NCBI GenBank assembly: GCA_031082125.1
Contig: JAVHLM010000003.1
Location: 288,842-352,841, forward strand
Origin: Vulcanimicrobiota bacterium
Lineage (GTDB): Bacteria; Vulcanimicrobiota; CADAWZ01; Ess09-12
Length of the DNA stretch: 64,000 nt
Direction: 5' to 3'
Positions within the stretch are counted from its first letter, which is position 1; each line of letters opens with the position of its first letter. Made by a program: the position numbers and the translations under genes. Shown here in pieces: positions 1 through 64,000 of this stretch. Under the pieces are notes generated by a model that was given only the letters and a program-made list of their open reading frames with translations, did not search any database and had not been told where the DNA came from.

Positions 1-652
1 GCCTCCCCCTTCCCCGTCTCCGGAGGCTTCGCCTGTCATCACGCCGGGGCCAGGAGAGGCAGGGAAGTCCCTCAGCCTTGAGGCAGTGCTCCAGAAGATG
101 AAAGAAGCGAATGCGGGGCTCAAGGATTACTCATCACCCATAAGGATAACGGGCTTGGCGAGCTATTCCATTATCGACACTGCTCTTTACATTGAAGGGA
201 CCTATTATTTCAAGACACCTGACAAGCACAGGCTCAAGATAAGCAAGGGCCCCCACTACCTGGCCCAGTATCCCCAGGCCTTCGGCTGGAGCCTCCCCGA
301 CCCCCGGGAGTGGACAGGCAAGGTGAAGGAGGTCAATGAAAACGGGAAAGACTATTTCCTTGTGAAGCTTATCCCTGTGATGGGGCAGGGTGACCTGTTG
401 AAAAACGAGTTATGGGTTGATAAAAAGTCCTACCTTTTCTCCAGGCAGGTCTCCTATTACCGTGACAAGGGCATGATGACCATAGAGAGCTCATACCGGG
501 TGGTGGAAGGCTTTCATGTATTTGACAAACTTATTGGGCACTTTGAGTTTCCCAAGAAGCACCTGAAGGGCAAAGCCCAGGCTGAGTACGGCGAGTACAG
601 GATAAACGGGGGCATCGACGATGCCGTATTCCAGGATGAAAAGAAAAAATAG
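1..652 (+). CDS. LolA-like outer-membrane lipoprotein-sorting family protein; 5' end lies outside the window
   Basis: The frame of the listed ORF (GTG at 86) stays open back to nt 2, so the gene is 5'-truncated by the window edge. The sequence (EAVLQKMKEANAGLKDYS...YFKTPDKHRLKI...WVDKKSYLF) resembles LolA/LppX-fold lipoprotein-sorting proteins. The stop is at 650-652. Confidence 0.5.
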   Translation, partial: PPPSPSPEASPVITPGPGEAGKSLSLEAVLQKMKEANAGLKDYSSPIRITGLASYSIIDTALYIEGTYYFKTPDKHRLKISKGPHYLAQYPQAFGWSLPDPREWTGKVKEVNENGKDYFLVKLIPVMGQGDLLKNELWVDKKSYLFSRQVSYYRDKGMMTIESSYRVVEGFHVFDKLIGHFEFPKKHLKGKAQAEYGEYRINGGIDDAVFQDEKKK

Positions 653-664
653 GGGAGCCCGGCT

Positions 665-1819
665 TCACGGCGACGGCGGCAAAGGGACCTTTATCTTCTC
701 TTCGTATACCTTCAGGGCAGCCTCTATCACCCTGTCCATGTTGAGATAGCGGTAAGTTCCCAGCCTTCCGCCGAAAATGACGTTCCTGAGCCCCCGGGAA
801 TCCTGCATATAGCGCTCATAGGTTTCCCGGTCCTCACTCCTGTTCACAGGGTAGTAAGGCTCGTCATCGCCTTCAAGGCTCTTGGAATACTCGCGGAATA
901 TCAGGGTCTTTTTCTCTCCATAGGCTCTCTCGCGGTGAAGGTGCCTGAACTCATGGATCCTGGTGAAGGGGACGGCGGAGTCTGCATAATTCATCACGGC
1001 CGTGCCCTGGTAATCTCCCTCCTCAAGGATCTCCCGTTCAAAAAGGGAGGTCCGCCATGCCAGTCTGCCGTGCCGGTAGTTGAAAAAGCGGTCAAGAGGC
1101 CCCGTATAGACGATCAGGCAGTCATCGCCCAGCAGGTGGCGCACCTCAAAAAAGTCCGTATTGAGATGGAGAGAGATATTGGGGTGGGCAAGCATTTTCT
1201 CGAAGACGCCGGTGTAGCCGCAGAGAGGGAGGCCCTGCCAGGGATCGTTGAAATAGTTGCTGTGATAGCTGTAAGATACGGGAAGCCTTGCCATGATATC
1301 AGAGGGAAGTTCCCTTGGATCGACGCCCCACTGCTTGATGGAGTACCCCCTGATAAGGGCTTCATAGAGAGGCCTTCCCACGGAGGAAATGGCCACTTCC
1401 TCGAAATTTGAGGGTGTCGGGGAGCCCTCCTTTTCGATCTCGCTGCAGAGAAACGCGCGGGCCTCCGAGGGCTTGAAATTGGCTTCATAGAAAGCATTTA
1501 TGGTGCTGAGATTGATGGGCATCTGATACACCCTGCCCTTATGCTCGGTAAGCACCTTGTGCTGATAATCGTTGAAAGGGGAGAACCTGCTTATATAACG
1601 CCATACCGCCTCGCTCGAGGTATGGAAAATATGGGAGCCGTACTTGTGGAATTCTATACCCGTCTCCCGATCAGTCTCCGTGTAGCAGTTACCGCCTATA
1701 TGGGCTCTCTTTTCAACAAGGGCCACGGGCTCTCCCATGTCGGCGGCAATTCTTTCCGCTATGGTGGCGCCGAAGAACCCCGCACCGGCCACGAGATACC
1801 TGAAGTGCTCAAAGCTCAT
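665..1819 (-). CDS. glf: UDP-galactopyranose mutase
   Basis: Clear N-terminal FAD-binding signature AGAGFFGATIAERIA...VEKRAHIGGNCYT and GIEFHKYGSHIFHT. The 384-aa length is typical of Glf. The start ATG directly abuts the stop of the upstream GT2 gene (TAG-ATG), with GGAG five nt upstream. Confidence 0.9.
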   Translation of the reverse strand: MSFEHFRYLVAGAGFFGATIAERIAADMGEPVALVEKRAHIGGNCYTETDRETGIEFHKYGSHIFHTSSEAVWRYISRFSPFNDYQHKVLTEHKGRVYQMPINLSTINAFYEANFKPSEARAFLCSEIEKEGSPTPSNFEEVAISSVGRPLYEALIRGYSIKQWGVDPRELPSDIMARLPVSYSYHSNYFNDPWQGLPLCGYTGVFEKMLAHPNISLHLNTDFFEVRHLLGDDCLIVYTGPLDRFFNYRHGRLAWRTSLFEREILEEGDYQGTAVMNYADSAVPFTRIHEFRHLHRERAYGEKKTLIFREYSKSLEGDDEPYYPVNRSEDRETYERYMQDSRGLRNVIFGGRLGTYRYLNMDRVIEAALKVYEEKIKVPLPPSP

Positions 1820-2661
1820 CTAAAGCTCCATATCTTTAAGAAAATTGCGCTTCCTCCCGAACTGCTTCACCGTGTCCTTCAGCATCGAGTCAAAATCCCT
1901 CACGGTGGGCTGGAACTGCCCCTCGGCCTTGTCATGGTTCTGGTGTATCACAAAAATGTCTTTCGGCGAGTTGGTCACCCAGTTCAGGAGCCTCCGGCGC
2001 TGGATAAAGTCGAAATCCACGGTGCCCCAGTGATCGGACTCGTTGAGGCCCCCGAATTCCTTCCACTTCGTGCGAAGCATACCGCCGAAAATCCAGGATT
2101 CCCACTCATCACAGGTCTCGGCAAATGAGGGCGTGCTGTACGGGTTTATTACCATGCCGAGGTACTCCTCCTTGTAGAGAGGCTCCTTGTTGTCATAAAA
2201 TCCCTCTATGTTCCTTATGGCATAAAAATCGTTCTCCCAGTCCACCGAGTCAATCTTCTCCTGCATCGAGAAGGTGAGATAATAGGTCCGGGAGTTAAAG
2301 TAGTGGTCGGGGTGGGCTCTCAGGGTTCTGTTGGCCTTTTCAATGCAGTCAAAACAGATCATCACCTCGGGATGGGCGATGTAGACAAACTCCCCCCTTG
2401 ATTTCATGATGCCGCGGTTGACGATGGCGCCGGCATCCCTCCACTCCCCCGGCTTCTTGTCATCGAGCTTCACGTAACTGATCTTGAGCTGGCCTGAAAA
2501 GGACTTCACGAGAGCCTCTGTGTCATCGGAAGAGCCATCGTCAAGAATGATAAGCTCGAAGCGCTTCTCGGTCTGCCTGGCGTAACACTTGAGGGACCGC
2601 TTCAAGAGGTGGGCGCGGTTGTAGGTGCACAGCACGACGCTGGCAAAATCTTTTATCACTG
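1820..2661 (-). CDS. family 2 glycosyltransferase, possibly a galactofuranosyltransferase
   Basis: GT2 motifs VVLCTYNRAHLLKRSLKCYARQT and LIILDDGSSDDT. The ORF-track start at 2758 is probably too long. A GTG at 2659-2661 sits 8 nt after a perfect GGAGG (minus-strand reading GGAGGAAGCAGTGATAAAAGAT), giving about 280 aa. Confidence 0.8.
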
Positions 2662-2669
2662 CTTCCTCC

Positions 2670-3599
2670 TTACTTCTTAAGGACCAGCATGAGCCATCGC
2701 GGGGGAATGGTCTCCTTCCTTGCAATCTGTTCCCTGTGTTCATCAAGAAGCTCATCAATCGCCCCTGTCGTCTGGGGCAGGTCGCCCCCGTAATCGTGAA
2801 AGGCCATGATGCCTCCTGGAACTATATGAGGCCAGATGGCATGGAAATCATGCTTCACCACTTCAGGCTCATGGTTCCCATCCAGAAAGGCAAAGACGAA
2901 TTTCTGGTCCTCACTGAAACGGAGCGTTCTTGAGTCGCCTTTCACCACGCGGATGTTGGGATATTCCCTTGTGTTCTCGAGAAAAAGCTCTTCCTGGTTG
3001 CGGCCGCCCAGAAGCAGATGGTAGATATCGGCCATTGCATAGCCGGCGGTATTGACGGTCCTGTCAACGTCCGGGTCAAAAATATCGACGGCATAGACCT
3101 TTTTCCCCCAGGGAAGCGCAGCCTTCGCAAGCTTTGCCGTGCCGCCGCCGATGAAGCACCCTATCTCCAGGAAATCCCCTTCAAGCCGGAAAAGGTCGCA
3201 CTCTTCCATGAGAGCGATAAAGATCTCATAGCCGACGAGATCACTGATCGTGCCGTAGGGAAACCGGTAGATATAGAGCTTTCTCGGGAAGGGATTGCCC
3301 TTTCCAGGGAGTTCCATATGCGTCCTCACAAAAGAATCAGCAGGATCTTTTTCATACCGGATCATTTCCTGAAAGTTCCCGAAACCCCTGCAGGTTGGCA
3401 CCTTTTTTGATCGGCTCACCGGGAAAAACTGGCGCAGGGGATCTACGTGGAGCGCCTGAGAGAAAGCGACCGCTACGCAAAGGTTTACACAGAACAGGAC
3501 GCCCGGGAGGCAGCCTGCCACGAAGCGCAGAAACATGCCGATTGATTTGAACCAGTGCAAGGTCACTGAAGACCCAACAGCTTCACCGCCAGAAGCCAC
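2670..3599 (-). CDS. class I SAM-dependent methyltransferase (TylF/MycF-like O-methyltransferase fold)
   Basis: FLEIGCFIGGGTAKLAKAA...KVYAVDIFDP matches the Rossmann SAM-binding motif of macrocin-O-methyltransferase-like enzymes. There is an N-terminal hydrophobic segment. The start is uncertain: GTG at 3599 or ATG at 3536. Confidence 0.6.
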   Translation of the reverse strand: MASGGEAVGSSVTLHWFKSIGMFLRFVAGCLPGVLFCVNLCVAVAFSQALHVDPLRQFFPVSRSKKVPTCRGFGNFQEMIRYEKDPADSFVRTHMELPGKGNPFPRKLYIYRFPYGTISDLVGYEIFIALMEECDLFRLEGDFLEIGCFIGGGTAKLAKAALPWGKKVYAVDIFDPDVDRTVNTAGYAMADIYHLLLGGRNQEELFLENTREYPNIRVVKGDSRTLRFSEDQKFVFAFLDGNHEPEVVKHDFHAIWPHIVPGGIMAFHDYGGDLPQTTGAIDELLDEHREQIARKETIPPRWLMLVLKK

Positions 3600-3607
3600 A
3601 GCCAGTT

Positions 3608-4783
3608 TTACGCATTGTCAGGGCCCTTTGCTTCAGCGGGGGACCCTTCCGCGGCATTGACGACGTACCTCCTGGTCGGGTACACCTTCATATCGGCGTC
3701 GATCACCTTTCTGGTCACAGGGTCCACGTAGAGATCAATCTCCCCCACCTGGCGGCCATGGGAGCCGGCTTCGACGATATAGGTCTTGTGAGGGTAAGGA
3801 CCTGTATCAAAGGCCGCGTTGGCCGTCTTGTGGTCATGACCCGCGACAATGACGTCAATGTAAGGAACCTGGGCGGCAAGGTGCTTGAGCTCCTCCATGC
3901 TGAGCTGCACTTCCTCATCACTGAGGGTGTAGTCCTCGGTGAGGTGGCTGCCCTCATCCTTGATATCGGTGATTCCCTTGTGGACAAGAGCTACGATGAC
4001 CTCTGCGCCTTCATGGCGCATCTCATCGACGCTCTTGAGAAGGGATGCTGATTCAGAAAGGGCCGTAATATCATCGCCCATCTCGGGATGCTGCGGTGTG
4101 TGCATCTTTGTGGTGGTAATTCCCACAAAGCCTACTTTTACCCCCTTGATATCGGCTATGAAGTATGGGACAGTGCCTGAGATAGGCTTCTGGGTATCCT
4201 TATCAAGCAGGTTGGAGCTTACGACTCTCGCCTTGAGCTCTTTGAAATATTCCTTGACTGCCACGCCACTGCCCCACTGGAACTCGTGGTTCCCCGGCAC
4301 CACGGCGGTATAGCCTTCCTTGTTGAAAAACTCGACAATCCTGCCGAAACGGTCGGGGTCGCCGTGATTGGCCGTGTTGCCCGCGTCGCCCGAATCCACC
4401 AGCACTGCATCAGGGTTGACACGCTTCAGCCTTTCAACAACCTTTTCAACGGCAGGGAGGGTGCGGGTAGCGCCATGAAGGTCGTTCGTGTGGATGAGGG
4501 GGATCTTTATGAGGTTACCCGGCGATGCGGCGCTTTCCGGGGGAGGCGGATTGTTTTCCGGTTCTGATTTTTTGTTGCTCTTGGGCTTCTTCTTTGCGGC
4601 CGCTTCCCCGTGAGGGGCAGCAGGGGCTTTCCTCTCCGCAGACTCACCAGGGACATCGCCCCGGGGCTTGAAAGAATCAGCAGGCTCATCGACTGCTGCA
4701 GGCTCTGAAAGATTCCGGGCCTGCGGTTCCGTGAAAGGGAGACTGACGTTTCTGAAGGCCGGGAACTGCACTTCACCCACCAT
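3608..4783 (-). CDS. calcineurin-like metallophosphoesterase, 5'-nucleotidase/UshA N-terminal-domain-like
   Basis: Motifs IHTNDLHG, DSGDAGN, GNHEF and VAGHDH of the metallophosphatase fold. The N-terminal about 90 aa are low-complexity and Pro/Lys-rich. RBS GAGGAG 7 nt before the ATG. Confidence 0.7.
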   Translation of the reverse strand: MVGEVQFPAFRNVSLPFTEPQARNLSEPAAVDEPADSFKPRGDVPGESAERKAPAAPHGEAAAKKKPKSNKKSEPENNPPPPESAASPGNLIKIPLIHTNDLHGATRTLPAVEKVVERLKRVNPDAVLVDSGDAGNTANHGDPDRFGRIVEFFNKEGYTAVVPGNHEFQWGSGVAVKEYFKELKARVVSSNLLDKDTQKPISGTVPYFIADIKGVKVGFVGITTTKMHTPQHPEMGDDITALSESASLLKSVDEMRHEGAEVIVALVHKGITDIKDEGSHLTEDYTLSDEEVQLSMEELKHLAAQVPYIDVIVAGHDHKTANAAFDTGPYPHKTYIVEAGSHGRQVGEIDLYVDPVTRKVIDADMKVYPTRRYVVNAAEGSPAEAKGPDNA

Positions 4784-4900
4784 AGCGCTGCTCCTCTCGA
4801 AAACTGGGTTTCACCCTCAAGATGATTATACCTTATTACGGGCCTCAGGGATATTGAGAAATTGTAAATTTTCGGAGCCGGGAAAGAGAGCCGCTCTGCT

Positions 4901-6157
4901 TCAGCGGTATGCAGGGAAGAGATCATGGTCCGGCCACCTTGTGACACCTGCTGCAGCCTCGTGGAGCGCCAGATCAATCTCGCCGTACTCGACATAGTTT
5001 GAAAGAGCGCACTCATTGAAGAGGACGACCCATGAAAAACCGTCATGACGGCGCACAAGCAATGAGTAGGTCCCCGGGAGGAGGCCGGCATGCCAGTAAT
5101 TGGCCTTCCCTGAAGACCCCACAGGCCTCACGAGCCAGCCGCACCCGTAATAATAGTCCGAGGGGCTGCCATCATCTTCAATCCAGGCGGGGGCTGGCGG
5201 CCGCCCGTACATGGCCTTCCTGAACTCGGCAGTGAAAAGCTCCCGGCATGACATTCCGTCAAGGGCAGAGGCAAACCTTGCCAGGTCTAAGACCGATGCA
5301 AGCCAGCCGCCATGGGAGTCCATGGCTTCAAGGCAGAAGCCTCCATAGGGACGGAGGACCACAGGCGGCGTCTTTCCGGGAAATACGCTGGACTCCTGTG
5401 TTGAATCACTCTCATAATAACATACCTCACCGGGAGCGCGCTCGCCGGGGAGGGTTTTGCCAAGGCGCATGCCCTTTATTCCCATAGGCTCAAGAAGGCT
5501 CTCTTTCACGTATTCTTCGTAGCCCTGGCCCGATAGCGCCTCAATCACCCTGCCCAGCACGCAGTACCCGAAGTTGGAATACGAGTAGCGGCTTCCCGGA
5601 TCGAAATCAAGAGGTTTTTTGAGCATGTGGTCTATGATCTGCTCCTGGCGGGCAGGAGGCGTCATGCCATGCTCCTCGGCAATAGGGCGGGACTGGAACA
5701 TGGGGTCGCCGCTCTCCCCGCTTTCCCAGCCCGCCGTGTGCTGGAGCAGATGGCGGAGGGTAATCTGCCTGAGCCTCGGGTCGGCAGGGTCCTTGACGGC
5801 AGGATATTTCTCACTGGAGAGGAGAGGGAAAGCGTGTGAATCAAGGCTCACCTTGCCGCCGCTTTTCTGGATGAGAGTAAAAAGGGCTGCTGCAGTGAAA
5901 GGCTTTGAGATGCTGGCAATGCGGAAAAGCGATGTTTCCTTTACAGGCTCCCCTTTCTTCCTGTCTGCCACGCCGTATCCCCGGGCATAGACAAGGCGGC
6001 CGTCCTTGACGACTGCCAGGGCGCCGCCGGGGATCTGGTGCTTTGTCATGTAGCGCTCCATGGTGCTGTCGAAGCTCCCGAATTCCTTGCCGGCACAGGC
6101 GGGGGCTCCCTGGAATACCATCATGAGAATAAACAGGGCGCGGCACAGTAGTTTCAT
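4901..6157 (-). CDS. serine hydrolase, beta-lactamase/transpeptidase fold (class C-like)
   Basis: Signal peptide MKLLCRALFILMMVFQGAPACA. SxxK motif SISKPFTA, with YSN later. Start placed at the second Met (6157) because it begins the signal peptide. Confidence 0.7.
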   Translation of the reverse strand: MKLLCRALFILMMVFQGAPACAGKEFGSFDSTMERYMTKHQIPGGALAVVKDGRLVYARGYGVADRKKGEPVKETSLFRIASISKPFTAAALFTLIQKSGGKVSLDSHAFPLLSSEKYPAVKDPADPRLRQITLRHLLQHTAGWESGESGDPMFQSRPIAEEHGMTPPARQEQIIDHMLKKPLDFDPGSRYSYSNFGYCVLGRVIEALSGQGYEEYVKESLLEPMGIKGMRLGKTLPGERAPGEVCYYESDSTQESSVFPGKTPPVVLRPYGGFCLEAMDSHGGWLASVLDLARFASALDGMSCRELFTAEFRKAMYGRPPAPAWIEDDGSPSDYYYGCGWLVRPVGSSGKANYWHAGLLPGTYSLLVRRHDGFSWVVLFNECALSNYVEYGEIDLALHEAAAGVTRWPDHDLFPAYR

Positions 6158-6246
6158 TGAGCACCTCTCTCGAAAATGCATTATCCCGAGGTGGATTCAC
6201 CTGGAGAGCTGTTTATTCCTTTTGAATCACAAAAGAGCCGGGGTAC

Positions 6247-6666
6247 TTATGAAGAGCCCTGGAAAACCTCTCTCAGCTTTTCATAGAGCCCGGGAAAGCG
6301 CGTCATTTTCACTATTTTTCTCTCGGGCGAGATGAAGGTGTGCACCGATGTTCCTGAGGCAATGAGCTCATGGTCCTTTTTCGCTTCATAGGCCAGGGTA
6401 ATTCGCGCATTGGTCATCCCTACGGGGACCGTCACGATGGTGAGCCAGTCTTCATACCGGGCCACCGATCTGAGCTGGCACGTGAAAAACACCACGGGAG
6501 CCCAGATTCCCCTTCTTTCGAACTCGGAATAAGAGAGGATGTGGCGCGCGAAGAAATCTGTCCTGCCGGCTTCAAAATATACCGGGTACACGGAATGATG
6601 GACCACACCCATCTGATCGGTTTCCACATAGCGGACCTGCAGCTTTATCTCTGACAGAAAGGGCAT
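6247..6666 (-). CDS. acyl-CoA thioesterase, 4HBT/YbgC-like hotdog fold
   Basis: MPFLSEIKLQVRYVETDQMGVVHHSVYPVYFEAGRTDFF is the canonical hotdog thioesterase N-terminus. The listed 230-aa ORF is over-extended. ATG at 6664-6666 with AAGGAG 8 nt upstream. Confidence 0.7.
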   Translation of the reverse strand: MPFLSEIKLQVRYVETDQMGVVHHSVYPVYFEAGRTDFFARHILSYSEFERRGIWAPVVFFTCQLRSVARYEDWLTIVTVPVGMTNARITLAYEAKKDHELIASGTSVHTFISPERKIVKMTRFPGLYEKLREVFQGSS

Positions 6667-6722
6667 TTTCCTTGCTCCTTCTCTGAATGACAAAGAAGAT
6701 ATTCCTGAAAAAATGAGGGCCG

Positions 6723-7097
6723 CTATCTGCTTCCCGCGCCGCCCCTCTTCAGGGAAAAGAACTTCACCCCTGCCATGATGACTATCACCAGGCCGATGAG
6801 GGTGATGAGGCAGAATGGAATTATAAAGACGATATGGCGATGGTCCGAGAGGGTCGTCGTGCAGAAAACGGGCCAGGCACATATTCCTCCGATACCGAGA
6901 AGAAGAACCAGGCCGCCCTTTACCCCAAGAGTGATGCAATCCTTCACTTTCTTGATCTCCTGCTTCTCTTCGGTCCCCTTCTGAGTGACCTTCTCGCGGT
7001 GCTCAGCCTCCATCCGGGCGAAATCCCTCTGGGTGAGGGAACCGCGCTTCCTGCCTGAAGAAGAACGGCCTGGGCCTGAATCATTATTAAAGCTCAC
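6723..7097 (-). CDS. small membrane protein (2 predicted TM helices), unknown function
   Basis: ORF with two clear hydrophobic helices (LVLLLGIGGICAWPVFC and IVFIIPFCLITLIGLVIVIMAGV) after a charged N-terminus. It sits upstream of the thioesterase on the same strand. No homology recognised. Confidence 0.35.
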   Translation of the reverse strand: MSFNNDSGPGRSSSGRKRGSLTQRDFARMEAEHREKVTQKGTEEKQEIKKVKDCITLGVKGGLVLLLGIGGICAWPVFCTTTLSDHRHIVFIIPFCLITLIGLVIVIMAGVKFFSLKRGGAGSR

Positions 7098-7287
7098 CTT
7101 TTCCTCCCGCCTGTGCTGTCCCCCGGTGGGGCAGCGTTATGATGCCTTATTATTTTATCATGTCAGGGGGAAAATGAGAAGACCTTCAGGCCTCTTGAAA
7201 TTTCTATACATTGAGAGTAATATAAGAGAGTGGCTCGAAGAGACTTGAGCGGCAGGATACTACCGGTAGAAGGGGAGGAAAACCTCT

Positions 7288-8757
7288 ATGGAGATAAGTT
7301 TTGACAGAACCGCACAAGGTCCGGCACAGAGAGCGACCACGGCTGCACCGGCGAATGGGCTTTCAGGGGGCTCTCTCCCGACCGATCAGGCAAAGGACAC
7401 CTGGTCCGGATCTGCCACGCCGCAGAATACAGCCCCCCGGACCATGAAAAATATTTCCACCGCCAGCGCCTCCGAGGCCCTCTTCAAGGGAGAAGAGCAG
7501 GCCGTAAAGGTGCCATCCGAGGTCATGTGGAGCTTCCAGGCTCCTGCTGCTTCCAATGCGCCTCCCGTCACCGGCCCTCCGGGAAATGTCTATGTAAGAG
7601 CCGGATCGGACTTCCTCTATGCCGTTGATACCAAGGGAGCCGTCTTATGGAGCACAAAAGTGGAAGACACTTTCGGCAGGGAACCGGCTATTGACAGTAA
7701 GGGTAATGTTTACTTCTCCGACAGCTCATTCGGCACCATGAAGATTGCCTCGCATGATCCCCAGGGAGGAAAACGCTGGGAATACACCCAGCAGGTGACC
7801 GGCACGGGCTCCAAGACCGAGGAAGATGACCGCATACTGCTTGATGCCCCCTCAAACACCATGATCCTCTGCCTCAAGAACAGGCTCTTTGGCCTGGATA
7901 TGAGCTCGGGAGCCTGCAACTGGACCTTCAGCCTCTCGGACTATGAATACGGGGAAGTCGGGCACCTCAGACAGGGGCCCGGCGGCAGCTATTATCTTGC
8001 CTCCAACGTGGATCACCAGATCCATATCCTTGATCCTAAGACAGGCAAGGAGACAGGGAAATTCAAAGGCACGCAGGATCCCCACTCTTACCTGGGGATG
8101 GCGGTGGGACAGGACGGCACGGTCTTCACCACCGAGGAGCTCGGCGACTGGAACAAACGGGCGGTCCGGGCCCAGAAGCCCGACGGAAGCACCTTGTGGC
8201 AGAGCAGGAGCGCCGAGTACGTGAGGGATCCTCTCGTGGGACCTGACGGCACCGTGTATATCCAGCGCAAGGAAGGCCGGGAGAAATACTGCCTCGACGC
8301 CCTCGAGCCCGCCACCGGCGAGCTGAAATGGTACAGGCCCATGCCGGGCGGGAACTGCGACGATCCGCTGCTGATGGCCGACGGCAGCCTCCTCATAAAG
8401 GCTGATGAGCCTGCCGATCCCGCCACAAAGCGGCCCTGGAAAAAGGGTTGGCACAGGGCCATGGAAGAAGATCCCGTCAGCAAAATATACTGCCTCAGCC
8501 CCGGCGGAACGGTGAAGTGGACCCTCGAGCCCGGGTTATGGCTCCACTCGAAGCTCACCCTCGACGAGAGCAAGGGTATCCTCTACGGCAGCGACAACAC
8601 CGGAGGATGCCTCGGCATCAACATAAGCAAGCTTGATGAGACAGTGATGAAAATCCGCGAACAGTCTGTGCCCGACGACGGCAGCCCGCTCAAGATTGTC
8701 CTGGAAGAGGACTGCGTCGATATCGGAGGCATCCGCCTCCCCGTAGGCAGGGGATAG
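7288..8757 (+). CDS. PQQ-like beta-propeller repeat protein (BamB/YxaL-like)
   Basis: Repeated ~40-aa units of the type G.VYa.d..G.lyAlD..tG...W (for example NVYVRAGSDFLYAVDTKGAVLWS, HILDPKTGKETGKF, LDALEPATGELKWY). Confidence 0.65.
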   Translation: MEISFDRTAQGPAQRATTAAPANGLSGGSLPTDQAKDTWSGSATPQNTAPRTMKNISTASASEALFKGEEQAVKVPSEVMWSFQAPAASNAPPVTGPPGNVYVRAGSDFLYAVDTKGAVLWSTKVEDTFGREPAIDSKGNVYFSDSSFGTMKIASHDPQGGKRWEYTQQVTGTGSKTEEDDRILLDAPSNTMILCLKNRLFGLDMSSGACNWTFSLSDYEYGEVGHLRQGPGGSYYLASNVDHQIHILDPKTGKETGKFKGTQDPHSYLGMAVGQDGTVFTTEELGDWNKRAVRAQKPDGSTLWQSRSAEYVRDPLVGPDGTVYIQRKEGREKYCLDALEPATGELKWYRPMPGGNCDDPLLMADGSLLIKADEPADPATKRPWKKGWHRAMEEDPVSKIYCLSPGGTVKWTLEPGLWLHSKLTLDESKGILYGSDNTGGCLGINISKLDETVMKIREQSVPDDGSPLKIVLEEDCVDIGGIRLPVGRG

Positions 8758-8771
8758 CGCCGGGGCAGGCG

Positions 8772-10082
8772 TCAGGCCTTTCCGGGATCTTCCTTCTTCT
8801 TCGGGAGCTTCAATCCATCTATCACGATGAACTCCTCATCCTGCTCCACCGTCTTCTGCTGCTCTACCGGCGCGGCCTCGGGATTCTTGGCGATCTTCTC
8901 CGCCTCGGCCTTCATGGTGAGGGCCGGTACATTCATGGCATAGAGCTTTCCGTTATTGCAGCCGAAATAGAAGTTGCCTTCCCCGTCGCAGGCGGGAGGG
9001 CAGTGAATATAGCTGTCGGCATGGTACTGCATCTGCTTGACGCCGGTCTGCTGGTCCAGGCAGAGGACCATGTTCCTGTCGGTCACCACATAGAGAAGGC
9101 CATTCTCGGCAGGCACTGGCTCTACACGGAGCTCGCCGCCGATGTAGAACTCCCACTTGTGCTGCCCCGACACGGGGTCCACGGCATAGAGGAGATTGTC
9201 GTTGTTCCCCACGTAAACGGTGCCGTCGGGACCTACCACCGGCGTGGGAAGGATCCAGTGGCCAGTAGGGAATTCCCATTTCCCCTCCCCTGTCGAAGGA
9301 TCGATGGCGTGAAGGGTCTTGTCAATGCACCCCGCGTATACGGTACCATCGGGGCCTACGGCGGGAGAATTGCGGAGCATATCGCCGGTCTTGTATTTCC
9401 ATTTCTCTTTGCCTGTTCCCGATTCAAGGGCGTACACGCAGCCGTCATGGCCTCCCCCGTACACTGTGCCGTCCTTCCCGAGCACGGGATCTGATTCAAA
9501 GTTCTGGGTGATGGGCGTCCGGGCCGTTATCTTCCGGTTTTTCAGGTCAATGGCGATAAGCCCGCCATCGCCGCGCATCGAAGCCCGGCCATCTTCATAG
9601 ACGGTAATGGAGGCCGCTGAGGAACCTATGGGAAGTTTCCACTTGTCGTCACCCGTTGCAGGATCAAGGGCATGAAGGCATCCGTCATCTTCCACCAAGA
9701 GGAGGGAGCCGTCGGGGGCAAGAACGGCCGGAGGAGGGCCATCGCTTCCCATTTTCTTCTGCCATAGCTCCGATCCGGTCTTTGCGTCAAAGGCGTGGAG
9801 CGCCTTGTCAGGATAGCGGTCGCTTACGATAAGGGTGCTGCCGGCAAGCACGGGGGAGCCCATGACAGAAAGCTCCTTGGTCCACTTCACCTCGGCGGTC
9901 TTTTTTGTGCTGCCTGTCAGAAGAGCCCCGGCAGCCTTCTTTATATCCACGGGCGGGGCCGAGGAAGCGCTTTTCTGAAAAGCATCGCTTATGTTCGCAA
10001 AAGCCTGGGGCGATTCATTCCCAGCCGCCTGAGGCTGAGTACGGTCACCTGGTATCAACGATCCCCTGTCGCGTATCTCCAT
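8772..10082 (-). CDS. PQQ-like beta-propeller repeat protein
   Basis: Same repeat type (LHAFDAKTGSELWQKK, LHALDPATGDDKWKL, VYALESGTGKEKWKY, LHAIDPSTGEGKWEF, LYAVDPVSGQHKWEF). Convergent with 7288-8757. Confidence 0.7.
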   Translation of the reverse strand: MEIRDRGSLIPGDRTQPQAAGNESPQAFANISDAFQKSASSAPPVDIKKAAGALLTGSTKKTAEVKWTKELSVMGSPVLAGSTLIVSDRYPDKALHAFDAKTGSELWQKKMGSDGPPPAVLAPDGSLLLVEDDGCLHALDPATGDDKWKLPIGSSAASITVYEDGRASMRGDGGLIAIDLKNRKITARTPITQNFESDPVLGKDGTVYGGGHDGCVYALESGTGKEKWKYKTGDMLRNSPAVGPDGTVYAGCIDKTLHAIDPSTGEGKWEFPTGHWILPTPVVGPDGTVYVGNNDNLLYAVDPVSGQHKWEFYIGGELRVEPVPAENGLLYVVTDRNMVLCLDQQTGVKQMQYHADSYIHCPPACDGEGNFYFGCNNGKLYAMNVPALTMKAEAEKIAKNPEAAPVEQQKTVEQDEEFIVIDGLKLPKKKEDPGKA

Positions 10083-10264
10083 GATAAGTCCCCCCTTGCT
10101 CGAGTTCTGCCAATGGTTATGTGAATGGCAAGGTTATTATAGCTCCAAGGTCCACGCAAGAGTATTTCAAAAATGTTAACTCTTCGCCTTTTGAGGCCAT
10201 TCCCTTGCATGGCGTCTGATTTTAAAGTATTATAGAGACAGTATCCTGCAAGGAGGGCAAGAGG

Positions 10265-10702
10265 GTGGATAATATCAAGAACATCATTACACAGGCGGGC
10301 GCTCAAAGCCTCAGGGGGGGCATGAAAGTGGCCAACGACGCGGCCCCTGTTGACACTTTTTCCCCATCGGGGAGCTCCGACAAGAGCTTTCTGGAGAAAA
10401 TGAAGGACAAGCTCAAGGGCATCTTCTCCCATGACGACGATTCCCAGGCACAGCCCCAGAAAGAGCCCGGCGGCTGGTACTGCGCGCCCGGCGGGCAACC
10501 CGAGTGGCACCCCCAGTCCAATCCTCCGCCGCCCCAGAACGCCTATGGGCACTGGGCCATCGATACTGCCTGCGGAGCGGCTGACTGGTACTGGCAAAAA
10601 AACTTCGAGCCCGCCGAGGGGCCCACTTACGGCCCGGCATACAGGCTCCCGGGGAGCGATGCCGCCCCTGCGCCGCCGCCGGCACAAGAGCAGAAGCCCT
10701 GA
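10265..10702 (+). CDS. hypothetical Pro/Trp/Cys-containing small protein
   Basis: GTG start 8 nt after AGGAGG. Low-complexity protein (GGWYCAPGGQPEWHPQSNPPPPQNAYGHWAIDTACGAADWYWQ). No homology recognised. Its stop lies 4 nt from the convergent radical SAM gene. Confidence 0.3.
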   Translation: MDNIKNIITQAGAQSLRGGMKVANDAAPVDTFSPSGSSDKSFLEKMKDKLKGIFSHDDDSQAQPQKEPGGWYCAPGGQPEWHPQSNPPPPQNAYGHWAIDTACGAADWYWQKNFEPAEGPTYGPAYRLPGSDAAPAPPPAQEQKP

Positions 10703-10706
10703 GGCT

Positions 10707-12122
10707 TCACCTGTAAGCGCCTTGTTCAAGGAACCAGCCAAGCGGCTGGTTTTCTTCGTTCCTGAGCCTGAGATAGAAACCTATGACTTCCTGGACAAGG
10801 GCCCTGATTCTTATGCATTCGACTTCCACGCACGGGAAGGCATCACCGGCTATCACCAGGGAGCGGTGAAAACATGGCCCCCCGCAGAAAAGACGCGCCC
10901 AGCACGCCGAGCACCCGGGACGCTCCCCCACGGGAACCCTGTAAGGCGCGAGCAGCGATGAGGGGAGAGCGCTCCTCACGTTCCCCAGGGCGAAACGCCC
11001 GTCACCAAAAAAATGATGGCAGGCATATATGGTGCCGTCAGGCGATACGGCCAGGCTGTCTCCTCCCGCCCGGCACCGCAGGAATGCCGGTCTTCTGTGA
11101 TGAAGATTCCTGACGAGGTCATAGACGGGGATGACATGGAGATAGATTCCCTGCTGCACTTTTTCGAGGAGCCACTCGAGAAGGCGCCGGTATTTTTCAG
11201 CAAACTGATGTTCAGGCGCCTCGCCGCCACCGCACGGTTCCCTGCCCCCGCCCATAATCCCCTCTCTTGAATAGAGCTCCACAAGGTCAATCACTGTGAA
11301 GCCCATGGCAGAGAGAGTGATGACGCGCTCCAGAGGATCGCTTTCACGGGTATTTATGGTGGTTGCCGCATAGCGCGCCTTCGGAGATATCGTGGAAAAA
11401 AAACCGGGCAGAAATCCCTTGATGGCCTGGAAGCTCCCCCGGCCGCCGGGAAAAACCCTGGAGCAATCGTGCTCCTCGGCAGTCCCATCGACGGTGAGCT
11501 TCAGGTGAATCTGCCTCCTGCGGCAGAACTCCGCCATCTTACCGGTGAGGAGCGTAGCGTTTGTTGTGGCAGAGATAAAGAGCTCCTTCCCTTTTTTTCT
11601 GAGCTTCTCACCCCACTTTGCCGCCTCGTCAAGGATTTCAGGGTGCAGGAGAGGCTCGCCGCCGATGAAGCAGAGCTCAACGTGAGGGAGAGCGGCACTG
11701 GCCTCCTCCAGAGATTCCACGCACCGATGAAAGGTCTTCACCGACATATCATTCTGCGCAAGGCCGGGAGAGTTTGCACTGAACCTGTTATAGCAATAGC
11801 GGCATACCAGGTTACACCTCATGGTGTTGGCAATGATGAGCCTTGCGAGGGGCACATGGCTCGGTATGCCCGGAAAATGAAGCTCCGTCAGCAGCCCCCT
11901 TTTCTCCAGAATAGCCAGGTTCGCAATGGTATCTTCACCGTATCCCTCAGGATAGGCGGAAAAGTCCACGGCCTGGACGTCGCCGCCGCATTGCTGAAGC
12001 TCCCTGAGAAACCTTCCGAAGTGCTCATCATGCTCGATGAGCGCCATGGAATGGGGAAAATAATAAAAGAACCCGCCCCGGGGCGACGGTCCTTCCTTCC
12101 AGGAGAGATTCCCTGTATCCAT
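10707..12122 (-). CDS. radical SAM/SPASM-domain protein (anSME-like peptide/protein-modifying family) with ~90-aa N-terminal extension
   Basis: CNLVCRYCYN is the CxxxCxxC motif. C-terminal Cys-rich SPASM region CSACWARLFCGGPCFH...CVEVEC. The first ~90 aa lie ahead of the radical SAM core. Confidence 0.85.
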   Translation of the reverse strand: MDTGNLSWKEGPSPRGGFFYYFPHSMALIEHDEHFGRFLRELQQCGGDVQAVDFSAYPEGYGEDTIANLAILEKRGLLTELHFPGIPSHVPLARLIIANTMRCNLVCRYCYNRFSANSPGLAQNDMSVKTFHRCVESLEEASAALPHVELCFIGGEPLLHPEILDEAAKWGEKLRKKGKELFISATTNATLLTGKMAEFCRRRQIHLKLTVDGTAEEHDCSRVFPGGRGSFQAIKGFLPGFFSTISPKARYAATTINTRESDPLERVITLSAMGFTVIDLVELYSREGIMGGGREPCGGGEAPEHQFAEKYRRLLEWLLEKVQQGIYLHVIPVYDLVRNLHHRRPAFLRCRAGGDSLAVSPDGTIYACHHFFGDGRFALGNVRSALPSSLLAPYRVPVGERPGCSACWARLFCGGPCFHRSLVIAGDAFPCVEVECIRIRALVQEVIGFYLRLRNEENQPLGWFLEQGAYR

Positions 12123-12220
12123 GCCTTCTCACTTTGCAGAGGGATGGCGCCGATAAGGCCATGCTTTTCATCATTCTGAGTGTGCTTTTAGAGCAGGCGC
12201 TCCCATTGCACGCCCTCCTT

Positions 12221-13051
12221 CTATATCCTCTCGAGCCAGATGAGGCTCTCCCTGCTCGGCTTTTTCTCCCTGGCCCTGTAGACATCGTCCTGCAATGCCT
12301 CGGCAAGGGTGATGAAACGCCACCCCTCTCCCTTGTACCAGGCGAGAATATCGCGGAGAAAGGCGCCGTTGATGACATTCATATGGATGAGGAGTATATG
12401 GGGTACCTCCCGCCCTGCCTTCTTTTTTGCCAGTGCCTCGGCATAGCGCGTCTTTTCCCTGACGAAGGCCAGGTAACGCGCCCCGACCTCTGATGCGCCC
12501 TTCTCGTCACCGGCCTTGAGCTTTTCATGATACTCGGCATCGAATTCCCAGTCCCTGGGAAAAATGGTGGCCGGTGCAATGACAAGGCCCCGGTCCCTGA
12601 GAAATTCATAGACCTGATCCCTTTTTTCAGCAGTGTCCCCGCGGTGGAGGTAAGGATAGCGGAAGAAATGTGCTCCCGATTCCCACGGGGCAATGAGAGC
12701 TTCACAGAGCTGGATATCTTTTCCGTACTCTCCGGCGCTCACCTCGTTGAGATCAAGGTGGTTGAAGGTATGGTTGCCGATGGTGTTCCCTCGCTCGATA
12801 AACTCCCCGAGCAGCGAGCGCTGGTAGTCTTTCCTTACCCTTCTCCCGGTGACGAAGCCTGTGACTTTGGCCTGAAAAGCATCAAGAGCATCCATGATCT
12901 TCCGGGAATAAGCCTCATCTTTGGCCTGATCATACCTTCCCTCATAGACCAGGGGAAGATCGTCGATGGTCACCGCAAGATCCTTTGCCCAGAGGCCCCC
13001 TGATGACAACAGAAAGAGCAAAAGCGCCATGATGACAAGAAAATACCGCAT
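12221..13051 (-). CDS. polysaccharide deacetylase (NodB-homology domain), secreted
   Basis: Signal peptide MRYFLVIMALLLFLLSSGGLWA. TIDDLP and GNHTFNH motifs of the carbohydrate esterase 4 family. Confidence 0.8.
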   Translation of the reverse strand: MRYFLVIMALLLFLLSSGGLWAKDLAVTIDDLPLVYEGRYDQAKDEAYSRKIMDALDAFQAKVTGFVTGRRVRKDYQRSLLGEFIERGNTIGNHTFNHLDLNEVSAGEYGKDIQLCEALIAPWESGAHFFRYPYLHRGDTAEKRDQVYEFLRDRGLVIAPATIFPRDWEFDAEYHEKLKAGDEKGASEVGARYLAFVREKTRYAEALAKKKAGREVPHILLIHMNVINGAFLRDILAWYKGEGWRFITLAEALQDDVYRAREKKPSRESLIWLERI

Positions 13052-13123
13052 TCCCTCACCTGCCTGCCTGTAACACTTGAGGAGTACTTTGCCAGTCCGG
13101 CGGGAACTCCTCTCTCCGCCAGA

Positions 13124-14314
13124 CTATATCAGCATATCGAACCGGTTGCTCCAGAAGACCATCAGGAAGCCCTGCAGCAAGGCAAGGCTCACCGTGAAAA
13201 GCGTATCTGTCTCGGGATCCCTGGAGAGCTTCGCAAAAAGCAGCGCAAGAGGAAATATCACCAGCATGTAGCGGAGCATGCTCAGAACCAGCACAAAACC
13301 GCCCGAGAGGGGTGCAAAAACGGCGATCATGGTGAGGAGCCAGTATGAAAAACCAATTTTTCTCCAGAAGATCGACACGAGCCCCACGACAGCCAGTACC
13401 ATCATCACATTGAGCTCATATCTGGAATCACCACAAAAGCAGGCCTTGATGATGAGGAGGGGATTCATGAAACGGTTGCCCCATCCTGCCTCCTTGATAT
13501 GAAAGTAAGCGAGGGCATCACCGGTGAGCCAGTAACAGTATGCCATGAACACGAAAAGGCCGAGGGGGAACAGGAGCAGAAAGAGCACATCCGCTCTCAC
13601 CTTCCTGAGGCTGAAGCCTTTACGCTGCAGGTACTCGTAAAGCAGGGGGGCTGCAAAGAAGATCCCGACAGGGCGCGTAAGGGAGAGAAAAAAGCCGGAA
13701 ATCCCGGCATAAAGCCATTTTTCTTTTCTGGAGAAGTAAAAGCACAGGACAAGGAGTAGAAGGAAGAGAGATTCGCTGAAGACTGCCGAGAAAATGAAGG
13801 CGGCGGGAAAGAGAAAGAGATATTTCACCGTACGCTTCGCAGTGTCCTCGTCAGCGTCAAGGCGCACCAACCGGTAGAGCACAAGGCAGGCGAGGATGAA
13901 GCAGAGATTGGAGACCACGAGCCCTGCGATAAAATAATCCTTGATAAAAAAGGCGGCGCACTTAATCAATAAAGGGTAAAGGGGGAAGAATCCGTAAGTG
14001 GCCTGGTTGAATGACTCAAGCGCCTGGCTCACTTCCGGTGAATAGCCGTACCGTGCTATCTTCACGTACCATGCGGTATCCCATGCTCCCCATGTATTGA
14101 GCCACGGATTGTCTATGTAAATCCATCCCCTGGTGAACAAAGGCCCTATGCAGTCCACTGACGCGCGCCCCACGATGGTGAGGATGACTCTGGTGAAAAG
14201 GAAAAGCAGCATGATAAAAGAAAGCTCCGGTGTCCAGAAGGAGACAAGGGCTTGCTTTGCGCTGCGGAAAAAGGCCTGAAGTGCTTTCATCACGCTCTCT
14301 GCTTCCCGGGCCAT
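13124..14314 (-). CDS. polytopic membrane protein, probable GT-C-type glycosyltransferase (DUF2029/mannosyltransferase-like)
   Basis: At least 9 hydrophobic helices. A conserved loop WGAWDTAWYVKIARYGY...GFFPLYPLLIK is typical of GT-C/PMT-like lipid-linked sugar transferases. The assignment is tentative. Confidence 0.5.
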   Translation of the reverse strand: MAREAESVMKALQAFFRSAKQALVSFWTPELSFIMLLFLFTRVILTIVGRASVDCIGPLFTRGWIYIDNPWLNTWGAWDTAWYVKIARYGYSPEVSQALESFNQATYGFFPLYPLLIKCAAFFIKDYFIAGLVVSNLCFILACLVLYRLVRLDADEDTAKRTVKYLFLFPAAFIFSAVFSESLFLLLLVLCFYFSRKEKWLYAGISGFFLSLTRPVGIFFAAPLLYEYLQRKGFSLRKVRADVLFLLLFPLGLFVFMAYCYWLTGDALAYFHIKEAGWGNRFMNPLLIIKACFCGDSRYELNVMMVLAVVGLVSIFWRKIGFSYWLLTMIAVFAPLSGGFVLVLSMLRYMLVIFPLALLFAKLSRDPETDTLFTVSLALLQGFLMVFWSNRFDMLI

Positions 14315-14415
14315 CCTTTTCGGTGAAAAGGGGAACCTTATTAAGTATATGGCAAGACCGCCCCCTTTCCCTTCTGAAAAGCACCGCGGGAGGTTCTTTA
14401 CTCCGCAGCGGAGAA

Positions 14416-15231
14416 ATGAAGGGGCAGATCCTTATGATAAAAGTAATCGGCATCCCTTACGACGGGAACTCATCGTTCATGAAGGGGGCGGCGCAGGCAC
14501 CGCGGCTCATTCGGTCAATGGAAGCCTGCGGGTCGGCAAACACCTTCGCGGAGAGCGGCCAGGACATTGCCTCAGGAAAAGAGTTTGAGGACCTGGGAGA
14601 CATCCCGCTGCCCGGGGAAAGCGCCGCGGAAATCTTTCAGGCAATCAGGCAGACCATGGCGGGCCACTTTGCACAGGGGCATAAAATAGTATGCCTGGGC
14701 GGAGATCACTCCATCACCTATCCCGTTATCGACGCCCTTACGGAACACTGTAAAGGCCTGAACATACTCCACCTTGACGCCCACCCTGATCTCTACGACC
14801 ATTACGAAGACAATCCTTACTCCCATGCCTCGCCTTTCGCAAGGATAATGGAAAAGGGAAGGGTGAAATCCCTTACTTCCGCGGGGATCAGGACTTTTAC
14901 GGCGCACCTGAGGGAGCAGGCGGCAAAATTCGGGGTCCTCTCCATAGAGATGAAAGACTTCCACCCCGGTTTCGTGAAAAGCCTTGAGGGACCTCTCTAC
15001 CTCTCGCTGGACCTGGATGTCCTCGATCCCGCCTTCGCCCCGGGAGTCTCCCACCACGAGCCCGGTGGCCTCGCCACGAGGGAGCTCATAGGCATAATCC
15101 AGGCTCTGGAGGTTCCCCTTGTCGGCGCTGACATCGTGGAATTGAACCCTTCCCGCGATGTGAACCACGTGACGGCAATGACAGCCTACAAGCTGTTCAA
15201 GGAAATCGCGGCAAAAATGCTCCCCTGCTGA
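14416..15231 (+). CDS. speB: agmatinase/arginase-family ureohydrolase
   Basis: GGDHSITYPV, LHLDAHPDLYD and SLDLDVLDPAFAPGVSHHEPGGL are the Mn-binding motifs of the arginase family, and the size fits agmatinase. The listed ORF start at 14230 overlaps the upstream gene. ATG at 14416 follows GGAG. Confidence 0.8.
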   Translation: MKGQILMIKVIGIPYDGNSSFMKGAAQAPRLIRSMEACGSANTFAESGQDIASGKEFEDLGDIPLPGESAAEIFQAIRQTMAGHFAQGHKIVCLGGDHSITYPVIDALTEHCKGLNILHLDAHPDLYDHYEDNPYSHASPFARIMEKGRVKSLTSAGIRTFTAHLREQAAKFGVLSIEMKDFHPGFVKSLEGPLYLSLDLDVLDPAFAPGVSHHEPGGLATRELIGIIQALEVPLVGADIVELNPSRDVNHVTAMTAYKLFKEIAAKMLPC

Positions 15232-15465
15232 CCCGTGAAGACCCCTGCGTCACCACGATGAAAGGCGCCTATCTCTTCTGCGACAGAAACCAGAAGAAGC
15301 GCTGGAAGACATCGTGCTTGAAGCGGAAGAGGGGAAAGAGGGACCGGCAGCGAAGGTGGAAGTCTCAGACGACTGGGTGATCATCGACAGCATGAAACTG
15401 CAAAGAAAAGAAGAGAAGCCTGCCGGCACTTAAAGAGGCTCCTCCCGGAACCATAAGGAATTCCA

Positions 15466-16752
15466 GTGATGATGAACACGCCTCGCACCTTTTTTCCCTT
15501 GCTCCTGCTGGCGGCAGTGACACTCCTTCTTCTGCCCTGCCCTGCCCGGGCAGAGGTGAACTCATCGCAGCCCTTCAAGGATGAGCTGATGGCTCATGGG
15601 CTTTATGACAGGATGGTAAGGGCATTCAGAACTGCCGGTTCTCTCTCTTACACCGTCGCTTTTCGCTGGGAAAGTGATGGCAGGGAGCTTTCCCGCGCCC
15701 GCTACAAGCTATGGATGAAAAAGCCCAATTTTGCCCGCATCGAGGGATATGATGCGGACGGCGCCCTGAAGAGCACCCTCGTGGGCGACGGAAAGTTCTT
15801 CTGGATTTTCTGGCCCGGGAAAAGACCCTGCTGGAGCTATGAAGATGAAGAGGCTTACCGTGCGACTTCCGAAAAAAGATACATGAAGACGCCTGCCCCC
15901 CAGGGGTGCCATTCACTTGGCCACTCCGTGGGGAAAATGGACTTCGGAATCCCCATCACCATATTGGATCCCAGCATCTTCCACGGGAGCAACGATTCCC
16001 TCCAGGCTCACATTGACGCCATGAGGCTCTGCGGCGAAGAGAAGGTACAGGGTGAAAAGTGCGCCCTCATCGAGGTGAGCTATCTTAAGGGCCAGAGGAG
16101 GCAGTTCTACTGGATTGCAAAAAGCACGTCGCTGCCGCTGAAAATCAAGCAGGTCATCTCTGTGAATAAAATCGTCACGATGAGCGAGGAGCTTTCAGAG
16201 ATGAAGCTGAACGGCGAGATTCCCGGGGTGTCCTTCTCCTGGTCGCCTCCTGCAGGGTGGGAGGAATGGCAGGAGCCCTCTGTGGAAACGGGTCTCCTTA
16301 AAAAAGGAACTGCGGCGCCTGATTTCTCCTTCCCCCTCCTCACGGGCGGCACCTTCACCCTTTCCGAGCAGAAAGGGAAAACGGTATGGCTCATCTTCTG
16401 GCGCTATGGCTGACCGGAGTGCGCAGAAAAATTACCCCGCTTGGAAGCGGTGTACCAGAAATTCAAAGAAAAAGGCCTCCTCATAATAGGCTTCAATGTC
16501 ACAGACGACAGGGAGATAGTCCTTAAAGCCCTGGCGGCGGCCAAGGTCACCTTCCCGAACATCCTTGACTTATCTGAAGCCGCCCACAAGGTGAATTTCG
16601 AGATCTACCAGAAACATGGCCGCGCCGCCGTCCCGCTGAGTTACCTCATTGACAGCCAGGGCATTATCATCGACGCGTGGTATGGCTTCAGTGAAGGCTT
16701 CCCCGAGGTGATGAAGGCAATGGATACTGAGCCTGACAAACCGATAAGATGA
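15466..16752 (+). CDS. candidate selenoprotein: secreted LolA-like domain fused to TlpA/ResA-like thioredoxin domain, with in-frame UGA (Sec) at 16411-16413 giving a UxxC redox motif
   Basis: ORF 15466-16413 and ORF 16441-16752 are in the same frame (offset 975 = 3x325) and are separated only by the TGA. Read-through gives KGTAAPDFSFPLLTGGTFTLSEQKGKTVWLIFWRYG-U-PECAEKLPRLEAVYQKFKEKGLLIIGFNV. This aligns to the TlpA/ResA consensus ...V.LNFWASWCGPCRAEMP.LE.LY.KYKDKG..V.GVNV with the TGA at the first Cys of CxxC. A signal peptide MMMNTPRTFFPLLLLAAVTLLLLPCPARA is present. Confidence 0.6.
16433..16454 (+). promoter_or_regulatory. candidate bacterial SECIS-like hairpin downstream of the in-frame UGA
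   Basis: UACCCCGCUUGGAAGCGGUGUA forms a roughly 9-bp stem (UAC.CCGCUU / AAGCGG.GUA) with a bulged U and a G-rich apical loop. It starts about 20 nt after the UGA, within the range seen for bacterial SECIS elements. Confidence 0.35.
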
Positions 16753-16772
16753 CAGAAAAGAAGGGATAGGCC

Positions 16773-17327
16773 ATGCTCGAAGATACTGATGGAACAAGCT
16801 TCCCTCCCCATTCCCGCCTGGTGGTCGTGGAGTTCACCGGGAGCGGCTCCCTCCAGGTGGAGCGGGAAAACCATGCATCGGAAGAAGTGCCGGTCTCCGA
16901 TGTCCTCTCTCTTCATGGCGCCAGGATCCGCCGAGAATCAATGCGTTTCAGCCCGCAGAAAAAAGGCGGCACCATGATCGGGAAAATGACGCTGCTTGCC
17001 ATGGGAGTGCCGGTCAATCCCCTCCCCGGCAAGCCCAGGGACACGACGACAAAATCCGAAGATATGCACTATGTGCTGGGGATGAGGGTAAGGAAAAGAG
17101 AGGATCTCTGGTTCCTCATGGCCACCTCCTTTAATTTCCGCAAGGCCCTCGGCGCAGACGCCGCTTTCTCCCTGGAGATGAACGTGCGGGCCTTCATCCA
17201 GAAGCTCGGCGACTTCTGCCCCGGTGCGCGGCGAGATCGCTTCTTTGAGGCGGCCCTCGCAAAAGCGGCGCTCCCGGAGCCCATTGACAGCCTCCTGGAA
17301 TTTATAAAGGCTACCTATGGCTCCTGA
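16773..17327 (+). CDS. hypothetical protein
   Basis: 184-aa ORF in a co-directional gene string. No motif recognised. Confidence 0.3.
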   Translation: MLEDTDGTSFPPHSRLVVVEFTGSGSLQVERENHASEEVPVSDVLSLHGARIRRESMRFSPQKKGGTMIGKMTLLAMGVPVNPLPGKPRDTTTKSEDMHYVLGMRVRKREDLWFLMATSFNFRKALGADAAFSLEMNVRAFIQKLGDFCPGARRDRFFEAALAKAALPEPIDSLLEFIKATYGS

Positions 17328-17367
17328 GCATTGCCATTGACCGGGATCATTAAAAGGAGGCAGGCAT

Positions 17368-19032
17368 ATGAAGGGGGCGATGGACAAGGGGCAGAGCATG
17401 AAACAATTGAAGCAGCCTGTCTCCCCTCGGGGCGGGCTATGGGTGTTCCTTCTTCTGTCAGGTGTTTTTTTCTTCTGCGCTCATGAAACCGGAGCTCTGG
17501 AAGATCTTTCCCGCCGGGAAGTGAGAGAGACCATCATTGGCCGTCTTTACCCCACTGTCTGTGATTACCTGGCGATAAGCCCCAACCTGAGGCATTTTGC
17601 CTATGGCAGGAAACATAATGATACCCTTAAGGAATCACTGGTGTATGACGGGAAAGTGCTGGGGACCTATGACAGCATCACAAGCGAATGGCTCGTGTTC
17701 AGCCCCGACAGCAGAAGGCTTGCCTATGTGGCTGATTCATGCACCGTAGTCGATGGAAAGAAAAGTAAGCCCTATGGCAGGTACGATCCCTCCGCAATGA
17801 GATTCAGCCCCGACAGCAGAAGGTTTGCCTACGCGGTGGTGCATGCATGGAATATCTGGCGTGCCGTCATTGACGGGAAAGAGAGCCGGACCTATACCCG
17901 TGTTTCAGATTTCTGCTTCAGCCCCGACAGCAGGCGCCTCGCTTTTCAGGGTGGCCGCGCGGGGAAAGAATTCATCGTGCTTGATGGCCGGGACCTCAGG
18001 CGGTACCCCGGATCGAAGTGGCCCCGCTTCAGCCCCGACAGCAGGCGGTTCGCCTGCGTGGCGACGGACGGTGGAAAAGAATTCGTGGTCGTTGACGGCA
18101 GGGAGGGAAAACGTTACCATTCCATTGCCTTTGACATGGTCTTCAGCCCCGACAGCAGAACTTTCGCCTATGTGGCTTCCCGGGGGGAGAGTCGATGCGC
18201 AGTGAGAGGGGATAAAGAACTGAAGTGGTACGATTCAGTGGGTGAACTCTGCTTCAGTGCCGATAGCAAGAGATTTGCCTATATCGCATCAAAAGGGAAT
18301 AAGCACCGTGCCGTCATCGATGGGAAAGAAGGCAGGGAATATGACAGGATCCTTACCGGCTACGGTGGCGGAATAAGATTCAGCCCCTGCTCGAAAAGAA
18401 CGGCTTATGTTGTCGAAACAGACAGCCCGCCTTCAAAAAAACAGTTTGCAGTCATTGACGGGAATGAAGCGGGGAGCTATGATTCAGTGTCCATGCCGAT
18501 CTTCAGCGCCGATGGGAAGAGAGCCGCTTACATCGCAAAGGAAAAGGGAAAAATGTTTATCGTTGACAATGGGATAGAGATGAAGCGCTACGATAAGGTC
18601 GAATCGCTGGTCCTGAGCCCTGATGCCTCCACGTTGATATATGTGGCCTCCCTTGGGGGAAAGCAGTTCCTCGTCGTGGAGAAGGAGGAAAGCAGGGCTT
18701 ACGATTCCGTCTCCTGTCCCTCTTTCAGCCCCGGTGGCCTGATGAGAACCTGTATAGCATCGCGGGAGGGAAAGCAGTTTTTCGTCGTGAATGGAGATGA
18801 AGGAAAGCCTTATGGAAGAATCATCAATTTCCAGTTTGACTCCCCGACGAGCCTCCATTACCTGGTCGAGGAGGAAAGCCCCCCTGACGCCGGGTACGAG
18901 AGCACCTATATCATTGTGGAGGAAAAACTCCCTCTCCCGGGAGCCATCCACCCCTATTCTTCGGTGACCCGTGAAAAATCACCCCTGTCCTGCAGGAGGC
19001 TCACAGAATGGAGCTGCCTGTTGCTGCCGTGA
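17368..19032 (+). CDS. PD40 (TolB-like) beta-propeller repeat protein, secreted, ~13 tandem repeats
   Basis: RBS AAGGAGG. Signal-like hydrophobic N-terminus. ~40-aa units FSPDSRR(F/L)AYVA...GGKEFVVVDGKEGK.YD repeated about 13 times. The consensus SPDG/SPDS...AY matches the PD40 repeat. Confidence 0.6.
   Translation: MKGAMDKGQSMKQLKQPVSPRGGLWVFLLLSGVFFFCAHETGALEDLSRREVRETIIGRLYPTVCDYLAISPNLRHFAYGRKHNDTLKESLVYDGKVLGTYDSITSEWLVFSPDSRRLAYVADSCTVVDGKKSKPYGRYDPSAMRFSPDSRRFAYAVVHAWNIWRAVIDGKESRTYTRVSDFCFSPDSRRLAFQGGRAGKEFIVLDGRDLRRYPGSKWPRFSPDSRRFACVATDGGKEFVVVDGREGKRYHSIAFDMVFSPDSRTFAYVASRGESRCAVRGDKELKWYDSVGELCFSADSKRFAYIASKGNKHRAVIDGKEGREYDRILTGYGGGIRFSPCSKRTAYVVETDSPPSKKQFAVIDGNEAGSYDSVSMPIFSADGKRAAYIAKEKGKMFIVDNGIEMKRYDKVESLVLSPDASTLIYVASLGGKQFLVVEKEESRAYDSVSCPSFSPGGLMRTCIASREGKQFFVVNGDEGKPYGRIINFQFDSPTSLHYLVEEESPPDAGYESTYIIVEEKLPLPGAIHPYSSVTREKSPLSCRRLTEWSCLLLP
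17560..18840 (+). repeat. tandem degenerate ~110-120 bp coding repeats (PD40 units) inside CDS 17368-19032
   Basis: The 17-mer TTCAGCCCCGACAGCAG recurs at about 17698, 17804, 17916, 18030 and 18140. Diverged copies continue to about 18730. Confidence 0.6.
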
Positions 19033-19401
19033 TGGCGGGAGGCTTCCAGCTCGGAAGGTACTTTGGAAGAAAGATTTAAAGGTGCTTTCCCCCGCACCGT
19101 GATGCCAGGAAATTGCTTACCGCCTCGCACCTCATATATTTTCATCCCCGATAATACCGCCCTCAGGAGCCATGAAAGCGGGGCCGCCCCGAAAGTGGCG
19201 GCAGTTTTATGAACCGAACCATCTATGGCTGTTTGCTCCTGCAGGTGAAAAGCGCTCATGTCCTGAATATTAATGGGGATGTGCAGAAATAGCGGGAGAG
19301 GCCATTTTTCCCTCCCGGAGGCTTTCTTTTCGAGAGTAACCACCCCTTTTGTGCAGTGCATAAGAACTTCATTTCAGGATAAAGATGAGCGCCTGTGCTC
19401 T

Positions 19402-19725
19402 TCACACTGGCTTGTTTTGCTGATGGCCAATTCGTACAGGGAGTGCGGCCCGCACATCCCTTCCTATCCCTACTGCACCCGCGCATTCCTGCCCAGCCGC
19501 TATCGCGCCCGCAGCCTTGAGGGCTCCCACCGCAATTGCACCCGCTGCAAATAGCCCGAAGGATATCATGCCTGCCGCACACAGGCCCACCGCGACCTTT
19601 CCTGTAGCCAGCACACCCACTGCGAAATCACCAGTCGCAATAATACCCACTCTGAGGCCATCTCCGCTGTTGATCACTGGGATGCCCTTTATACAGAGCT
19701 TATATTCCTTCTCGTTTTCACTCAT
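19402..19725 (-). CDS. small Gly/Ala-rich decapeptide-repeat protein (candidate RiPP precursor or membrane peptide)
   Basis: ATG at 19725 preceded by GGAGG with 5-nt spacing. The 108-aa product MSENEKEYKLCIKGIPVINSGDGLRVG-IIATGDFAVGVL-ATGKVAVGLC-AAGMISFGLF-AAGAIAVGAL-KAAGAIAAGQ-ECAGAVGIG has 5-6 decapeptide repeats A(T/A)Gx(V/I/F)(A/S)(V/F)G(V/L/A)x. It lies directly downstream, on the same strand, of a B12-binding radical SAM gene. Confidence 0.45.
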   Translation of the reverse strand: MSENEKEYKLCIKGIPVINSGDGLRVGIIATGDFAVGVLATGKVAVGLCAAGMISFGLFAAGAIAVGALKAAGAIAAGQECAGAVGIGRDVRAALPVRIGHQQNKPV

Positions 19726-19949
19726 AACAAGCCTCCAATAGAAAGAACAAGAATTGAGACACCGGCTTTCGCAGAAAATTATATAATAAATTCCTGGAAA
19801 AGTCCAAAAGTGGGCAAAAGAAGGTCCTGGGGCAGTCTGACCGGGTTGCTCAGCCATCACCAATCAGGCACAGCAATGAACTCCGTTTGTAAACCCGCAG
19901 GCAGAGTCAATGCAGGTGACAGGGCAGGTGAGCCGGCATTCTGGTGCGC

Positions 19950-21356
19950 TCATTCCATTGCAGCCTGTAAGTCTGTCGCGGTTTTTCTGATTTTTTTCTT
20001 ATAAAATATGGGTATTATGGCTCTTTTTATCCCCATTACGGCAAAATTAATAATATGATGCATCTTTATAATACCCATTCCAGAAAGTTTCTTTATAATC
20101 TTCACATACTTCCAGGGGGTATAAAACCTCATGGTAATCTGATCCTTGATGTCTATCAAATCATTGACCTCGTATTTATCAGAAAAAATATACTTGATAT
20201 CATCAATCTCTTTCACATGATAGTCGGGATAGTCATTGATGAGAGTATTCAACGGGGAATACTTATCGGTCATGAGAGTGAATGTTTCGATGGTATCAAT
20301 TCTGGATTTTGCGGCAAACTGAGGAATGCGGAGCATTTCTTCCTTGGTTTCCGTAAAATAGCCCACCATGAAAAAACCGTGGACAAAGAATTTGTAACTG
20401 CTTATTGTGCGTAAAGCCTTTAATGCTTCGGCGGTATCAAATCCCTTGTTCATCAGTTTTAATACGCGGTCACTTGCCGATTCGATTCCAATGGTGAGAA
20501 TTCTTATTCCCGCCTTATACATTTTCTCAAGAACATCGGGATGCTTGCCCACATCAAGGCGAACTGCAGCCATGAAATTTTTCTTCAGCCCTTTCTCAAT
20601 GATGAGGTCACAGATTTTTTCGACACGCTTGACATTTGCGGCAAAGTTGTCATCGGTGATCAATATGACCGGGGCATCGATGGTCATTAATTCTTCCACG
20701 ACAGATTCGGGAGATCTTCCCGTCCAGTTTCTTTTCTGCCCCAGCGGGTTATTATTGAAATTACAGAATTTGCAATGAAAAGGACACCCTCGGGAAGTTG
20801 AGATGAGATCGACGGTAATCCCGATTTCTTTATTGGTATAATCGTACCTGCGAAGTCCCCTGTTCACGATAATGCTGTTGTCAATTGCCTTCAGGTTCCG
20901 GTTCTCATTATGAACTACCGTGCCGTTTTTCCTGAATGAAATGCCATCAATGGCTTCAAAATTCTTTCCCTCTGCAATCTCCCTGATGCTCTCCTCTCCA
21001 TCGCCTCTTACGATGCATGAAACCCTGGGATGCTGCTGAAAAATTTCTTCAACATAGGCAGTGGCTGTTCTGCCTCCCACGATGATGGTATTCTCTTCAG
21101 GCACCTGCTCGATGATTGCTGAAAGTGCGGGGAGCTCAAAGTCCCAGTTGATCGAGACTGCAACCATGGCGCCATTGCCTTTTTTTACCAGGGGAACAAA
21201 AGTCTCTTCATGCCTGAGGTCTACAATGGTGACGGGAATGCCGGCTTTCTCCAGGACTGTCCCGATGATTTCCAGCCCCAGCGGTGGATAGTAATGGTAG
21301 CTGGTTTTCGTTTTTCCCGCATGAGGGTAAATGAGCAAAGCACTTGTAAATTCCAT
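19950..21356 (-). CDS. B12-binding-domain radical SAM protein (class B radical SAM, methyltransferase-like)
   Basis: N-terminal cobalamin-binding Rossmann segment (MVAVSINWDFELPALSAIIEQVPEENTIIVGG) then SRGCPFHCKFC (canonical CX3CX2C). The gene is strongly AT-rich compared with its surroundings. Confidence 0.85.
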   Translation of the reverse strand: MEFTSALLIYPHAGKTKTSYHYYPPLGLEIIGTVLEKAGIPVTIVDLRHEETFVPLVKKGNGAMVAVSINWDFELPALSAIIEQVPEENTIIVGGRTATAYVEEIFQQHPRVSCIVRGDGEESIREIAEGKNFEAIDGISFRKNGTVVHNENRNLKAIDNSIIVNRGLRRYDYTNKEIGITVDLISTSRGCPFHCKFCNFNNNPLGQKRNWTGRSPESVVEELMTIDAPVILITDDNFAANVKRVEKICDLIIEKGLKKNFMAAVRLDVGKHPDVLEKMYKAGIRILTIGIESASDRVLKLMNKGFDTAEALKALRTISSYKFFVHGFFMVGYFTETKEEMLRIPQFAAKSRIDTIETFTLMTDKYSPLNTLINDYPDYHVKEIDDIKYIFSDKYEVNDLIDIKDQITMRFYTPWKYVKIIKKLSGMGIIKMHHIINFAVMGIKRAIIPIFYKKKIRKTATDLQAAME

Positions 21357-21820
21357 AGCATTCTCACCTGATCAACTGATAAAGTATTGAAGCAGAGAGC
21401 ATGTCCAGTCCATTACAGGATTACCATGATCGTGGGCGTGGCACCGGGGTAAAATTTGGAGGCTCATCCGTTTCTGCTCAAAGTGGTGAAATTATAGCAT
21501 AAGTATCCTGGAAAGTCAAAAAGTGATAAAATATTAGAATATGGGGGACCGGTGAGGCCGAGCCTCATGAATTCACCGCGAGCGGGGGGTGACGCACCTC
21601 CCGGCCATGCCGTTATCGACGGTAAGACAGGGCATTTCAGTCTCACACGTAGAAAACGCACCTCTCCATGTTTCGAAAGCGCAGGGATTCTCCAAGCTCA
21701 ATGGTGCACTGCTGGCTGCACGATGGGTAAAACATCTGCATTGACAGGATTACGGTAATAAATATTATCGTTACAGTCCTCACAGCGGATTCGGCCTGCC
21801 TGTGAAGGGGGGAGAAACCG

Positions 21821-22024
21821 CTATGCAGAAAGCTTCTGTCCCGTTACCTTGGTTTTCTTCTTAGGGGTCGGGACCTTATTCACTGGTTCTTCCTTCTTCA
21901 GAAAGGTATCCAGCTTATTGGTTATCATCATCGGAAGCTCGATGAACCTGTCAGCCTCGTACCACATCTTCCCGTTCCAAATATAATTGATACCATCCAT
22001 TTCGCATGTAAATACTTGACTCAT
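21821..22024 (-). CDS. small hypothetical protein (67 aa) within low-GC island
   Basis: ORF MSQVFTCEMDGINYIWNGKMWYEADRF... with a GGAAGAG-like RBS. No homology recognised. Confidence 0.25.
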   Translation of the reverse strand: MSQVFTCEMDGINYIWNGKMWYEADRFIELPMMITNKLDTFLKKEEPVNKVPTPKKKTKVTGQKLSA

Positions 22025-22592
22025 AATTTACTCTTCCTTTCTCTACGTCGAAAACGCCACTGATGTTATGACAGATCCTGCAGACAGCCTTTCGGAATCA
22101 GGGGAAACGAAGGGCATGAGGATAAATGATTAAGGCAGTTCCTCAGGTTAATGGAGCCTGCACTGAAAGTGGATAGGAAAAATAGTTTATCACTATCTCT
22201 ATTATAGCAGAAATATGAAAGATAAGCAATTATCGGGGACAGCTTCCTGACTTTTTGGCCTGTCCCCGGGGTGGTGGTTGATTTTGGTTATGAGCTCCGG
22301 CTCGTGGAGCCACGGCGGAGCTTACCCTGCTCTTTGAGCATGGAAACCATTAATGGCGCTGGAGGTTGCCTCCTGAAGGATTCCATCCCTCTTCTCTTGA
22401 AGCTTACAGAGAATATGGGCAAAGGTCCTACGGCAAATAGTACGCAGCTTCTCTCCAGCACAGCATCTGCGCAGCAATACCGGTAAGAATGCGCTATCGG
22501 CCTTGGGCCTTTCAAAGAATGCCATCAGGACATTGAAGCATATAGGGGTCACTAAGGTGATTTTAAGGAGTATATGACAGAGGAGGAGTATC

Positions 22593-22958
22593 ATGGAAGA
22601 CAGCATGGTCGCCATAAGTCCCTGCACACTGGATCAGGCAATCAAGATAATTCATCTTCCCGCAAAAATTGATTCAAGCACCGCGGAAAAGGTTACTTCA
22701 GAGGCCATGGCCGCCTTTGAAGGGAATCCGGGAGGTATTCTTTTCAATTTGAAGGAGGTCACCTTCGTAAGCAGCGCGGGAATAAGGATGTTCATCATGG
22801 CTTACAAAAAGGCTAAAGCCGAGGGTATCAAGATAGCCATGATACATGTTCATCCCAATGTCTATAAAATCTTCAAAGTGGCAGCCCTCGACAGTGAATT
22901 CAATATCTGTGACAGCGAGGCCCAGGCGCTGAAAGAGGTCTGGCTCCTGCAGTCATGA
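22593..22958 (+). CDS. STAS-domain anti-sigma-factor antagonist (SpoIIAA-like)
   Basis: GAGGAGG RBS. ...LKEVTFVSSAGIRMFIMAYKKAKAEGIKIAMIHVHPNVYKIFKVAALDSEFNI matches the STAS fold and the phosphorylatable Ser context (FVSSAG). Confidence 0.65.
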   Translation: MEDSMVAISPCTLDQAIKIIHLPAKIDSSTAEKVTSEAMAAFEGNPGGILFNLKEVTFVSSAGIRMFIMAYKKAKAEGIKIAMIHVHPNVYKIFKVAALDSEFNICDSEAQALKEVWLLQS

Positions 22959-22998
22959 GCTTATGTGAGAAATACAGAGAGAGGAAGGAGCATTTCCC

Positions 22999-25596
22999 AT
23001 GGCAACAATGACAACAGAAACTGATGTGGCGCAGATCGTTGAAGAGATGGTCAGGCAATCAAAGGAAGCCTCGGCGGTCTTCACCCAGTACAGCCAGGAA
23101 GATGTGGATCGGATCGTCTACGCCGCCGCCAGGGCCGGCGCCCATCACCGTATCGAGCTTGCCAGGATGGCTGTCGAAGAGACAGGAATGGGGGTCTTTG
23201 AAGACAAGGTCATCAAGAATCTCTTTGCAACAGAAAATGTGTACCATGATATAAGGGATATCAAGACAGTGGGGTTAATTCATGACTGTGCTGAGACGGG
23301 GATCATGGAGTTTGCCGAGCCCCTGGGAGTTATTCTGGCGATCACGCCCGTCACCAACCCCACGTCAACCTGCATGTTCAAGATACTTCTCGCTCTCAAG
23401 ACGCGGAACACCATAATCATCTCGCCTGCCAGAAATGCCATGAAGTGCACCAACGAGGCGGCGCGTATTCTCTACGAGGCCGCACTCGAGGCCGGTGCCC
23501 CCGATTATTGCGTCCGCTGGGTCGAGAATCCTTCCAGGGAGGTAACGCACGCCCTTATGAGCCACCCGGATGTCGCAGTTGTTCTGGCTACTGGAGGCAC
23601 GGGGCTCGTCCATGCAGCTTACGGCTCGGGAAAGCCTGCAATCGGTGTCGGGCCTGGAAATGTTCCGGTGTTCATTGAGAAAACTGCCGATCTCGATCAG
23701 GCCATCAATGACATAGTGCTCAGCAAGACTTTCGATAACGGGATGATATGCGCCTCGGAGCAGTCGCTCATTGTCGAAGCTTCGATTAAGGATAAGGTCG
23801 AAGAGAAATTGCGCGCCATGGGAGCCTATTTCCTCTCCCGCGAGGAGACTGAGAAGCTTCAGAATATAGTCATCGATCCCCAGAAAATGACCATGAATCC
23901 CAAGGTGGTTGGCCAGAAGGCAGCGCATATTGCCGAAATGGCGGGAATCAAAGTCCCCCAGGATACGCGGCTACTCATCGCCCCTCTTGACGGCGTAGGG
24001 GATGGGTATCCCCTTTCGCGGGAAAAGCTCTGCCCCCTCCTTGGCTTCTATACTGTCCAGAGCCTTGATGAAGGCGTCAACCTCTGCACCGATCTCACCC
24101 ATCTCGGCGGGCTCGGCCACACGGCCTCAATTTTCTCCAAGGATCCCGAGGCGATAAGGGAATTCGGCGAGACAATCAATGCAGGGAGGGTCATCGTGAA
24201 CGCCCCTTCATCCCATGGAGGCATCGGCGACATCTACAACTGCCTCCATCCCTCCCTTACCCTCGGCTGCGGCGCAGGCGGCCGGAATATCACGACTGAC
24301 AACGTGACGGTGACTCACCTGCTCAATATCAAAAGAATATCAAAGAGGATGGCGAAGATGAGATGGTTCCGTGTTCCTTCCCGAATCTATTTTGAGCCCC
24401 ACTCCATGGATATGTTCCTGAAACAGGAGGCAAAAGAGCTGGGATGCCACCGCGCATTCATTGTCTGCACTGGCTCTGGCATAAGGCAGGGAGCTGTGGG
24501 CCGCCTGGAGCAGGGCCTGCTGGAAGCGGGCATCACGTCAACGATATTCTCCGATATCGCGCCTGATCCCACCCTCGAGATGATTGAGGCCGGCTACAGG
24601 GCCATGGAGAGGGCAAAGCCCGATCTCATCGTCGCCATCGGCGGCGGCTCGCCTCTTGACGCGGCGAAGGCAATGTGGTTCTTTTATGAGCAGCCCGACT
24701 TTTCTTTTAATGACCTCAAGCTTTACTTCATGGACATCAGGAAGCGGATCGTGAAGTTCCCTTCCCTTGGCAGGAAGGCAAAACTCATTGCCATTCCCAC
24801 GACGAGCGGCACCGGGAGCGAGGTAACGGCCTTCACCGTCGTCACCGACAGCACGACGCATAAAAAATATCCCATTGCCGATTATTCCCTCACGCCCGAT
24901 ATCGCCATCATTGATCCCACCCTTGTCATGACTGTTCCTGCCGAAACCACCGCAGATACGGGTTTAGATGCGCTCTCCCATGCGCTTGAATGCTACGTCT
25001 CGATTATCGCCTCCGATTTCACCGATCCTCTTGCCCTGAAGGCCATTCAGCTCATCTTCAAGTATCTCCCCGATGCGATGAAGAACGGGAAAGATGCCAG
25101 GGCAAGGGAGAAACTGCACAATGCATCGACAATTGCCGGCATGGCCTTTGCGAATGCATTCCTGGGAATCAACCACTCGCTTGCCCATATCCTCGGTGCC
25201 ACTTTCCACATCTCCCATGGGCGCGCCAACGCCTTTGTCATGATCCCTGTCCTGCGCTACAATGCCGAAAAGCCCCACAAGCTCCAGGCGTACCCTAATT
25301 ATGAAAGTCCCAAGTCGAAGGAGCGCTATGGGGAGATCGCCCATGCGCTCAATCTCTCTTTCAAGACCCCTGAAGAGGGGGTGGAGAGTCTCGTCAATGC
25401 CATCAAGGAGCTGAAGAAGCAGGTCGGCATTCCCGCCTCACTGAAGGAAGCCGGCATCGCCAAGGCAGATTTCGACAAGCAGATCGACAGGATGGCGGAA
25501 CTGGCCTTTGAGGACCAGTGCACGGTGTCAAACCCGAGCTATCCCCTCGTGGAGGATCTGAAACAGATGCTCAGGGATACCTACGACGGCGTCTGA
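22999..25596 (+). CDS. adhE: bifunctional acetaldehyde-CoA/alcohol dehydrogenase
   Basis: 865 aa. N-terminal ALDH domain (LIHDCAETGIMEFAEPLGVILAITPVTNPTSTCMFK) and C-terminal iron-ADH domain (GGGSPLDAAKAMW...AIPTTSGTGSEVT, HSLAHILGATFHISHG). Confidence 0.95.
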   Translation: MATMTTETDVAQIVEEMVRQSKEASAVFTQYSQEDVDRIVYAAARAGAHHRIELARMAVEETGMGVFEDKVIKNLFATENVYHDIRDIKTVGLIHDCAETGIMEFAEPLGVILAITPVTNPTSTCMFKILLALKTRNTIIISPARNAMKCTNEAARILYEAALEAGAPDYCVRWVENPSREVTHALMSHPDVAVVLATGGTGLVHAAYGSGKPAIGVGPGNVPVFIEKTADLDQAINDIVLSKTFDNGMICASEQSLIVEASIKDKVEEKLRAMGAYFLSREETEKLQNIVIDPQKMTMNPKVVGQKAAHIAEMAGIKVPQDTRLLIAPLDGVGDGYPLSREKLCPLLGFYTVQSLDEGVNLCTDLTHLGGLGHTASIFSKDPEAIREFGETINAGRVIVNAPSSHGGIGDIYNCLHPSLTLGCGAGGRNITTDNVTVTHLLNIKRISKRMAKMRWFRVPSRIYFEPHSMDMFLKQEAKELGCHRAFIVCTGSGIRQGAVGRLEQGLLEAGITSTIFSDIAPDPTLEMIEAGYRAMERAKPDLIVAIGGGSPLDAAKAMWFFYEQPDFSFNDLKLYFMDIRKRIVKFPSLGRKAKLIAIPTTSGTGSEVTAFTVVTDSTTHKKYPIADYSLTPDIAIIDPTLVMTVPAETTADTGLDALSHALECYVSIIASDFTDPLALKAIQLIFKYLPDAMKNGKDARAREKLHNASTIAGMAFANAFLGINHSLAHILGATFHISHGRANAFVMIPVLRYNAEKPHKLQAYPNYESPKSKERYGEIAHALNLSFKTPEEGVESLVNAIKELKKQVGIPASLKEAGIAKADFDKQIDRMAELAFEDQCTVSNPSYPLVEDLKQMLRDTYDGV

Positions 25597-25646
25597 GGGA
25601 GGGGCATCACCGGGCTTCTTGGTCAGATCATGCAGTGAGGGTATCA

Positions 25647-25670
25647 CATGCCGGGATTATATCCGGCATG
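25647..25670 (+). terminator. hairpin downstream of adhE (candidate terminator, no U-tract)
   Basis: CATGCCGG-GATTATAT-CCGGCATG is a perfect 8-bp inverted repeat 50 nt after the adhE stop. It is followed by an AT-rich intergenic region. Confidence 0.3.
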
Positions 25671-25826
25671 GCCTGCAGCCACCTGCTCTCTCTTTGTACC
25701 TCTTCATGGCGGGATTTTTTACAAAAATGTTACAATAAGGCAACATGTATCTGCTTTTATAATGAATTGTTAACATGAATACCATTAATCATGGGAAAAT
25801 ATCCGTTATATTATAATTAGAAGACT

Positions 25827-26354
25827 ATGGGAGATGGTGGTATGTGGGGAGAAAATCTTGTGGCGTCGATACAGGATGTGATACGGACAAACCCTTTCCT
25901 GTCCTATATTGCGTACCCCCAGGGGACCTCTGACACGAGGCGCAGAGCGGAGCCTGAGGCAGAGAAAAAGGAAGAGCTTCTCCTTTCCCGGGAAGCTCTC
26001 GAGATCGTTCCCATGGAAGAAGAGGAGGCTGACGAGAGATTTCATGACGGAGAGGCAGAGCGTGGAAAAAGTGATGAAGAGCGCCTCGAGGAGATTGACC
26101 GCCATGTCACGGAGCTCCTGACCCTCCTTCTTATGAACCAGGAATACGCGGTAATCGTGCTCGAGAATTTCAACAGGACGCGGGACCTCTTTCTTCAGAA
26201 TCAGCGTCCCGATGCAGAAGCTTCGGAATCAAGGCCCTCATTGAAAGTCCTTAAGCACCTCTCCTTTGAGGAGCGGCTTCCCGCACAATTTCGCCAGGCC
26301 TTTCTCAATCTATTTCTCGAATACCAGGCTCTCAGCCGTTACACAAGCCGGTAA
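25827..26354 (+). CDS. hypothetical acidic protein
   Basis: 175-aa ORF, Glu-rich (EEEEADERFHDGEAERGKSDEERLEEIDRH). No recognised domain. Confidence 0.3.
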   Translation: MGDGGMWGENLVASIQDVIRTNPFLSYIAYPQGTSDTRRRAEPEAEKKEELLLSREALEIVPMEEEEADERFHDGEAERGKSDEERLEEIDRHVTELLTLLLMNQEYAVIVLENFNRTRDLFLQNQRPDAEASESRPSLKVLKHLSFEERLPAQFRQAFLNLFLEYQALSRYTSR

Positions 26355-26604
26355 CGCCACAACAACCCCATGGAATTTTCTATGGAGTATGCTCCCTGAC
26401 ACATTCAGTGCCACTGATTCTTTGGCAGGAGTCTTGAAGGCGATATCGCGGGTGTCCCGCCATACAGAGTGGTGAGGGAGACGACTCCCTGCAAAGGGAA
26501 TTACTCCTTTGAAAACGAATCATCATGACAGGCGCCTTGTCACCTATAAGGCGTTTCACTGAAATTGAGGCATCTTTAACAATGAACATTGGAAAGAACG
26601 TGAG

Positions 26605-28377
26605 ATGGAGCATAGTGAGAAGATAAAGAATCGCCTCGCGGTTATCATGTGGCTCATCCTCTCTGTGAATGGCATTCTTGCCATCTCATCAGGCGGGGCC
26701 TCCAAGAGTCTGGTGTTCATCCTTGTGCTGATTGTTTTCGGCAGCGCCTTGTGCCTTTCTCTCACTGTCGCCAGTACCCGCACCCTCATAAGGCCTGCAC
26801 TGCTTTTTATCATCATCGTGGCTTTTGTGCTCACCATAACCTTTATTTCCCACTTTTCCCCGCTCAGGGAGCCTCTCTCACTCAGTTTCATAATATTGCT
26901 TGTGAGCACGGCATTTTACTTTCAGCCTGCCGAGGCGATTATTCTCACCGCTCTCATGAGCATGATGGAAGCGATTCTTCTTTACCTTCCGGAAAAATCC
27001 ATGGTGGCCCTTGTAAGCACCCGGCTTCTTATCACTGTTACCGGCTATTTTTTCATCGTACTCGTGGCAGGTATCTTTTCCAGTGAAAGCCGCCAGGAGC
27101 TCCGGGCCATCGACGGCGAGGCAGAGAAACTGAAAAAGAGCCTCTCGGACCTGGGAACAGAAAAGGCACAGGTTGAAAAGGAAAAAGCACGGGCTGAAAA
27201 GGAAAAGGCACAGGTTGAAAATGAGAAAGATGAGCTCACCAGGATCCAGGAGAAGCTCAATGCCGAAGTCTCCAGGAGGGAATCCCTCCATCAGATAACC
27301 TGTGACTTCACCCAGACACTTGACAGCAGCGTAATCTCACGCCAGCTCATCGAGATCCTCAAAAGCTCTCTCCCCTTTGAGACTGGCGGGGTATTTCTTG
27401 TTGACAGGGGGCGGCACAGGATATCCTGTGCCGCTGCCAAGGGTCCCTTTAAAGACGAGATGCAGAATCAGTTGAATGATATTTCGGAGAATATCCTTGC
27501 CATAATAGCCGAAAAGAATGAGCTCTCCATTTTTCACAGCATAGAAGAAGATCCCCGCTTTGACAAGATTGCAGGGAGCACGCAAGTGAAATCGGCGCTC
27601 TACGCCCCCATTTCGCTTGATGCTGAGGTGTACGGGGTGATCTGCTTCTGGAGTGCGACGCGTCGCGCCTTCTCAGATATAAGCCTCGAGTTTTTCAAAT
27701 CGGTGATATATGAAGCGGCACGGGCTTTCAAGAACGCGGAAGTTTACCGCATGCTCGATACAAGGTTCAATTTCATTATCACCCTCTGGAATGCCACCAA
27801 GAAGCTCGCCTCGGTGAGCGACCTCTCCAATACGAGCAAGAATGTGCTCAGGCAGGTCATTGAAACCATAAGAGTACTCTTTGATGCCGACGGCGTCATC
27901 CATTATTTTTATGAGCCCAGCATGAGAATCTTTGTCCCCTTCGTGGTGACCTCCCAGGGGATCATTCACAACCCGGACCTGATGGCTTCTGCAGGTATCG
28001 CGACAGAGCATTTCGGGCAGCTGGTCATGAATGCGAAGAAAATAGAAGAAGGGGAGCTCCTGGAGGGGCCTCTCCATGTCCCTAACGTGAACTTCTCCAC
28101 GTCGAAGGGAAAAGTATTTTCAACAGTCGCAAAAATATTTGACGTGACCTCGCTCTACTGGTATCCCCTCGCGGTGCGGGAAAATGTGCTGGGCGCCCTC
28201 GTGTTTCTTTTCAAGACGGGGAGGGAGTGGACCAAGGAAGAATCACAGTTGGTCGATATTTTCTACTACCTCTACACGCTGAGCATTGAGAACCTTGAGC
28301 TTGTCCATGGGCCGGAGAGCAAGGAGAGAGACAGGACGAAGGAGCTCAACAATGGAGGTCAGGAAATAAAGATTTGA
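26605..28377 (+). CDS. membrane-anchored GAF-domain protein (sensor-like) with coiled-coil linker, no recognisable output domain
   Basis: Five to six N-terminal TM helices. Heptad-repeat linker (AQVEKEK ARAEKEK AQVENEK). Two GAF-like segments (...ETGGVFLVDRGRHRISCAAAKG...; ...VRENVLGALVFLFKTGREWTKEESQLV). Confidence 0.55.
   Translation: MEHSEKIKNRLAVIMWLILSVNGILAISSGGASKSLVFILVLIVFGSALCLSLTVASTRTLIRPALLFIIIVAFVLTITFISHFSPLREPLSLSFIILLVSTAFYFQPAEAIILTALMSMMEAILLYLPEKSMVALVSTRLLITVTGYFFIVLVAGIFSSESRQELRAIDGEAEKLKKSLSDLGTEKAQVEKEKARAEKEKAQVENEKDELTRIQEKLNAEVSRRESLHQITCDFTQTLDSSVISRQLIEILKSSLPFETGGVFLVDRGRHRISCAAAKGPFKDEMQNQLNDISENILAIIAEKNELSIFHSIEEDPRFDKIAGSTQVKSALYAPISLDAEVYGVICFWSATRRAFSDISLEFFKSVIYEAARAFKNAEVYRMLDTRFNFIITLWNATKKLASVSDLSNTSKNVLRQVIETIRVLFDADGVIHYFYEPSMRIFVPFVVTSQGIIHNPDLMASAGIATEHFGQLVMNAKKIEEGELLEGPLHVPNVNFSTSKGKVFSTVAKIFDVTSLYWYPLAVRENVLGALVFLFKTGREWTKEESQLVDIFYYLYTLSIENLELVHGPESKERDRTKELNNGGQEIKI
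27166..27228 (+). repeat. 3 x 21-bp tandem repeat encoding heptads in the GAF-protein linker
   Basis: GCACAGGTTGAAAAGGAAAAA / GCACGGGCTGAAAAGGAAAAG / GCACAGGTTGAAAATGAGAAA. Confidence 0.6.
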
Positions 28378-28474
28378 TGAGCAATTCAGAGTTCATAAAG
28401 ATGCCGTTACTTATGCTCTTCTGGACAGTATCATTTCGTCAGAAGCACCAGGCGCTCGATGAGTTGAAATCATA

Positions 28475-30088
28475 ATGCGGCCAAAGTTCATCGAACCATT
28501 TAAGAGTAAAGCCCTTCAGCTTTTGCTGCTTATTGCTCTCCTGCTCATCATCAGGTCCTGCTTCTTTGGCGCGCCGCTCTGCAATGATGAAGGTTACTAT
28601 GGTTACATGGCACAGAGGATGCTTGATGGCTCCCTTCCTTACAGGGATGTCCAGGACAATAAGCCTCCTTTTCTCTATTTCATCTATGCAATCTCGCTTT
28701 TCGTCTTTGGAAAGGTTTCCGACATTGGAATCAGGATCACCGCGGCCCTTTTTGCCTGTGGAACTCTCTTTTTTTTATACAATCTCGCGGAATTGCTCTT
28801 TGACCGGAAGAGAGCCTTCATCTCTTCACTTTTCTTTGCGCTTTTATCTGGTGGGGTATCATTCCTGGGGTGGAGCGCCGAGGCCGAGATATTTATGACC
28901 TTTCCGCTCTGTGCTTCTTATTTTTTCTTCTATAAAGGCTTGAAACAGGCATTGCCGCGCTATTTCCTCTTTTCCGGGCTTGCCCTTTCCGCCGCATTCC
29001 TTATTAAAAGCGTCGCGGTTTTCTACGTTCCCATACTGCTGATTTTTCTTTTTTTATCTATGAAGGTGAATAGAGCACTCATGATAAGATCAAGTCTTTC
29101 TTTTTTGGGAGGATTCCTTGCCCTTAACCTCATTACCTTGATATGGCTCGCCTTTACAGGAGTGCTCGATGATTTTATTCAGTGTGTTGTTCTTTATAAT
29201 ATGGTTTACCTGGCTCATGGTGCCTCCATGAGTGATTTTTTTCCTCTCCTTGGGCGGAGATTCATTGATGACGGGCTCCTGCTTGAGTTAGGCCTGCCAC
29301 TTTCTCTGGCTTTCGTGTCGCTTGCCTATCATATGTTATTTGAAAGAGATGAGAGCTTTATTTTCCTGCTCCTTCTCCTTGTGACAGGTATTCTCCAATA
29401 TTTTCAGGGATGGAAGGTTTTTTCTTTTTACCTTTTCCCCGCTCTCCCGGTCCTGTTCATTCTTGCTGCAGATGGGTTGAAGCGATTGTGGAGCATGGGT
29501 GGGCGCATAAGCCGGGTCATATTCATAGTCATGATGGTTCTCCCGGGAAGCCTTGTATTTCAATATGAGTTGAAATATTGCACAGATTTTAATAATCTCT
29601 GCATAAGCCCAAGAAACAGAACCTATTTTCAGATAAAGGAAATTGCGCTCAGCCTCAGGCAGCGCATGGCCATGGAAGACTATGCCTATAACTGGGGCTG
29701 CGAGGGAGAGCTTTACTTTTACATGGGAAGAAAGCTCCCCACGAAGCACGTGGTCATGGACCGGCTGTACTATCTATCCAGGTCGTCATATACCGGCAGG
29801 CCCTCTTTTCTGAAAGGATTTGTCGCGGCTTCCTTGAAGGAATATGGGGAGGATCTCCTGCGCTCTCTTTCCGCCTCTCCTCCATCTTTCATTATTGTCT
29901 CCTCTCCGTCGCCTGATTTTTCCGCAACAGACTACACAAGAGGGATTGCGGAAGATCTGGAAAAGTTTATCAGCGACAGGTATGAATTATCTGGTACAAG
30001 GGAGCGGATCAGGATATATCGTTTAAAAAAGAGCTCTCCCTCCATGAGAAGGTCCGAGTTTCTCTGTCAGTTTAAGGATGCGCCATGA
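28475..30088 (+). CDS. GT-C family glycosyltransferase (ArnT/PMT-like, polyprenyl-phosphate-sugar dependent)
   Basis: About 12 TM helices. N-terminal loop DEGYYGYMAQRMLDGSLPYRDVQDNKPPFLYFIYAISLFVFGK is typical of ArnT/dolichyl-phosphate-mannose transferases. Confidence 0.7.
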   Translation: MRPKFIEPFKSKALQLLLLIALLLIIRSCFFGAPLCNDEGYYGYMAQRMLDGSLPYRDVQDNKPPFLYFIYAISLFVFGKVSDIGIRITAALFACGTLFFLYNLAELLFDRKRAFISSLFFALLSGGVSFLGWSAEAEIFMTFPLCASYFFFYKGLKQALPRYFLFSGLALSAAFLIKSVAVFYVPILLIFLFLSMKVNRALMIRSSLSFLGGFLALNLITLIWLAFTGVLDDFIQCVVLYNMVYLAHGASMSDFFPLLGRRFIDDGLLLELGLPLSLAFVSLAYHMLFERDESFIFLLLLLVTGILQYFQGWKVFSFYLFPALPVLFILAADGLKRLWSMGGRISRVIFIVMMVLPGSLVFQYELKYCTDFNNLCISPRNRTYFQIKEIALSLRQRMAMEDYAYNWGCEGELYFYMGRKLPTKHVVMDRLYYLSRSSYTGRPSFLKGFVAASLKEYGEDLLRSLSASPPSFIIVSSPSPDFSATDYTRGIAEDLEKFISDRYELSGTRERIRIYRLKKSSPSMRRSEFLCQFKDAP

Positions 30089-30807
30089 AATACGACCTTG
30101 TGGTAGTACTGCCAATCTATAATGAAAAAGAACTGGTTTTCCCTGTTTTATCCTCGTGGATATCGGTTCTGGAGAGACTCAGCAGCAATTTTCTCATTCT
30201 TGCAATAAATGACGGGTCAAGCGACGGGACGGAACAAGCTCTCTCAGCTTTTGCTGATAACTCTTCTGTTGAAATAATAAACAAGGCCAACAGCGGCCAC
30301 GGCCCTACAATACTGATGGGGTACAGGAAGGCGATGAAGCTTGCCCCATGGATTTTTCAATGTGACAGCGACGACGAGATGAAAGCTGAGAGTTTTCCAG
30401 AGCTTTGGGAGAATAAAGACCGTTATGATGTTCTTTACGGTGCTCGAATGGGACGCACACAAAGCCTGGCCCGGCGGATAGTCACTTTATGTGCCGGATT
30501 TACAGTCAAAATGCTCTATGGCCACGGCGTCAAGGATGTGAATACCCCGTACCGCCTCATTCGTTCTACCCTGCTCGAAGAAATCATCAATGAGATCCCT
30601 GATGATACCTTTGCCCCCAACGTCATCATAACAGGAGCCCTCCACGACAGGGGAGCCAGATCGCTCTATGTCCCCATACCATATCATCCAAGGGAAAAAA
30701 GAGGAGGCGGAGAGCTTGTGAATTACAGGCTCATCAGGGCTTCTCTTATCTCCTTTATCCAGACCGTTCAATGGAAACAGAAGACCAGGCAGCTCGGCAG
30801 GAAATAA
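30085..30807 (+). CDS. GT2 polyprenyl-phosphate sugar synthase (ArnC/DPM1-like)
   Basis: ATGA start-stop overlap with the upstream GT-C gene. VVVLPIYNEKELVFPVLSSW...LAINDGSSDGT GT2 motifs. About 240 aa, as in ArnC/GtrB-like enzymes. Confidence 0.8.
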   Translation: MKYDLVVVLPIYNEKELVFPVLSSWISVLERLSSNFLILAINDGSSDGTEQALSAFADNSSVEIINKANSGHGPTILMGYRKAMKLAPWIFQCDSDDEMKAESFPELWENKDRYDVLYGARMGRTQSLARRIVTLCAGFTVKMLYGHGVKDVNTPYRLIRSTLLEEIINEIPDDTFAPNVIITGALHDRGARSLYVPIPYHPREKRGGGELVNYRLIRASLISFIQTVQWKQKTRQLGRK

Positions 30808-31083
30808 GAGGAGGAGATTACTACCCTCCATAGAAAACAGAATCCACCCGCTTTGTGGCCATACCGGCAAAGCGGGCCATGTGGCTCAAGGCCCCCGGAC
30901 ACTTCGACTGGACAGAGGTTGACATGGCACGGCTTCTTGCAGACTGAACAATCATGCCGGGCACAGGAGGTGTGCCAGGTCCACCAGGGCGCCGTGACTG
31001 CTTCACTCATCGTGAGCCCTCATACTTGTCCGAAGCCTGGGACATCACTATCGATCCGGTGAGCACCTGGAGGGCCTGAGGAA

Positions 31084-34000
31084 ATGAAGATTCACAAGCA
31101 CTACACTCTTCAGAAATGGGCACTCCTGGCAGTTTTTTTCATCTTGGCCCTCTGTCTTTCCGCCTGGGGCGCTACCCCCGCTCTGGCTCAGGGCGCAGCG
31201 GACCAGGGAGCCGAGAAAAACAAAGCCGGAAAGCTTCTCAGGGAGGCTGATTCTCTTCTCAAAAAGGGGCTTAATAATGAAGCGCTCAGGAAGTACGAAG
31301 AAGCCTATGAATACTGCGTGAAGCATGGTGACAGGGAAAGCTCAGAGGCAGCCATGGCGCTTTACAGCATCGGCTACACCCACTATCACCTCGGTAACTA
31401 TGACAGGGCCCTTGCATACTATAGTGATGCTCTGAACGCATGGAAAAAGCTCTACGGTGAAGAGCACCCTAAAATTGCGGTGTGCTATACCCTCATGGGA
31501 AATGTCTATGACAAAAGGGGAGACTATGACCTGGCGCTCAACGCTCTGGAGGTTGCTCTTTCACTCTTTAAGAAGCATCATCATGAGAACCATCCTGACG
31601 TGGCGCTCACTTATGATTTTCTGGGGAACGTCCACCGCCATAAAGGTGAGTATCATAAGGCAGTTAAGATCTATGAGATGGCCATCGACTTGAAGAAACG
31701 GCTACAAAGCAATAATGATCACGAGATGGGCACTCTCTATAACAACTTAGGCATAGCCTATGATGAGCTGGGAAAGCTTGATGAAGCCCTCGCCAGTTTT
31801 GATACATCAATTTCAATTCACCAGAGGCTTTTCGGAGAAAACCATCCTACCCTGGCAGCAGCTTATGGCAATATAGGCACGATCCACGATAAAAAAGGAG
31901 ATTATCGCAAGGCAGCGGAGTATTATGAAAAAGCTCTGGCTCTTCAGGAACAATCCGGCATAGAAGACAATCCCTTGCTGGCCAAATTATACAGCCAGCT
32001 GGGCTCATCCTATGAAAACATTGATGCGCACGCGAAAGCCCTGGCCTGCCATGAGAAGGCTCTTACAATCCACAGGAGGCTCTGCGGTGAGAACCACCGC
32101 GACGTGGCAGGGTGCTATATCGATCTGGGCTCTTTCTATGAATCCAGAGGTGAGCTTGAACAGGCTCTTGCCTATTATGAAAAGGCCCTCGCAGTGTACC
32201 GGAAAATTTATGAAAAAGATCATCCCGATACCGCGCGGTGTTATATGAAATTAGGGAATCACTATATAAGAAAAAGGGACTTTGACAGAGCGCTTGACTA
32301 TTTATCCCATGCCCTGGCAGTTCACCGGCAGTTTCTGGGTGCAGAGCACCTAAAAATCGCAGAGGACTACAGGAGTATTGGCAACTGTTATAGTGATAAG
32401 GGCGAATATCAGAAGGCTCTGGACTATCTTGAAAAAGCCCTGGCAATTTTGAAGAAGTCACATGGTGAGGATCATCCCGACATAGCAGCGTGTTATAAGG
32501 ATATCGCATGGATATGTTATTCCAGGGGAGACTCTGAAGAAGCCCTCGCTTATTACGGCAAGGCCCTGGCCATTGACGTGAAGTGCTACGGCGAGGATTC
32601 CGTCTTTACTGCGGCAGACTATGCTCACATAGGTTTCTTTTATTCGGATGAAAAACAGTATGAGAAGGCGCTTGCCTCTTTCAATAAGGGAATGCGTGCC
32701 CTTTCAATGAAGAAGGTAAAAAGCGCCGCTCTTGTGAAGCCCGAAGACCTCCCTCCTGATGATCTCACAGTGATCTTGCTCCGAAATAAAGCTTCAGCCT
32801 TGTATGAGCTCTCGCTGCGGGATAACTCCGGCAAAGAGCTGAAGGAGGCGTCATCGCTCCTTCTCCTGGCCATTGATATTCAGGACAAGGTAAAAGGGGA
32901 TATAAAGGAGACCACCTCAAAGAAACGTTTATCCATAAGATATTCCGAAATCTTTCCACTCACGATAGAGGTGCTCCTCAAGCGGCACGAAAGAGAGAAA
33001 GATTCGGCATATGTAAGTGAGGCCTTTCAGACAGCGGAGCGGGGCCTGTCCAGAGCCTTTCTGGAGATGGTGGGGAAGTCCAGGGCGCAGGTTGCGGGGA
33101 ACCTGCCCGCAGAAGTTCTGGAGAGAGAGGCGGCCCTCAGGGGAGAGCAGAAAGCGCTCGACAGCCTCATAGACAAGGAGAACGGGAAGCCCAGGGAAAA
33201 GAGAGATATGGAGACTCTCAGGGGCTTCTATGGGAAGCGTGCGGAAAAAGAGAGGGAGCTGGAAAGCTTTGTGAGGGAGCTTGAAAAAAAGTATCCCAAG
33301 TACGCCCAGATCAAGTACCCGAAAACCTGTACTTTGAGAGAGGTGCAGCAAGAGGTGCTGGGAGGCCGGGAGGCATGCCTTCTCTATTATGTGGGAACGA
33401 ACCGTTCGTTTCTCTTTGTCATCACGAGAAATGTCTGCGCTCTCTTTCCTCTCCCCGGAACCAAAAAGACGGGAGCAATGGTGAGCCGGTTCAATGCCTG
33501 TATGACTGCAGCGCGCAGGAGCGATTCCTGGGTGAAGGAAGCCGAGCTCGCCGCAGTGTCCCACGAGCTCTACACCGCCCTTGTGAAGCCTGCGGAGCCA
33601 ATGATAAAGGGGAAGGACCTCATCGTCGTTCCCAGCGGCGACCTGTATTTCCTCCCTTTCGAGGCCCTTCTCACCGAGGCCGGTAATGAAGAAAAGCCGC
33701 CTCACTATCTTGTGGAAGACCATGCCGTCTCCTATGCTCCCTCCCTTTCCCTCTACAGTCTCATGAAAACCCTGGAGAAGGGCCGTGCCCGGGCGGCGAA
33801 ACCTCTCCTGGCCTTCGGCGATCCCGTGTACCCCGTCGATGATGATCGCTGCAATGCAGGGATTATTGAGAAAGAAACGATGAGAGACGTGGAGCGGTAT
33901 GGCGCAAAAGGCCTTGTTTTCGGGAGGATAGAGGCCACTGGCGACGAGGTGCGCTCCGTTGCAGAGACGCTCGGTATTTCCCCGTCTTCGAGGGACATTC

Positions 34001-34509
34001 ACCTGGGATTCAATGCGTCAGAGGAGAGCCTTCGCAGGTGCAGCCTCAAGGATTATCGCATGATCCACTTTGCCTGCCATGGCATTGCAGGATACGACAT
34101 GGGCATTGAGCCGGCCCTGGTGCTCTCGCTTTCAAGCACTCCCGCCGGGAAGCCTGAATGTGACGGTTTTCTCACCATGTCGGAAATCTTCAGCCTCGCT
34201 CTCAACAGCGATTTGGTGGTGCTCTCGGCATGCCAGACAGGGCGGGGGAAGCTTGAGAAAGGCGAGGGGCTTGAGGGGATCTCCCGGGCATTTCTCTTTG
34301 CAGGGAGCTCTTCCGTGGTGGCCAGCCTCTGGTCAATAGCAGACGAGGAGACCAAGCTCTTCATGGTGGACTTTTACCGGGTCCTGGGGAAAGGAAAGGG
34401 GAGAAGAGAAGCGCTTCGGGAGGCAAAACTCCGCTTCATCGCCGAGAAGGACTCCAGAAAGAGCCTCCCTTACTACTGGGCTCCCTTCATTCTCATAGGG
34501 CTCCCCTGA
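31084..34509 (+). CDS. TPR-repeat protein with C-terminal CHAT protease-like domain
   Basis: Signal-like N-terminus. About 11 kinesin-light-chain-type TPR units (ALAYYEKALAV...). C-terminal CHAT domain with catalytic dyad context IHFACHGIA and LVVLSACQTGRG. Confidence 0.85.
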   Translation: MKIHKHYTLQKWALLAVFFILALCLSAWGATPALAQGAADQGAEKNKAGKLLREADSLLKKGLNNEALRKYEEAYEYCVKHGDRESSEAAMALYSIGYTHYHLGNYDRALAYYSDALNAWKKLYGEEHPKIAVCYTLMGNVYDKRGDYDLALNALEVALSLFKKHHHENHPDVALTYDFLGNVHRHKGEYHKAVKIYEMAIDLKKRLQSNNDHEMGTLYNNLGIAYDELGKLDEALASFDTSISIHQRLFGENHPTLAAAYGNIGTIHDKKGDYRKAAEYYEKALALQEQSGIEDNPLLAKLYSQLGSSYENIDAHAKALACHEKALTIHRRLCGENHRDVAGCYIDLGSFYESRGELEQALAYYEKALAVYRKIYEKDHPDTARCYMKLGNHYIRKRDFDRALDYLSHALAVHRQFLGAEHLKIAEDYRSIGNCYSDKGEYQKALDYLEKALAILKKSHGEDHPDIAACYKDIAWICYSRGDSEEALAYYGKALAIDVKCYGEDSVFTAADYAHIGFFYSDEKQYEKALASFNKGMRALSMKKVKSAALVKPEDLPPDDLTVILLRNKASALYELSLRDNSGKELKEASSLLLLAIDIQDKVKGDIKETTSKKRLSIRYSEIFPLTIEVLLKRHEREKDSAYVSEAFQTAERGLSRAFLEMVGKSRAQVAGNLPAEVLEREAALRGEQKALDSLIDKENGKPREKRDMETLRGFYGKRAEKERELESFVRELEKKYPKYAQIKYPKTCTLREVQQEVLGGREACLLYYVGTNRSFLFVITRNVCALFPLPGTKKTGAMVSRFNACMTAARRSDSWVKEAELAAVSHELYTALVKPAEPMIKGKDLIVVPSGDLYFLPFEALLTEAGNEEKPPHYLVEDHAVSYAPSLSLYSLMKTLEKGRARAAKPLLAFGDPVYPVDDDRCNAGIIEKETMRDVERYGAKGLVFGRIEATGDEVRSVAETLGISPSSRDIHLGFNASEESLRRCSLKDYRMIHFACHGIAGYDMGIEPALVLSLSSTPAGKPECDGFLTMSEIFSLALNSDLVVLSACQTGRGKLEKGEGLEGISRAFLFAGSSSVVASLWSIADEETKLFMVDFYRVLGKGKGRREALREAKLRFIAEKDSRKSLPYYWAPFILIGLP

Positions 34510-34726
34510 AGGGCTCCTCGGTGAGACCACCGATTCATCAAACTGATGGAAAAGTCTAAAATTTGAGAAAAATAGCAAAGCGGGAGGTCAGAGAGAGGAA
34601 AACTCCTCGCTGAAATGGAAGGTGAGAGACAACTGCTCAAAACAGCTCAGGCCGGTAAAGATCAGCAGAAACAGTCAAAATAACTGCACTTCGCGATCCA
34701 GAGGTTTTTATACTCCAGAGCATAAC

Positions 34727-34756
34727 TGACAGCATCATTATACTCGAGAGTATAAT
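34727..34756 (+). promoter_or_regulatory. candidate sigma70-type promoter (TGACAG-18-TATAAT) for typA, overlapped by paired 18-bp palindromic operator-like sites
   Basis: TGACAG at 34727-34732 and TATAAT at 34751-34756 (18-nt spacer), 46 nt upstream of the typA ATG. The perfect palindrome TTATACTCGAGAGTATAA (34738-34755) has a near-copy TTATACTCCAGAGCATAA at 34708-34725. Confidence 0.3.
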
Positions 34757-34801
34757 GTGCGTCAGTATACCCATAGTAGACGCCATACAGGAGAAGCAAC
34801 A

Positions 34802-36610
34802 ATGCCAGCAACACTGCCGATAAGAAATGTAGCCATCATCGCTCACGTAGATCATGGAAAAACGACCCTCGTCGATGCGCTTCTCCGGCAGAGCGGGACC
34901 TTTCTCCTCAATGAAACGGTGCCGGAAAGGGTAATGGACTCCCTCGATCTCGAGCGTGAGCGAGGAATCACCATTGCGGCGAAAAACTGCTGCCTTACAT
35001 GGGAGGGGTACGTGATAAATATCGTTGACACTCCCGGGCATGCCGATTTCGGAGGTGAAGTGGAGAGGATTCTCTCCATGGTCGATGGCGCGCTCCTCCT
35101 TGTAGATGCGGCAGAAGGCCCCCTTCCACAGACCAGGTTCGTCGTAAAAAAGGCTCTGGAAGCGCGGCTTCCCCTGGTGCTGATCATCAACAAAATTGAC
35201 AGGAGAGATGCACGTACCGAGGAAGTGGAGGAGGAGCTTCTCAATCTTCTCCTCGAATGCGGCGCAGAAGCGGAATACCTTTCAAGCCCCGTAATCTATA
35301 CAAACGCGAGGGCTGGCGCTGCCACGAAGACCATGAAAAAAGAGCCTGTAGATATGAGACCGGTCTTCGAGGCAATCCGCGATTACATTCCAAGCCCTAA
35401 GGTCGAATTGGAAAAGCCCCTCAGCATGATCGTGGCGAACCTGGGATACTCCGATTACGTGGGGAGACTGGCCATAGGGAGAATGAAATCAGGCACCGTA
35501 TCGGTAAATGACCAGGTGCTCATTGCCGGTGAGAATAAACAGTATAAGGGCAGGGTGATGCGAATTTACGGATATGAAGGGCTGAAGATGGTCGAGCTTC
35601 CCATTGCAAGGGCCGGTCAGATCGTGGCGCTCGCGGGGTTTGAAACCATCACCATCGGCGACACCGCAACGAGCCCTGACGACCCTCTCATACAGCCCAG
35701 GATCCATGTTGAAGAGCCCACGGTGAGCGTGATCTTCTCTGCCAATACCTCCCCCTTTGCAGGGAGAGAGGGGAAGTACGTCACCGGCAGCAAGCTGAAG
35801 GAACGTCTCTTCAAGGAGGGATGCTGGAATGTCTCATTGAGGATAGAAGAGGGACAGTCGCCCGACCAGTTTGTTGTTGCAGGAAGAGGTGAGCTTCAGC
35901 TCGCCATCCTTATTGAGACAATGAGGAGGGAAGGCTACGAAATGGAGGTGAGCAAGCCGAAAGTCATCGAAAAAACCATTGATGGCGCGGTCTGTGAACC
36001 CTTCGAAAACCTTGTCGTAGATATCCCCGAGGAATATATTGGCGTCACCCGGGAGTTTATGGCCCTGAGAAGGGGAACCCTCGTCTCCATGTCAGGCTTC
36101 GAAACAGGAATGATCCGCCTGGAATTCCACATCCCCTCGAGAGGCCTTATCGGCATCCGCTCAACATTTCTCACCATTACCAGGGGCCTTGGCATCATGC
36201 ATTCCATCTTTGAAGGGTACAGGCCTCTTTCGGGGCCTATCCCTGCGAGGGTAAACGGTGCCCTCGTGGCCTCCGTGGGAGGCGCGGCAACTGGTTATGC
36301 CATTGCCGGCCTGGCGCAGAGAGGGAAGCTTTTTGTCTTTCCCGGCACCGAAGTCTATAGCGGAATGATTGTAGGTGAGCATGCCCGGGAACACGATCTC
36401 GACGTCAATATCACCAAGCAAAAAAAGCTTACCAACATGCGGTCATCAACGTGCGATGAGACGGTAGTGCTCACCCCCCCGCTTATTCATTCCCTGGAAA
36501 CCGCCATTGAATGGATAAATGACAACGAGTCCATGGAGATAACCCCAAAATCCATTCGCCTGCGAAGGCTCTATCCTCTTTACCAGCCCAAGCACCACAA
36601 AGAGCTGTGA
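34802..36610 (+). CDS. typA: translational GTPase TypA/BipA
   Basis: MPATLPIRNVAIIAHVDHGKTTLVDALL (G1), DTPGHADFGGEVER (G3), NKIDR (G4). Length and C-terminal domain fit TypA. Start moved to the ATG at 34802 after AGGAGA. Confidence 0.95.
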   Translation: MPATLPIRNVAIIAHVDHGKTTLVDALLRQSGTFLLNETVPERVMDSLDLERERGITIAAKNCCLTWEGYVINIVDTPGHADFGGEVERILSMVDGALLLVDAAEGPLPQTRFVVKKALEARLPLVLIINKIDRRDARTEEVEEELLNLLLECGAEAEYLSSPVIYTNARAGAATKTMKKEPVDMRPVFEAIRDYIPSPKVELEKPLSMIVANLGYSDYVGRLAIGRMKSGTVSVNDQVLIAGENKQYKGRVMRIYGYEGLKMVELPIARAGQIVALAGFETITIGDTATSPDDPLIQPRIHVEEPTVSVIFSANTSPFAGREGKYVTGSKLKERLFKEGCWNVSLRIEEGQSPDQFVVAGRGELQLAILIETMRREGYEMEVSKPKVIEKTIDGAVCEPFENLVVDIPEEYIGVTREFMALRRGTLVSMSGFETGMIRLEFHIPSRGLIGIRSTFLTITRGLGIMHSIFEGYRPLSGPIPARVNGALVASVGGAATGYAIAGLAQRGKLFVFPGTEVYSGMIVGEHAREHDLDVNITKQKKLTNMRSSTCDETVVLTPPLIHSLETAIEWINDNESMEITPKSIRLRRLYPLYQPKHHKEL

Positions 36611-36942
36611 ATAATTGGCCTGAAGTCTGATCGGCTTACCCTGCTTCCGAGTAGCCGCTTCAGGCTGATAATGATGGTATGAGGGAGGCAAGCGAGCCAT
36701 GCCCTCATTATGGAAGCAGAGTGTGCAGATACCATGGTGTGTTGAAAGGAGTCTTCATTGCGGTGGGCGAATTTCAGTATTTCAATGCGGTATTCGCCAG
36801 GGCCTTGAAAATATGGCTCTCTATAAAGATACCCGCGTCAATATGCGAAGCCACCTGATAATATCTCTCCCTGCGGGAAAGAATGCCGGCCGCATTTCAT
36901 TGAAAAGCCTGTGTGCACAGACAGTGAGAAGGAGGACCCCTC

Positions 36943-38190
36943 ATGGGAACCAATGAAGGGACAGGAGTCTCTTTCAGAGGGAAAGTCTTCCGCACTCCTA
37001 AAAAGAACCCGGGCAGCCCGCGGCTCATGGAGCCCGAGGAAGCCCTGGAGCTCATGAAACCCTTTCTCAGGAAAACAGGGCTCACGCGCTTTGCGCAGAT
37101 CACGGGCCTTCGAAGCGTGGGCATCCCGGCGGTGAACGCCATAAGGCCCATAAGCCATAACTCATCGGTAACCCATGGAAAAGGCCTCACCCTGGCCCAT
37201 GCCCTGGCCTCGGCAGCAGGGGAGTCCATAGAGCGCTATTGCTGGTTCAACTGTACCGTTCCCGCCTTCAGCAGCACCTATAATGATCTGAAAGAGCGGC
37301 GCACCGTGATCCCCATGGAAAGGCTGGCCCTTTCCAGGTTCTCGCTCTTCAGGCCTGACCTTCCTGAACAGTGGATGCTCGGCTGGGACCTCATGCATGA
37401 CGAGGAGGTGCCGGTGCCTTTTTCATCGGTGAGCAGGTCCGGCACCTGTTTCACCACGGAGCTCCGCTCCTTCCAGAGCACGTCAAACGGCCTCGCCTAC
37501 GGCGTGGACTTCCTGGAGGCCCTCTCTCAGGCAATCGAGGAAGTGGTGGAGCGGGACGCCGTCGCCTGCATGGATATGGCCCTCCTGTCAGGCCGGATAC
37601 CGCTCTCGAAAGTCCGCGTGGACCTCTCCACCATACCTTTCGAGACCATCGGGGGACTCATCGGAAAAATTGAAGAAGCGGGGCTCCTCCCTGTCCTGCT
37701 GGACTGCACTACCGATACGGCGATCCCCGTTTATCACTGCATGCTCCTCGATGACAAGAAATGCTACGTCGGATCAGGGGCGAGCCTGAGCCCCGAGACC
37801 GCCATGGCAAGGGCCTTCACCGAAGCGGCCCTCGCCCACGCCGTGCTGTTCAGCGGGGTGAGAGACGTTTATTTCAGGGACGAGAGGCTTGCAGGCTCGC
37901 TCGTCGATTTCAGGAAGCAGATGGCAGAATCCCTCGAAGCCCCGGCGGAAAGGAGCGCACGTGGCCTTTCCGCCGAAAGGACCGGGTCCTTTGAGGGGGA
38001 CATCGCCGTGATGAAGGATAAACTCCGGGGTGCCGGCATCGACCAGCTCATCGTGATAGACCTTCCAGAGCCAGGCCTCCCGGGGAGCGTGGTAAAGGTG
38101 ACGGCCCCCGGCCTCGAGGGATACCACCATACTATTGCCTATCGTCCGGGCTCCAGGGCTCTCAGCCGCATGAGCGGAGAGCGGCCCTGA
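36943..38190 (+). CDS. YcaO-domain protein (TfuA-associated type; ATP-dependent backbone amide activation)
   Basis: AGGAGG RBS. N-terminal LTRFAQITGLRSVGIPAVNAIRP and the canonical YcaO ATP-binding region GKGLTLAHALASAAGESIERY. Later TTDTAIPVYHCML (TD..IPV motif). Confidence 0.85.
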   Translation: MGTNEGTGVSFRGKVFRTPKKNPGSPRLMEPEEALELMKPFLRKTGLTRFAQITGLRSVGIPAVNAIRPISHNSSVTHGKGLTLAHALASAAGESIERYCWFNCTVPAFSSTYNDLKERRTVIPMERLALSRFSLFRPDLPEQWMLGWDLMHDEEVPVPFSSVSRSGTCFTTELRSFQSTSNGLAYGVDFLEALSQAIEEVVERDAVACMDMALLSGRIPLSKVRVDLSTIPFETIGGLIGKIEEAGLLPVLLDCTTDTAIPVYHCMLLDDKKCYVGSGASLSPETAMARAFTEAALAHAVLFSGVRDVYFRDERLAGSLVDFRKQMAESLEAPAERSARGLSAERTGSFEGDIAVMKDKLRGAGIDQLIVIDLPEPGLPGSVVKVTAPGLEGYHHTIAYRPGSRALSRMSGERP

Positions 38191-38242
38191 AAGCCCGGGG
38201 AACTGCGAAAGCGGTAAGAATATAAAAGAAAGGAGGGATGAC

Positions 38243-38530
38243 ATGTCTTTGGAAAAAGCGAAAGATGCGCTGAAGAAGATCATGAATGATCCGGACTTCA
38301 GCAGGAAGATGATCAATGTGAAGAGTGATCAGGAAGCGATAGAGCTCCTCTCTTCCCATGGCTTCAAGTTTACCAAGGAAGAATTCGAAAAGGCGAAGCA
38401 TGAGATGAGACAGGCTGTTATCAGCGACGCTGAGCTCGCAGGCGTGGCTGGAGGAAGCGACAGCTCCAACAAAACAGCTTATCCGGTTGCGAACAGTGTG
38501 ACAGTCGGAGCGGCGGCGGCTGCTTTCTAG
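38243..38530 (+). CDS. Nif11-type RiPP precursor peptide with Gly-Gly leader cleavage motif
   Basis: AGGAGG 7 nt before the ATG. Leader MSLEKAKDALKKIMNDPDFSRKMINVKSDQEAIELLSSHGFKFTKEEFEKAKHEM is a Nif11-family leader. ELAGVAGG is the double-glycine motif. Predicted core is SDSSNKTAYPVANSVTVGAAAAAF (24 aa). Confidence 0.8.
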   Translation: MSLEKAKDALKKIMNDPDFSRKMINVKSDQEAIELLSSHGFKFTKEEFEKAKHEMRQAVISDAELAGVAGGSDSSNKTAYPVANSVTVGAAAAAF

Positions 38531-38614
38531 AAGGCCATGAAGGGGCACACCGGCATCAGAGCGGTGTGCCCCTCATGAATTCCCATGAAGCCTTACAGGG
38601 CGGGAGGAATGTTC

Positions 38615-40009
38615 ATGAAGTGCGTGATCTTTACAGGGCCGACCCTCTCAAAGGAGGAAGCCCAGCCCTGGCTTGAAGCCATCTATCTGCCTCCCGCCAG
38701 GCAGGGAGACATAATAAGCGCCATATTCACCCACATGCCCGACATCATAGGCATCATCGACGGCGCGTCCTATCCGGACCTGGAAGTATGGCACCGGGAG
38801 CTGCTCTACGCGCTTGAGAACGGCATTGCCGTGTACGGCTCATCGTCAATCGGGGCGCTCCGGGCAGCGGAGCTGGATATCCATGGCATGCAGGGTGTGG
38901 GAAAGATATATGAGGGCCTCAAGGGCATTGAGGTGAGCGACGATGACGAGGTAATGTGCCACTATGAGTGCAGCGGCTCTCACCGGCGCATCTCCGAGCC
39001 CCTGGCGAACATCAGGGCGACTTTTGAGGCCCTCCACAGGGAGCGGCTGATTGACGGGAAGCTTGTGGCGACCCTTCCCGCCCTGGCGAAGTCGCTGCAT
39101 TACAGGAAGCGCACCTTTCAGGCGATCCTGGAAAAAGCCCGCAACGCCGGGGTGCTTTCCGAAAAGCAGGCCGAAGAGCTTCTCAATCATACGAGGTCCT
39201 GTTACGTGGATCTCCAGAAAGAAGACGCGATTGAACTTCTCAAGGCCGTCAAAAAGGCCATGGAGACCGGCGGCAGGGCACCGTACGGGAAGATTGTTGA
39301 CCGTTCCGACGATCTGATCTTCCACGTGGCGAAGTACAGGGACCGCACCATCTCACGTGACGGCGAAGGGGAAGGGCTCCCCCTGTTCTCGCTGGTGGAT
39401 TACATGGTCCTTACCCACCCTGAAGCCGACGAGCTTGCCGTGAGTGCAAAGAACCGTTTCCTGGCGGGAGTGCTTGCCGACATGCTTCACGTTGAGGCAT
39501 CTGACAGGGAGACAGGGGAGGAAGCCCTGACCTTCAGGACGCGCTATGGCCTCGAGGATCAGGAGCGATTCGGAGAGTGGCTTGCCGAAAACGATCTCGT
39601 CGAGGAAGAGTTCAGGCGGCTGATGGAACAGAACGCGAAGATGAAGGCGCTTCATGACTGGCTGAGGGACAAGCTCGGCCAGAGAAAGTTCACAAGGGTC
39701 ATCACCGATGAGCTCATGCTGACGGACCAGTATTCCCGGTGGGTCGGGAAAGCGCTCCTGGCCGAGAAGCTCTATCAGGAGCGCCGCGAGTACGGCGAAG
39801 AGCTCTTGAGCATCGAGGCTCCGGAGAAGCTGGTAAGGGACCACGTGGCGGGGGCTCCAAGGGAATGGCACAGGATCTTCAGGAAGGTCATGGAAGGGAT
39901 GGAGATCACCGATATCATGCTGAAACACCAGCTTGTCAAGGCCAGGATAGAGAGGGAGACGCTGGAAAAGGCGCTGCTGAGGCATCTCGAGCCGGCGGCC
40001 CACGAGTGA
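38615..40009 (+). CDS. TfuA-like protein (YcaO partner for thioamidation) with ~270-aa C-terminal extension
   Basis: MKCVIFTGPTLSKEEAQ...IYLPPARQGDIISA...IIGIIDGASYPDLEVWHRELLYALENGIAVYGSSSIGALRAAEL matches the TfuA domain. The start is taken at 38615 (GGAGG + 7 nt); an alternative ATG is at 38585. Confidence 0.8.
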   Translation: MKCVIFTGPTLSKEEAQPWLEAIYLPPARQGDIISAIFTHMPDIIGIIDGASYPDLEVWHRELLYALENGIAVYGSSSIGALRAAELDIHGMQGVGKIYEGLKGIEVSDDDEVMCHYECSGSHRRISEPLANIRATFEALHRERLIDGKLVATLPALAKSLHYRKRTFQAILEKARNAGVLSEKQAEELLNHTRSCYVDLQKEDAIELLKAVKKAMETGGRAPYGKIVDRSDDLIFHVAKYRDRTISRDGEGEGLPLFSLVDYMVLTHPEADELAVSAKNRFLAGVLADMLHVEASDRETGEEALTFRTRYGLEDQERFGEWLAENDLVEEEFRRLMEQNAKMKALHDWLRDKLGQRKFTRVITDELMLTDQYSRWVGKALLAEKLYQERREYGEELLSIEAPEKLVRDHVAGAPREWHRIFRKVMEGMEITDIMLKHQLVKARIERETLEKALLRHLEPAAHE

Positions 40010-40024
40010 TGAAAGGAGGCTTTT

Positions 40025-41899
40025 ATGACCCGCAAGCCCGTTGATGTGCTGCTTCTCAACCCGCCCCTCAGCCTGCCGATGCCCTATCTGAGCATCCCTG
40101 TCCTTGCCTCGTACCTCAGGTCGCAGGGAATCAGCGTTGCCGCGTACGACGTGAACGGCGAGTTCTATTACCGCTTCATCACAAGAGAAAACGTACGCAG
40201 AGGGATCTCCCACGCGGCGGAGAGGCTCCAGGTGCTCAACGGCAGGGAAGAGCTGCGCTTCACCGAGATGATTGAGTATATCTCCAGTTACTACTACCTC
40301 ACGGAAGTGGAGAAAAACCTCCCCAAGGTCACGGCCTATCTTTTCCCCTTCTCGGACTGGAAACTGCTCCAGCAGCTTGATATCGACAAGCTTTTGATGA
40401 CCCTCGCAACTCTCCCTTATTTCCCGGAGATCCTGGTCACAAAGCCCCAGTTCATGTACACAAGCCCTTACTATGAGTTCTCATCGAAAGAGATTATGGA
40501 GAGCACAGGCCATGAGAGCTTTTATTCCGCCGCGGTGAGGGAGATCATGGAAGATCTCCTCAGTGAGTATGACCCGAAACTCATCGGTATCTCGCTCGCC
40601 TTCAGCGTACAGGCCCTTCCCGCATTCCTGATGGCGCGGTTCATCAAGGAGATTAGGCCTGAGTGCCACCTCACCATAGGGGGGACCTTCGTCTCATCGT
40701 ACATGCGCAGCCTCAGGGACGACACGCTCTTCCGCCATGTGGACAGCTTCGTGCTTGACGAGGGGGAGTTCCCTCTTGTGCAGCTTTTGAGGGAGTACGC
40801 CGGGGGAAAGCCCGACCTCAGAAAGGTTCAGAACCTCATCTTTGCCGAGAAGGGAGAGGTGATCTATACCGGGCCTGCCGAGCCCTTTGACCTGGAGAAG
40901 TCCTCCGCGCCTGACTACGGGGTTTTCCCCCTTGAGAAGTACACGGTGCCCCGCGAGGACCTCATGATACTCTTCAGGATCGCGAGGGGCTGTCCCTGGC
41001 AGAAGTGCACCTTCTGCAGGACCGACATCCCCCAGTGCAGCAACTTCCAGCAGCCCTCACCGGAGCTGCTCTATGAACAGTTCCGGGAGGTAGTGAAACA
41101 GACGGGGGCGCGCCGCTATTACTTCACCTCCGACAGCGCCGATCCGCTGGTTCTGGAATATTTTGCAAGGAGAATCATTGACGACGGCTTGAAAATAGAC
41201 TGGTACTGCCACACCCGTGTTGACCTGAGGCTTACCAGGGAGCGCTGCGAGCTTTACGGGAAATCAGGGTGCACCGGCATCTATCTCGGTGTTGAGACCT
41301 TCAACGACAGGATACTGAAACTGATGAACAAGGGCATCACTTCTGAGTGTGCAGACCGGGTCCTCCGCCAGGTTGAAGGCGCCCTGGACCTCCGCCTCTA
41401 CATGATGGTGGGCTTCCCCGGCGAGACCAGAGAAGAGGCCCTTGAAGACTTCCGCAGAGTGCAGGAATATCTGAAGCTCGGCCTTATCAAGGACTACCAC
41501 TTCTCACCGGTGCAGATACTGCAGGGCTCCGCCATGTACCGGGACCTCGAAAAATACGGCATCACCAGCCTCATCACCACCGAGGGGGCCGATCTCGAGG
41601 GCGAGGTAAGCAACTTCACAAGCAGCGGGATGTCGCTGCAGCAGGTCATCGAATTTTTCCAGCAGTACGCTGCCGACCGCAGCAAGATCTTCCCGGAGTT
41701 CTTCTCCTCGGAGGGCCGGGAGCACCGGAGCCTCCGGATCAATGGCCGCGAGGTGGAGGCTGCCTTTGACATCGCTCAGATCGTGAGGACGGTGGACAGC
41801 CTCTGGGAGTTCGCGTACCTCACCAAGTCAAGATGGCTGGCCCTCGGCGAGAGCCGCATCGCCCCCCTGAAGCCCATGCTCACCGGGATGAGGCAGTGA
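40025..41899 (+). CDS. B12-binding-domain radical SAM protein, paralog 1 of 3
   Basis: N-terminal B12-binding Rossmann region (VDVLLLNPPLSLPMPYLSIPVLASYLRSQGISVAAYD). Cys cluster ARGCPWQKCTFCRTD has CX4CX2C spacing, checked against the DNA frame. About 620 aa. Confidence 0.8.
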   Translation: MTRKPVDVLLLNPPLSLPMPYLSIPVLASYLRSQGISVAAYDVNGEFYYRFITRENVRRGISHAAERLQVLNGREELRFTEMIEYISSYYYLTEVEKNLPKVTAYLFPFSDWKLLQQLDIDKLLMTLATLPYFPEILVTKPQFMYTSPYYEFSSKEIMESTGHESFYSAAVREIMEDLLSEYDPKLIGISLAFSVQALPAFLMARFIKEIRPECHLTIGGTFVSSYMRSLRDDTLFRHVDSFVLDEGEFPLVQLLREYAGGKPDLRKVQNLIFAEKGEVIYTGPAEPFDLEKSSAPDYGVFPLEKYTVPREDLMILFRIARGCPWQKCTFCRTDIPQCSNFQQPSPELLYEQFREVVKQTGARRYYFTSDSADPLVLEYFARRIIDDGLKIDWYCHTRVDLRLTRERCELYGKSGCTGIYLGVETFNDRILKLMNKGITSECADRVLRQVEGALDLRLYMMVGFPGETREEALEDFRRVQEYLKLGLIKDYHFSPVQILQGSAMYRDLEKYGITSLITTEGADLEGEVSNFTSSGMSLQQVIEFFQQYAADRSKIFPEFFSSEGREHRSLRINGREVEAAFDIAQIVRTVDSLWEFAYLTKSRWLALGESRIAPLKPMLTGMRQ

Positions 41900-43794
41900 T
41901 GAAGAAAGAAGCAGAGGTGCTCCTCATCAATCCCCCCTTCGCAGAGCCGCGGCCCTATATCAGCATCCCCACGCTTGTTTCATATCTTGAGTCCCGGGGC
42001 ATCCGCACCGCGGCATATGATCTCAACTGCGAGTTTTTCTACCGCTTTCTCACAAGGGAGAGGATCCGCAGGGGCATAGAATATGTTTCGGAGAGGTTCC
42101 TCGAGCTTAACGGCAGAGATGAGCTCGCCTTCAGGGAGATGCTTGAATACACGGTATGCTGCGATTTGCTCAGGGACATGGAGGAGCACCTGGGGAAGCT
42201 CACCCTGGCGCTCCTGCCTTTTTCAGATTTCCAGATACTCAGGAGCCTGGAGCTTGAGAGCCTGCTCAGCGGCCTCACGACAGCCCCCTATTTTCCCGAG
42301 CTCCTGATCTCGAAGCCCCAGTTCACTTATGCAAGCCCCTATTTCGAGTACTCCACGGCCGACATCGCGGAGAGCACGGGCCATGAGAGCTTTTATTCCG
42401 CCCTCTTAAGAGAGATAATCGCTGAAATACTCGACGAGTATGAGCCCAGGGTGGCGGGCATCTCAATAGTGCTCACAGAGCAGGTGGTGCCTGCTTTCCT
42501 TGCGGCACGCATCATCAAGGAGTTGAAGCCTGACCTTCATGTAACGGTCGGCGGGCCCTTTGTCTCCACTTATCTGAAGGATCTCAAGAACACGGTGCTC
42601 TTTGATTACGTGGACAGCCTGGTCTTTGACGAGGGTGAGCTCCCCCTCGAGCAGCTCGCCAGGGAGCTCGCGGGCACGAAGCCCGACCTCGGGAGAGTGC
42701 AGAACCTCGCATATCTGAAAAACGGGAGCCTTGTATCCACTCCCCCGGCAGAAACACTTCCTGCCGAGGCATCGCCTCCTCCCGACTACAGGGCCCTTCC
42801 CCTGGACAGGTATCTTGTCTCAGAAAGAAACGCCGAGATGCTCTTCAGGCTCTCGAAGGGATGCTCGTGGCACCGCTGCACCTTCTGCAGGACCGACATC
42901 GCGATGTGCCGGGAATACCGGCAGGCCCCTCATTCCTTCGTCTATGAGAGCCTGCTCGAGGTCATCAGGGACACGGGGTGCGGCAGGTTCCGCTTTACCA
43001 GCGAAGATTCTGACCCGCTGCTCCTTGAGCATATCTCGAAGAGGCTCCTGGAAGACGGCATATCCATAAAGTGGCGATGCCACGCACGCGTTGACGCGCG
43101 GTTCACCAGGGAGCGCGGCGAGCTCTACCGCAAGGCGGGGTGCACGAGCCTTTACCTCGGCGTGGAATCTTTCAGCGACAGGATCCTGCGCATGATGAAC
43201 AAGGGGATTACCTGCGGGCTCATTGACAGGGTCCTCACAGAGCTCGGCGGCGGCGTTCCCGTGCGCCTCTATATGATGGTGGGATTTCCGGGGGAGACTG
43301 AAGAAGAGGCGCTCGCCGGGTACGGGAAGGTGCGCTCCCTTCTTGAGCAAGGCCTTATCGGCGACTATAAGTACTCTATCTTCGAGATGCAGTCAGGATC
43401 AGAAGTGGGGGAGCACCCGGAGCGTTTCGGCCTCAGTGATCTTAGCCGTTACCCGCGCTCGGACCTGCCCTCTGAGATACTGGAGTTCGAAAGCAGAGGG
43501 ATGCCCAGGGAACGGGCTCTCATGCTGGCCGCAGAGTTCGAGAAAAACAGGAGAGAGTGGGATCCCCAGCTGGACAGGGTCTGTGAGCGCTATGAAGAGA
43601 CGGTTGAGCACGTCACTGTGAAGGGAGACCCCGTGGAGGTGAGGTTCAACGTCAAGGAGATACTGGAGAGAATGGCCCATTCCACGGGGCTCTATTTCCT
43701 CCCCCGGATCGGGGAATGGATACGGTACGGGGAACAGCATATCACCCCTGTCAGGGCTGCCCGCCGGGCGTCGCAGCCGCTCAGCACTGTATGA
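41899..43794 (+). CDS. B12-binding-domain radical SAM protein, paralog 2 of 3
   Basis: ATGA overlap with paralog 1. SKGCSWHRCTFCRTD. Collinear similarity to paralog 1 throughout (for example SPYYEFS/SPYFEYS, ESTGHESFYSA in both, YMMVGFPGET in both). Confidence 0.8.
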   Translation: MKKEAEVLLINPPFAEPRPYISIPTLVSYLESRGIRTAAYDLNCEFFYRFLTRERIRRGIEYVSERFLELNGRDELAFREMLEYTVCCDLLRDMEEHLGKLTLALLPFSDFQILRSLELESLLSGLTTAPYFPELLISKPQFTYASPYFEYSTADIAESTGHESFYSALLREIIAEILDEYEPRVAGISIVLTEQVVPAFLAARIIKELKPDLHVTVGGPFVSTYLKDLKNTVLFDYVDSLVFDEGELPLEQLARELAGTKPDLGRVQNLAYLKNGSLVSTPPAETLPAEASPPPDYRALPLDRYLVSERNAEMLFRLSKGCSWHRCTFCRTDIAMCREYRQAPHSFVYESLLEVIRDTGCGRFRFTSEDSDPLLLEHISKRLLEDGISIKWRCHARVDARFTRERGELYRKAGCTSLYLGVESFSDRILRMMNKGITCGLIDRVLTELGGGVPVRLYMMVGFPGETEEEALAGYGKVRSLLEQGLIGDYKYSIFEMQSGSEVGEHPERFGLSDLSRYPRSDLPSEILEFESRGMPRERALMLAAEFEKNRREWDPQLDRVCERYEETVEHVTVKGDPVEVRFNVKEILERMAHSTGLYFLPRIGEWIRYGEQHITPVRAARRASQPLSTV

Positions 43795-45629
43795 AAAAAC
43801 CTGTTGACGTGCTTCTCATCAATCCTCCCTTCTCAAGGCCCGATGAGCCTGTGATAGGCATCGCCACCCTCGCGGCATATCTCAAGACGAGGCAGATCAC
43901 TGTCGAGGCGAAAGATGCAAGCCTCGAGCTCTTTCGCAGAACAGTAACGAATGACTGCATCAATGAAGAGAGAGCCTATGCCGGAGAGAGGTTCACGGAG
44001 CTCAACGGCAGAAGCGTTCTCGACTTCTGCGGGATCTATGAGTACGTGAGGCTCTTTTCCCTGCTTCTGCGCCTGCAGGGGCTTCAGGGCATCTTTGATG
44101 ATGCCGGGGGGGATCTCTGGGAAAAGCTCAGGCATGCAAGCGACACGGTGAGGTCCTCGTTTCTCGAGCTTGCCACGGCATCGTTCTTTCCCCGCTTCAT
44201 ACTCTATGGAGGCCCGCCGACCTTCAGCTGCCACTCTCCTTACCACCACTTCTCCAAAGCCGACATACTCGCTTCCCTTGACGATCCCGCCTGGTACTCC
44301 GAGGCGCTCGAGAATACTATTGCACTGTACTTTGAGGAGATGAGCCCGCGGATCGCCGCAATCTCGGTGTCATACTTTAACCAGATTATTCCGGCCTTTC
44401 AGTGCGCCCGCATCATAAGAAGGATTGCGCCGGGTGTCCATATCAGCATGGGAGGATCGGCGGTCCAGATATTTTTTCGGAAGGTGAGGGATACCGGGCT
44501 CTTCGCCATTGTTGACACCATTGCCACCGGAGACGGCGAGGCGACGCTCGAGGCGCTCTCACGAGAGCTTCAGAGGAAGTCAGCCTCACTGGAGGCGGTG
44601 CCAGGAATCATCTACCTGTCAGGCACGATGGTGAAAAAAAATGACCCGGCGCCGCCCCTTCCTGTTGAAGGCCTCTCCCTCCCCGATTACAGGGCCTTCC
44701 CCCCGGAAGACTTCATGGCCGGCCCCGAGGCAATGCGCTTGCCCCTGAGGCTCTCGAAGGGGTGCTCCTGGGGCAGGTGCTCCTTCTGCCGGACCGAGCT
44801 TTCCATGATAAAAGCGTACCAGGCGCCGACGGCGGGGCGCCTCTTCCCGATGGTCACCGATTTCATCATTGCCACGGGGTGCCGGAAGATCCACTTTGCC
44901 GACGAGTCAATTGATCCCGAAGCCCTGGAGGAGATCTCGAAAGAGCTCATCGGCAGGGAACTCACCCTTGACTGGAACTTTCAGACGAGAATCAACAGAA
45001 AGATCACTGAGAGGCGCTGCAGGCTCTTCAGGGAGGCGGGATGCTCGGCCATCTCCTTCGGTGCAGAATCCTTCAGCGACAGGGTCCTTGGCCTGATGAG
45101 CAAGGGCATCACGGCAGAGCTCATAGAAAAGGTGCTCTATGAGGCCGGGAGCGTTCTGCCTGTCACCATCTTCATGATGGTGGGCTTCCCCGGCGAGACC
45201 GAAGAGGAAGCGAGGGAGAGCTTCAGGAAAGTCCGGGAGCTTGCCCGGGCAGGAGTGATCCGCGATTATATCTACTCCCCCTTCATTATCCACTCAGGCT
45301 CTGCAATGATGGCGGAGCCGGGGCGCTACGGCATCACCGAGCTGCACCACGGTCCTGGAGAAGACCTTTCACCTGATATCATCGATTATCAGTGCACCGG
45401 CATGGCAAGGGAAAAAGCCAGGGAGCTCTTCATCGAGTTTTCCCGGAGCCAGGCAGGCCGCCGGCCCTGGCCGCCGGAGGTCAGGATAGGAAAAAATACC
45501 GTTCCGCGGAGGTTTGACGTGGAAGAAATGATGGGGATCATTGCCCGGGAGACCTCCATGCGCCCTGCGATGCCCCTCTACCGCCTGATCATCACGGCAG
45601 AAGCGTCGCTTGCTCCTGAATCCATATGA
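43791..45629 (+). CDS. B12-binding-domain radical SAM protein, paralog 3 of 3
   Basis: ATGA overlap with paralog 2. SKGCSWGRCSFCRTE. The family block FMMVGFPGETEEEA is shared. Confidence 0.8.
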   Translation: MKKPVDVLLINPPFSRPDEPVIGIATLAAYLKTRQITVEAKDASLELFRRTVTNDCINEERAYAGERFTELNGRSVLDFCGIYEYVRLFSLLLRLQGLQGIFDDAGGDLWEKLRHASDTVRSSFLELATASFFPRFILYGGPPTFSCHSPYHHFSKADILASLDDPAWYSEALENTIALYFEEMSPRIAAISVSYFNQIIPAFQCARIIRRIAPGVHISMGGSAVQIFFRKVRDTGLFAIVDTIATGDGEATLEALSRELQRKSASLEAVPGIIYLSGTMVKKNDPAPPLPVEGLSLPDYRAFPPEDFMAGPEAMRLPLRLSKGCSWGRCSFCRTELSMIKAYQAPTAGRLFPMVTDFIIATGCRKIHFADESIDPEALEEISKELIGRELTLDWNFQTRINRKITERRCRLFREAGCSAISFGAESFSDRVLGLMSKGITAELIEKVLYEAGSVLPVTIFMMVGFPGETEEEARESFRKVRELARAGVIRDYIYSPFIIHSGSAMMAEPGRYGITELHHGPGEDLSPDIIDYQCTGMAREKARELFIEFSRSQAGRRPWPPEVRIGKNTVPRRFDVEEMMGIIARETSMRPAMPLYRLIITAEASLAPESI

Positions 45630-45645
45630 CAGGGAGGAGAAAAAC

Positions 45646-46746
45646 GTGTTCACAGAAAAGAGCCGCCTTTCCCTCAAGAGAACCATATACTCGGTGATGC
45701 TTGACGGCAAAGATCTCGTGCTTCTTTGCACCCCCTGCGAGCCCGTGGTGCTGAAGGAGCTCTCACCTTTCAGAAGGGAACTCCTCATTCTGCTTGACGG
45801 GAGGCGCACCGCGGGAGAGATCATGCAGGAGCTGAACGCGCGGGGCCATCGGTGCATTTTCAGCAAGGTGAGGGAAGAGCTTGATCGGCTCGATGAGTGG
45901 CTCCTTCTGGAAGAGGAGGGTGATGCTCCTTTGCCGGAGGATACAGAGCATGCGGGGCGTAACGACCGCACGCGCCTGTGGTTCGCCGCCAGGAGGACCT
46001 CAGGTGCCTCCTTTGCCCGCCAGGCAGAGAGAGATCTCCAGTCGGCCCATATCGTCCTCTTCGGCCTGGGAGGGCTGGGCTCGCAGCTCTTCACCCAGCT
46101 CCTGCTGACAGGCATCGGTGAGATCACCGCCGTTGACTGCGAGAAGGTGGAGGAGAGCAACCTGAACAGGCAGAGCCTCTTCTACGAGAGCAACGTGGGC
46201 CGCCTGAAGACGGAGGCTGCGGCGGAGCGGGCCCGGCTGATGAACAGCTCAGCATCCATTCATTTTGTGGATAAGAGAATCGCCTCGGCTGGAGACTTCG
46301 CCTCACTGATGGCCCCTGCGAGCCTGGCGCTCCTCGCCGCCGATACTCCCCGCGACATGATATTCGACTGGATGAACGAGGCCAGTTACACGACAGGCGT
46401 GCCGGTGCTCTACAGCAACGGTGTCCTCCAGTCCTCCATGGGGATCGGCCCGCTGGTGATCCCTGGCAGGACGGCGTGCTATCAGTGCTCGATGCCCGAA
46501 GGCGCCCGTTTTGAAGACCCCCTCGTGGAGCAGATCAACAGGCGGCACTGCCACGGGGTGATACTCCCTCCTCTTGCCATGTGCGCGGGTCTTATGGTGC
46601 TTGAGCTCGTGAGGCATCTCACTGGATGCGAACCCTGCCGGATTTATGACCGCAGGCTTCACATGGACTTCAGAAATTACCGGATGTGGTTCCAGGATAT
46701 AGAAAAGCGCCGGAGCTGCCCTTTCTGCGAACAGAGAGCGCCATGA
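45646..46746 (+). CDS. E1-like (ThiF/MoeB/HesA-family) protein with N-terminal PqqD-like RRE domain
   Basis: GGGAGGAG + 6 nt + GTG start. The N-terminal ~90 aa (YSVMLDGKDLVLL...ELLILLDGRRTAGEIMQELNARG) resemble RiPP recognition elements. E1 Rossmann motif IVLFGLGGLGSQLF...ITAVDCEKVEESNLNRQ. Paired CxxC zinc motifs (CYQC...CPFC). Confidence 0.75.
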   Translation: MFTEKSRLSLKRTIYSVMLDGKDLVLLCTPCEPVVLKELSPFRRELLILLDGRRTAGEIMQELNARGHRCIFSKVREELDRLDEWLLLEEEGDAPLPEDTEHAGRNDRTRLWFAARRTSGASFARQAERDLQSAHIVLFGLGGLGSQLFTQLLLTGIGEITAVDCEKVEESNLNRQSLFYESNVGRLKTEAAAERARLMNSSASIHFVDKRIASAGDFASLMAPASLALLAADTPRDMIFDWMNEASYTTGVPVLYSNGVLQSSMGIGPLVIPGRTACYQCSMPEGARFEDPLVEQINRRHCHGVILPPLAMCAGLMVLELVRHLTGCEPCRIYDRRLHMDFRNYRMWFQDIEKRRSCPFCEQRAP

Positions 46747-46807
46747 CAGGCTGCAGGCTCCCCGCCGGTGAATTGGCGCCCGGCAGGCTTCCTGAGGTGT
46801 GCCTTGG

Positions 46808-49711
46808 CTAGGTGAGCTGGCGGTCCGCCAGCTTCCTGAAGGTGCCCTCGACGCTCATGAGCTCTTTGAAGGTGCCTGCCTGCACGATCCTCCCTTTCTC
46901 CAGCACATAGATCCTGTCGGCCTTCACCACGGTGCTGAGCCTCTGTGCTATTACTATCTTTGTGGCCTTGAGAGTGAGAAGCTGTTCCGTCACCACGCTC
47001 TGGACCCTGTTGTCAAGAGAGCTCGTCGCTTCATCGAAGAGCAGTATTCTCGGCTTTTTCGCCAGGGCCCGGGCTATCAGGAGCCTCTGCTTCTGGCCTC
47101 CTGAGAAAGTCTGTTCCCCTTCCATGACCACGGTGTGCATTCCCATCGGCATGGCCTTGATATCCTGGTCTATGCCGGCTGTCCTTGCTGCCTCCCACGC
47201 GTCATCGAGGGAGAGCTCCACCGAGCCCGAGATGTTGGAAAAGATATCGCCGGCCATCAGCTCGCTTTTCTGCAGCACTGCTCCAATCTGGCTCCTCACG
47301 GCCGAGATGTCGAGGGTCCCGAGGTCTCTCCCGTCATAGTAAAGGGCCCCCTGCTCGGGCGCCTCAAAGCCGAGGAGGCACCTGAAAAGGGTTGATTTCC
47401 CTGATCCCGAGGGCCCCACGAAGGCAATAAACTCGCCGGGCTTCGCCTGGAAGGTGACGCTCTTCAGCACCATGGGACCGTCGGTCCTGTAACGGAAAGA
47501 GAGATTGCTCGCCTCCACGGCACCATGGAGCTCGCCGGGGTCAAGCTTCTCCTCGTCAACCTCCTGTAATGCCTCAAATATAGGCTTCATCCTGTCGTAG
47601 AGGGGAACGCTCCTTACGAGCTCCCCCGCAATGGCACCCAACTGGATCATGGCGGCAAGAAACCCGGTGAAGGCGGCGTTGAAAGCGAGAAAATTCCCCA
47701 GGCTCATGGAGGTCCCTCCGATGACCTCAGCGTTATGCTCCATGGTGGCGGCGAGAGCAAAAATTGCGCCTGCGGACAGGAGAGGGAGCATTGAGGTGAA
47801 GACCTCGAGACGGGCGCCCACAAGGCCGGCTTTATAGGAAAAGTTTTTCTGACGCGAGAACTTCCCGGCCCATTCTGAAAAAGCGAGAGCCTGTGCCCCT
47901 GCTATCTTTATCTTGCCGATCCCTTTCACAAGGTCAAAGACGAAGCCATAGAGCTGTCCCTGGATATTGATCTCTCTGCGGGCGAGGGAAAGCTGGAGAG
48001 AGCTGGCAAGAATAATCGCCGCGAGCAGTGCCAGGGCAAAGAGAGCGGCAGTTATTGCAAGACTGCTCTGATAATAGAAAAGGATCAGAAAGCTGAAGGA
48101 GGCATAGATCGCCCCCTGTATGGCCGGTAAGGCAAGGCCCTCGAAGAACTGGCTCATGATGGAGTCGAAGCCCAGGGAGCGCATGGCGAGATCACCTGAC
48201 GAGTACCTGTTGAAGAAAGCGCAGGGCAGGGCCATGAGCCGATCCCACAGGGCGCACTGGATGACGCCCTTGGCCGTTCCTTCCATCCTGAGAAAAGCAA
48301 CACCCTGGGTAAACTGAAAGACTGCCACCGCAAGAGAGCCCGCCAGAAGGGCCACGGAGAGCTGCACCAGGAGGGGCATCTCCCTTTCCGGGACTATCAA
48401 GTCAAAGATTATCCCCGTCGCCACAGGAATAAGCAGGCCGAATAACCCCATTGCCATCGCCACAAAAACCGATACCTTCATGTCGGATTTAAGCAGCGGC
48501 AGGCTGATGAGCAGGATATCCCGTAGGGAAAGAGGTTTATTGGGAAAGGGCCTGTAGAGCATGTAAGCCTTAGTATCAATGGAGGCGGCTCTCTCCCTGT
48601 CAACAGGAAACTCGGAAATTTCACCTGAAGCAACCCCCTTATAGCGTCCTTTACAAGGCAGAAGAGCCAGAGGCTTCCCCGATTCCTTGAGAAAACCGAC
48701 CATGGGCCCCCTTTCCCTCTTCCACCAATCACCTTCGAGGGTGACTCTCCGCGTCCTCACCTTTGACGCTCTTGAAATGGCCGAAAGAGAGAGGGGTGGA
48801 GCATTCTCCCCATGCGAAGCAGGAGGCTCTTTCAGCGTGAAATGCATATATTCAGCCACACGCCGGCAAGCGTTGAAAAGAGGCGATTCGCCGGAAGGCG
48901 CCTCCTCCCCGGGTGAGCCTGCCTTCTCCGTTGATGAGGCGAGATAATGGAGGGCTTTACTCAATACCTGGCCCTCATGCTGCCTCCTCTGCTCAATGGT
49001 CTCCGATTCCCTGCGCTCCTGCCCGTCCATCGAATGGCCGATGGCGCAGAGCACCGCCCTGTGAAACGCGCTGAGCCCGGCAAGCTCCCGGTCTTCCGCG
49101 ACGTAGTGGGCGGTAGTCAATGACTTCAGCCTTGAGGGCTCGCGGCATGATGCCCATCCAAGGCGGGAGAGGGGGAAGTATGAGCCGGAAAGGGCGCATG
49201 GCTCTCCATCGATGCCCATAAATGCCGAGGCCCCTTCCCGGTGTGAGATCCACAGGACGGGAGCGAGTGAGCTGATGGCGTCATCCTTCTCAGCGAGGTA
49301 CTCTTCACCTTCGGTGAGAAGCCTCAGCTTTCTTGGAAGTGATGCCGTTCTGAGAAGCCCCCTCGAAAGCGCCTCGATCCATCGGTCAGCAAGAGGGACA
49401 AGCTCCGCGCCAACTGCTGAGATACTTGTCTCTTGGAGCTCTGTCCCGTTTTCGCCCACGGCGAGGAGTGCGATGCCCTGAAAGGGCTCGAAACCGAAGA
49501 GAGCCTCATCCTTCTCAATTGTGCAGACATAATGACGGTATGAGGCCGCGCCGCCATGCCTCACGGCAAAGATATTGACACGGTTTTTCCTCACTATCCA
49601 GACAGACCCCGTTCCTTCGGCAAAAAAAGGCTCATTTCCGCCGACGGCTCTTCTGCCTTCAGGTCTGTTGCTCTCGTTTCTGCCGTCTCCTTCCATGCTC
49701 CGCTCCCTCAA
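46808..49711 (-). CDS. ABC transporter permease/ATP-binding protein with ~420-aa N-terminal cytoplasmic extension (NHLM/Nif11 bacteriocin-export type, non-peptidase subunit)
   Basis: C-terminal half has six TM helices and an NBD (Walker A GPSGSGKST, signature FSGGQKQRL, Walker B ILLFDEAT). The N-terminal 420 aa have no C39 Cys/His motif and no recognised domain. Confidence 0.75.
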   Translation of the reverse strand: MRERSMEGDGRNESNRPEGRRAVGGNEPFFAEGTGSVWIVRKNRVNIFAVRHGGAASYRHYVCTIEKDEALFGFEPFQGIALLAVGENGTELQETSISAVGAELVPLADRWIEALSRGLLRTASLPRKLRLLTEGEEYLAEKDDAISSLAPVLWISHREGASAFMGIDGEPCALSGSYFPLSRLGWASCREPSRLKSLTTAHYVAEDRELAGLSAFHRAVLCAIGHSMDGQERRESETIEQRRQHEGQVLSKALHYLASSTEKAGSPGEEAPSGESPLFNACRRVAEYMHFTLKEPPASHGENAPPLSLSAISRASKVRTRRVTLEGDWWKRERGPMVGFLKESGKPLALLPCKGRYKGVASGEISEFPVDRERAASIDTKAYMLYRPFPNKPLSLRDILLISLPLLKSDMKVSVFVAMAMGLFGLLIPVATGIIFDLIVPEREMPLLVQLSVALLAGSLAVAVFQFTQGVAFLRMEGTAKGVIQCALWDRLMALPCAFFNRYSSGDLAMRSLGFDSIMSQFFEGLALPAIQGAIYASFSFLILFYYQSSLAITAALFALALLAAIILASSLQLSLARREINIQGQLYGFVFDLVKGIGKIKIAGAQALAFSEWAGKFSRQKNFSYKAGLVGARLEVFTSMLPLLSAGAIFALAATMEHNAEVIGGTSMSLGNFLAFNAAFTGFLAAMIQLGAIAGELVRSVPLYDRMKPIFEALQEVDEEKLDPGELHGAVEASNLSFRYRTDGPMVLKSVTFQAKPGEFIAFVGPSGSGKSTLFRCLLGFEAPEQGALYYDGRDLGTLDISAVRSQIGAVLQKSELMAGDIFSNISGSVELSLDDAWEAARTAGIDQDIKAMPMGMHTVVMEGEQTFSGGQKQRLLIARALAKKPRILLFDEATSSLDNRVQSVVTEQLLTLKATKIVIAQRLSTVVKADRIYVLEKGRIVQAGTFKELMSVEGTFRKLADRQLT

Positions 49712-49715
49712 TTAC

Positions 49716-51914
49716 TCACATCTCTATCAGGTTTCTGTAAAGTCCCTCTTCCTTGATGAGGGACTCATGGGTCCCTCTCTGCGCGACCTTGCCGCCGTCG
49801 AGGACGACGATCTCGTCACAGTCCCTTATGGTGCTCAGCCTGTGGGCAATGATGACGGTGGTGCAGCCTCTTCTTCTCAGGTTGCCGTCAATGGCGAGCT
49901 CCGTGAGGGGGTCCAGTGCGCTTGTAGCCTCGTCAAGGACTATGATGCGGGGGTTCGTGACGAGAGCCCGCGCGATCTCCAGTCTCTGGCGCTGCCCGCC
50001 GCTGAAGTTTCTCCCCCCTTCCTCGACGAGGCTTTCATACCCGGACTCCCTCTCGTTGATGTCGTCGTGGATGGAGGCGTCCTTTGCCGCCAGTACGATG
50101 TCGGTTTCCTCTACGGCGGTCTCCCAGAGTGTCAGATTCTCCCTGATGGTGCCCTCGAAGAGCATGATGGTCTGATCCACCTGCGAGAGGCTGCTCTTCA
50201 GGATACCTGCCGGGACCTCTGCGAGAGGCTTGCCGTCAAAGAGCACCTCTCCCTGCCAGGGGGCGTAGAGGCCGCAGAGTATCTTTGAGACCGTCGATTT
50301 CCCGCTGCCTGACGGGCCTATGATGGCAACCCTCGAGCCGGGAGAGAGGGAAAGGCTGAAGCCCTGGAGGAGGGGCGGGTCAAAAGGGCCGTATCCGAAG
50401 GTAATGTCCCTCAGCTCGACAGTCCCTTCAAGTTTTCCGGCCCTGGCCGCGCCATCACCGTTGGTCTTACCGGGCACTTCCCCTTCATCGCTCTCCCGGC
50501 GGCCCGGCAGAGCGCCTTTCACTTTGTAGCGGAACACGTCATCAATCCTGCTTATGGTGCCCTCAATCTCCTGGATGCTCGCGCCGAGGTTCACCAGGTT
50601 ATTGATGGGAGTCACGAAGAGGGCCATAAGGCTCTGGTATGCCACAAGGGACCCTATGGTCATCTTGCCGTTCATCACCATGAGGCTTCCCAGAATCAGT
50701 ATGATGACGTTTCCCAGCGATGAGAGTGACGCAGGCAGGATGGAGAGCGCAGATGTCAGGAAATTGAGCTCCTGCTCGCCGTTTATCACCCTTGTGAAAA
50801 TCCCGGCCCACCGGGAGAAGAAATCCGACTCAGTGCCGCTCGCCTTGAGGGTCTCTATGTAGCGGAGCCCGGAGATTGACGTTCCGACGAGCTTGCCACG
50901 GTCGTTGAGAAGCCTCAGGTTCCCATGGACCCTTCTGTCTGAGACATATTTAAGGGCCACGAAATTGAGGGCCGTGAGAAAGAGGCAGATGGCCGTGAGG
51001 CGCGCGCTGTAGAGAAAGAGGATGACAAGGTAGAAGAGGGCAAGAAACACATTCAGGATCGTGACGGAGAGCTGGTTGGAAAGGAGCTGGGCTATCCTGT
51101 CGTTGAGGGAGACCCTCGAGACGATGTCGCCGGCGAAGCGTTGCTCGAAAAACTCTACAGGAAGCCTGAGGAGGCGCCAGAGGTACTTGCCGGACTCGCT
51201 GACCGAGAGGTGCGTTTCCAGCCTCAGCAGGCAGAACCTCTGCAGCCACGTGAGGAATCCCCGGAGCACTGCGATGATGAGCATTGCCGTTACCAGGGGA
51301 AAAAGCATGGTCTCGACGCCGCCTGAAAAGATACCATCTATGAATATCTTGGTGAAGAGAGGGACTGCCATGCCGGGCAGCACCAGGGCAAGTCCCGCGA
51401 GGAGGGCGAAGAAAAGGGCTTTCCGCGAGCCCCCCACCCTTGTGTTCAGGCTGTCGATAATGGTCCTTCTGCTCCCCTCTCTCCTGAAGTCCGGCCCCGG
51501 CTTGAAGGTGAGCACCACGCCGGTGAATGAGTCGCTGAATTCCTGAGGGGACACCTTTCTCGGTCCGAAGGCGGGATCGTTGATATAAAACCACTCCCTG
51601 CTGAAGCCTTCGACAACCACGAAGTGATTGAAATTCCAGAAGACGATGAGAGGAAATTCCTGCCCGCAGAGCTCGTCAATATCGAGACTTAAAGCCTCGG
51701 TGACAAGACCATACTCCCGTGCGGTCTTCACTATGTTGAGGGCTTTGCTCCCGTTGCGCGTCACGCCGCATTCTATTCTCAGCTTTTCAAGAGGCACATT
51801 TCTGCCGTAGAAGGAGAGCACGATGCCCAGCGCCGCCGCCCCGCATTCAAGGGCTTCCATCTGGAGCACTGTCGGTGTCTTTACTCTCCGGGAGCGTTTT
51901 TTTTCAGCGTTCAT
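49716..51914 (-). CDS. bacteriocin-processing ABC transporter with N-terminal C39 cysteine peptidase domain (SunT/LagD-like)
   Basis: N-terminal C39 domain TVLQMEALECGAAALGIVLSFYG (catalytic Cys) ...FNHFVVVEG (His). Six TM helices. NBD (GPSGSGKST, FSGGQRQRL, IIVLDEAT). Confidence 0.85.
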   Translation of the reverse strand: MNAEKKRSRRVKTPTVLQMEALECGAAALGIVLSFYGRNVPLEKLRIECGVTRNGSKALNIVKTAREYGLVTEALSLDIDELCGQEFPLIVFWNFNHFVVVEGFSREWFYINDPAFGPRKVSPQEFSDSFTGVVLTFKPGPDFRREGSRRTIIDSLNTRVGGSRKALFFALLAGLALVLPGMAVPLFTKIFIDGIFSGGVETMLFPLVTAMLIIAVLRGFLTWLQRFCLLRLETHLSVSESGKYLWRLLRLPVEFFEQRFAGDIVSRVSLNDRIAQLLSNQLSVTILNVFLALFYLVILFLYSARLTAICLFLTALNFVALKYVSDRRVHGNLRLLNDRGKLVGTSISGLRYIETLKASGTESDFFSRWAGIFTRVINGEQELNFLTSALSILPASLSSLGNVIILILGSLMVMNGKMTIGSLVAYQSLMALFVTPINNLVNLGASIQEIEGTISRIDDVFRYKVKGALPGRRESDEGEVPGKTNGDGAARAGKLEGTVELRDITFGYGPFDPPLLQGFSLSLSPGSRVAIIGPSGSGKSTVSKILCGLYAPWQGEVLFDGKPLAEVPAGILKSSLSQVDQTIMLFEGTIRENLTLWETAVEETDIVLAAKDASIHDDINERESGYESLVEEGGRNFSGGQRQRLEIARALVTNPRIIVLDEATSALDPLTELAIDGNLRRRGCTTVIIAHRLSTIRDCDEIVVLDGGKVAQRGTHESLIKEEGLYRNLIEM

Positions 51915-51917
51915 GCA

Positions 51918-52742
51918 CTAAAACCTGACTGGAAGCATGAGGGAGAGCGGCGTCACCGTTTTCAAGATAACGGTGGCGGAGCAGGGAGTGACATTGCTGA
52001 TCTTGATGGCGGGCCCCCTGCCTGACGACCACTTGTAGCCGCTCACGGTGGAGGCATCCCTGGTGGGGATGGCGCGGATTCCGATCTTCGGGGTTCCTTT
52101 CAGGCAGATCTCTGCCAGGGTCTCATTATGGACTTTCCTCATCACCTCGGCCCTGGTGACAGGAAACTCCGTGATGCCGGCGACCTTCCCGTAAATGAAG
52201 CCGAAGTCCTGCCTGTTCACCGTCGAGGGGGATATCAGAATGTCCATGCCGGGCGTTACAAGCTTTCCGTTCTCCATTGAAATGAAAATGACGGCATCTA
52301 TTTCTGAAGTTTCGGCCTGAACGGTCCCGAAGGTTTCTTCCTGCCTTATGAAGTTACCCTCGTCAAAAGGGAGCGATACGAGAATTCCCGTCATGGGGCT
52401 TTTGATTTCGAAGGCATCGCCGCCGGAGGAATCGGTCCTTCGCACCCTTGCGAGCACCTGGTCCCTTGTAACCCGATCTCCCTGCTTCACCGGCAGGCAT
52501 TCTATGGTTCCTGCCAGGCCGGCGATGATTCCTTTCATTTCCCCCATGCCCAGCAGCATTCCCTCTCCGCTTATGGTGATGGGAATTCTTCCAAAAATCA
52601 GCCACAGGATCGCGAAGAGTATAAGGACCCCTGAGGCGGCGAGGGCAAGCCACCCCCTGGAGCTTACAATGGTGACGCACTGGTCGAGCTGCTCCGGCGA
52701 GGTGAGCTTCTGTAAGGCCTCTTTCCTGTATATCTCCCTCAT
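51918..52742 (-). CDS. HlyD-family membrane-fusion/secretion protein (bacteriocin export accessory)
   Basis: MREIYRKEALQKLTSPEQLDQ then a single TM helix and a beta-barrel/lipoyl-like periplasmic domain. It lies immediately upstream of and is co-oriented with the two ABC genes. Confidence 0.75.
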   Translation of the reverse strand: MREIYRKEALQKLTSPEQLDQCVTIVSSRGWLALAASGVLILFAILWLIFGRIPITISGEGMLLGMGEMKGIIAGLAGTIECLPVKQGDRVTRDQVLARVRRTDSSGGDAFEIKSPMTGILVSLPFDEGNFIRQEETFGTVQAETSEIDAVIFISMENGKLVTPGMDILISPSTVNRQDFGFIYGKVAGITEFPVTRAEVMRKVHNETLAEICLKGTPKIGIRAIPTRDASTVSGYKWSSGRGPAIKISNVTPCSATVILKTVTPLSLMLPVRF

Positions 52743-52910
52743 AAAAAGATAGTTCTATGGAAATCTCTTTTTCCTTCCTTGTTGAACCTTCCAGCTTCAC
52801 TACTTAAAAGCATGGCAATCTGCTATTCGCAAACTCAGAATTCCCATAACGAAAGCATCTTCCGTCTATGCGGGCTGATTTGCAGTGAGTCGGACGAGAG
52901 GACGGGCCTG

Positions 52911-54398
52911 CTAAAACAGGTCCTTCGCCTCCACAATTTCAATGTCTCCGGTGGTAAGGCCTGGATCATATTTCAGCACCTGCTCATCTACCTTCCGTTC
53001 ATCTTCAGGGAGCGCGCTCTTATACACGGGGCGTGCGTCGATTTTTCCCAGCAGCCGGCCTTTGAGGGTCTCCGGGTCGTCGGTGACAAATACCATCTTT
53101 ACCTTCCGGTCGGCAAGCCTTCTTCCAAGGGCCGAAGATACCTCGCCGGCGGTTATCTTCTTCATCCTCTCCCCGATGGAGGCTATGAAATACGGAATAT
53201 GATAAAAATCGGAATCCATTGAAAATCCAAGTTTCTGGAAGGGGTCATAGTCCCAGAGCTTTGAGTTGTAGGTCACGAAATCCCTCATTATCCTGAAATC
53301 CTTCTCAGAGAGGCCCTTTTCGGCCATCTGATTGAATTGATAGAGCGCATATCTGGCGGCGAAACAGGCATTCTCATTGCTGAGGCTTCTGAGCCATATG
53401 GAGAAGTACTGCCGCAAGCGGGGGATCCTTACGCCGGGCATCTTGTCCTGGCCGCCTTCCCTGAATTTTTCAAGGTAGGAATAATCGCCGTAGTTGAAGC
53501 CGCGGACCTTGCGAAGCTCGCGGCTGAGCAGGCAGTTGAGATAGCGGTGCTGCCCGAAGTGCGCATTGGTAATCATGAGCGGATAGAAATCATCATCGGC
53601 GCGGGTGAAGTCAACGGGGAATCCCAGGGCTACGTCACAGGCGTCGCCATCTTTCCTGATGATCAGCACCCTGTTTCTTTCGATGGGCTCCGGGGTACCT
53701 ATGGCTTTCATTTCAGGCTTTCCCGGCGGAAGCGCGTCGAGATCGCTCATCACCTGCTTTTTTATCATGCCGCATTCACGGCCGGCTACGCCTAGCTCGT
53801 AATTCTCCTTTGTATAGCGCGAGGCGAAAAAAGAGGTCACCTCCCGGACGGTGAGAGCCGCGAGAGATTTCTCCGTGCCTGAATCGGGTGTCCCATAGGG
53901 GTGGCCTCTGTAGATGAAGCGCTCCAGAGCCGCCTGGGCCAGGCTTTCACCATGCCTGGAGATATGGTCGCGGTGGTTCGCGGCCTGGGCCAGGGCACGC
54001 TGAAGCGAGTCTGCGTTTATACGGGGCGAGGTAATTCCTGCAATAAAAACAGGATAGACCTCATTGAACTTTTCCCTGTGGGCTTTGAAGAAAAAAGTGG
54101 TGATCTCTTTGTCAGCCTGCGCGGAGAATGATGCTCCCGATGCCGGCGCCTTTTCGTTGATCGCCCTGTCTATCTGTTCCTCAATCAATCGGGTGGTGAC
54201 ATAATTCAGGCCCTCTTTCCCTTCGGGATCATTGACGGCTCCGGTGCGGAACGAGAGCACGACATACACGACCTCCGAGCCCGGGAGTGCCAGCGTGGTA
54301 ATGCCGGTATTCTTCTCCTTATCAAGCTCAATGGCATTTGTCGGTAAGGTGAGAGCGAGAATAAAGACCAGCACGATGCAGAATCTACTCATGAGCAT
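52911..54398 (-). CDS. M16-family peptidase-like protein lacking the HxxEH motif (probable non-catalytic partner subunit), secreted
   Basis: Signal peptide. Pitrilysin-like two-domain architecture but no HxxEH zinc-binding motif. Overlaps the upstream M16 gene by 14 nt. Confidence 0.6.
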   Translation of the reverse strand: MLMSRFCIVLVFILALTLPTNAIELDKEKNTGITTLALPGSEVVYVVLSFRTGAVNDPEGKEGLNYVTTRLIEEQIDRAINEKAPASGASFSAQADKEITTFFFKAHREKFNEVYPVFIAGITSPRINADSLQRALAQAANHRDHISRHGESLAQAALERFIYRGHPYGTPDSGTEKSLAALTVREVTSFFASRYTKENYELGVAGRECGMIKKQVMSDLDALPPGKPEMKAIGTPEPIERNRVLIIRKDGDACDVALGFPVDFTRADDDFYPLMITNAHFGQHRYLNCLLSRELRKVRGFNYGDYSYLEKFREGGQDKMPGVRIPRLRQYFSIWLRSLSNENACFAARYALYQFNQMAEKGLSEKDFRIMRDFVTYNSKLWDYDPFQKLGFSMDSDFYHIPYFIASIGERMKKITAGEVSSALGRRLADRKVKMVFVTDDPETLKGRLLGKIDARPVYKSALPEDERKVDEQVLKYDPGLTTGDIEIVEAKDLF

Positions 54399-55752
54399 CC
54401 TTCCCTTCGGTGAGCGTCACCACGATCCGGTTCTTTTCCGCAAAGTATTTCTCCGCGGCGGCCTTGATTTCTGAAGGCTTCACCCTGAAGTAGTTGTCAT
54501 AATAGAGATGAGCCGCCCGGGTATTTCCTGAAAGAAAGTACGGTCTCGCGTACGTAAAGGCGATCCTGTTCAGTGAATCAAGGTTCGTGAGGGTTTCGAA
54601 GCGCCTTTTCTCTTTTATCTGCCGCAGTTTTTCCGGATCGCAGGGATTTTTTCTGACGGAGTCAACCTCCTGGAAGAAGATCTCCTTTGCCTTCTCTATA
54701 TCCTTTTTATCTTTCAGCTTCATAATGGTGGTAAACAGGCCCGGGTCGCGGGTAGAGCAGCTGCCCGGGAAATCGACAGTGGTCGCGATCTTCTCCTCGT
54801 ACACCAGGCGCTTGTAAAGGGGGGAGCTTTCCGAGAAGGAGAGCTCCTGGATGAGGTCAATGGCAGGGATCTCGATATTCTGAGGATCATAGCCGGGAAT
54901 ATGGTAGGAGATCGAGAGATACGGAGAGGTCTTTCCGGGATAGAGGATGTCTGCCCTTCTTTCGGCGCCCTGGGGCGGCTCAGGGGGAACCTCGGGAAGA
55001 TCTTTGCCACACTTGAGCGACCCGTAATTCTGCCTTATTATCTCTCTCACTTTCTTCTCATCGATATCTCCCGCCACCACGAGCCGGCAGTGATTCGGCT
55101 TATAATAGTCACGGTAAAACTTCATCACCCTTTCGCGGTTTTCGGGCATTTTCTTCAGGGTATCAAGATGCTCCGGCATATCCCTGTATGGGTGGATGGT
55201 ATAGGCGATCTGATAGAGCTTGCTGTCAAGCATGCTCAGGGGCATACGGTAATGCCCCAGGTACTCCCCCAGCACCGCTCCTGTCTCCGCTCTGTATTGA
55301 TCGTCAGGTATCACGAGGCTGCTGAGCTTGTCCGTCATTATCTCGGTAAGCCTCCTGAAGGCCTCCCGGGGAAATATCCTGTAATAACAGGTATAGTCAC
55401 TGGCGGTATAACCCTGTGAATAGACGCCATACTGTGCATAGTATTCATCAACTTTCTCGACCGGATAGTGCTCCGAGTCGCGAAACATCAGGTGCTCCAT
55501 CAGGTGGGTGTACTCGATCTCCTCAGGCTTCTTTTCAGAGCGCATCCCCACATCGAAGGCCAGGAAGTCCATCATCACCCCGTCATCTCCGCACTTTATG
55601 AGCACGACTTCCATACCGTTATCGAGCCTGTAGGACTCCACCGGGAAAGAGAACAGTTCGGCATAAGCGGGAGCAGTGACAAGCAAGCAGATCAAAAATA
55701 GCAGGCCCCCATGGAGAAATTTCCTCATAGTACCTCCTTTCACTGAACTCAA
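54385..55752 (-). CDS. M16-family zinc peptidase (active subunit, inverted zincin HxxEH)
   Basis: Signal peptide. HLMEHLMF (HxxEH) and downstream E in ...GASAFTSWDYTCYY-like context (YTASDYTCYY). Confidence 0.7.
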   Translation of the reverse strand: MSSVKGGTMRKFLHGGLLFLICLLVTAPAYAELFSFPVESYRLDNGMEVVLIKCGDDGVMMDFLAFDVGMRSEKKPEEIEYTHLMEHLMFRDSEHYPVEKVDEYYAQYGVYSQGYTASDYTCYYRIFPREAFRRLTEIMTDKLSSLVIPDDQYRAETGAVLGEYLGHYRMPLSMLDSKLYQIAYTIHPYRDMPEHLDTLKKMPENRERVMKFYRDYYKPNHCRLVVAGDIDEKKVREIIRQNYGSLKCGKDLPEVPPEPPQGAERRADILYPGKTSPYLSISYHIPGYDPQNIEIPAIDLIQELSFSESSPLYKRLVYEEKIATTVDFPGSCSTRDPGLFTTIMKLKDKKDIEKAKEIFFQEVDSVRKNPCDPEKLRQIKEKRRFETLTNLDSLNRIAFTYARPYFLSGNTRAAHLYYDNYFRVKPSEIKAAAEKYFAEKNRIVVTLTEGKDAHE

Positions 55753-56029
55753 TAGTGTCCCCCATTAAGGGAATCAGGTATTCTTAAGATTCCTTGAACG
55801 CCATGCCTTGTTCAAGAGCCCGCTCACCCTGGATGACAGGAACCTGGGGCCCGGCCTCCGCAGCAAATTATACAACAAATCTCTGAAAAAGTCCAAATTT
55901 TCAAGCCCATCAGGTCATGCCCCTTCACCCGTGGACAATGCCGAAGACCCTCACCGGGGGAAAATATGCCCGTGCCGTAGAATGATTACAGGATGCTTGC
56001 AACCATGCTTCACGGAGAAAGTGCATACC

Positions 56030-57193
56030 ATGAATGTCATATTCCTGTCACCCCATTTTCCGCGGCAATTCCACAATTTCTGCGCAGCCCTGAAACGGAG
56101 AGGGGTCACCGTGCTCGGTATCGGCGACACCCCGTGGGAGGCCCTTGAGCACCCTGTCCGCGCATCGCTGACCGAGTATTACCACGTGCAGAACATGGAG
56201 GATTACGAGCAGCTTTACCGGGCAGTGGCCCTGGTCATTCACCGCTACGGCAGGGTGAGCAGAATCGAGTCGCTCAACGAGCACTGGCTTGTATCCGAGG
56301 CTCGCCTCCGGACCGATTTCAACATCGAGGGGATACAGCTCGACACCATTGATGACATAAAGCTCAAGTCACGGATGAAGACAAAGTACCGCAAGGGCGG
56401 GGTTCACGTGGTTGACGGGAGGAGAGTGGCCGATCTCAGGGAAGCTCTCTCATTCGCGAATGAAACGGGATTCCCCCTTGTGGCGAAGCCCGATAACGGG
56501 GTGGGAGCGGCATATACGTACAAGGTCTCGTCCCCCGGGGAGATCGAGCAGGTCTTTCACGAGCATCCCCATATACCGTATTTCCTGGAAGTCTTCGTGG
56601 ACGGCGATATCTACAGCTTCGACGGCCTCACGGACCAGGAGGGCGTCCCTGTCTTTTATACCTCCCATACCTTCAGCTCGGGCATCATGGAAATCGTGCT
56701 GGAGGATCGCCATGTCTACTACTATTCGCTCCGGGAGATCCCCAAGGACCTGGTTGACGCAGGTCTAAAGACCCTTAAAGCCTTCGACGTGCGCGGCAAG
56801 TTCTTTCACCTTGAGTTTTTCAGAACCCATAAAGAGGGGAAGCTCGTGGGGCTCGAGGTCAACATACGGCCTCCCGGGGGATTCACCACCGATATGTTCA
56901 ACTATGCCAACGATATTGATGTCTACCAGGAATGGGCGAATATGATCGCCTTCAACGAGTTCCGCTCGCCGTACTCACGGAAATACCACTGCTGCTATAT
57001 CGGCAGGAAGATGCAGAAAGGATACGCCCACTCTCATGAAGCCATGAGGGAGAGGTGGGGCGGCTGCCTGCTGGCGGAAGGGGAGATGCCCCCCGTCTTT
57101 GCCCGGGCCATGGGAGATTACTATTACCTGGCCAGGGCCAGTGAGCGGGAAACCATCCTGGAGCTGGCCGGCTATGCCCTCGAGCTGGGATAA
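56030..57193 (+). CDS. ATP-grasp domain protein (carboxylate-amine/peptide ligase-like)
   Basis: FPLVAKPDNGVGAAYTYKVSSPGEIEQVF and EVNIRPPGG resemble ATP-grasp ATP-binding loops. Start moved to the ATG at 56030 (MNVIFLSPHF). Confidence 0.6.
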   Translation: MNVIFLSPHFPRQFHNFCAALKRRGVTVLGIGDTPWEALEHPVRASLTEYYHVQNMEDYEQLYRAVALVIHRYGRVSRIESLNEHWLVSEARLRTDFNIEGIQLDTIDDIKLKSRMKTKYRKGGVHVVDGRRVADLREALSFANETGFPLVAKPDNGVGAAYTYKVSSPGEIEQVFHEHPHIPYFLEVFVDGDIYSFDGLTDQEGVPVFYTSHTFSSGIMEIVLEDRHVYYYSLREIPKDLVDAGLKTLKAFDVRGKFFHLEFFRTHKEGKLVGLEVNIRPPGGFTTDMFNYANDIDVYQEWANMIAFNEFRSPYSRKYHCCYIGRKMQKGYAHSHEAMRERWGGCLLAEGEMPPVFARAMGDYYYLARASERETILELAGYALELG

Positions 57194-57687
57194 GGGGCCC
57201 TTTACTCGTCGAATCACTTGAAGAGGCAAAAGTTCACGACTTTGCCGTCCCTGGACATGACGAACGTAATGCCCCGGTTATTGTAGCGAAGTATCTTGCC
57301 TGAGCCTCTTGGCGGAGAGATTGTTTTCGCCATATTCGGAGACTGCCGACCAGACTCTTTTGAGAGTGAGCCTGTCGGTGCGTTTGGGAAGCTCAGGGCT
57401 TTACCCTCTCTTCTGAGTCGAAGCACTATCCTTCCCTGGGCTTCAAAGGCACCGTAAAGAGCATCCATCCCTCGCCGTCAACAATCGAGAACAGATTATT
57501 GCCGGCCTTTGCCTCCCATTTGCCATGCTCTTCATTAATACTGTCCACATTTACAAATTTCTTCGCCATGATTTAACATTTCTGAAATGGTTTCTGGAGA
57601 ATTCTCATGCTATAATTCTAAAGGAGTTTTATTGGGAGCAGGGGGGGTTACCAGGCATACATTGAGACACAAAGTGAGGAAAAGGAC

Positions 57688-58518
57688 ATGGACAGTATCT
57701 CATCACGCCGGACAATGGGAGACATCAGCGAATACGCGGCTTCTGGCATGGCAAAGCATACAGGCGACGACGACAGCCCTGCAGTAAGATATGATGGCGT
57801 TGAGCTTTCAGAAACCGCCTCAGCACTAAAGGACAAGAAGATATGCATCGATCCCGGCCATGGCGGCGGCGATTCCGGCGCCGTGGGACCAACCAAGTTC
57901 ACTGAAAAAGAAGCAAATCTTGATATAGCTCTGAACCTGAGGCGATACCTCGAAAGCAAGGGTGCCAGGGTCATAATGACAAGAGACACTGACACATCCC
58001 TGACATCTTCGGTTTCCGGGGTAAAAGAGCTTGGCGCCCGCGTCAAAGTAGCCAATGAGAGCAAAGCGGATGTCTTTGTCTCAATCCACAACAATGCCTC
58101 TGATAATTCCGCAACCGGCGGCACTGAAACCTATTATTATGCAAAGGGAAGCGCCGCATCAAAGCTTCTTGCGAGGACCGTCTTTGACCACCAGGTGGAA
58201 AAACTGGGGCTGCACCCCCGTGGCACTTTCCCTGCAAAATTCTATGTCATCAAGTACACTGACATGCCCGCTGTGCTCTCCGAATCGGCCTTTGTGAGCA
58301 ATGCCGAAGAAGAGGCGAAGCTCAAGGATCCCGCATTCCGGCATACCGTCGCAGAGGCCATCGGTGATGGCATAGAGGAATATTTCGTAAAGATGCAGGG
58401 AGGCAGTATTGATTCCAGCAAACCCAATCTGCCCGATGACGGGAAATGGGACCCTCTTCCCTGCGAGAAATACCTCACTGTGGCTCAGAAAAGCACCTCA
58501 TATTCTTCAGAGCTATGA
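57688..58518 (+). CDS. N-acetylmuramoyl-L-alanine amidase (Amidase_3/AmiC family)
   Basis: KICIDPGHGGGDSGAVGP...EKEANLDIALNLRRYLESKGARVIMTRDTD...FVSIHNNAS. Confidence 0.8.
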   Translation: MDSISSRRTMGDISEYAASGMAKHTGDDDSPAVRYDGVELSETASALKDKKICIDPGHGGGDSGAVGPTKFTEKEANLDIALNLRRYLESKGARVIMTRDTDTSLTSSVSGVKELGARVKVANESKADVFVSIHNNASDNSATGGTETYYYAKGSAASKLLARTVFDHQVEKLGLHPRGTFPAKFYVIKYTDMPAVLSESAFVSNAEEEAKLKDPAFRHTVAEAIGDGIEEYFVKMQGGSIDSSKPNLPDDGKWDPLPCEKYLTVAQKSTSYSSEL

Positions 58519-59270
58519 AAAATGGACGAATCTACAAGGGTACCTGGTCTCAGCATGTGACGCGCAAGGTGCTTGCCCAGCACGACCAGTGGGCGCACGG
58601 AAGGGGCGGCCAGCGCCTCCACCTTTGCGGAGCCAACCTTGACGGGATGCGGGCCACTGGGACCAGGATGATCGACGCCCGCTTTGAGACATGCAGCCTT
58701 GTGGACGCACAGATCTCTGCTTCGATCCTGAGCGACATCGAGATGGAGGATTGCGTCCTCACCCGGGCTGCCTTCTCCCGGTCGGACATGGATCGGGCCA
58801 TCCTCTACGGGTGCCGCTTCACCCAGGCCGACCTCCGCCTGGCCCGCCTGCGGATGGCTGACATTGTCGGATCCGATTTCAGCAGTGCCCTCCTCGATCG
58901 CGCCGATCTCACCGACGCCATCCTCAAGGAGTCGATCATGCGGGGTGCGCTGATCTATGACACCACCTTCGACCGTGCCTATGTAGGGTACTGCGACTTC
59001 TGCGATGCCGATCTCTCGGCCCAGGACGCCGTCCACCTCTGCACTGCAGAGGGAACGTGGTTCTTCCGCTGCGACTTCCGCGGCTCCAACTGGGAGGGCC
59101 GCCATCTCCGCAACACCCGCTTCACCTCGTGCCGCTTCCACGGGGTGCGGGGAAAGCCGGTCATCGACGGGGAGTATGCCATGGAGCGCCCGAACTTCGC
59201 CGCTGACAACGATGGTGAGGACATCAGATCCGGGGAGGAGATGTTCCGGCTGTGGGGGGCGCCCCCGTAA
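58515..59270 (+). CDS. pentapeptide-repeat protein
   Basis: ATGA overlap with the amidase gene. Tandem A(D/N)LxxA-type pentapeptide repeats (CGANLDGMRATGTRMIDARFETCSLVDAQISASILSDIEMEDCVLTRAAFSRSDMDRAIL...). Confidence 0.7.
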   Translation: MKNGRIYKGTWSQHVTRKVLAQHDQWAHGRGGQRLHLCGANLDGMRATGTRMIDARFETCSLVDAQISASILSDIEMEDCVLTRAAFSRSDMDRAILYGCRFTQADLRLARLRMADIVGSDFSSALLDRADLTDAILKESIMRGALIYDTTFDRAYVGYCDFCDADLSAQDAVHLCTAEGTWFFRCDFRGSNWEGRHLRNTRFTSCRFHGVRGKPVIDGEYAMERPNFAADNDGEDIRSGEEMFRLWGAPP

Positions 59271-59316
59271 TAGACCGGATTTGTACCATCTCCCGGCCAA
59301 AGGCTGATCATACCAT

Positions 59317-60570
59317 ATGAGGAGGCACTGCATGATGACTTCAGCTAAAATACTCTTTACAGCCTTAGTGCTCATCCTGATGGCTGTCATCCTGCCATTA
59401 TCAGGATCGCACTCTGCCTTCGCAGAGAAGCTCCCACCTCCTGGAGAGCTTGTGCGGTACAAGCTGATTGGAGCCTATGCAAAACCTCAGATTGATTCCT
59501 TATTCAAACCAGGCGCTCTTGAAAATATGCTCTCAAAGGGCGATGGTAATGTCAAGACGCCTGGCTCTGCAGAGAATGCAGTCAAAGCCTACCTTGTGGA
59601 GTACAGCACTGCCAACACAGACGGCAAAACAGTTGCCGTATCGGGACTGCTGCTGGTGCCCGACCCCTCATCAGGGCAATTCCCTGTTTTATCATACCAG
59701 CACGGCACAATTTTTGAAAGAAGAAAGGCGCCTTCATATCTCAACTCCTGCAGCGAATCAATACTCATGCTTCACACCTTTGCCGCCCATGGGTACGTGG
59801 TCTCGATGCCGGATTACATTGGCCTGGGCCGCTCGCCCCTCATGCATCCCTATCTTGTCGCCGGATCGGAAGCTTCATCAAGCCTGGACATGCTGAAAGC
59901 ATCAAAGCAGCTCTGTGCAAAACTGGGTGTTGCTCTGAATGGCACACTGTTTCTTGCGGGGTATTCACAGGGTGGGCATTCCACCATGGCGCTTCAGAGG
60001 CTTCTCGAGACAGAGCATCGGCCTGACCTGCCTGTAACCGCTTCGGCACCTATGGCAGGACCATACAACCTCTATATGCTCTGGAGCACGTGGATCGGCA
60101 GGCCCTGCTATCTCTCTTCCGCGGTAATGGCAAAAGGGGTGCTCGCCTATAACAACGCCTATAATCTTAAACTGCCAATGGGAGAAATATTCCGCCCGCC
60201 CTATGACGGTACTGTTGCGACACTTCTTGATGGAAACCACCGTGAGGAAGAGATCATCGGCATACTGCCCCGCAATCCTGCCGCACTGTTCACCAGGAGC
60301 TTCCTGAAAAGGATGAATACGGGGAATCACCCATTTTACACTACAATGAAGGCCAACAACACATATGAATGGTATCCTGAGGCTCCCACCACCCTCTACC
60401 ACGGCATGAAAGACGATGTAGTACCTTACAAGGCTTCTGAAATCGCCTATTATTTCATGAAACGGGGCAGCGACAAAGTGAGGATATGCAATCTGGGCGA
60501 TTACAACCATATGACTGCCTTCATCCCGGCTCTGTTCACCGCAAAGGGATGGTTTGACAGCTATAGATAA
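59317..60570 (+). CDS. secreted alpha/beta-hydrolase (lipase/esterase-like)
   Basis: Signal peptide. Nucleophile elbow LAGYSQGGHS (GxSxG). Later D and H residues consistent with a catalytic triad. Confidence 0.65.
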   Translation: MRRHCMMTSAKILFTALVLILMAVILPLSGSHSAFAEKLPPPGELVRYKLIGAYAKPQIDSLFKPGALENMLSKGDGNVKTPGSAENAVKAYLVEYSTANTDGKTVAVSGLLLVPDPSSGQFPVLSYQHGTIFERRKAPSYLNSCSESILMLHTFAAHGYVVSMPDYIGLGRSPLMHPYLVAGSEASSSLDMLKASKQLCAKLGVALNGTLFLAGYSQGGHSTMALQRLLETEHRPDLPVTASAPMAGPYNLYMLWSTWIGRPCYLSSAVMAKGVLAYNNAYNLKLPMGEIFRPPYDGTVATLLDGNHREEEIIGILPRNPAALFTRSFLKRMNTGNHPFYTTMKANNTYEWYPEAPTTLYHGMKDDVVPYKASEIAYYFMKRGSDKVRICNLGDYNHMTAFIPALFTAKGWFDSYR

Positions 60571-60614
60571 TTACATGTGATAGAGATACAATGTCAGGAA
60601 TCAGCCGGAGATTT

Positions 60615-61727
60615 TCATCGCACCAGGCTCTTATAATTTTTTCTTGATTCACCAATCGCATCGGCAGCGAGCATGGCATTGAGGACTTTTTCAGGAGTCA
60701 TCGTGCCCGCCTCGTGATGGATGGCTTCCGTGGGAGCGCAGGCCTTTTCAGCAGCCTTCATCAGTTTATCCCGGCTGGTATTTTGCAGGCCGATATCGGC
60801 AAGGGTAGTAGGCAGGCCGATTTCCTCACAGAAGGAGAACACTTCTGCCGATTCCCGACGAGAGGCATCGGTGAGTTGAAGACCCGCCAGGAGGCCGAAG
60901 GCGACTTTTTCACCATGGTAAAACGAATGGGTTTCTTCCAGGGCGGTGAGCCCGTTGTGAATGGAATGAGCTGCCGCCAGTCCGGAGCTTTCAAAACCGA
61001 TTCCGCTCAACAGTATGTTCGCCTCTACAATGTGGTTCAGGGCCGGCGTGACGATATGCTTTTCGCTGGCGACTTTAGCCGCTGCACCGTACATCAGCAG
61101 GGTATCATAACAGAGCCTGGCGAGATTGAGCCCTGCCATTGTACTATATCCGCCGCACTCGTTCAGCGATTTTGTGCGATCGCACGATCTGGCTTCGAAC
61201 CATGTGGCCAGCGCATCGCCTATACCGGAGATCAGGAATCGAGCGGGAGCATCGGCAATGACAGACGTATCAACCAGCACTATCTGCGGGTTCATTTTTT
61301 GATAGGAGACTGAGTGGAAGAGCCCTTTCTCCGAGTAGATGACCGCACAGCCGCTGCATGGCGCATCGGTCGAGGCAATGGTGGGAACGATGATCACAGG
61401 AATCCCGAGACGATCCGCAGCGATTTTTGCCGTATCTATCGTCTTCCCACCACCCATTCCGACAAGAACGTCTATATTTTTGCCGGTCATACTGCTGGAA
61501 AGACGCTTTAATTCATTTTCACAGCACTCCCCCTGAAACGGCTCGATACCAATCGAGTGTTCAGTCAAACCATTCAGGTATCTGGGAAGGACTTTGTCTT
61601 TCACCGTACCGGATGCCAGGATTAACCCTTTTTTACCTAACAAACTGACCCAATCGGGTAATTGGTCGAGAACTCCCTCACCCTGAATATATTTTCCTGG
61701 AAAAACTGCTTTCAAGACCATATTCAT
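60615..61727 (-). CDS. gldA: glycerol dehydrogenase-like iron-containing alcohol dehydrogenase
   Basis: GMGGGKTIDTAK NAD-binding loop, metal-binding His pair (AAAHSIHNGLT) and length 370 aa, as in GldA. Confidence 0.75.
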   Translation of the reverse strand: MNMVLKAVFPGKYIQGEGVLDQLPDWVSLLGKKGLILASGTVKDKVLPRYLNGLTEHSIGIEPFQGECCENELKRLSSSMTGKNIDVLVGMGGGKTIDTAKIAADRLGIPVIIVPTIASTDAPCSGCAVIYSEKGLFHSVSYQKMNPQIVLVDTSVIADAPARFLISGIGDALATWFEARSCDRTKSLNECGGYSTMAGLNLARLCYDTLLMYGAAAKVASEKHIVTPALNHIVEANILLSGIGFESSGLAAAHSIHNGLTALEETHSFYHGEKVAFGLLAGLQLTDASRRESAEVFSFCEEIGLPTTLADIGLQNTSRDKLMKAAEKACAPTEAIHHEAGTMTPEKVLNAMLAADAIGESRKNYKSLVR

Positions 61728-61892
61728 ATCCTCCAGGGAAAAGATTCATTTGTCTTGGCACCTATAATAACCACGGCACACTGGACCATATAAGCTAATG
61801 CCTCACGTATATTCTCGCTTGTGCCCGTGGGAAACCTCTTTGTCCCTCTGCATGGGCTTGTAAAGAAAAGCCAGATTCTGATTTCTTCAGCA

Positions 61893-63197
61893 TTATTCAT
61901 CAAGTGGTATGAACAACGGGCCTTTGAAAGCTTTCATGATATATTCAACGGGAAGCCCGTTTTCGAGCAGTTTGACCATATTTACCATGTACCTGGAGAT
62001 ATGGCGGTAGTATTTTTTCAATCCTCTGCAGAGGTAATTCAAACCCTCTTCCTCATCAAAGGTTTTTAAAAAGCGATGTCTCGGGCATTGCCCCCTGCAG
62101 ACATAAATGAAACTGCATTCCCGGCATTCGAGGGGGAGGAGTTTTTCCTTGGCAGCGCCGAAATCCATCTGTTCTTTTTTGTTGAGGAGCTGTGCCGGGC
62201 TGTCATTCAGAATATTTCCGAGACGGTATTCAGGATAGACATAATGATCGCAGGAATATATGTCGCCGTTGTGCTCAATTACCATGCACTGCCCGCATTG
62301 CGCCCCATACATGCAGTTGGAAGCGGGGATTCCATACCAGGCGGCTAGGATCCATTCAAAATTCATGACAAAAATCTTAGCCACGTCATTTCTGACCCAT
62401 TCATCAAAGACGCTCCCTAAAAAATCTCCAAATGCCTCGGATTCTACACTCCAGGGTGTTACTGACAGTACAGGCTCATTTTTGCCGATATGGGGAGGCA
62501 TGGCAAGGCCCTGTTCCATGGCTTTGCAGTCCCTTGCTCTCTCAACTACGGGAATGAACTGAACGAATTCCACTCCTTCGTTTTTCAAGAAATGGTAAAC
62601 ATCAAGAGGATGCCGGGAGCTTTCGCGGTTGACGCAGGCGAGGACATTATACTGAACTCCATGGTTCTGAAGCAGTTTCAGCCCGTTCATCACTTTATCA
62701 AAAGTGGAGTCTCCTCCCCTGTCGCGCCGGTATAAATCATGGAGTTCCCGTGGCCCGTCAAGACTGATTCCCACCAGGAAATTGTTCTCGGCAAGAAAAC
62801 TGCCCCATGGGTCATCCAGCAGAGTTCCGTTGGTCTGGATCGAGTTGGTTATCTGTTTTGCGCCTGTAGTATACTTTTTCTGCAGCTGGAGTGCTTTCCT
62901 GTAGAAATCAATACCCATCAATGCCGGCTCGCCGCCCTGCCAGATAAACTGGATCTCGGGTCCCGGGCTTGCATCGATGAATTTTTTTACAAAAGCCTCA
63001 AGCACCTCAGAAGACATGCGGAATTTTGAATCATCTGGGAAGAGGGCTTCCTTTTCAGTATAAAAACAGTATTCACACCGGAGGTTGCAGGAAGGACCGC
63101 CCGGTTTCGCCATAAGCTGAAAACTCCGGGGCTTTGCCGGCGATAATGACGGATTGTCTTCCCTTTTTTCATGAACCTTGCTGTTTTTGTCCTGCAT
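61893..63197 (-). CDS. anaerobic sulfatase-maturating enzyme (radical SAM/SPASM)
   Basis: GGPSCNLRCEYCFY (CxxxCxxC). Twin C-terminal Cys clusters (CMYGAQCGQC, CRECSFIYVCRGQC). Immediately downstream of a sulfatase gene. Confidence 0.85.
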   Translation of the reverse strand: MQDKNSKVHEKREDNPSLSPAKPRSFQLMAKPGGPSCNLRCEYCFYTEKEALFPDDSKFRMSSEVLEAFVKKFIDASPGPEIQFIWQGGEPALMGIDFYRKALQLQKKYTTGAKQITNSIQTNGTLLDDPWGSFLAENNFLVGISLDGPRELHDLYRRDRGGDSTFDKVMNGLKLLQNHGVQYNVLACVNRESSRHPLDVYHFLKNEGVEFVQFIPVVERARDCKAMEQGLAMPPHIGKNEPVLSVTPWSVESEAFGDFLGSVFDEWVRNDVAKIFVMNFEWILAAWYGIPASNCMYGAQCGQCMVIEHNGDIYSCDHYVYPEYRLGNILNDSPAQLLNKKEQMDFGAAKEKLLPLECRECSFIYVCRGQCPRHRFLKTFDEEEGLNYLCRGLKKYYRHISRYMVNMVKLLENGLPVEYIMKAFKGPLFIPLDE

Positions 63198-63334
63198 TAC
63201 TCAACATTTCCTTTTTCATGATGCATCGGAATCCAGCGCCACAGATGCCGGTATCGGGGCTGTCTTATTGTGAATACTGAAAAGGGGACTTGACGCCCCC
63301 TTTTCTCACGTATGGCGGTAAAATGCCCTTTGTA

Positions 63335-64000
63335 TTATTTGAACAGTGTGTTAGACCGGTACTTCTTATAAGTTTCCAGGTGGGTAAGCTTGGCACCATT
63401 GAAGATTCCTAGATAGGGAGTCTTCCTGACAAAATAACTGTGGCTTTCCTTAGGATCGAGAAAAAGGTTGTACATACGGGCATAAGTGTAGGTCAGGGTT
63501 TCGCCCGAGAAACCGCCCGGACTGCTGACATCGGTCATCACATCCTGCTCTGCAGCTTCCATTGCTTTGAATTCCGCGATTCTTGTTCCCGAGAAGGTAT
63601 CCTGAAGCCAGTAATATACCACTCTTCTGTTGGAAGTTCCATTGTCTGAGAGCAGGAAAGAGGTCTGGTCTATGCCGTCGATGAAACGATCCCTGGGCAG
63701 TTTTGATTTTGCTCCTGCCAGGCTTATGGAAGTGTTGTAAATATCGGAAAGATCAAACAGCCCGTCGGAAATCCTTCCGGGTTCAATCATGCCTTTCCAG
63801 TAGACGATGCATGGCACCCGCATTCCGCCTTCCCAGGTGGTGCCTTTTGAGCCGCGGAACGGTGTGTACCCGCAATCGGGCCATGTTTCCATTTCAGGCC
63901 CGTTGTCGGAGGCGATGATGATAAGGGTATTCTCAAGCTGCCCTGTTTCTTTGAGGGTATCAACAATGCGGCCCAGATTGGCGTCCAGTTCAATCATCAC
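63335..64000 (-). CDS. sulfatase (arylsulfatase family), C-terminal portion; 5' end beyond the window
   Basis: NTLIIIASDNGP and PFRGSKGTTWEGGMRVPCIVYW are conserved sulfatase C-terminal-region motifs. The ORF runs to the window edge. Confidence 0.75.
   Translation of the reverse strand: MMIELDANLGRIVDTLKETGQLENTLIIIASDNGPEMETWPDCGYTPFRGSKGTTWEGGMRVPCIVYWKGMIEPGRISDGLFDLSDIYNTSISLAGAKSKLPRDRFIDGIDQTSFLLSDNGTSNRRVVYYWLQDTFSGTRIAEFKAMEAAEQDVMTDVSSPGGFSGETLTYTYARMYNLFLDPKESHSYFVRKTPYLGIFNGAKLTHLETYKKYRSNTLFK

What the first reader, a model, noticed from the sequence alone, without database searches (positions are those of the whole stretch)
15466..16752. In-frame UGA exactly at the redox-active position of a TlpA-like thioredoxin fusion: candidate selenocysteine (UxxC) protein
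Two adjacent ORFs are in the same frame and split only by TGA at 16411-16413. The upstream one ends ...TVWLIFWRYG. The downstream one begins PECAEKLPRLEAVYQKFKEKGLLIIGFNV, completing a thioredoxin fold. The TGA falls exactly where TlpA/ResA proteins have the first Cys of WCxPC, so the read-through product has G-U-P-E-C. A hairpin with a bulged U and G-rich loop (16433-16454) lies ~20 nt downstream, consistent with a bacterial SECIS. Selenoprotein thiol-disulfide oxidoreductases are known in anaerobic Deltaproteobacteria-like lineages. Fusion to a LolA-like periplasmic domain is uncommon. A gene caller would truncate or split this protein.
Basis: seen in the sequence. Interest (0 to 1): 0.8.

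Follow-up and report, generated by a model that had tools for sequence, protein, structure and literature searches.

The report
Missed selenocysteine gene: exported LolA-like–thioredoxin-fold reductase
The "stop" codon at 16411-16413 almost certainly encodes selenocysteine in the active site of a secreted two-domain redox enzyme that annotation cut short; this is a real but fairly ordinary addition to a well-known class of bacterial selenoproteins.

Summary
ORF 15466-16413 ends at TGA, and the same frame runs on for 112 codons to 16752. Together they form one protein: signal peptide, LolA-like DUF2092 domain, and TlpA/ResA/DsbE-like thioredoxin-fold domain. The TGA sits at the first redox position, giving U-P-E-C. 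Full-length homologues have Cys in that column (CPPC, C[VIL]PC). About 36 of 52 homologous loci from species-representative genomes, and every metagenomic homologue that was called truncated, carry TGA at exactly this codon. In all of them P-x-C and the rest of the fold follow in frame. The closest relative (L010, 77% nt identity) keeps the TGA, and dN/dS is about 0.17-0.19 on both sides of it. A hairpin at 16433-16454 meets all four published bacterial SECIS criteria and is 100% conserved in L010. On its own it is weak evidence, because about 15% of random TGAs here also pass. The main clade has a different, covarying hairpin that the Cys forms lack. TGA is otherwise the normal stop codon in this window. 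I could not check selA/B/C/D, because only 64 kb of the genome is available and none of these genes lies in it. Verdict: a genuine selenoprotein that GenBank annotates as a truncated protein (MDQ7822227.1). It is a new member, possibly an uncatalogued subfamily, of the known UxxC thioredoxin-fold selenoproteins.

The parts
15455..15459 (+). Shine-Dalgarno-like AAGGA ahead of the clustered starts GTG 15466 / ATG 15469 / ATG 15472
   Evidence: Read directly in the sequence. GenBank uses ATG 15469 (P0001 = MDQ7822227.1).
15466..16752 (+). Complete selenoprotein gene (428 codons plus stop): signal peptide, LolA-like domain, thioredoxin-fold domain with U-P-E-C
   Evidence: Translation; Pfam; full-length Cys homologues of 420-450 aa with the same architecture.
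15466..15552 (+). Predicted Sec-type signal peptide (MMMNTPRTFFPLLLLAAVTLLLLPCPARA | EV)
   Evidence: By inspection only: a basic n-region, a hydrophobic core and an A-x-A cleavage motif. The homologues have equivalent N-termini, and residues 1-32 of the modelled homologue are disordered. No signal-peptide predictor was available.
15583..16260 (+). LolA-like domain (Pfam DUF2092 core at residues 134-264 = 15865-16257)
16300..16692 (+). TlpA/ResA/DsbE-like thioredoxin-fold domain, interrupted in the annotation by the Sec codon
16411..16413 (+). In-frame TGA = predicted selenocysteine codon, first position of the U-P-E-C redox motif
   Evidence: Aligned with Cys in the full-length homologues. 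TGA at the same codon in L010, L102 and about 36 of 52 species-representative genome loci.
16420..16422 (+). TGC = resolving Cys of the UxxC motif
   Evidence: Cys is invariant at +3 in all TGA forms, with TGC/TGT synonymous variation.
16433..16454 (+). Candidate bacterial SECIS hairpin UACCCCGCU-UGGA-AGCGGUGUA (loop 16442-16445; C16436/U16451 mismatch)
   Evidence: Fold. It meets all four bSECIS constraints: 4-nt loop, 5-bp upper stem, G at loop position 2, 28-nt spacing, -8.2 kcal/mol (criteria from PMC13188914). It lies in a 27-nt run identical to L010, against 62% third-position identity overall.
16750..16752 (+). True stop codon (TGA) of the gene
   Evidence: TGA is the commonest ordinary stop in the window (25 of 43 ORFs).

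Best explanation
15466-16752 is one gene for an exported selenoprotein of about 428 residues. A Sec-type signal peptide sends it out of the cytoplasm. Its N-terminal LolA-like (DUF2092) beta-barrel domain is followed by a TlpA/ResA/DsbE-type thioredoxin-fold domain whose active site is U-P-E-C. UGA 16411-16413 is recoded to selenocysteine during translation, most likely by SelB and Sec-tRNA(Sec) recruited by the hairpin 20 nt downstream (16433-16454). The selenolate takes the place of the exposed nucleophilic Cys of the CxxC motif. It attacks a substrate disulfide (or possibly a sulfenate or peroxide), and Cys at +3 resolves the intermediate as a selenenylsulfide. A membrane electron donor of the CcdA/DsbD type would then re-reduce the enzyme. 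The LolA-like domain probably binds a hydrophobic or lipidated partner and so sets substrate specificity. Shown here: the single reading frame, the Sec/Cys pairing, purifying selection on both sides of the UGA, the two folds, and a SECIS-compatible conserved hairpin. Inferred: actual Sec insertion, export, the catalytic cycle, the reductant and the role of the LolA-like domain.
For: Cys homologues carry WR[VL][GS]C[PIVL]PC at the TGA column. All metagenomic homologues called as truncated end at ...WRxG-TGA, followed in frame by P-x-C-R-E-E and 105-112 more codons. About 36 of 52 GTDB species-representative loci have TGA there; 11 have Cys, 3 Ser and 1 Leu. In the 1.84-billion-protein library, 28 of the best 150 representatives end exactly at the Gly before this position. 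Between the window and L010, dN/dS is 0.17 upstream and 0.19 downstream of the TGA. The two longest identical nucleotide runs between them cover the TGA context (30 nt) and the hairpin (27 nt). In the main clade a 7-bp hairpin 14 nt after the UGA is 95.9% paired across 38 sequences. It shows U-A/C-G covariation (30:8) and fixed GAG-GAG...CUC codons, while the neighbouring Arg codon varies freely. Non-Sec forms pair at only 4.4 of 7 positions against 6.5 of 7. The window hairpin meets the bSECIS criteria. UGA is not reassigned: it ends 25 of 43 ORFs. A tRNA-Sec gene lies 8 kb from the TGA-form homologue in L058. The folds are supported.
Against: The Sec machinery (selA, selB, selC, selD) was not found in the 64-kb window, and the rest of the genome could not be reached. 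No paper in the searched library links Eremiobacterota, the NCBI label of this MAG, to selenocysteine. The window hairpin differs in sequence and position from the main-clade element and has only one close relative, so there is no covariation for it. It is not more stable than shuffled sequence, and 15% of random TGAs pass the same criteria. No Rfam family matches. There are no experimental data.
Confidence: 0.88

Rival explanations
1. The TGA is a real stop. The cell makes a 314-aa DUF2092 protein with a stub of a thioredoxin fold, and the downstream part is either a decaying remnant or a separate polypeptide started at TTG 16441.
For: This is how GenBank and the gene callers annotate it (P0001). 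TGA is the usual stop here. The Sec machinery is not shown for this genome.
Against: dN/dS downstream is 0.19, the same as upstream. P-x-C between the TGA and the first possible start codon is conserved with synonymous changes in about 40 independent genes. No Shine-Dalgarno sequence precedes TTG 16441. A fragment starting there would lack the whole active site and strand beta1. The stop would have to recur at the one catalytic codon across several phyla.
Confidence: 0.05
2. The UGA is read through, but with a standard amino acid (Cys, Trp or Gly from a near-cognate or suppressor tRNA) rather than selenocysteine.
For: Sec machinery is unverified in this genome. The hairpin could also act as a generic read-through stimulator.
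Against: The codon sits exactly where Sec/Cys exchange is the rule in thioredoxin-fold selenoproteins. The hairpin fits the SelB-type bSECIS geometry. A tRNA-Sec lies next to a homologue in L058, and Planctomycetes, which hold most homologues, are documented Sec users (PMC4807772). No general in-frame TGA pattern is seen in other genes of the window.
Confidence: 0.05
3. The TGA is a sequencing or assembly error or a recent nonsense mutation (TGC/TGT to TGA) in this MAG, making the gene a pseudogene.
For: It takes a single-base change from a Cys codon, and MAGs do contain errors (for example the frameshift right after the TGA in L058).
Against: The independent metagenome contig L010 has the same TGA in an identical 30-nt context. 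L102 and about 36 genome loci from different studies have it too.
Confidence: 0.02

Closest known systems
[quoted passage not shown]
   Same: It has the same fold and the same Pfam families (AhpC-TSA, Redoxin). Sec occupies the first position of a UxxC motif, Cys-containing homologues exist, and a bSECIS-type hairpin follows the UGA.
   Different: It carries an N-terminal LolA-like DUF2092 domain of about 230 residues and a signal peptide. The main text of the reviews and database papers I could read never mentions LolA, DUF2092, lipoprotein, Planctomycetes or Eremiobacterota. I could not retrieve the example accessions or supplementary tables, so I cannot tell whether this family is already counted under one of these names.
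TlpA / ResA / CcmG (DsbE) extracytoplasmic thiol-disulfide reductases
   Different: Sec replaces the nucleophilic Cys. The protein scores only 66 bits against the 170-bit NCBIfam ResA cut-off. It is fused to a LolA-like domain rather than a membrane anchor. No cytochrome c maturation, Sco or CcdA genes lie nearby.
NCBIfam NF041054 'ResA-like WAxxUGC motif-containing protein' (a curated selenoprotein family)
   Same: It is a ResA-like thioredoxin-fold selenoprotein with extra N-terminal sequence.
   Different: The score is 37.9 bits against a cut-off of 300, and the motif is WRYG-U-PEC rather than WAxxUGC. It is not a member.
LolA / LolB / RseB / LppX-type lipid- and lipoprotein-binding domains (Pfam DUF2092)
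   Different: No described LolA-like protein that I know of carries a redox domain. Ligand binding was not tested.

Membership tests
Bacterial selenoprotein gene (Sec-UGA recoding) | In-frame UGA aligned with Cys (or Sec) in homologues, at a catalytic position | tested here: met
   Cys in full-length homologues, and TGA in about 36 of 52 genome loci and in all the truncated metagenomic homologues.
Bacterial selenoprotein gene (Sec-UGA recoding) | Coding conservation continues in the same frame after the UGA | tested here: met
   dN/dS is 0.19 downstream against 0.17 upstream versus L010. P-x-C-R-E-E is conserved with synonymous variation. The downstream part completes the Pfam domain.
Bacterial selenoprotein gene (Sec-UGA recoding) | bSECIS hairpin: 3-9 nt loop, upper stem of at least 4 bp, G in the first two loop positions, 16-37 nt from the UGA, MFE <= -7.5 kcal/mol (PMC13188914) | tested here: met
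   loop UGGA, 5-bp upper stem (8 bp in all), 28-nt spacing, -8.2 kcal/mol. Specificity is low, since 51 of 350 random TGAs also pass. Support comes from 100% conservation in L010.
Bacterial selenoprotein gene (Sec-UGA recoding) | selA, selB, selD and tRNA-Sec present in the same genome | not testable with these tools
   None is present in the 64-kb window.
Bacterial selenoprotein gene (Sec-UGA recoding) | Selenium actually incorporated (75Se labelling or mass spectrometry) | not testable with these tools
   Requires an experiment.
TlpA/ResA/DsbE-like thiol-disulfide oxidoreductase (cd02966) | Thioredoxin fold with the TlpA-type insertion | tested here: met
TlpA/ResA/DsbE-like thiol-disulfide oxidoreductase (cd02966) | CxxC redox motif after an aromatic residue, plus a cis-Pro loop | tested here: met
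   FWRYG-U-PE-C, with Sec in place of the first Cys. The AAVPLSYLID segment matches the conserved ...VP(L/M)xY(I/L)ID column of the family.
TlpA/ResA/DsbE-like thiol-disulfide oxidoreductase (cd02966) | Scores above a curated equivalog or subfamily cut-off (ResA, TlpA, DsbE, StoA) | tested here: not met
   ResA 66 bits against 170, TlpA 29 against 230, DsbE 24 against 123, StoA 36 against 210. It has the same fold class but is not an orthologue of any named enzyme.
TlpA/ResA/DsbE-like thiol-disulfide oxidoreductase (cd02966) | Extracytoplasmic location | tested here: inconclusive
   A signal-peptide-like N-terminus (R, hydrophobic core, ARA|E) is seen by inspection in this protein and its homologues. 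No predictor was available.
Peroxiredoxin (AhpC/TSA, BCP) | PxxxT/SxxC peroxidatic motif | tested here: not met
   The residues before U are L-I-F-W-R-Y-G, with no Pro at -7 and no Thr/Ser at -3. The AhpC-TSA Pfam hit reflects the shared fold.
NCBIfam curated selenoprotein families (WAxxUGC_long, SelL-related, PrxU) | Score above the family cut-off | tested here: not met
   37.9 bits against 300, 16.9 against 120, 14.6 against 270.
LolA-like superfamily / DUF2092 | Pfam PF09865 above its gathering score, and a LolA-type open beta-barrel | tested here: met

The most novel reading that the evidence does not exclude
The LolA-like(DUF2092)-TlpA-like 'UPxC' proteins may be a distinct selenoprotein family that has not been catalogued. 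In it, Sec rather than Cys would be the majority state (about 36 of 52 species-level genomes across Planctomycetota, Verrucomicrobiota and others). The family would include variants with two modules or two Sec residues (P0002; L019 'U-G-U-P-A-C') and at least three different SECIS solutions. The LolA-like domain would couple binding of a lipid or lipoprotein to selenol redox chemistry in the periplasm. The window would also be the first sign of Sec decoding in a lineage labelled Eremiobacterota.
Probability: 0.3. Interest if true: 0.55.

Novelty: new member of a known kind. Interest (0 to 1): 0.42.

Why it matters
It corrects an annotation. MDQ7822227.1 and dozens of relatives are deposited as truncated 'DUF2092 domain-containing proteins' with an orphan thioredoxin fragment downstream. 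It shows that a whole domain architecture, 458 clusters at 50% identity, mostly uses selenocysteine. It gives a set of natural Sec/Cys/Ser/Leu variants and three SECIS variants of one gene for studying Sec gain and loss. It points to selenium use in poorly known anaerobic lineages. It also links a LolA-like domain of unknown function to redox chemistry, which suggests a testable role in handling lipidated or hydrophobic substrates in the cell envelope. It does not change what is known about how Sec is decoded or why UxxC enzymes use it.

Tried and rejected
Rfam found nothing at gathering thresholds for the whole window, and nothing at E<=10 for 16380-16500 beyond two chance-level hits. ARAGORN found no tRNA in the window. 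A scan of every in-frame TGA flanked by long open frames found no second selenoprotein candidate; the others are shadow frames or gene boundaries. Pfam annotation of 43 ORFs found no selA/B/D, CcdA/DsbD, Sco or cytochrome c maturation genes.

I could not reach the rest of the MAG. P0001 and an ORF at the window edge are not in the contig index. Accessions are known (MDQ7822227.1, MDQ7822234.1), but no tool lists a genome's proteins. I ran no further search on SelA or SelD, because the MAG's orthologue would be unlikely to rank among the rows displayed.

The first metagenome scan, with the protein as query, found nothing. So the window-type hairpin has a single close comparator and no covariation test.

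I tested whether a PD40-repeat neighbour is a conserved partner. It is fused in L010 and adjacent in L058 and L018, but present near only 2 of 61 loci, so I rejected it as a general feature. I rejected the peroxiredoxin reading because the PxxxTxxC motif is absent. Literature searches for DUF2092, LolA plus selenocysteine, and Eremiobacterota plus selenocysteine found nothing relevant. Supplementary tables of the selenoprotein catalogues are not held.

Full report
**1. The observation**

- ORF 15466..16413 (+) ends ...TVWLIFWRYG-TGA.
- The same frame continues P-E-C-A-E-K-L-P-R-L-E-A-V-Y-Q... for 112 codons to TGA 16750-16752.
- With the TGA read as Cys, Pfam finds DUF2092 (residues 134-264) followed by AhpC-TSA/Redoxin/Thioredoxin_8 (279-409, E 4e-20).
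- The best NCBIfam hit is the ResA subfamily, below its cut-off.
- The N-terminus (MMMNTPRTFFPLLLLAAVTLLLLPCPARA|EV) looks like a Sec-type signal peptide. This is by inspection only.
- An AAGGA sits 6-9 nt before the clustered start codons.

**2. Is the TGA a stop or a codon?**

A search of 5.8 billion proteins returned three groups.
- The GenBank product of this very gene, truncated at the TGA: MDQ7822227.1, 'DUF2092 domain-containing protein', from a Candidatus Eremiobacteraeota MAG on a 365,891-bp contig.
- About 20 full-length homologues of 420-450 aa with the same two-domain architecture.
- About 10 homologues of 290-330 aa.

In the alignment the full-length proteins have WR[VL][GS]-C-[PIVL]-P-C, with Cys in the TGA column. 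Every short homologue ends at ...WRxG.

I fetched the DNA of the short ones. Each ends in TGA and continues in frame with P-x-C-R-E-E and 105-112 further codons that complete the fold.

A scan of one genome per GTDB species gave 52 homologous loci. They come mostly from Planctomycetota (Phycisphaerae, Sedimentisphaerales, Pirellulales, Thermoguttaceae), with some from Verrucomicrobiota, Krumholzibacteriota and UBP1. The codon at this position is:

| Codon at the redox position | Loci |
|---|---|
| TGA | about 36 |
| Cys | 11 |
| Ser (C-G-S-P-P-C) | 3 |
| Leu | 1 |

An exhaustive HMM search of 1.84 billion representatives found 458 clusters at E<=1e-30. Of the best 150, 28 end exactly at the Gly before this position, and the nine I read all end W-x-x-G.

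The stop therefore recurs at one catalytic codon in dozens of independent assemblies. That excludes sequencing error and ordinary termination.

**3. Selection**

The closest relative, metagenome contig L010 (77% nt identity), reads ...WLIFWRYG-TGA-PTCAQELPRLEAVYQ.
- Identity by codon position is 0.82/0.91/0.65 upstream and 0.75/0.93/0.62 downstream of the TGA.
- dN/dS is 0.17 upstream and 0.19 downstream, so both halves are translated in this frame.
- In 38 main-clade genes, the codons between the TGA and any possible restart vary only synonymously: CCN, TGY, CGN.
- TTG 16441 has no ribosome-binding site.
- UGA is not reassigned in this organism. It ends 25 of 43 ORFs, and those ORFs give full-length Pfam matches under the standard code.

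**4. The recoding signal**

The window hairpin is 16433-16454, UACCCCGCU-UGGA-AGCGGUGUA.
- It has 8 bp with one C/U mismatch, not a bulged U.
- It meets all four constraints of the published bSECIS model: loop of 3-9 nt, upper stem of at least 4 bp, G in the first two loop positions, 16-37 nt spacing, and MFE <= -7.5 kcal/mol (PMC13188914). Its own values are a UGGA loop, a 5-bp upper stem, 28-nt spacing and -8.2 kcal/mol.
- On its own this is weak evidence. 51 of 350 random TGAs in the window also pass, and the fold z-score is 0.66.
- Conservation adds support. The two longest runs identical to L010 are 30 nt around the TGA and 27 nt over the hairpin, against 62% third-position identity overall.

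The main clade uses a different element: GGAGAUG-NNN-CAUCUCC or GGAGAC-NNNNN-GUCUCC, 14 nt after the UGA.
- It is 95.9% paired in 38 sequences, with 30 U-A against 8 C-G at one pair.
- The GAG-GAG and CUC codons are fixed while the adjacent Arg codon varies freely.
- Non-Sec forms pair at only 4.4 of 7 positions and use other Leu codons.

L102 shows a third arrangement, CCUGCA-AGGUU-UGCAGG at +27. No Rfam family matches any of this.

**5. What could not be checked**

The window has no tRNA and no selA/B/D. The MAG's other contigs could not be reached. Three pieces of indirect support remain.
- The UGA and the downstream frame are maintained in two diverged genomes of this subclade.
- A tRNA-Sec lies 8 kb from the TGA-form homologue in L058.
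- Sec use is documented in Planctomycetes (PMC4807772).

No paper in the library links Eremiobacterota with selenocysteine.

**6. What the protein is and how it probably works**

The motif F-W-R-Y-G-U-P-E-C lacks the peroxiredoxin PxxxTxxC signature. It has the C-P-x-C spacing of DsbE/CcmG.

The best-supported mechanism is an exported reductase.
- The selenolate of U replaces the nucleophilic Cys and attacks a substrate disulfide.
- Cys at +3 resolves the intermediate as a selenenylsulfide.
- A CcdA/DsbD-type donor recycles the enzyme.
- The LolA-like domain supplies binding of a hydrophobic or lipidated partner.

The catalytic cycle, the donor and the role of the LolA-like domain are all inferred. 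Gene neighbourhoods give no consistent partner. A PD40-repeat protein is downstream here, fused in frame in L010 and adjacent in L058, but it is near only 2 of 61 loci.

**7. Comparison with what is known**

UxxC thioredoxin-fold selenoproteins are long established. They include the Prx-like thiol:disulfide oxidoreductase, the thiol-disulfide isomerase-like (cd02966) protein and the Redoxin family protein (table in PMC13188914).

This gene works like them and belongs to that kind. It is not a member of any curated NCBIfam selenoprotein family or of the ResA, TlpA or DsbE equivalogs, because every score is far below cut-off.

The main texts I could read never mention the LolA-like fusion. Supplementary lists were not available, so I cannot exclude that its members are already counted under a generic name.

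**8. Verdict**

Novelty: a new member, possibly a new subfamily, of a known kind. Interest is moderate at 0.42. The value lies in correcting a systematic mis-annotation and in a Sec-dominated, widely distributed domain architecture, not in any new principle.

Noticed in passing
window 16773-19032; L010:170-1063: Two ORFs lie downstream of the selenoprotein gene: a 184-aa ORF with no Pfam match (16773-17327) and a 554-aa PD40 (WD40-like beta-propeller) repeat protein with its own signal peptide (17368-19032). In the closest relative, L010, the thioredoxin domain runs in frame straight into the PD40 repeats, with no intervening ORF. L058 has PD40 proteins just upstream of its homologue. The association is not general (2 of 61 loci).
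   Followed up: partly
window 36943-55752: A RiPP-like biosynthetic cluster: YcaO (36943-38190), TfuA (38585-40009), three radical SAM proteins (40025-45629, one with a B12-binding domain), ThiF (45610-46746), two ABC exporters of which one carries a C39 peptidase domain (46808-51914), and two M16 peptidases (52911-55752). No precursor peptide was looked for.
   Followed up: no
L019:~845-853 (CAYRXS010000066.1, Planctomycetaceae MAG): This homologue reads WLNKWR-TGA-G-TGA-PACREE. A second in-frame TGA sits where sister sequences have Cys (WRCG-U-PxC). It is either a possible double-Sec U-G-U-P-A-C site or an error.
   Followed up: no
P0002 (JGI 3300075153, contig of 5786 bp; no DNA available): Three consecutive gene calls (327, 449 and 240 aa) are separated by 18-nt in-frame gaps, and each of the first two calls ends at ...WRAG. 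This looks like one polypeptide with two DUF2092-thioredoxin modules and two Sec codons.
   Followed up: partly
L038:4569 and L038:8037; L053:1230; L058:10832 and 1882-1978: L038 carries a Sec-form and a Cys-form paralogue 3.5 kb apart. L053 has Leu (TTG) at the Sec column yet keeps the SECIS-type hairpin, which suggests a recent loss. L058 has a 1-nt frameshift just after its TGA (a long-read assembly) and a tRNA-Sec gene 8 kb upstream.
   Followed up: partly
P0003, P0004, P0005, P0022 (JGI metagenome proteins): These are full-length family members that read G-R-P-A-Y-R or G-P-P-A-R at the UxxC site, with no Cys or Sec at all. They could be redox-dead variants or error-rich sequences. This is unexplained.
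   Followed up: no
P0067, P0069, P0071, P0090, P0108, P0094, P0101 (representative library): These TGA-truncated family members carry 190-340 extra N-terminal residues of several unrelated kinds, including a second LolA-like domain as in P0011. The DUF2092-thioredoxin(Sec) unit is therefore reused as a module.
   Followed up: no
window 31084-34509; 22999-25596; 19950-21356: The window also encodes a 1141-aa TPR-CHAT protein, a bifunctional AdhE (aldehyde/alcohol dehydrogenase) and B12-binding radical SAM enzymes. This fits an anaerobic, fermentative lifestyle for the host.
   Followed up: no

What the first reader, a model, noticed from the sequence alone, without database searches (positions are those of the whole stretch)
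36943..57193. Large, apparently undescribed RiPP locus: YcaO + Nif11 precursor + TfuA + three B12-radical-SAM + E1/RRE, with convergent processing and export operon
Within 20 kb the sequence encodes every element of a RiPP pathway. These are a Nif11-leader precursor with a GG motif, a YcaO enzyme, a TfuA partner, three tandem B12-binding radical SAM paralogs, an E1-like protein carrying a PqqD-like recognition element, a C39-peptidase ABC exporter, a second ABC ATPase, a HlyD protein, two M16 peptidases and an ATP-grasp ligase. In established knowledge, YcaO/TfuA is associated with thioamide installation, as in thioviridamide-type RiPPs and methanogen McrA. Multiple B12-radical-SAM enzymes acting on a Nif11/NHLP-leader precursor occur in proteusin/polytheonamide-type clusters (C-methylation). 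I am not aware of a described cluster with both combined on a 24-aa Val/Ala/Gly-rich core plus an ATP-grasp. The product is predicted to be a heavily backbone- and side-chain-modified exported peptide.
Basis: partly seen in the sequence, partly recalled or inferred. Interest (0 to 1): 0.92.

Follow-up and report, generated by a model that had tools for sequence, protein, structure and literature searches.

The report
Uncharacterised thioamide peptide gene cluster
This is a real gene cluster for a small secreted peptide whose backbone is probably modified with sulfur and further tailored by three radical enzymes and an activating enzyme; clusters of this type have been listed in a genome survey, but no product has been identified.

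Summary
The conserved unit is smaller than claimed. It is a seven-gene operon: YcaO, a Nif11-leader precursor, a long TfuA, three B12-type radical SAM paralogs and an E1-like protein. This operon recurs in the same order in four other distinct operon lineages (six fetched contigs) from Eremiobacterota/Xenobia-type bacteria. More distant versions, with an added glycosyltransferase, occur in Vecturithrix and Desulfatiglans. The NHLP-type exporter adjoins the operon in two operon types. The M16 peptidase pair and the ATP-grasp gene occur only in this window. The ATP-grasp resembles L-amino-acid ligases, not graspetide cyclases.

YcaO and TfuA are closest to the solved thioamide-forming pair, so backbone thioamidation of the Ala-rich core is the best-supported chemistry. 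The E1 is closest to MccB and PaaA. It keeps its ATP-site residues and has an N-terminal PaaA-like leader-binding domain. It probably adenylates a peptide carboxylate, by elimination the invariant C-terminal Phe.

The cluster is not entirely undescribed. A 2021 survey recorded TfuA clusters with Nif11 precursors, B12 radical SAM genes and NHLP transporters. I found no characterised product. Verdict: a new variant of a known kind, of moderate interest.

The parts
36943..38190 (+). YcaO, the ATP-dependent backbone-activating enzyme, of the thioamide-forming type
   Evidence: PF02624, E 4e-58. The best NCBIfam hit is the McrA-glycine thioamidation YcaO, below its cutoff. The best solved relative is the archaeal YcaO MJ1094 (6pe3, E 2e-25), against TruD/LynD at 5e-6 and 1e-4. 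The SxxxExxER and EVVERD motifs are invariant in 13 homologs.
38243..38530 (+). Precursor peptide: a 71-aa Nif11 leader ending AGVAGG and a 24-aa core, SDSSNKTAYPVANSVTVGAAAAAF, with no Cys
   Evidence: TIGR03798, 54.3 bits against a cutoff of 32.3. Translation. A strong AAGGAGG ribosome-binding site lies upstream. Only three homologs were found among 5.8 billion proteins. Orthologous cores keep an Ala-rich tail and an invariant C-terminal A-F.
38536..38577 (+). Stem-loop immediately after the precursor stop codon, a likely partial terminator or transcript stabiliser
   Evidence: Minimum free energy -40 kcal/mol, z -4.3 against shuffles. A hairpin sits at the same position in L002, L003, L004, L005 and L007, even where the sequence differs.
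38585..40009 (+). Long TfuA (NCBI start at 38615, 464 aa): an N-terminal TfuA fold plus a conserved all-helical C-terminal domain of about 230 aa with unknown role
40025..41899 (+). Class-B (cobalamin-type) radical SAM paralog 1
   Evidence: Radical_SAM, E 2e-17. The B12-binding hit is below cutoff. PhpK and rSAM_ocin_1 match across both domains. The motif is Cx4Cx2C. The nearest solved proteins are CysS (9e-7) and OxsB (1e-4).
41833..43794 (+). Class-B radical SAM paralog 2 (likely start 41899, a TGATG overlap with paralog 1)
   Evidence: It is 47% identical to paralog 1.
43716..45629 (+). Class-B radical SAM paralog 3 (likely start 43791, an ATGA overlap with paralog 2)
   Evidence: It is 34-38% identical to paralogs 1 and 2. 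Each paralog has its own ortholog in the related loci.
45610..46746 (+). E1/ThiF-like enzyme with an N-terminal leader-binding (RRE-like) domain, MccB/PaaA type
   Evidence: PF00899, E 6e-39. The best solved relatives are MccB (E 3e-23) and PaaA (E 3e-15, aligned from residue 22), ahead of ThiF (4e-13) and MoeB (9e-12). GxGxxG, the MccB-D214-equivalent Asp (except L008, which has Glu) and both CxxC pairs are conserved in six orthologs. The N-terminal domain alone aligns colinearly with the PaaA N-terminus, weakly (E 0.14).
46808..49711 (-). NHLP-type bacteriocin export ABC permease/ATPase (ABC2)
   Evidence: TIGR03797, 824 bits against a cutoff of 709.
49716..51914 (-). NHLP-type export ABC transporter with a C39 peptidase domain (ABC1), which cleaves after GG
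   Evidence: TIGR03796, 1014 bits against a cutoff of 853. Peptidase_C39, E 4e-34. The N-terminal sequence containing the conserved Cys and His is shown.
51918..52742 (-). NHLP-system HlyD-type adaptor, short form (274 aa)
   Evidence: TIGR03794, 218 bits against a cutoff of 156. Only the two ends of the 421-position model match.
52911..54398 (-). M16 peptidase subunit without HxxEH, with a signal-peptide-like N-terminus. It is window-specific, so membership of the pathway is uncertain.
   Evidence: Pfam M16 and M16_C. No HxxEH motif, and a hydrophobic N-terminus. Absent from L001 to L007.
54385..55752 (-). M16 peptidase subunit with HLMEH, with a signal-peptide-like N-terminus. It overlaps the partner gene by 14 bp. 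It is window-specific, so membership is uncertain.
   Evidence: An M16 pair also lies near a YcaO-TfuA pair in Micromonospora L081.
55808..57193 (+). ATP-grasp protein (likely start 56030) of the L-amino-acid-ligase type. Probably not part of the conserved pathway.
   Evidence: ATP-grasp_4, 27 bits, equal to the cutoff. The best solved relatives are an L-amino acid ligase (4wd3, E 7e-10) and BacD. Absent from all related loci.

Best explanation
This is a functional biosynthetic gene cluster for a ribosomally made, post-translationally modified, secreted peptide. It belongs to the YcaO/TfuA (thioamidated) RiPPs.

Proposed course:
1. The 95-aa precursor is translated. A hairpin after its gene probably raises precursor transcript levels relative to the enzyme genes.
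2. YcaO activates backbone amide oxygens with ATP. TfuA supplies a sulfide equivalent, presumably from a thiocarboxylated carrier encoded elsewhere. Together they convert one or more amides in the Ala-rich C-terminal half of the core to thioamides.
3. Three distinct cobalamin-type radical SAM enzymes each perform a different radical modification. C-methylation of unactivated carbons is the most likely.
4. The MccB/PaaA-like E1 binds the leader through its N-terminal domain. It adenylates a peptide carboxylate, by elimination the invariant C-terminal Phe, for capture by a nucleophile that cannot yet be named.
5. The C39 ABC transporter, with ABC2 and the HlyD adaptor, cuts after AGVAGG and exports the 24-residue product.

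Shown here: gene identities, operon conservation, family memberships of the exporter and leader, and the intact ATP sites of YcaO and E1. Inferred: every chemical step and its order.
For: -
- The seven-gene order is conserved in L001 to L006, with YcaO 59-77%, TfuA about 52-79% and E1 53-76% identical. A more distant version occurs in L007, L008, L010, L011 and L013.
- Gene junctions overlap (TGATG, ATGA), which points to translational coupling.
- YcaO is closest to the solved archaeal YcaO MJ1094 (thioamide-forming by my own knowledge of the literature) and TfuA to the solved TfuA.
- TfuA's role as hydrolase of a thiocarboxylated ThiS-type carrier is stated in PMC13063428 and PMC8153245.
- The core has no Cys, which rules out thiazolines.
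- Thioamitides carry their four thioamides in an Ala-containing tail (PMC8153245).
- Each radical SAM paralog has its own ortholog in the related loci, which argues for three separate roles.
- The E1 matches MccB and PaaA better than ThiF or MoeB and keeps its catalytic residues.
- Cores linked to this E1 all end in A-F. The Vecturithrix cores have no Asp or Glu, so the C-terminus is the only shared carboxylate.
- The exporter proteins pass curated equivalog cutoffs. There is a single Nif11 precursor in the window.
Against: - No product has been observed for any member of the family.
- YcaO and TfuA score below the curated McrA-type cutoffs.
- The radical SAM genes fail every curated family cutoff. 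They carry the Cx4Cx2C motif known from OxsB, which is not a methylase.
- Ala-rich cores ending in AAF also occur in a Nostoc locus with no E1 within 10 kb. The C-terminal motif is therefore not specific to the E1.
- One radical-SAM-containing relative (L013) has no E1.
- One E1 ortholog (L008) has lost the Arg of the NLxRQ motif.
- No sulfur-carrier gene was found in the window.
- In L001 the TfuA and first radical SAM genes are split.
Confidence: 0.8

Rival explanations
1. The E1 is the sulfur-supply enzyme. It adenylates a ThiS/MoaD-type carrier protein, and the resulting thiocarboxylate is hydrolysed by TfuA to feed YcaO. Under this reading the E1 does not touch the peptide.
For: TfuA uses thiocarboxylated ThiS-type carriers (PMC13063428 and PMC8153245). 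Many related YcaO-TfuA loci carry a ThiF-family gene next door. Archaeal TfuA clusters carry MoaD/ThiS plus MoeB/ThiF (supplement of PMC8120280).
Against: The neighbouring E1s in those other loci are MoeZ-type fusions with a rhodanese domain. They score only 45-62 bits against this E1. This E1 has no rhodanese domain. It has an N-terminal PaaA-like domain instead, and it matches MccB (86 bits) better than ThiF or MoeB. No GG-ending carrier ORF exists in the window or in the orthologous operons.
Confidence: 0.15
2. The E1 is only a docking scaffold. Its N-terminal domain presents the leader to YcaO or to the radical SAM enzymes, as in azoline-forming systems, and its adenylation domain is not used.
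For: This is the established role of ThiF-like partners of YcaO cyclodehydratases. It is also why YcaO-containing clusters were excluded from a ThiF genome-mining study (PMC12596934 and PMC12150305). No other protein in the operon has a recognisable leader-binding domain. The L008 ortholog has lost one ATP-site Arg.
Against: The Gly-rich loop, the catalytic Asp (Glu in the most distant ortholog) and both zinc CxxC pairs are kept across orthologs down to 45% identity. Related YcaO-TfuA loci process Nif11 precursors with no such E1. A radical-SAM-bearing relative lacks it. The match to the SagC-type docking family is negligible: 25 bits against a cutoff of 188.
Confidence: 0.2
3. YcaO and the E1 act as an azoline-forming cyclodehydratase on Ser/Thr of the core, making an oxazoline-containing linear peptide. 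TfuA would be accessory or inactive.
For: YcaO occurs together with an E1-like protein. Ser and Thr are present in every core. There is a weak hit to the TOMM SagD model (98 bits against a cutoff of 219).
Against: A TfuA with a confidently modelled canonical fold is encoded next to the precursor gene. YcaO is much closer to MJ1094 than to TruD or LynD. The core has no Cys and the cluster has no FMN dehydrogenase. The E1 is not SagC-like.
Confidence: 0.05
4. The M16 pair and the ATP-grasp ligase are integral steps, namely extracytoplasmic trimming and amino-acid addition or macrocyclisation.
For: The M16 genes lie on the same strand, directly upstream of the HlyD-ABC genes. One subunit keeps HLMEH, and both have signal-peptide-like N-termini. 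An M16 pair also lies near a YcaO-TfuA pair in Micromonospora. The ATP-grasp gene is divergently adjacent.
Against: Neither gene set is present in any of the orthologous operons, including L004, which has the exporter next door. The ATP-grasp hit sits at the Pfam cutoff, and the nearest solved relatives are free-amino-acid ligases.
Confidence: 0.25

Closest known systems
TfuA/YcaO clusters with Nif11-like precursors found by genome mining (Malit et al. 2021, PMC8120280; Desulforegula conservatrix example)
   Same: Both have a YcaO-TfuA pair, a Nif11-type leader with GG, B12-domain radical SAM genes and NHLP-specific transporters. A MoeB/ThiF-type gene is also listed in that paper's Fig. 4 legend. 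My own related loci L007 and L008 show that architecture.
   Different: The window's version lacks the family-4 glycosyltransferase. It has exactly three radical SAM paralogs in fixed order, comes from a different phylum, and has a different core. The published entry is only a survey listing, with no product or enzymology.
Thioamitides (thioviridamide, thiostreptamide S4)
   Same: Both use YcaO/TfuA-dependent thioamidation, iterative in thioamitides, of an Ala-containing stretch of a ribosomal peptide (PMC8153245).
   Different: Thioamitides have a C-terminal Cys and an AviMeCys macrocycle, made by a decarboxylase and a HopA1/phosphotransferase pair, and they carry His methylation and hydroxylation. 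Here there is no Cys, none of those genes, a Nif11 leader, radical SAM genes and an E1.
McrA modification in methanogens (thioglycine by YcaO/TfuA; C-methyl-Arg and C-methyl-Gln by B12 radical SAM enzymes)
   Same: Both combine a thioamide-forming YcaO/TfuA with cobalamin radical SAM enzymes. The closest curated and solved relatives of this YcaO and TfuA are the archaeal ones.
   Different: McrA is a folded enzyme subunit, not a leader-bearing peptide. Scores are below the equivalog cutoffs. Here the genes form one operon with a dedicated precursor and exporter.
ThiF-like RiPP enzymes MccB, PaaA, GrcB and IndF
   Same: The architecture is the same: an N-terminal leader-binding domain plus a ThiF adenylation domain with an intact ATP site and a zinc site. 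MccB and PaaA are the best solved matches. IndF and MccB act on the C-terminal carboxylate.
   Different: None of these is known to work alongside YcaO/TfuA or radical SAM methylases. The fate of the adenylate here is unknown. Identity to MccB is low.
Proteusins (polytheonamide) and bottromycin
   Same: Both involve several B12 radical SAM enzymes acting on a ribosomal peptide rich in small hydrophobic residues. Bottromycin also has three such enzymes together with YcaO proteins (PMC9204698).
   Different: Proteusins use an NHLP leader and a radical SAM epimerase. Bottromycin uses a follower peptide, two TfuA-independent YcaOs and a Cys. The radical SAM genes here fail the cutoff of the curated RiPP C-methyltransferase model TIGR03975 (92-120 bits against 282).

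Membership tests
YcaO/TfuA-dependent thioamidated RiPPs | A YcaO-domain protein with intact ATP/Mg-binding motifs | tested here: met
   PF02624, E 4e-58. SxxxExxER and ExxERD are invariant across 13 homologs.
YcaO/TfuA-dependent thioamidated RiPPs | A TfuA partner encoded next to YcaO | tested here: met
YcaO/TfuA-dependent thioamidated RiPPs | A dedicated precursor peptide in the cluster | tested here: met
   TIGR03798 above its cutoff. The position is conserved in all orthologous loci.
YcaO/TfuA-dependent thioamidated RiPPs | A thioamide in the mature product | not testable with these tools
   This needs mass spectrometry of the modified peptide.
Thioamitides | A C-terminal Cys with Ser/Thr for an AviCys/AviMeCys ring, plus Cys decarboxylase and HopA1/phosphotransferase genes | tested here: not met
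   The core has no Cys. None of the 13 cluster proteins has such domains.
Proteusins | A nitrile-hydratase-like (NHLP) leader | tested here: not met
   The leader matches Nif11 (PF07862, TIGR03798) only.
Proteusins | A radical SAM epimerase and TIGR03975-type C-methyltransferases | tested here: not met
   All three radical SAM proteins are class-B type. Their TIGR03975 scores are 92-120 bits against a cutoff of 282. There is no other radical SAM gene in the cluster.
Linear azol(in)e peptides / TOMM | A SagC/ocin-ThiF-type docking partner and an FMN dehydrogenase, with a Cys/Ser/Thr-rich core | tested here: not met
   TIGR03603 scores 25 bits against a cutoff of 188. There is no dehydrogenase and no Cys.
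ThiF-like RiPP-modifying enzymes (MccB/PaaA/IndF type) | An N-terminal leader-binding domain fused to a ThiF adenylation domain | tested here: inconclusive
   The ThiF domain is clear. The full-length match to PaaA starts at residue 22. The N-terminal domain alone aligns colinearly with PaaA residues 4-90, but only at E 0.14. A single-sequence structure model failed.
ThiF-like RiPP-modifying enzymes (MccB/PaaA/IndF type) | Conserved nucleotide-binding loop, catalytic Asp and zinc-binding Cys pairs | tested here: met
   The alignment to MccB includes the D214 equivalent. The residues are conserved in six orthologs, except for one Arg lost and a Glu in place of that Asp in L008.
ThiF-like RiPP-modifying enzymes (MccB/PaaA/IndF type) | ATP-dependent adenylation of a carboxylate of the precursor peptide | not testable with these tools
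   This needs an enzyme assay.
NHLP/Nif11 bacteriocin export system | A C39-ABC, a second ABC and a HlyD-type adaptor of the NHLM_micro families, with a GG-leader substrate | tested here: met
   TIGR03796, TIGR03797 and TIGR03794 are all above their equivalog cutoffs. The leader ends in GG.
Graspetides | An ATP-grasp macrocyclase conserved with the precursor | tested here: not met
   The ATP-grasp is absent from all related loci. Its nearest solved relatives are an L-amino acid ligase and BacD.

The most novel reading that the evidence does not exclude
The E1 is catalytically active on the peptide. It adenylates the invariant C-terminal Phe carboxylate of a multiply thioamidated, radical-SAM-tailored Ala-rich peptide, producing a C-terminally capped or cyclised product (macrocycle, thioacid, amide or nucleotide conjugate). 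This would be the first pathway to join thioamide-forming YcaO/TfuA chemistry, cobalamin radical SAM chemistry and active ThiF-like chemistry. It is a combination that ThiF genome mining has deliberately filtered out.
Probability: 0.3. Interest if true: 0.75.

Novelty: new variant of a known kind. Interest (0 to 1): 0.55.

Why it matters
Natural peptides with several backbone thioamides are rare, and the known ones (thioamitides) are potent. A compact seven-gene operon that adds three radical enzymes and an apparently active E1 to the thioamide machinery would give access to a new peptide scaffold. It would also test whether ThiF-like partners of YcaO enzymes are always passive. The comparison further shows that this operon is one branch of a large, uncharacterised group. 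That group comprises YcaO plus long-TfuA loci whose Nif11 precursors have hydrophobic Ala/Gly-rich cores. It spans many phyla, including Azospirillum, Synergistaceae, Nostoc, myxobacteria and Chlamydiae. Solving one member would inform hundreds of clusters.

Tried and rejected
- The 85-aa ORF upstream of YcaO (36699-36956) was tested as a possible sulfur carrier. It has no family hits and no GG end, so I rejected it.
- A search for ThiS/MoaD-like GG-ending ORFs in the window and in 11 related loci found nothing credible.
- The single-sequence AlphaFold model of the E1 was unusable (pLDDT 31).
- The promoter and terminator consensus scan gave counts equal to the shuffled expectation.
- Rfam and tRNA scans of the window found nothing, so there is no cobalamin or SAM riboswitch.
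- The metagenome scan with the E1 alignment added only contigs of the same operon family.
- PDB sequence searches for the radical SAM proteins gave only weak hits.
- The radical SAM/SPASM gene at 61896-63200 was considered as a possible extra maturase. It is an anaerobic sulfatase maturase sitting next to a sulfatase, so I rejected it.
- Literature searches found no characterised product for this architecture.

Full report
**Observation**

- YcaO lies at 36943-38190 (PF02624, E 4e-58).
- The Nif11-leader precursor lies at 38243-38530 (TIGR03798, 54.3 bits against a cutoff of 32.3).
- TfuA lies at 38585-40009 (PF07812, E 5e-35).
- The three radical SAM paralogs lie at 40025-45629. Their B12-domain hits are sub-threshold, but long matches to class-B families cover both domains.
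- The ThiF/E1 protein lies at 45610-46746 (E 6e-39).
- On the opposite strand lie the NHLP-type ABC2, the C39-ABC1 and the HlyD adaptor. All three score above curated equivalog cutoffs.
- Next come two M16 proteins and a marginal ATP-grasp.

The precursor reads ...AGVAGG|SDSSNKTAYPVANSVTVGAAAAAF. It is the only Nif11-like ORF in the 64-kb window. The 85-aa ORF upstream of YcaO has no hits and is probably not a gene. The exact precursor and YcaO sequences are on record from an NCBI metagenome-assembled genome labelled Candidatus Eremiobacteraeota.

**What is conserved**

The precursor has only three homologs among 5.8 billion proteins. I looked up the contigs that encode the close precursor and YcaO homologs. 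The same seven genes appear in the same order in six fetched contigs, which represent four further operon lineages:
- L001 and L002;
- L003, from Candidatus Xenobiia bacterium LiM19;
- L004;
- L005 and L006.

The order is YcaO, precursor, a TfuA of about 465 aa, three class-B radical SAM genes, then the E1. Each radical SAM paralog has its own best-matching ortholog in these loci, which points to three separate roles. Within the window, paralogs 1/2 and 2/3 overlap by TGATG and ATGA.

The exporter adjoins the operon only in the window (convergent) and in L004 (divergent). The M16 pair and the ATP-grasp are found in none of the related loci. The conserved pathway is therefore seven genes plus a variably located exporter.

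A scan of species-representative genomes with a YcaO alignment found a more distant branch, at 40-47% YcaO identity. The loci are L007 (Candidatus Vecturithrix), L008 (Desulfatiglans), L010, L011 and L013 (Omnitrophota). They carry YcaO, long TfuA, a family-4 glycosyltransferase and two to four of the same radical SAM type. Where the contig extends far enough (L007, L008), the same E1 is present. L007 also has Nif11 precursors and an NHLP exporter.

**The cores**

The orthologous cores are:
- SDSSNKTAYPVANSVTVGAAAAAF
- DNHTSAAVPVAESITVGAAASAF
- DNAHSAAVPIAESITVGAAAMAF
- GDDTTTAAAFSAAAGATAAASAF

The Vecturithrix cores are KSGTWVGVGTGAASGAAAAAAGAAAAAAF and a close variant. None contains Cys. All have an Ala-rich tail and end in A-F.

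Nearly every locus in the wider YcaO plus long-TfuA group has one or more Nif11 precursors with hydrophobic Ala/Gly-rich cores.

**Chemistry of YcaO and TfuA**

The best solved relative of this YcaO is MJ1094 from Methanocaldococcus (E 2e-25). From my own knowledge of the literature, MJ1094 is a thioamide-forming enzyme. The azoline-forming TruD and LynD match at only 5e-6 and 1e-4. The ATP-binding motifs are invariant.

Published work states that TfuA hydrolyses a thiocarboxylated ThiS-type carrier to supply sulfide equivalents to YcaO (PMC13063428 and PMC8153245). Thioamitides carry four thioamides in an Ala-containing tail. Thioamidation of the Ala-rich part of the core is therefore the best-supported step. 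It remains an inference.

The C-terminal half of this TfuA, about 230 residues, is predicted to be all-helical. It is conserved in all 79 related genome loci and in more than 440 database proteins. It matches no Pfam family or solved structure. Its role is unknown.

**Radical SAM paralogs**

The three paralogs are 34-47% identical to each other. All three, together with 23 orthologs and paralogs in related loci, carry CxWxxCxFC. This is a Cx4Cx2C motif rather than the usual Cx3Cx2C. The variant is documented in OxsB, a cobalamin radical SAM enzyme that is not a methylase (PMC9204698).

Their best curated matches are PhpK and TIGR03975, the RiPP C-methyltransferase model. All scores are far below the cutoffs. 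The nearest solved proteins are CysS and OxsB, both weakly matched. C-methylation is the most likely function by analogy with polytheonamide and bottromycin, but family membership does not establish it.

**The E1**

The best solved relatives are MccB (E 3e-23) and PaaA (E 3e-15, aligned from residue 22). ThiF (4e-13) and MoeB (9e-12) rank lower.

The following features are conserved in six orthologs, down to 45% identity:
- the Gly-rich loop;
- the NLxRQ motif;
- the Lys;
- the Asp equivalent to MccB D214;
- both CxxC pairs.

The most distant ortholog, L008, is an exception on two points: it has lost the Arg and has Glu in place of that Asp.

The N-terminal 100 residues are conserved. On their own they align colinearly with the PaaA N-terminal domain, but only weakly (E 0.14). 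The match to the SagC-type docking family is negligible.

ThiF-like RiPP enzymes adenylate a peptide carboxylate. IndF and MccB act on the C-terminus (PMC12596934 and PMC12150305). That genome-mining study excluded clusters containing YcaO, on the assumption that the ThiF there only docks.

The Vecturithrix cores contain no Asp or Glu. The only carboxylate shared by all cores linked to this E1 is therefore the C-terminal Phe.

Three caveats apply:
- A Nostoc locus without this E1 also has a core ending in AAAF.
- L013 has the radical SAM genes but no E1.
- No nucleophile sits at a conserved position in the cores.

Two rival roles remain. The first is activation of a sulfur carrier for TfuA. 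It is weakened because neighbouring E1s in other YcaO-TfuA loci are rhodanese-fused, MoeZ-type proteins. Those are only distantly related to this E1 (45-62 bits). In addition, no GG-ending carrier ORF is present. The second is pure docking, which is weakened by the conserved ATP site.

**Export and accessory genes**

ABC1 has a C39 domain, and its N-terminal sequence contains the conserved Cys and His. With ABC2 and HlyD it meets the NHLP export-system definitions. Cleavage after AGVAGG and export are therefore well supported.

The HlyD protein is short (274 aa) and matches only the two ends of its model.

One M16 subunit keeps HLMEH and the other lacks it. Both have signal-peptide-like N-termini. 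If they act on the peptide at all, they act outside the cytoplasm.

The ATP-grasp probably starts at 56030. It is closest to an L-amino acid ligase and to BacD.

Downstream genes are unrelated to the cluster: a cell-wall amidase, a lipase-like protein, a glycerol dehydrogenase, and an anaerobic sulfatase maturase next to a sulfatase.

A strong hairpin lies directly after the precursor stop codon (38536-38577, -40 kcal/mol, z -4.3). A hairpin recurs at the same position in the related loci even where the sequence differs. From my own knowledge, such hairpins are common after RiPP precursor genes and are thought to raise precursor transcript levels.

**Comparison with what is known**

A 2021 survey of TfuA clusters (PMC8120280) reported Desulforegula clusters with Nif11-like precursors, B12-domain radical SAM genes and NHLP-specific transporters. 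The legend of the figure that includes this panel (Fig. 4) lists a MoeB-type gene and a family-4 glycosyltransferase. That matches my distant branch (L007, L008). The architecture has therefore been recorded, but only as a listing.

Four literature searches found no characterised product. The library does not hold most subscription-journal papers, so a report may have been missed.

The cluster fails the defining features of thioamitides, proteusins, azoline peptides, bottromycin and graspetides. The membership table gives the details.

**Verdict**

This is a genuine, intact RiPP cluster of the thioamidated class. It is a glycosyltransferase-free variant, from Eremiobacterota-type bacteria, of an architecture already noted in a genome survey. 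The product is unknown.

The most interesting open point is whether the MccB/PaaA-like E1 is catalytically active alongside YcaO/TfuA.

The class is known, similar clusters are already catalogued, and part of the claimed pathway is not conserved.

Noticed in passing
window 38536-38577; L002 2163-2247; L003 11586-11685; L004 11611-11750; L005 11504-11604; L007 8944-9060 and 9854-9994: A strong stem-loop lies directly after the precursor stop codon in every related locus. Its position is conserved even where the sequence is not. In L007 it is followed by a short U run.
   Followed up: partly
window 40025-45629, and 23 radical SAM ORFs in L003-L014: All the class-B radical SAM proteins of this family carry CxWxxCxFC. 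This is a Cx4Cx2C cluster motif rather than Cx3Cx2C, and it is otherwise documented in the non-methylase OxsB.
   Followed up: partly
window 39287-40009 (TfuA residues about 235-474): A conserved all-helical C-terminal domain of about 230 aa on TfuA. It is present in all 79 related genome loci and in more than 440 database proteins. It has no Pfam family and no solved homolog.
   Followed up: partly
L044 3402-4592, L062 12943-14133, L021 5015-6343, L022 8650-9720, L025 8661-9788, L027 12695-13735, L034 7417-8610, L085 16900-18108: Many other YcaO plus long-TfuA loci (Azospirillum, Gemmatimonadota, Chlamydiae, Verrucomicrobia) have an adjacent MoeZ-type E1 fused to a rhodanese domain. This fits sulfur-carrier activation for TfuA. 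It is a different kind of E1 from the one in the window.
   Followed up: partly
L049, L055, L058, L062, L066, L068, L076, L078, L083 (upstream of YcaO); L033, L035, L050, L056, L061: Azospirillum loci encode Nif11-leader proteins with very long Ala-rich tandem-repeat regions, hundreds of residues long. Synergistaceae loci carry arrays of up to about ten Nif11 precursors with hydrophobic, membrane-helix-like cores.
   Followed up: no
L007 12593-14602; L008 2897-4855 and 6689-7213; L012 12724-15219; L013 12646-14628 and 16340-16903: The wider family adds a family-4 glycosyltransferase, sometimes with TPR repeats. Some members also have an APS kinase or a sulfotransferase. This suggests glycosylated and possibly sulfated products in those relatives.
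   Followed up: partly
window 51918-52742: The NHLP-type HlyD adaptor is only 274 aa and matches just the N- and C-terminal parts of the 421-position model. The central helical hairpin seems to be missing. L004 has a 339-aa version.
   Followed up: no
L001 10371-11772 and 11786-13662: In this relative the TfuA gene and the first radical SAM gene are each split into two ORFs. This could be decay of the cluster or assembly error. The near-identical L002 has them intact.
   Followed up: no
L081 3741-6548: An M16 peptidase pair also lies a few kb upstream of a YcaO-TfuA pair in Micromonospora sonneratiae. M16 pairs may therefore be recurrent, optional accessories of such clusters.
   Followed up: no
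window 61896-64000 (-): An anaerobic sulfatase-maturating radical SAM/SPASM enzyme (TIGR03942, 484 bits against a cutoff of 349) lies next to a sulfatase fragment at the window edge. It is unrelated to the peptide cluster.
   Followed up: yes
window 31084-34509 (+): A large TPR-repeat protein with a C-terminal CHAT protease domain lies upstream of the housekeeping GTPase BipA. It is not part of the cluster.
   Followed up: no

What the first reader, a model, noticed from the sequence alone, without database searches (positions are those of the whole stretch)
36943..40009. YcaO-TfuA pair flanking the precursor gene (predicted peptide backbone thioamidation)
The YcaO has the ATP-binding block GKGLTLAHALASAAGESIERY and the N-terminus typical of TfuA-associated YcaOs. 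The gene after the precursor has a clear TfuA domain and a ~270-aa C-terminal extension not present in minimal TfuA proteins. An E1-like partner with an RRE is also present downstream, so the same YcaO could instead, or additionally, act with E1 (azoline formation on the core Ser/Thr). Which partner is used cannot be decided from sequence.
Basis: partly seen in the sequence, partly recalled or inferred. Interest (0 to 1): 0.75.

Follow-up and report, generated by a model that had tools for sequence, protein, structure and literature searches.

The report
YcaO–TfuA thioamide peptide gene cluster
This is a real but fairly ordinary gene cluster for a ribosomally made peptide whose backbone is most likely sulfur-substituted (thioamidated) by a YcaO–TfuA enzyme pair; the product has never been made or characterised.

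Summary
Window 36943-40009 encodes a 415-aa YcaO, a 95-aa Nif11-leader precursor and a long TfuA, in that order.

They open a seven-gene cassette: YcaO, precursor, TfuA, three B12-type radical SAM enzymes, and an RRE-fused ThiF/E1. NHLP-type export genes lie convergent to it. The same cassette recurs in at least five other metagenome or MAG contigs, apparently all Eremiobacterota (Xenobiia).

The partner question can largely be settled from sequence:
- 78 of 80 genomic relatives of this YcaO have a tfuA gene directly downstream.
- Several relatives also carry ThiS plus rhodanese-MoeB, a sulfur relay.
- The family profile matches the archaeal thioamide-forming YcaO MJ1094 far better than azoline-forming enzymes.
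- No family member has the PxPxP tail of cyclodehydratases, and the cores contain no Cys.
- The E1 models as a full-length MccB/PaaA-type enzyme with intact ATP-site residues. It is not a degenerate cyclodehydratase C-protein, so it probably adenylates a peptide carboxylate.

The TfuA C-terminal extension is the common bacterial form. It is all-helical and weakly resembles SurA/PrsA/trigger-factor chaperone modules.

A similar Desulforegula cluster was catalogued in silico in 2021. Verdict: new member of a known kind, with no biochemistry behind it.

The parts
36943..38190 (+). YcaO (415 aa), a stand-alone ATP-dependent amide-activating enzyme of the TfuA-associated type
   Evidence: PF02624 4.2e-58. 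The best NCBIfam model is TIGR03266, the McrA thioamidation YcaO, at 156 bits; TIGR03604 (TOMM) scores 98 and NF040716 (E. coli type) 30. The best PDB hit is MJ1094. There is no PxPxP tail.
38243..38530 (+). Nif11-leader precursor (95 aa). Leader residues 1-71 (38243-38455) end in AGVAGG. The 24-aa core is SDSSNKTAYPVANSVTVGAAAAAF (38456-38527).
   Evidence: TIGR03798 scores 54.3 bits, above its cut-off. Orthologous cores in L090, L001, L002 and L091 share an Ala-rich C-terminal half and the ending A-x-A-F.
38536..38577 (+). Conserved RNA hairpin directly after the precursor stop codon. It is probably a transcript attenuator or stabiliser that sets the precursor:enzyme ratio (inferred).
   Evidence: Folding z-score is -3.06. 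The same stem occurs in L090, L001 and L002, with one compensatory pair change and two one-sided changes.
38615..40009 (+). Long TfuA (464 aa from the ATG at 38615; the ORF opens at 38585). In 474-aa ORF numbering, the TfuA domain is residues 12-227 (38618-39265) and the all-helical C-terminal domain is residues 228-474 (39266-40006).
40025..41899 (+). B12-binding-domain radical SAM enzyme 1 (624 aa), a probable peptide C-methyltransferase
   Evidence: PF04055 2e-17 plus a weak PF02310 hit. TIGR04479 and TIGR03975 match below their cut-offs. The cluster motif is CPWQKCTFC.
41899..43794 (+). B12-binding-domain radical SAM enzyme 2 (631 aa from the ATG at 41899, which overlaps the rSAM1 stop as TGATG)
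   Evidence: It is 47% identical to rSAM1.
43791..45629 (+). B12-binding-domain radical SAM enzyme 3 (612 aa from the ATG at 43791, in an ATGA overlap)
   Evidence: TIGR03975 (RiPP C-methyltransferase) scores 119.9 bits, below the 281.85 cut-off.
45646..46746 (+). RRE-fused ThiF/E1 adenylating enzyme of MccB/PaaA architecture (366 aa from the GTG at 45646). The RRE is roughly residues 1-90 and the adenylation domain roughly residues 105-366.
   Evidence: PF00899 5.9e-39. PDB sequence hits are MccB at 3e-23 and PaaA at 3e-15. The AF2 model has pLDDT 87. Foldseek gives MccB at E 5.6e-26 and TM 0.78-0.86 over the full length. R105, R108, GxGxxG, D164, R175, K188, D233 and two CxxC pairs are invariant.
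46808..49711 (-). NHLP-type bacteriocin export ABC transporter, permease/ATPase subunit (ABC2)
   Evidence: TIGR03797 scores 823.8 bits, above its cut-off.
49716..51914 (-). NHLP-type export ABC transporter with a C39 peptidase domain (ABC1). It is the predicted double-glycine leader protease and exporter.
   Evidence: TIGR03796 scores 1013.7 bits, above its cut-off.
51918..52742 (-). NHLP-system HlyD-type adaptor, shortened to 274 aa
   Evidence: TIGR03794 scores 218 bits in two stretches.
52911..55752 (-). Pair of M16 (insulinase-like) peptidase genes (52911-54398 and 54385-55752). They may belong to the cluster; membership is uncertain.
   Evidence: PF00675 and PF05193 hit both proteins. 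This pair is not conserved next to the cassette in L001, L002 or L090.

Best explanation
This is a RiPP biosynthetic cluster. The proposed pathway has five steps.

1. **Substrate.** The 95-aa Nif11-leader precursor is the substrate.
2. **Thioamidation.** The stand-alone YcaO uses ATP to O-phosphorylate one or more backbone amides in the Ala/Gly-rich C-terminal half of the 24-aa core. A sulfide equivalent displaces the phosphate to give thioamide(s). TfuA is the obligate partner. By analogy with archaeal TfuA, it releases sulfide from a thiocarboxylated ThiS-type carrier and raises the affinity of YcaO for its substrate. The extra helical C-terminal domain of TfuA may hold the unfolded peptide (tentative).
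3. **Methylation.** The three class-B radical SAM paralogues probably add C-methyl groups.
4. **E1 step.** The RRE-fused MccB-like E1 probably binds the leader and adenylates a peptide carboxylate, most plausibly the invariant C-terminal ...A-x-A-F-COOH. The outcome of that step is unknown.
5. **Export.** The C39-peptidase ABC transporter cuts after AGVAGG and exports the product together with the ABC2 and HlyD partners.

**Shown here:** gene content, domain identities, conserved synteny and conserved catalytic motifs.

**Inferred:** every chemical step, the modified residues and the order of events.
For: **Identity of the YcaO**
- PF02624 hits at 4e-58.
- The best curated model is the McrA-glycine thioamidation YcaO, TIGR03266, at 156 bits. 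TOMM SagD scores 98 bits and the E. coli type 30 bits.
- A profile of 40 family members against the PDB gives MJ1094 251.7 bits, TruD/MusD/LynD approximately 145, M. kandleri YcaO 107 and EcYcaO 51.
- None of the 40 family members has a C-terminal PxPxP. PMC12338566 calls that motif canonical for azoline-forming YcaOs.

**Synteny**
- 78 of 80 genome loci that encode a relative have a TfuA domain directly downstream.
- At least six of those loci also carry a ThiS-family gene plus a rhodanese-MoeB gene right after tfuA. That is the sulfur relay expected for TfuA-dependent thioamidation (role of TfuA as summarised in PMC13063428 and PMC8939145).

**TfuA**
- PF07812 hits at 5e-35, and 6xp8 at 8e-36.
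- It keeps 56 of 64 family-conserved positions.

**Cassette conservation**
- YcaO-Nif11-TfuA-rSAMx3-ThiF is conserved in L001, L002/L003, L004/L091 and L090, at 53-79% TfuA identity and with different flanking genes.

**Substrate**
- The cores contain no Cys, Ser/Thr positions are not conserved, and the C-terminal half is Ala-rich.

**The E1 is not a cyclodehydratase C-protein**
- MccB and PaaA are the best sequence and fold matches over the full length, and the ATP-site residues are invariant.
- TIGR03603 scores 25 bits against a cut-off of 188.

**Export**
- The NHLP ABC1, ABC2 and HlyD models all score above their cut-offs.
Against: - There is no biochemical or mass-spectrometric evidence for any member of this cassette.
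- The YcaO and TfuA both score below the equivalog cut-offs of the McrA-specific NCBIfam models (156 vs 365; 198.7 vs 235.2). They are paralogues of the characterised enzymes, not orthologues.
- No ThiS-like gene is present in the 64-kb window, so the sulfur source is unknown.
- YcaO enzymes can also make amidines with nitrogen nucleophiles (PMC12338566).
- No proper phylogenetic tree with characterised references was built.
Confidence: 0.75

Rival explanations
1. The YcaO works with the downstream E1-like/RRE protein as a TOMM-type cyclodehydratase and converts core Ser/Thr to (methyl)oxazolines. TfuA would then be accessory or irrelevant.
For: - An RRE-fused E1-like protein is a conserved member of the cassette.
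- ThiF-like proteins are known to serve purely as leader-binding partners of YcaO cyclodehydratases (PMC12596934).
- The core contains Ser and Thr.
- TIGR03604 still gives 98 bits.
Against: - Only 11 of 80 YcaO relatives have any ThiF relative nearby. Where examined, those are rhodanese-MoeB + ThiS sulfur-relay genes.
- Related Nif11/YcaO/long-TfuA loci lack the E1.
- The E1 keeps every adenylation residue and models as MccB/PaaA.
- TIGR03603 scores 25 against a cut-off of 188, and TIGR03604 is below its cut-off of 219.
- No PxPxP tail is present.
- The cores have no Cys, and Ser/Thr positions are not conserved between orthologous cores.
- The E1 gene is 7.4 kb from ycaO, separated from it by five genes.
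- No azoline dehydrogenase is present.
Confidence: 0.07
2. The YcaO activates a backbone amide for attack by a nitrogen nucleophile (an amidine or macroamidine, as in bottromycin-type or ammonia-dependent YcaOs) rather than by sulfur.
For: YcaO enzymes use amine and ammonia nucleophiles in several RiPP pathways (PMC12338566). No sulfur-carrier gene lies in the window.
Against: - The near-universal tfuA adjacency in this YcaO clade, and the ThiS/MoeB modules in relatives, point to sulfur chemistry.
- The closest characterised homologue, MJ1094, is thioamide-forming.
Confidence: 0.06
3. This is a sub-hypothesis and is compatible with thioamidation. The RRE-fused E1 is part of sulfur delivery. 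It would adenylate, and allow thiocarboxylation of, a peptide C-terminus or a housekeeping ThiS. It would thereby replace the ThiS + rhodanese-MoeB pair that sits next to YcaO-TfuA in other bacteria.
For: - ThiS plus rhodanese-MoeB genes directly follow tfuA in L014, L022, L024, L025, L028 and L031.
- The window cassette has an E1 at the equivalent end of the operon but no ThiS.
- The E1 is catalytically intact.
- TfuA is reported to hydrolyse thiocarboxylated ThiS.
Against: - The E1 has an RRE instead of a rhodanese domain, and its closest relatives are peptide-modifying MccB and PaaA.
- The precursor ends in Phe, not Gly-Gly.
- Relatives L005-L007 thioamidate, by inference, without any such E1.
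- Characterised RRE-ThiF enzymes make phosphoramidate, thiolactone, imide or indolylamide linkages, not thiocarboxylates.
Confidence: 0.15

Closest known systems
Archaeal McrA-glycine thioamidation pair YcaO/TfuA (e.g. M. jannaschii MJ1094, PDB 6pe3; TfuA 6xp8)
   Same: It shares the stand-alone approximately 400-aa YcaO plus an adjacent TfuA. These are the best sequence and profile matches. ATP-dependent amide activation followed by sulfur delivery is the expected chemistry.
   Different: The substrate here is a leader-bearing RiPP precursor, not a folded enzyme subunit. Both proteins fall below the equivalog cut-offs. TfuA carries a 247-aa extra domain, and the precursor gene is inserted between ycaO and tfuA.
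Thioamitides (thioviridamide/thiostreptamide; TvaH YcaO + TvaI TfuA) and other thioamidated RiPPs
   Same: A YcaO-TfuA pair acts on a RiPP core. Thioamitide cores being Ala-rich is from my own knowledge, not tested here.
   Different: The leader family differs (Nif11, with a GG cleavage site and NHLP exporters). No thioamitide tailoring genes are present. The phylum differs (Eremiobacterota rather than Actinomycetota). There are three class-B radical SAM enzymes and an MccB-like E1.
Nif11-precursor TfuA-YcaO cluster of Desulforegula conservatrix catalogued by Malit et al. 2021 (PMC8120280, Fig. 4D)
   Same: It has a Nif11 precursor, YcaO-TfuA, a B12-domain radical SAM and family-specific transporters. 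The figure legend also lists a 'MoeB' annotation.
   Different: That cluster is known only from genome mining, so no product or mechanism is available. I could not retrieve that locus to compare gene by gene. The cassette here appears restricted to Eremiobacterota/Xenobiia MAGs.
Proteusins (polytheonamide-type; NHLP/Nif11 leaders with B12 radical SAM C-methyltransferases PoyB/PoyC)
   Same: It shares the Nif11-type leader, several class-B radical SAM enzymes that hit TIGR03975, and NHLP-type export.
   Different: The TIGR03975 scores (93-120 bits) are below the 282 cut-off. No PoyD-like epimerase was seen in the cluster. The core is short (24 aa). YcaO-TfuA is present.
RRE-fused ThiF-like RiPP enzymes: MccB, PaaA, GrcB, EnfB, IndF
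   Same: The architecture is the same: an N-terminal peptide clamp/RRE plus an active E1 adenylation domain. Fold matches reach TM 0.78-0.86 to MccB. IndF sets a precedent for adenylation of a hydrophobic C-terminal carboxylate.
   Different: The precursor ends in Phe, not the Asn that MccB needs, and it has no Glu-Glu (PaaA) or Glu...Cys (GrcB) motif. Identity is only about 20%. The product of this step is unknown.
TOMM/LAP cyclodehydratase (E1-like C protein + YcaO D protein)
   Same: A YcaO and an RRE-bearing E1-superfamily protein occur in one cluster.
   Different: Both proteins score below the SagC and SagD model cut-offs, and there is no PxPxP. The E1 is catalytically intact and not adjacent to the YcaO. 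There is no Cys in the core and no dehydrogenase.

Membership tests
TfuA-associated thioamide-forming YcaO | YcaO domain with the conserved ATP/Mg-binding acidic motifs | tested here: met
   PF02624 hits at 4.2e-58. The motifs GKG (79-81), ExxE (94/97), SNGLA (181-185) and ExxERD (200-205) are invariant across 40 family members. Assigning these motifs to ATP/Mg binding rests on my knowledge of the E. coli YcaO structures.
TfuA-associated thioamide-forming YcaO | tfuA gene adjacent, in this locus and in relatives | tested here: met
   In the window the two genes are separated only by the precursor gene. In 78 of 80 genome loci, tfuA lies directly downstream of the YcaO relative.
TfuA-associated thioamide-forming YcaO | Closer to characterised thioamide-forming than to azoline-forming or E. 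coli-type YcaOs | tested here: met
   TIGR03266 scores 156, TIGR03604 98 and NF040716 30 bits. The profile against PDB gives MJ1094 252 bits, TruD/LynD/MusD approximately 145 and EcYcaO 51. No tree was built.
TfuA-associated thioamide-forming YcaO | Equivalog-level match to the McrA-glycine enzyme (TIGR03266 cut-off 365) | tested here: not met
   It scores 156 bits. It is therefore not the McrA orthologue, as expected for a bacterial RiPP paralogue.
TfuA-associated thioamide-forming YcaO | ATP- and sulfide-dependent +16 Da modification of the substrate | not testable with these tools
   This needs reconstitution and mass spectrometry.
TfuA | TfuA domain above the Pfam gathering score, with the family-conserved residues | tested here: met
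   PF07812 scores 120.3 bits against a cut-off of 30. 6xp8 hits at 8e-36. It keeps 56 of 64 positions that are >=90% conserved. NF033432 scores 198.7, below its equivalog cut-off of 235.2.
TfuA | Hydrolysis of thiocarboxylated ThiS / stimulation of YcaO | not testable with these tools
   This function is taken from the literature summaries. No ThiS gene lies in the window, but ThiS + MoeB follow tfuA in six related loci.
TOMM/LAP cyclodehydratase (C + D proteins) | E1-like C protein of the SagC family (TIGR03603) | tested here: not met
   It scores 25.2 bits against a cut-off of 187.65. The fold and sequence are closest to MccB and PaaA, and the ATP-site residues are intact.
TOMM/LAP cyclodehydratase (C + D proteins) | SagD-family YcaO with a C-terminal PxPxP motif | tested here: not met
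   TIGR03604 scores 97.9 against a cut-off of 219.25. PxPxP is absent in the window protein and in all 40 relatives.
TOMM/LAP cyclodehydratase (C + D proteins) | Core rich in conserved Cys/Ser/Thr to be cyclised | tested here: not met
   The cores have no Cys, and Ser/Thr positions differ between orthologous cores.
MccB/PaaA-type RRE-fused ThiF-like RiPP enzyme | N-terminal peptide-binding domain plus an E1 adenylation domain with intact nucleotide-binding residues | tested here: met
   Foldseek gives full-length matches to MccB (E 5.6e-26) and PaaA (1.2e-22). The Arg finger, GxGxxG, D164, R175/Q176, K188, D233 and 2x CxxC are invariant. The residue roles follow PMC12596934.
MccB/PaaA-type RRE-fused ThiF-like RiPP enzyme | Substrate motif of a characterised member (C-terminal Asn for MccB; Glu-Glu for PaaA; Glu...Cys for GrcB) | tested here: not met
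   The core ends in ...AAAAAF and has no EE or Cys. Only IndF-type use of a hydrophobic C-terminal carboxylate is comparable.
Nif11-leader RiPP precursor with NHLP-type export | Nif11 leader model above cut-off, a GG cleavage site, and the dedicated ABC1 (C39), ABC2 and HlyD genes | tested here: met
   TIGR03798 scores 54.3 against 32.3. TIGR03797 scores 823.8 against 709.4, TIGR03796 1013.7 against 853.3 and TIGR03794 218 against 156.2. The leader ends in AGVAGG.
Proteusins (polytheonamide type) | RiPP C-methyltransferase radical SAM of the TIGR03975 family, plus a radical SAM epimerase | tested here: not met
   TIGR03975 scores 92.7, 94.3 and 119.9 bits against a cut-off of 281.85. No fourth, epimerase-type radical SAM lies in the cassette.

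The most novel reading that the evidence does not exclude
The cassette may carry its own peptide-based sulfur relay, or a new C-terminal chemistry.

- **Sulfur-relay reading.** The RRE-fused, catalytically intact E1 would adenylate a peptide C-terminus. Candidates are the invariant ...A-x-A-F-COOH of the core, or the ...AGVAGG-COOH end of the leader that the C39 transporter leaves in the cytoplasm. The activated terminus would be thiocarboxylated and serve TfuA/YcaO in place of the ThiS + rhodanese-MoeB pair seen in related loci.
- **Cyclisation reading.** Alternatively, the activated terminus would be captured intramolecularly to give a new macrocycle on a thioamidated, C-methylated peptide.

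In parallel, the SurA/trigger-factor-like C-terminal domain of long TfuA would be the missing substrate-recruitment module of bacterial thioamidation systems, which have no RRE on either YcaO or TfuA.
Probability: 0.12. Interest if true: 0.75.

Novelty: new member of a known kind. Interest (0 to 1): 0.45.

Why it matters
Backbone thioamides are rare in natural products, and most known thioamidated RiPPs come from Actinomycetota. This cassette sits in the little-studied phylum Eremiobacterota. It combines predicted thioamidation with three class-B radical SAM enzymes and an MccB-like adenylating enzyme on a short Nif11-led peptide, and no product of that combination has been described.

If expressed, it could yield a new thioamidated and C-methylated peptide scaffold. 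It would also offer a tractable system for two open questions:
- How bacterial YcaO-TfuA pairs recognise their substrates. The conserved but unannotated TfuA C-terminal domain is a candidate.
- How sulfur reaches these enzymes when no ThiS is encoded nearby.

As it stands, this is a well-supported genome-mining lead rather than a surprise.

Tried and rejected
- **Genome scan with one protein:** scanning genome contigs with the TfuA protein alone found no relatives. The scan had to be repeated with a YcaO alignment.
- **Promoters and terminators:** a consensus scan of 36.4-47 kb gave no more sites than shuffled sequence.
- **Nearest outgroup ThiF contexts:** the contexts of P0252 and P0253 (about 31-33% identity) were uninformative, with no RiPP genes nearby.
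- **TfuA C-domain:**
  - A profile search against PDB sequences gave no hit.
  - Foldseek against PDB gave nothing significant (best E=1), although the top list was again SurA, PrsA and PEB4.
  - A profile search of 1.84 billion representatives returned essentially only long TfuAs among the top 150 listed hits, with no link to an annotated chaperone family.
- **ThiS in the window:** a search for ThiS-like ORFs ending in GG found nothing credible.
- **Rest of the window:** Pfam annotation showed no sulfur-carrier or cysteine-desulfurase genes.
- **Literature:**
  - The primary papers on TfuA function, the MjYcaO structure and the PxPxP motif (PMC8084935, PMC6535971, PMC4167974) are not held. 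Those points are cited second-hand.
  - Searches for 'Xenobiia' and for TfuA + SurA found nothing relevant.
- **Readings considered and rejected:**
  - An E. coli-type housekeeping YcaO (30 bits against a cut-off of 700).
  - A McrA orthologue (bacterial genome, below cut-off).
  - Microcin C-type chemistry for the E1 (no C-terminal Asn).

Full report
**Observation**

The region 36943-40009 holds three co-directional genes.

- **YcaO.** The first gene (36943-38190) encodes a 415-aa protein with a full-length YcaO domain (PF02624, E=4.2e-58). It is identical to a protein annotated in a Candidatus Eremiobacteraeota MAG on a 365,891-bp contig.
- **Precursor.** The second gene (38243-38530) encodes a 95-aa Nif11-leader RiPP precursor (TIGR03798, 54.3 bits, cut-off 32.3). 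Its 71-aa leader ends in AGVAGG, and its 24-aa core is SDSSNKTAYPVANSVTVGAAAAAF.
- **TfuA.** The third gene (ORF from 38585, probable start ATG 38615 behind a GGAGG) encodes a TfuA (PF07812, 4.9e-35). It aligns over residues 12-227 with the 217-aa archaeal TfuA structure 6xp8 (8e-36). A 247-aa extension follows.

The only adjustments are the start codon and the size of the extension.

**Surroundings**

The three genes open a tightly packed operon.

- **Radical SAM enzymes.** Three paralogous radical SAM enzymes carry an N-terminal B12-binding-type domain. They lie at 40025-41899, 41899-43794 and 43791-45629 and are 34-47% identical to one another. Their start and stop codons overlap.
- **ThiF-family protein.** It lies at 45646-46746.
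- **Export genes.** Convergent on the minus strand are the NHLP-family export genes: ABC2 (46808-49711), C39-peptidase ABC1 (49716-51914) and a short HlyD (51918-52742). All score above their NCBIfam cut-offs. Two M16 peptidase genes follow.
- **Upstream.** TypA and a TPR-CHAT protein look unrelated to the cluster.

The seven-gene cassette YcaO-Nif11-TfuA-rSAMx3-ThiF recurs with different flanks in several places:
- JGI metagenome contigs L001 and L091;
- Logan contigs L002/L003 and L004;
- the 3.03-Mb contig of Candidatus Xenobiia bacterium LiM19 (L090).

TfuA identity across these is 53-79%. Close relatives of the ThiF (51-100% identity) number only about ten, and those that carry a taxonomic label come from Eremiobacterota-type MAGs. 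Identity then drops to 33% or less.

**Which partner does the YcaO use?**

Several independent lines favour TfuA.

1. **Curated profiles.** The best NCBIfam model is the McrA-glycine thioamidation YcaO (TIGR03266, 156 bits). The TOMM cyclodehydratase model scores 98 bits and the E. coli-type model 30 bits.
2. **Solved structures.** A profile of 40 family members scores MJ1094, the M. jannaschii thioamide-forming YcaO, at 252 bits. Azoline-forming TruD, MusD and LynD score about 145, M. kandleri YcaO 107 and E. coli YcaO 51.
3. **Missing motif.** None of the 40 family members has the C-terminal PxPxP motif. PMC12338566 calls that motif canonical for azoline-forming YcaOs.
4. **Synteny.** A scan of 185,579 species genomes with the family alignment returned 80 loci. 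In 78 of them a TfuA domain lies directly downstream of the YcaO relative. A ThiF relative was nearby in only 11.
5. **Sulfur-relay genes in relatives.** Where I looked at those ThiF relatives (L024, Azospirillum cavernae), the genes after tfuA are a ThiS-family protein ending in LAGG and a rhodanese-MoeB fusion. The same ThiS + MoeB pair is present in six loci. This is the sulfur-carrier system expected if TfuA delivers sulfide from thiocarboxylated ThiS, as summarised in PMC13063428 and PMC8939145.
6. **Loci without the E1.** More distant Nif11/YcaO/long-TfuA loci have no E1 at all. These are L005, Nostoc sp. C117 (L006) and L007.
7. **Cores.** The orthologous cores contain no Cys, and their Ser/Thr positions are not conserved.

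**The E1-like protein**

Its N-terminal ~90 residues have the PqqD-like strand-and-helix pattern and the LLxLLDGxRTxxEI signature. It is not, however, the degenerate E1-like C-protein of cyclodehydratases.

- The best PDB sequence hits are MccB (3e-23) and PaaA (3e-15; the PaaA alignment includes the N-terminal domain).
- An AlphaFold model (pLDDT 87) matches MccB over its full length (Foldseek E=5.6e-26, TM 0.78-0.86), then PaaA. ThiF, MoeB and UBA5 match over the catalytic domain only.
- The Arg finger, GxGxxG, D164, R175/Q176, K188, the Mg-binding Asp (D233) and both CxxC pairs are invariant. These correspond to the ATP-site residues listed for ThiF and MccB in PMC12596934.
- The SagC-family model gives 25 bits against a cut-off of 188.

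Characterised RRE-ThiF enzymes adenylate a peptide carboxylate. The linkages they make are a phosphoramidate (MccB), an indolizidone (PaaA), a thiolactone (GrcB), a cyclic imide (EnfB) and an indolylamide macrocycle through a hydrophobic C-terminal carboxylate (IndF).

All five cassette cores end in A-x-A-F, and all carry an Asp at core position 1-3. I therefore infer that this enzyme adenylates a carboxylate of the precursor, most likely the C-terminus. The outcome is unknown. A role in sulfur supply cannot be excluded, and I list it as a sub-hypothesis.

**The TfuA extension**

The extension is not peculiar to this locus.

- Most of the 120 best TfuA homologues are 440-500 aa long.
- A profile of the extension alone finds 1,268 50%-identity clusters at E<=1e-10. 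Among the 150 best hits listed, most full-length (~450-aa) proteins carry it at residues ~220-450.
- The AlphaFold model is confident (pLDDT 89.7) and all-helical.
- Eleven of 60 homologues give sub-threshold Pfam hits to SurA_N_3, Trigger_C or SurA_N.
- Against this, Foldseek and a PDB sequence-profile search gave nothing significant.

I regard a peptide-holding role for this domain as a lead, at roughly even odds. I found no paper that links TfuA to such a domain.

**Mechanism proposed**

1. The precursor is bound, by the E1 RRE and/or the TfuA C-domain.
2. YcaO phosphorylates backbone amide oxygen(s) in the Ala-rich C-terminal half of the core.
3. TfuA supplies sulfide and a thioamide forms.
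4. The class-B radical SAM enzymes add C-methyl groups. This is inferred only from their family: PhpK and TIGR03975 hits below cut-off, and a best but weak PDB hit to the iterative methylase CysS.
5. The E1 modifies a carboxylate.
6. The C39 transporter removes the leader after GG and exports the product.

Only gene content, domain identity, conserved motifs and synteny are shown here. All of the chemistry is inferred.

**Comparison with known systems and novelty**

The pair belongs to the known kind 'TfuA-associated thioamide-forming YcaO'. It is a paralogue, not an orthologue, of the archaeal McrA enzymes, because it falls below the equivalog cut-offs.

Malit et al. 2021 already listed, from genome mining alone, a Desulforegula conservatrix cluster. 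It has a Nif11 precursor, TfuA-YcaO, a B12-domain radical SAM and the family-specific transporters, and the figure legend includes a 'MoeB' annotation. I found no report of a product for any such cluster.

E. coli YcaO is now known to thioamidate ribosomal protein uL16 without TfuA. The window protein is clearly not of that type.

My rating is a new member of a known kind and of moderate interest. It is a good genome-mining target in an under-explored phylum. The open points worth testing are the role of the E1, the role of the TfuA C-domain and the source of sulfur.

Noticed in passing
window 38536-38577 (+); also L090 ~11591-11650, L001 ~9905-9950, L002 ~932-975: A strong hairpin (CATGAAGGGGCACACCGG...CGGTGTGCCCCTCATG) sits directly after the precursor stop codon, with a folding z-score of -3.06. 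The stem is conserved in three orthologous loci, with one compensatory and two one-sided changes. It is probably an attenuator or stabiliser that raises the precursor:enzyme ratio. No U-tract follows it.
   Followed up: partly
L024 10591-12071 (Azospirillum cavernae); also L014, L022, L025, L028, L031: In several genomes the YcaO-long-TfuA pair is followed directly by a ThiS-family gene (PF02597, ending in ...LAGG) and a rhodanese-MoeB fusion. This is a dedicated sulfur-carrier module beside the thioamidation pair. The window cassette lacks it.
   Followed up: partly
window 39266-40006 (+): The approximately 247-aa C-terminal domain of bacterial 'long' TfuA is a large family without a Pfam annotation: 2,276 50%-identity clusters at E<=1e-3. 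It has a confident all-helical model that weakly resembles the SurA/PrsA/trigger-factor chaperone module. Some representatives are approximately 245-aa proteins that consist of this domain alone; these may be fragments.
   Followed up: partly
window 40025-45629 (+): All three radical SAM paralogues carry a CX4CX2C cluster motif (CPWQKCTFC, CSWHRCTFC, CSWGRCSFC) rather than the canonical CX3CX2C. Their B12-binding-domain Pfam hits are all below the gathering score.
   Followed up: no
window 38585/38615, 41833/41899, 43716/43791, 45610/45646: The longest-ORF starts are probably wrong for four genes. Homologue lengths, Shine-Dalgarno-like GGAGG motifs and TGATG/ATGA overlaps point to starts at 38615 (TfuA), 41899 (rSAM2), 43791 (rSAM3) and GTG 45646 (ThiF).
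   Followed up: yes
window 51918-52742 (-): The NHLP-system HlyD adaptor is only 274 aa, against a 421-position model that it matches in two separate stretches. The central part appears to be missing. The homologue in L091 is also short, at 339 aa.
   Followed up: no
window 52911-55752 (-): Two overlapping M16 (insulinase-type) peptidase genes lie immediately behind the export genes. They may degrade the leader or process the product, but they are not found beside the cassette in other loci.
   Followed up: partly
window 10707-12122 (-), 19950-21356 (-), 61893-63197 (-): Three further radical SAM genes lie elsewhere in the window: one plain, one with a clear B12-binding domain and one SPASM-type. 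The SPASM enzyme near the window end could mark a second peptide-modification locus.
   Followed up: no
window 20001-22000 and 28001-30000: Two stretches have lower G+C (0.45-0.47, against approximately 0.55 elsewhere). The second coincides with a PMT_2-family glycosyltransferase gene followed by a second predicted glycosyltransferase gene.
   Followed up: no
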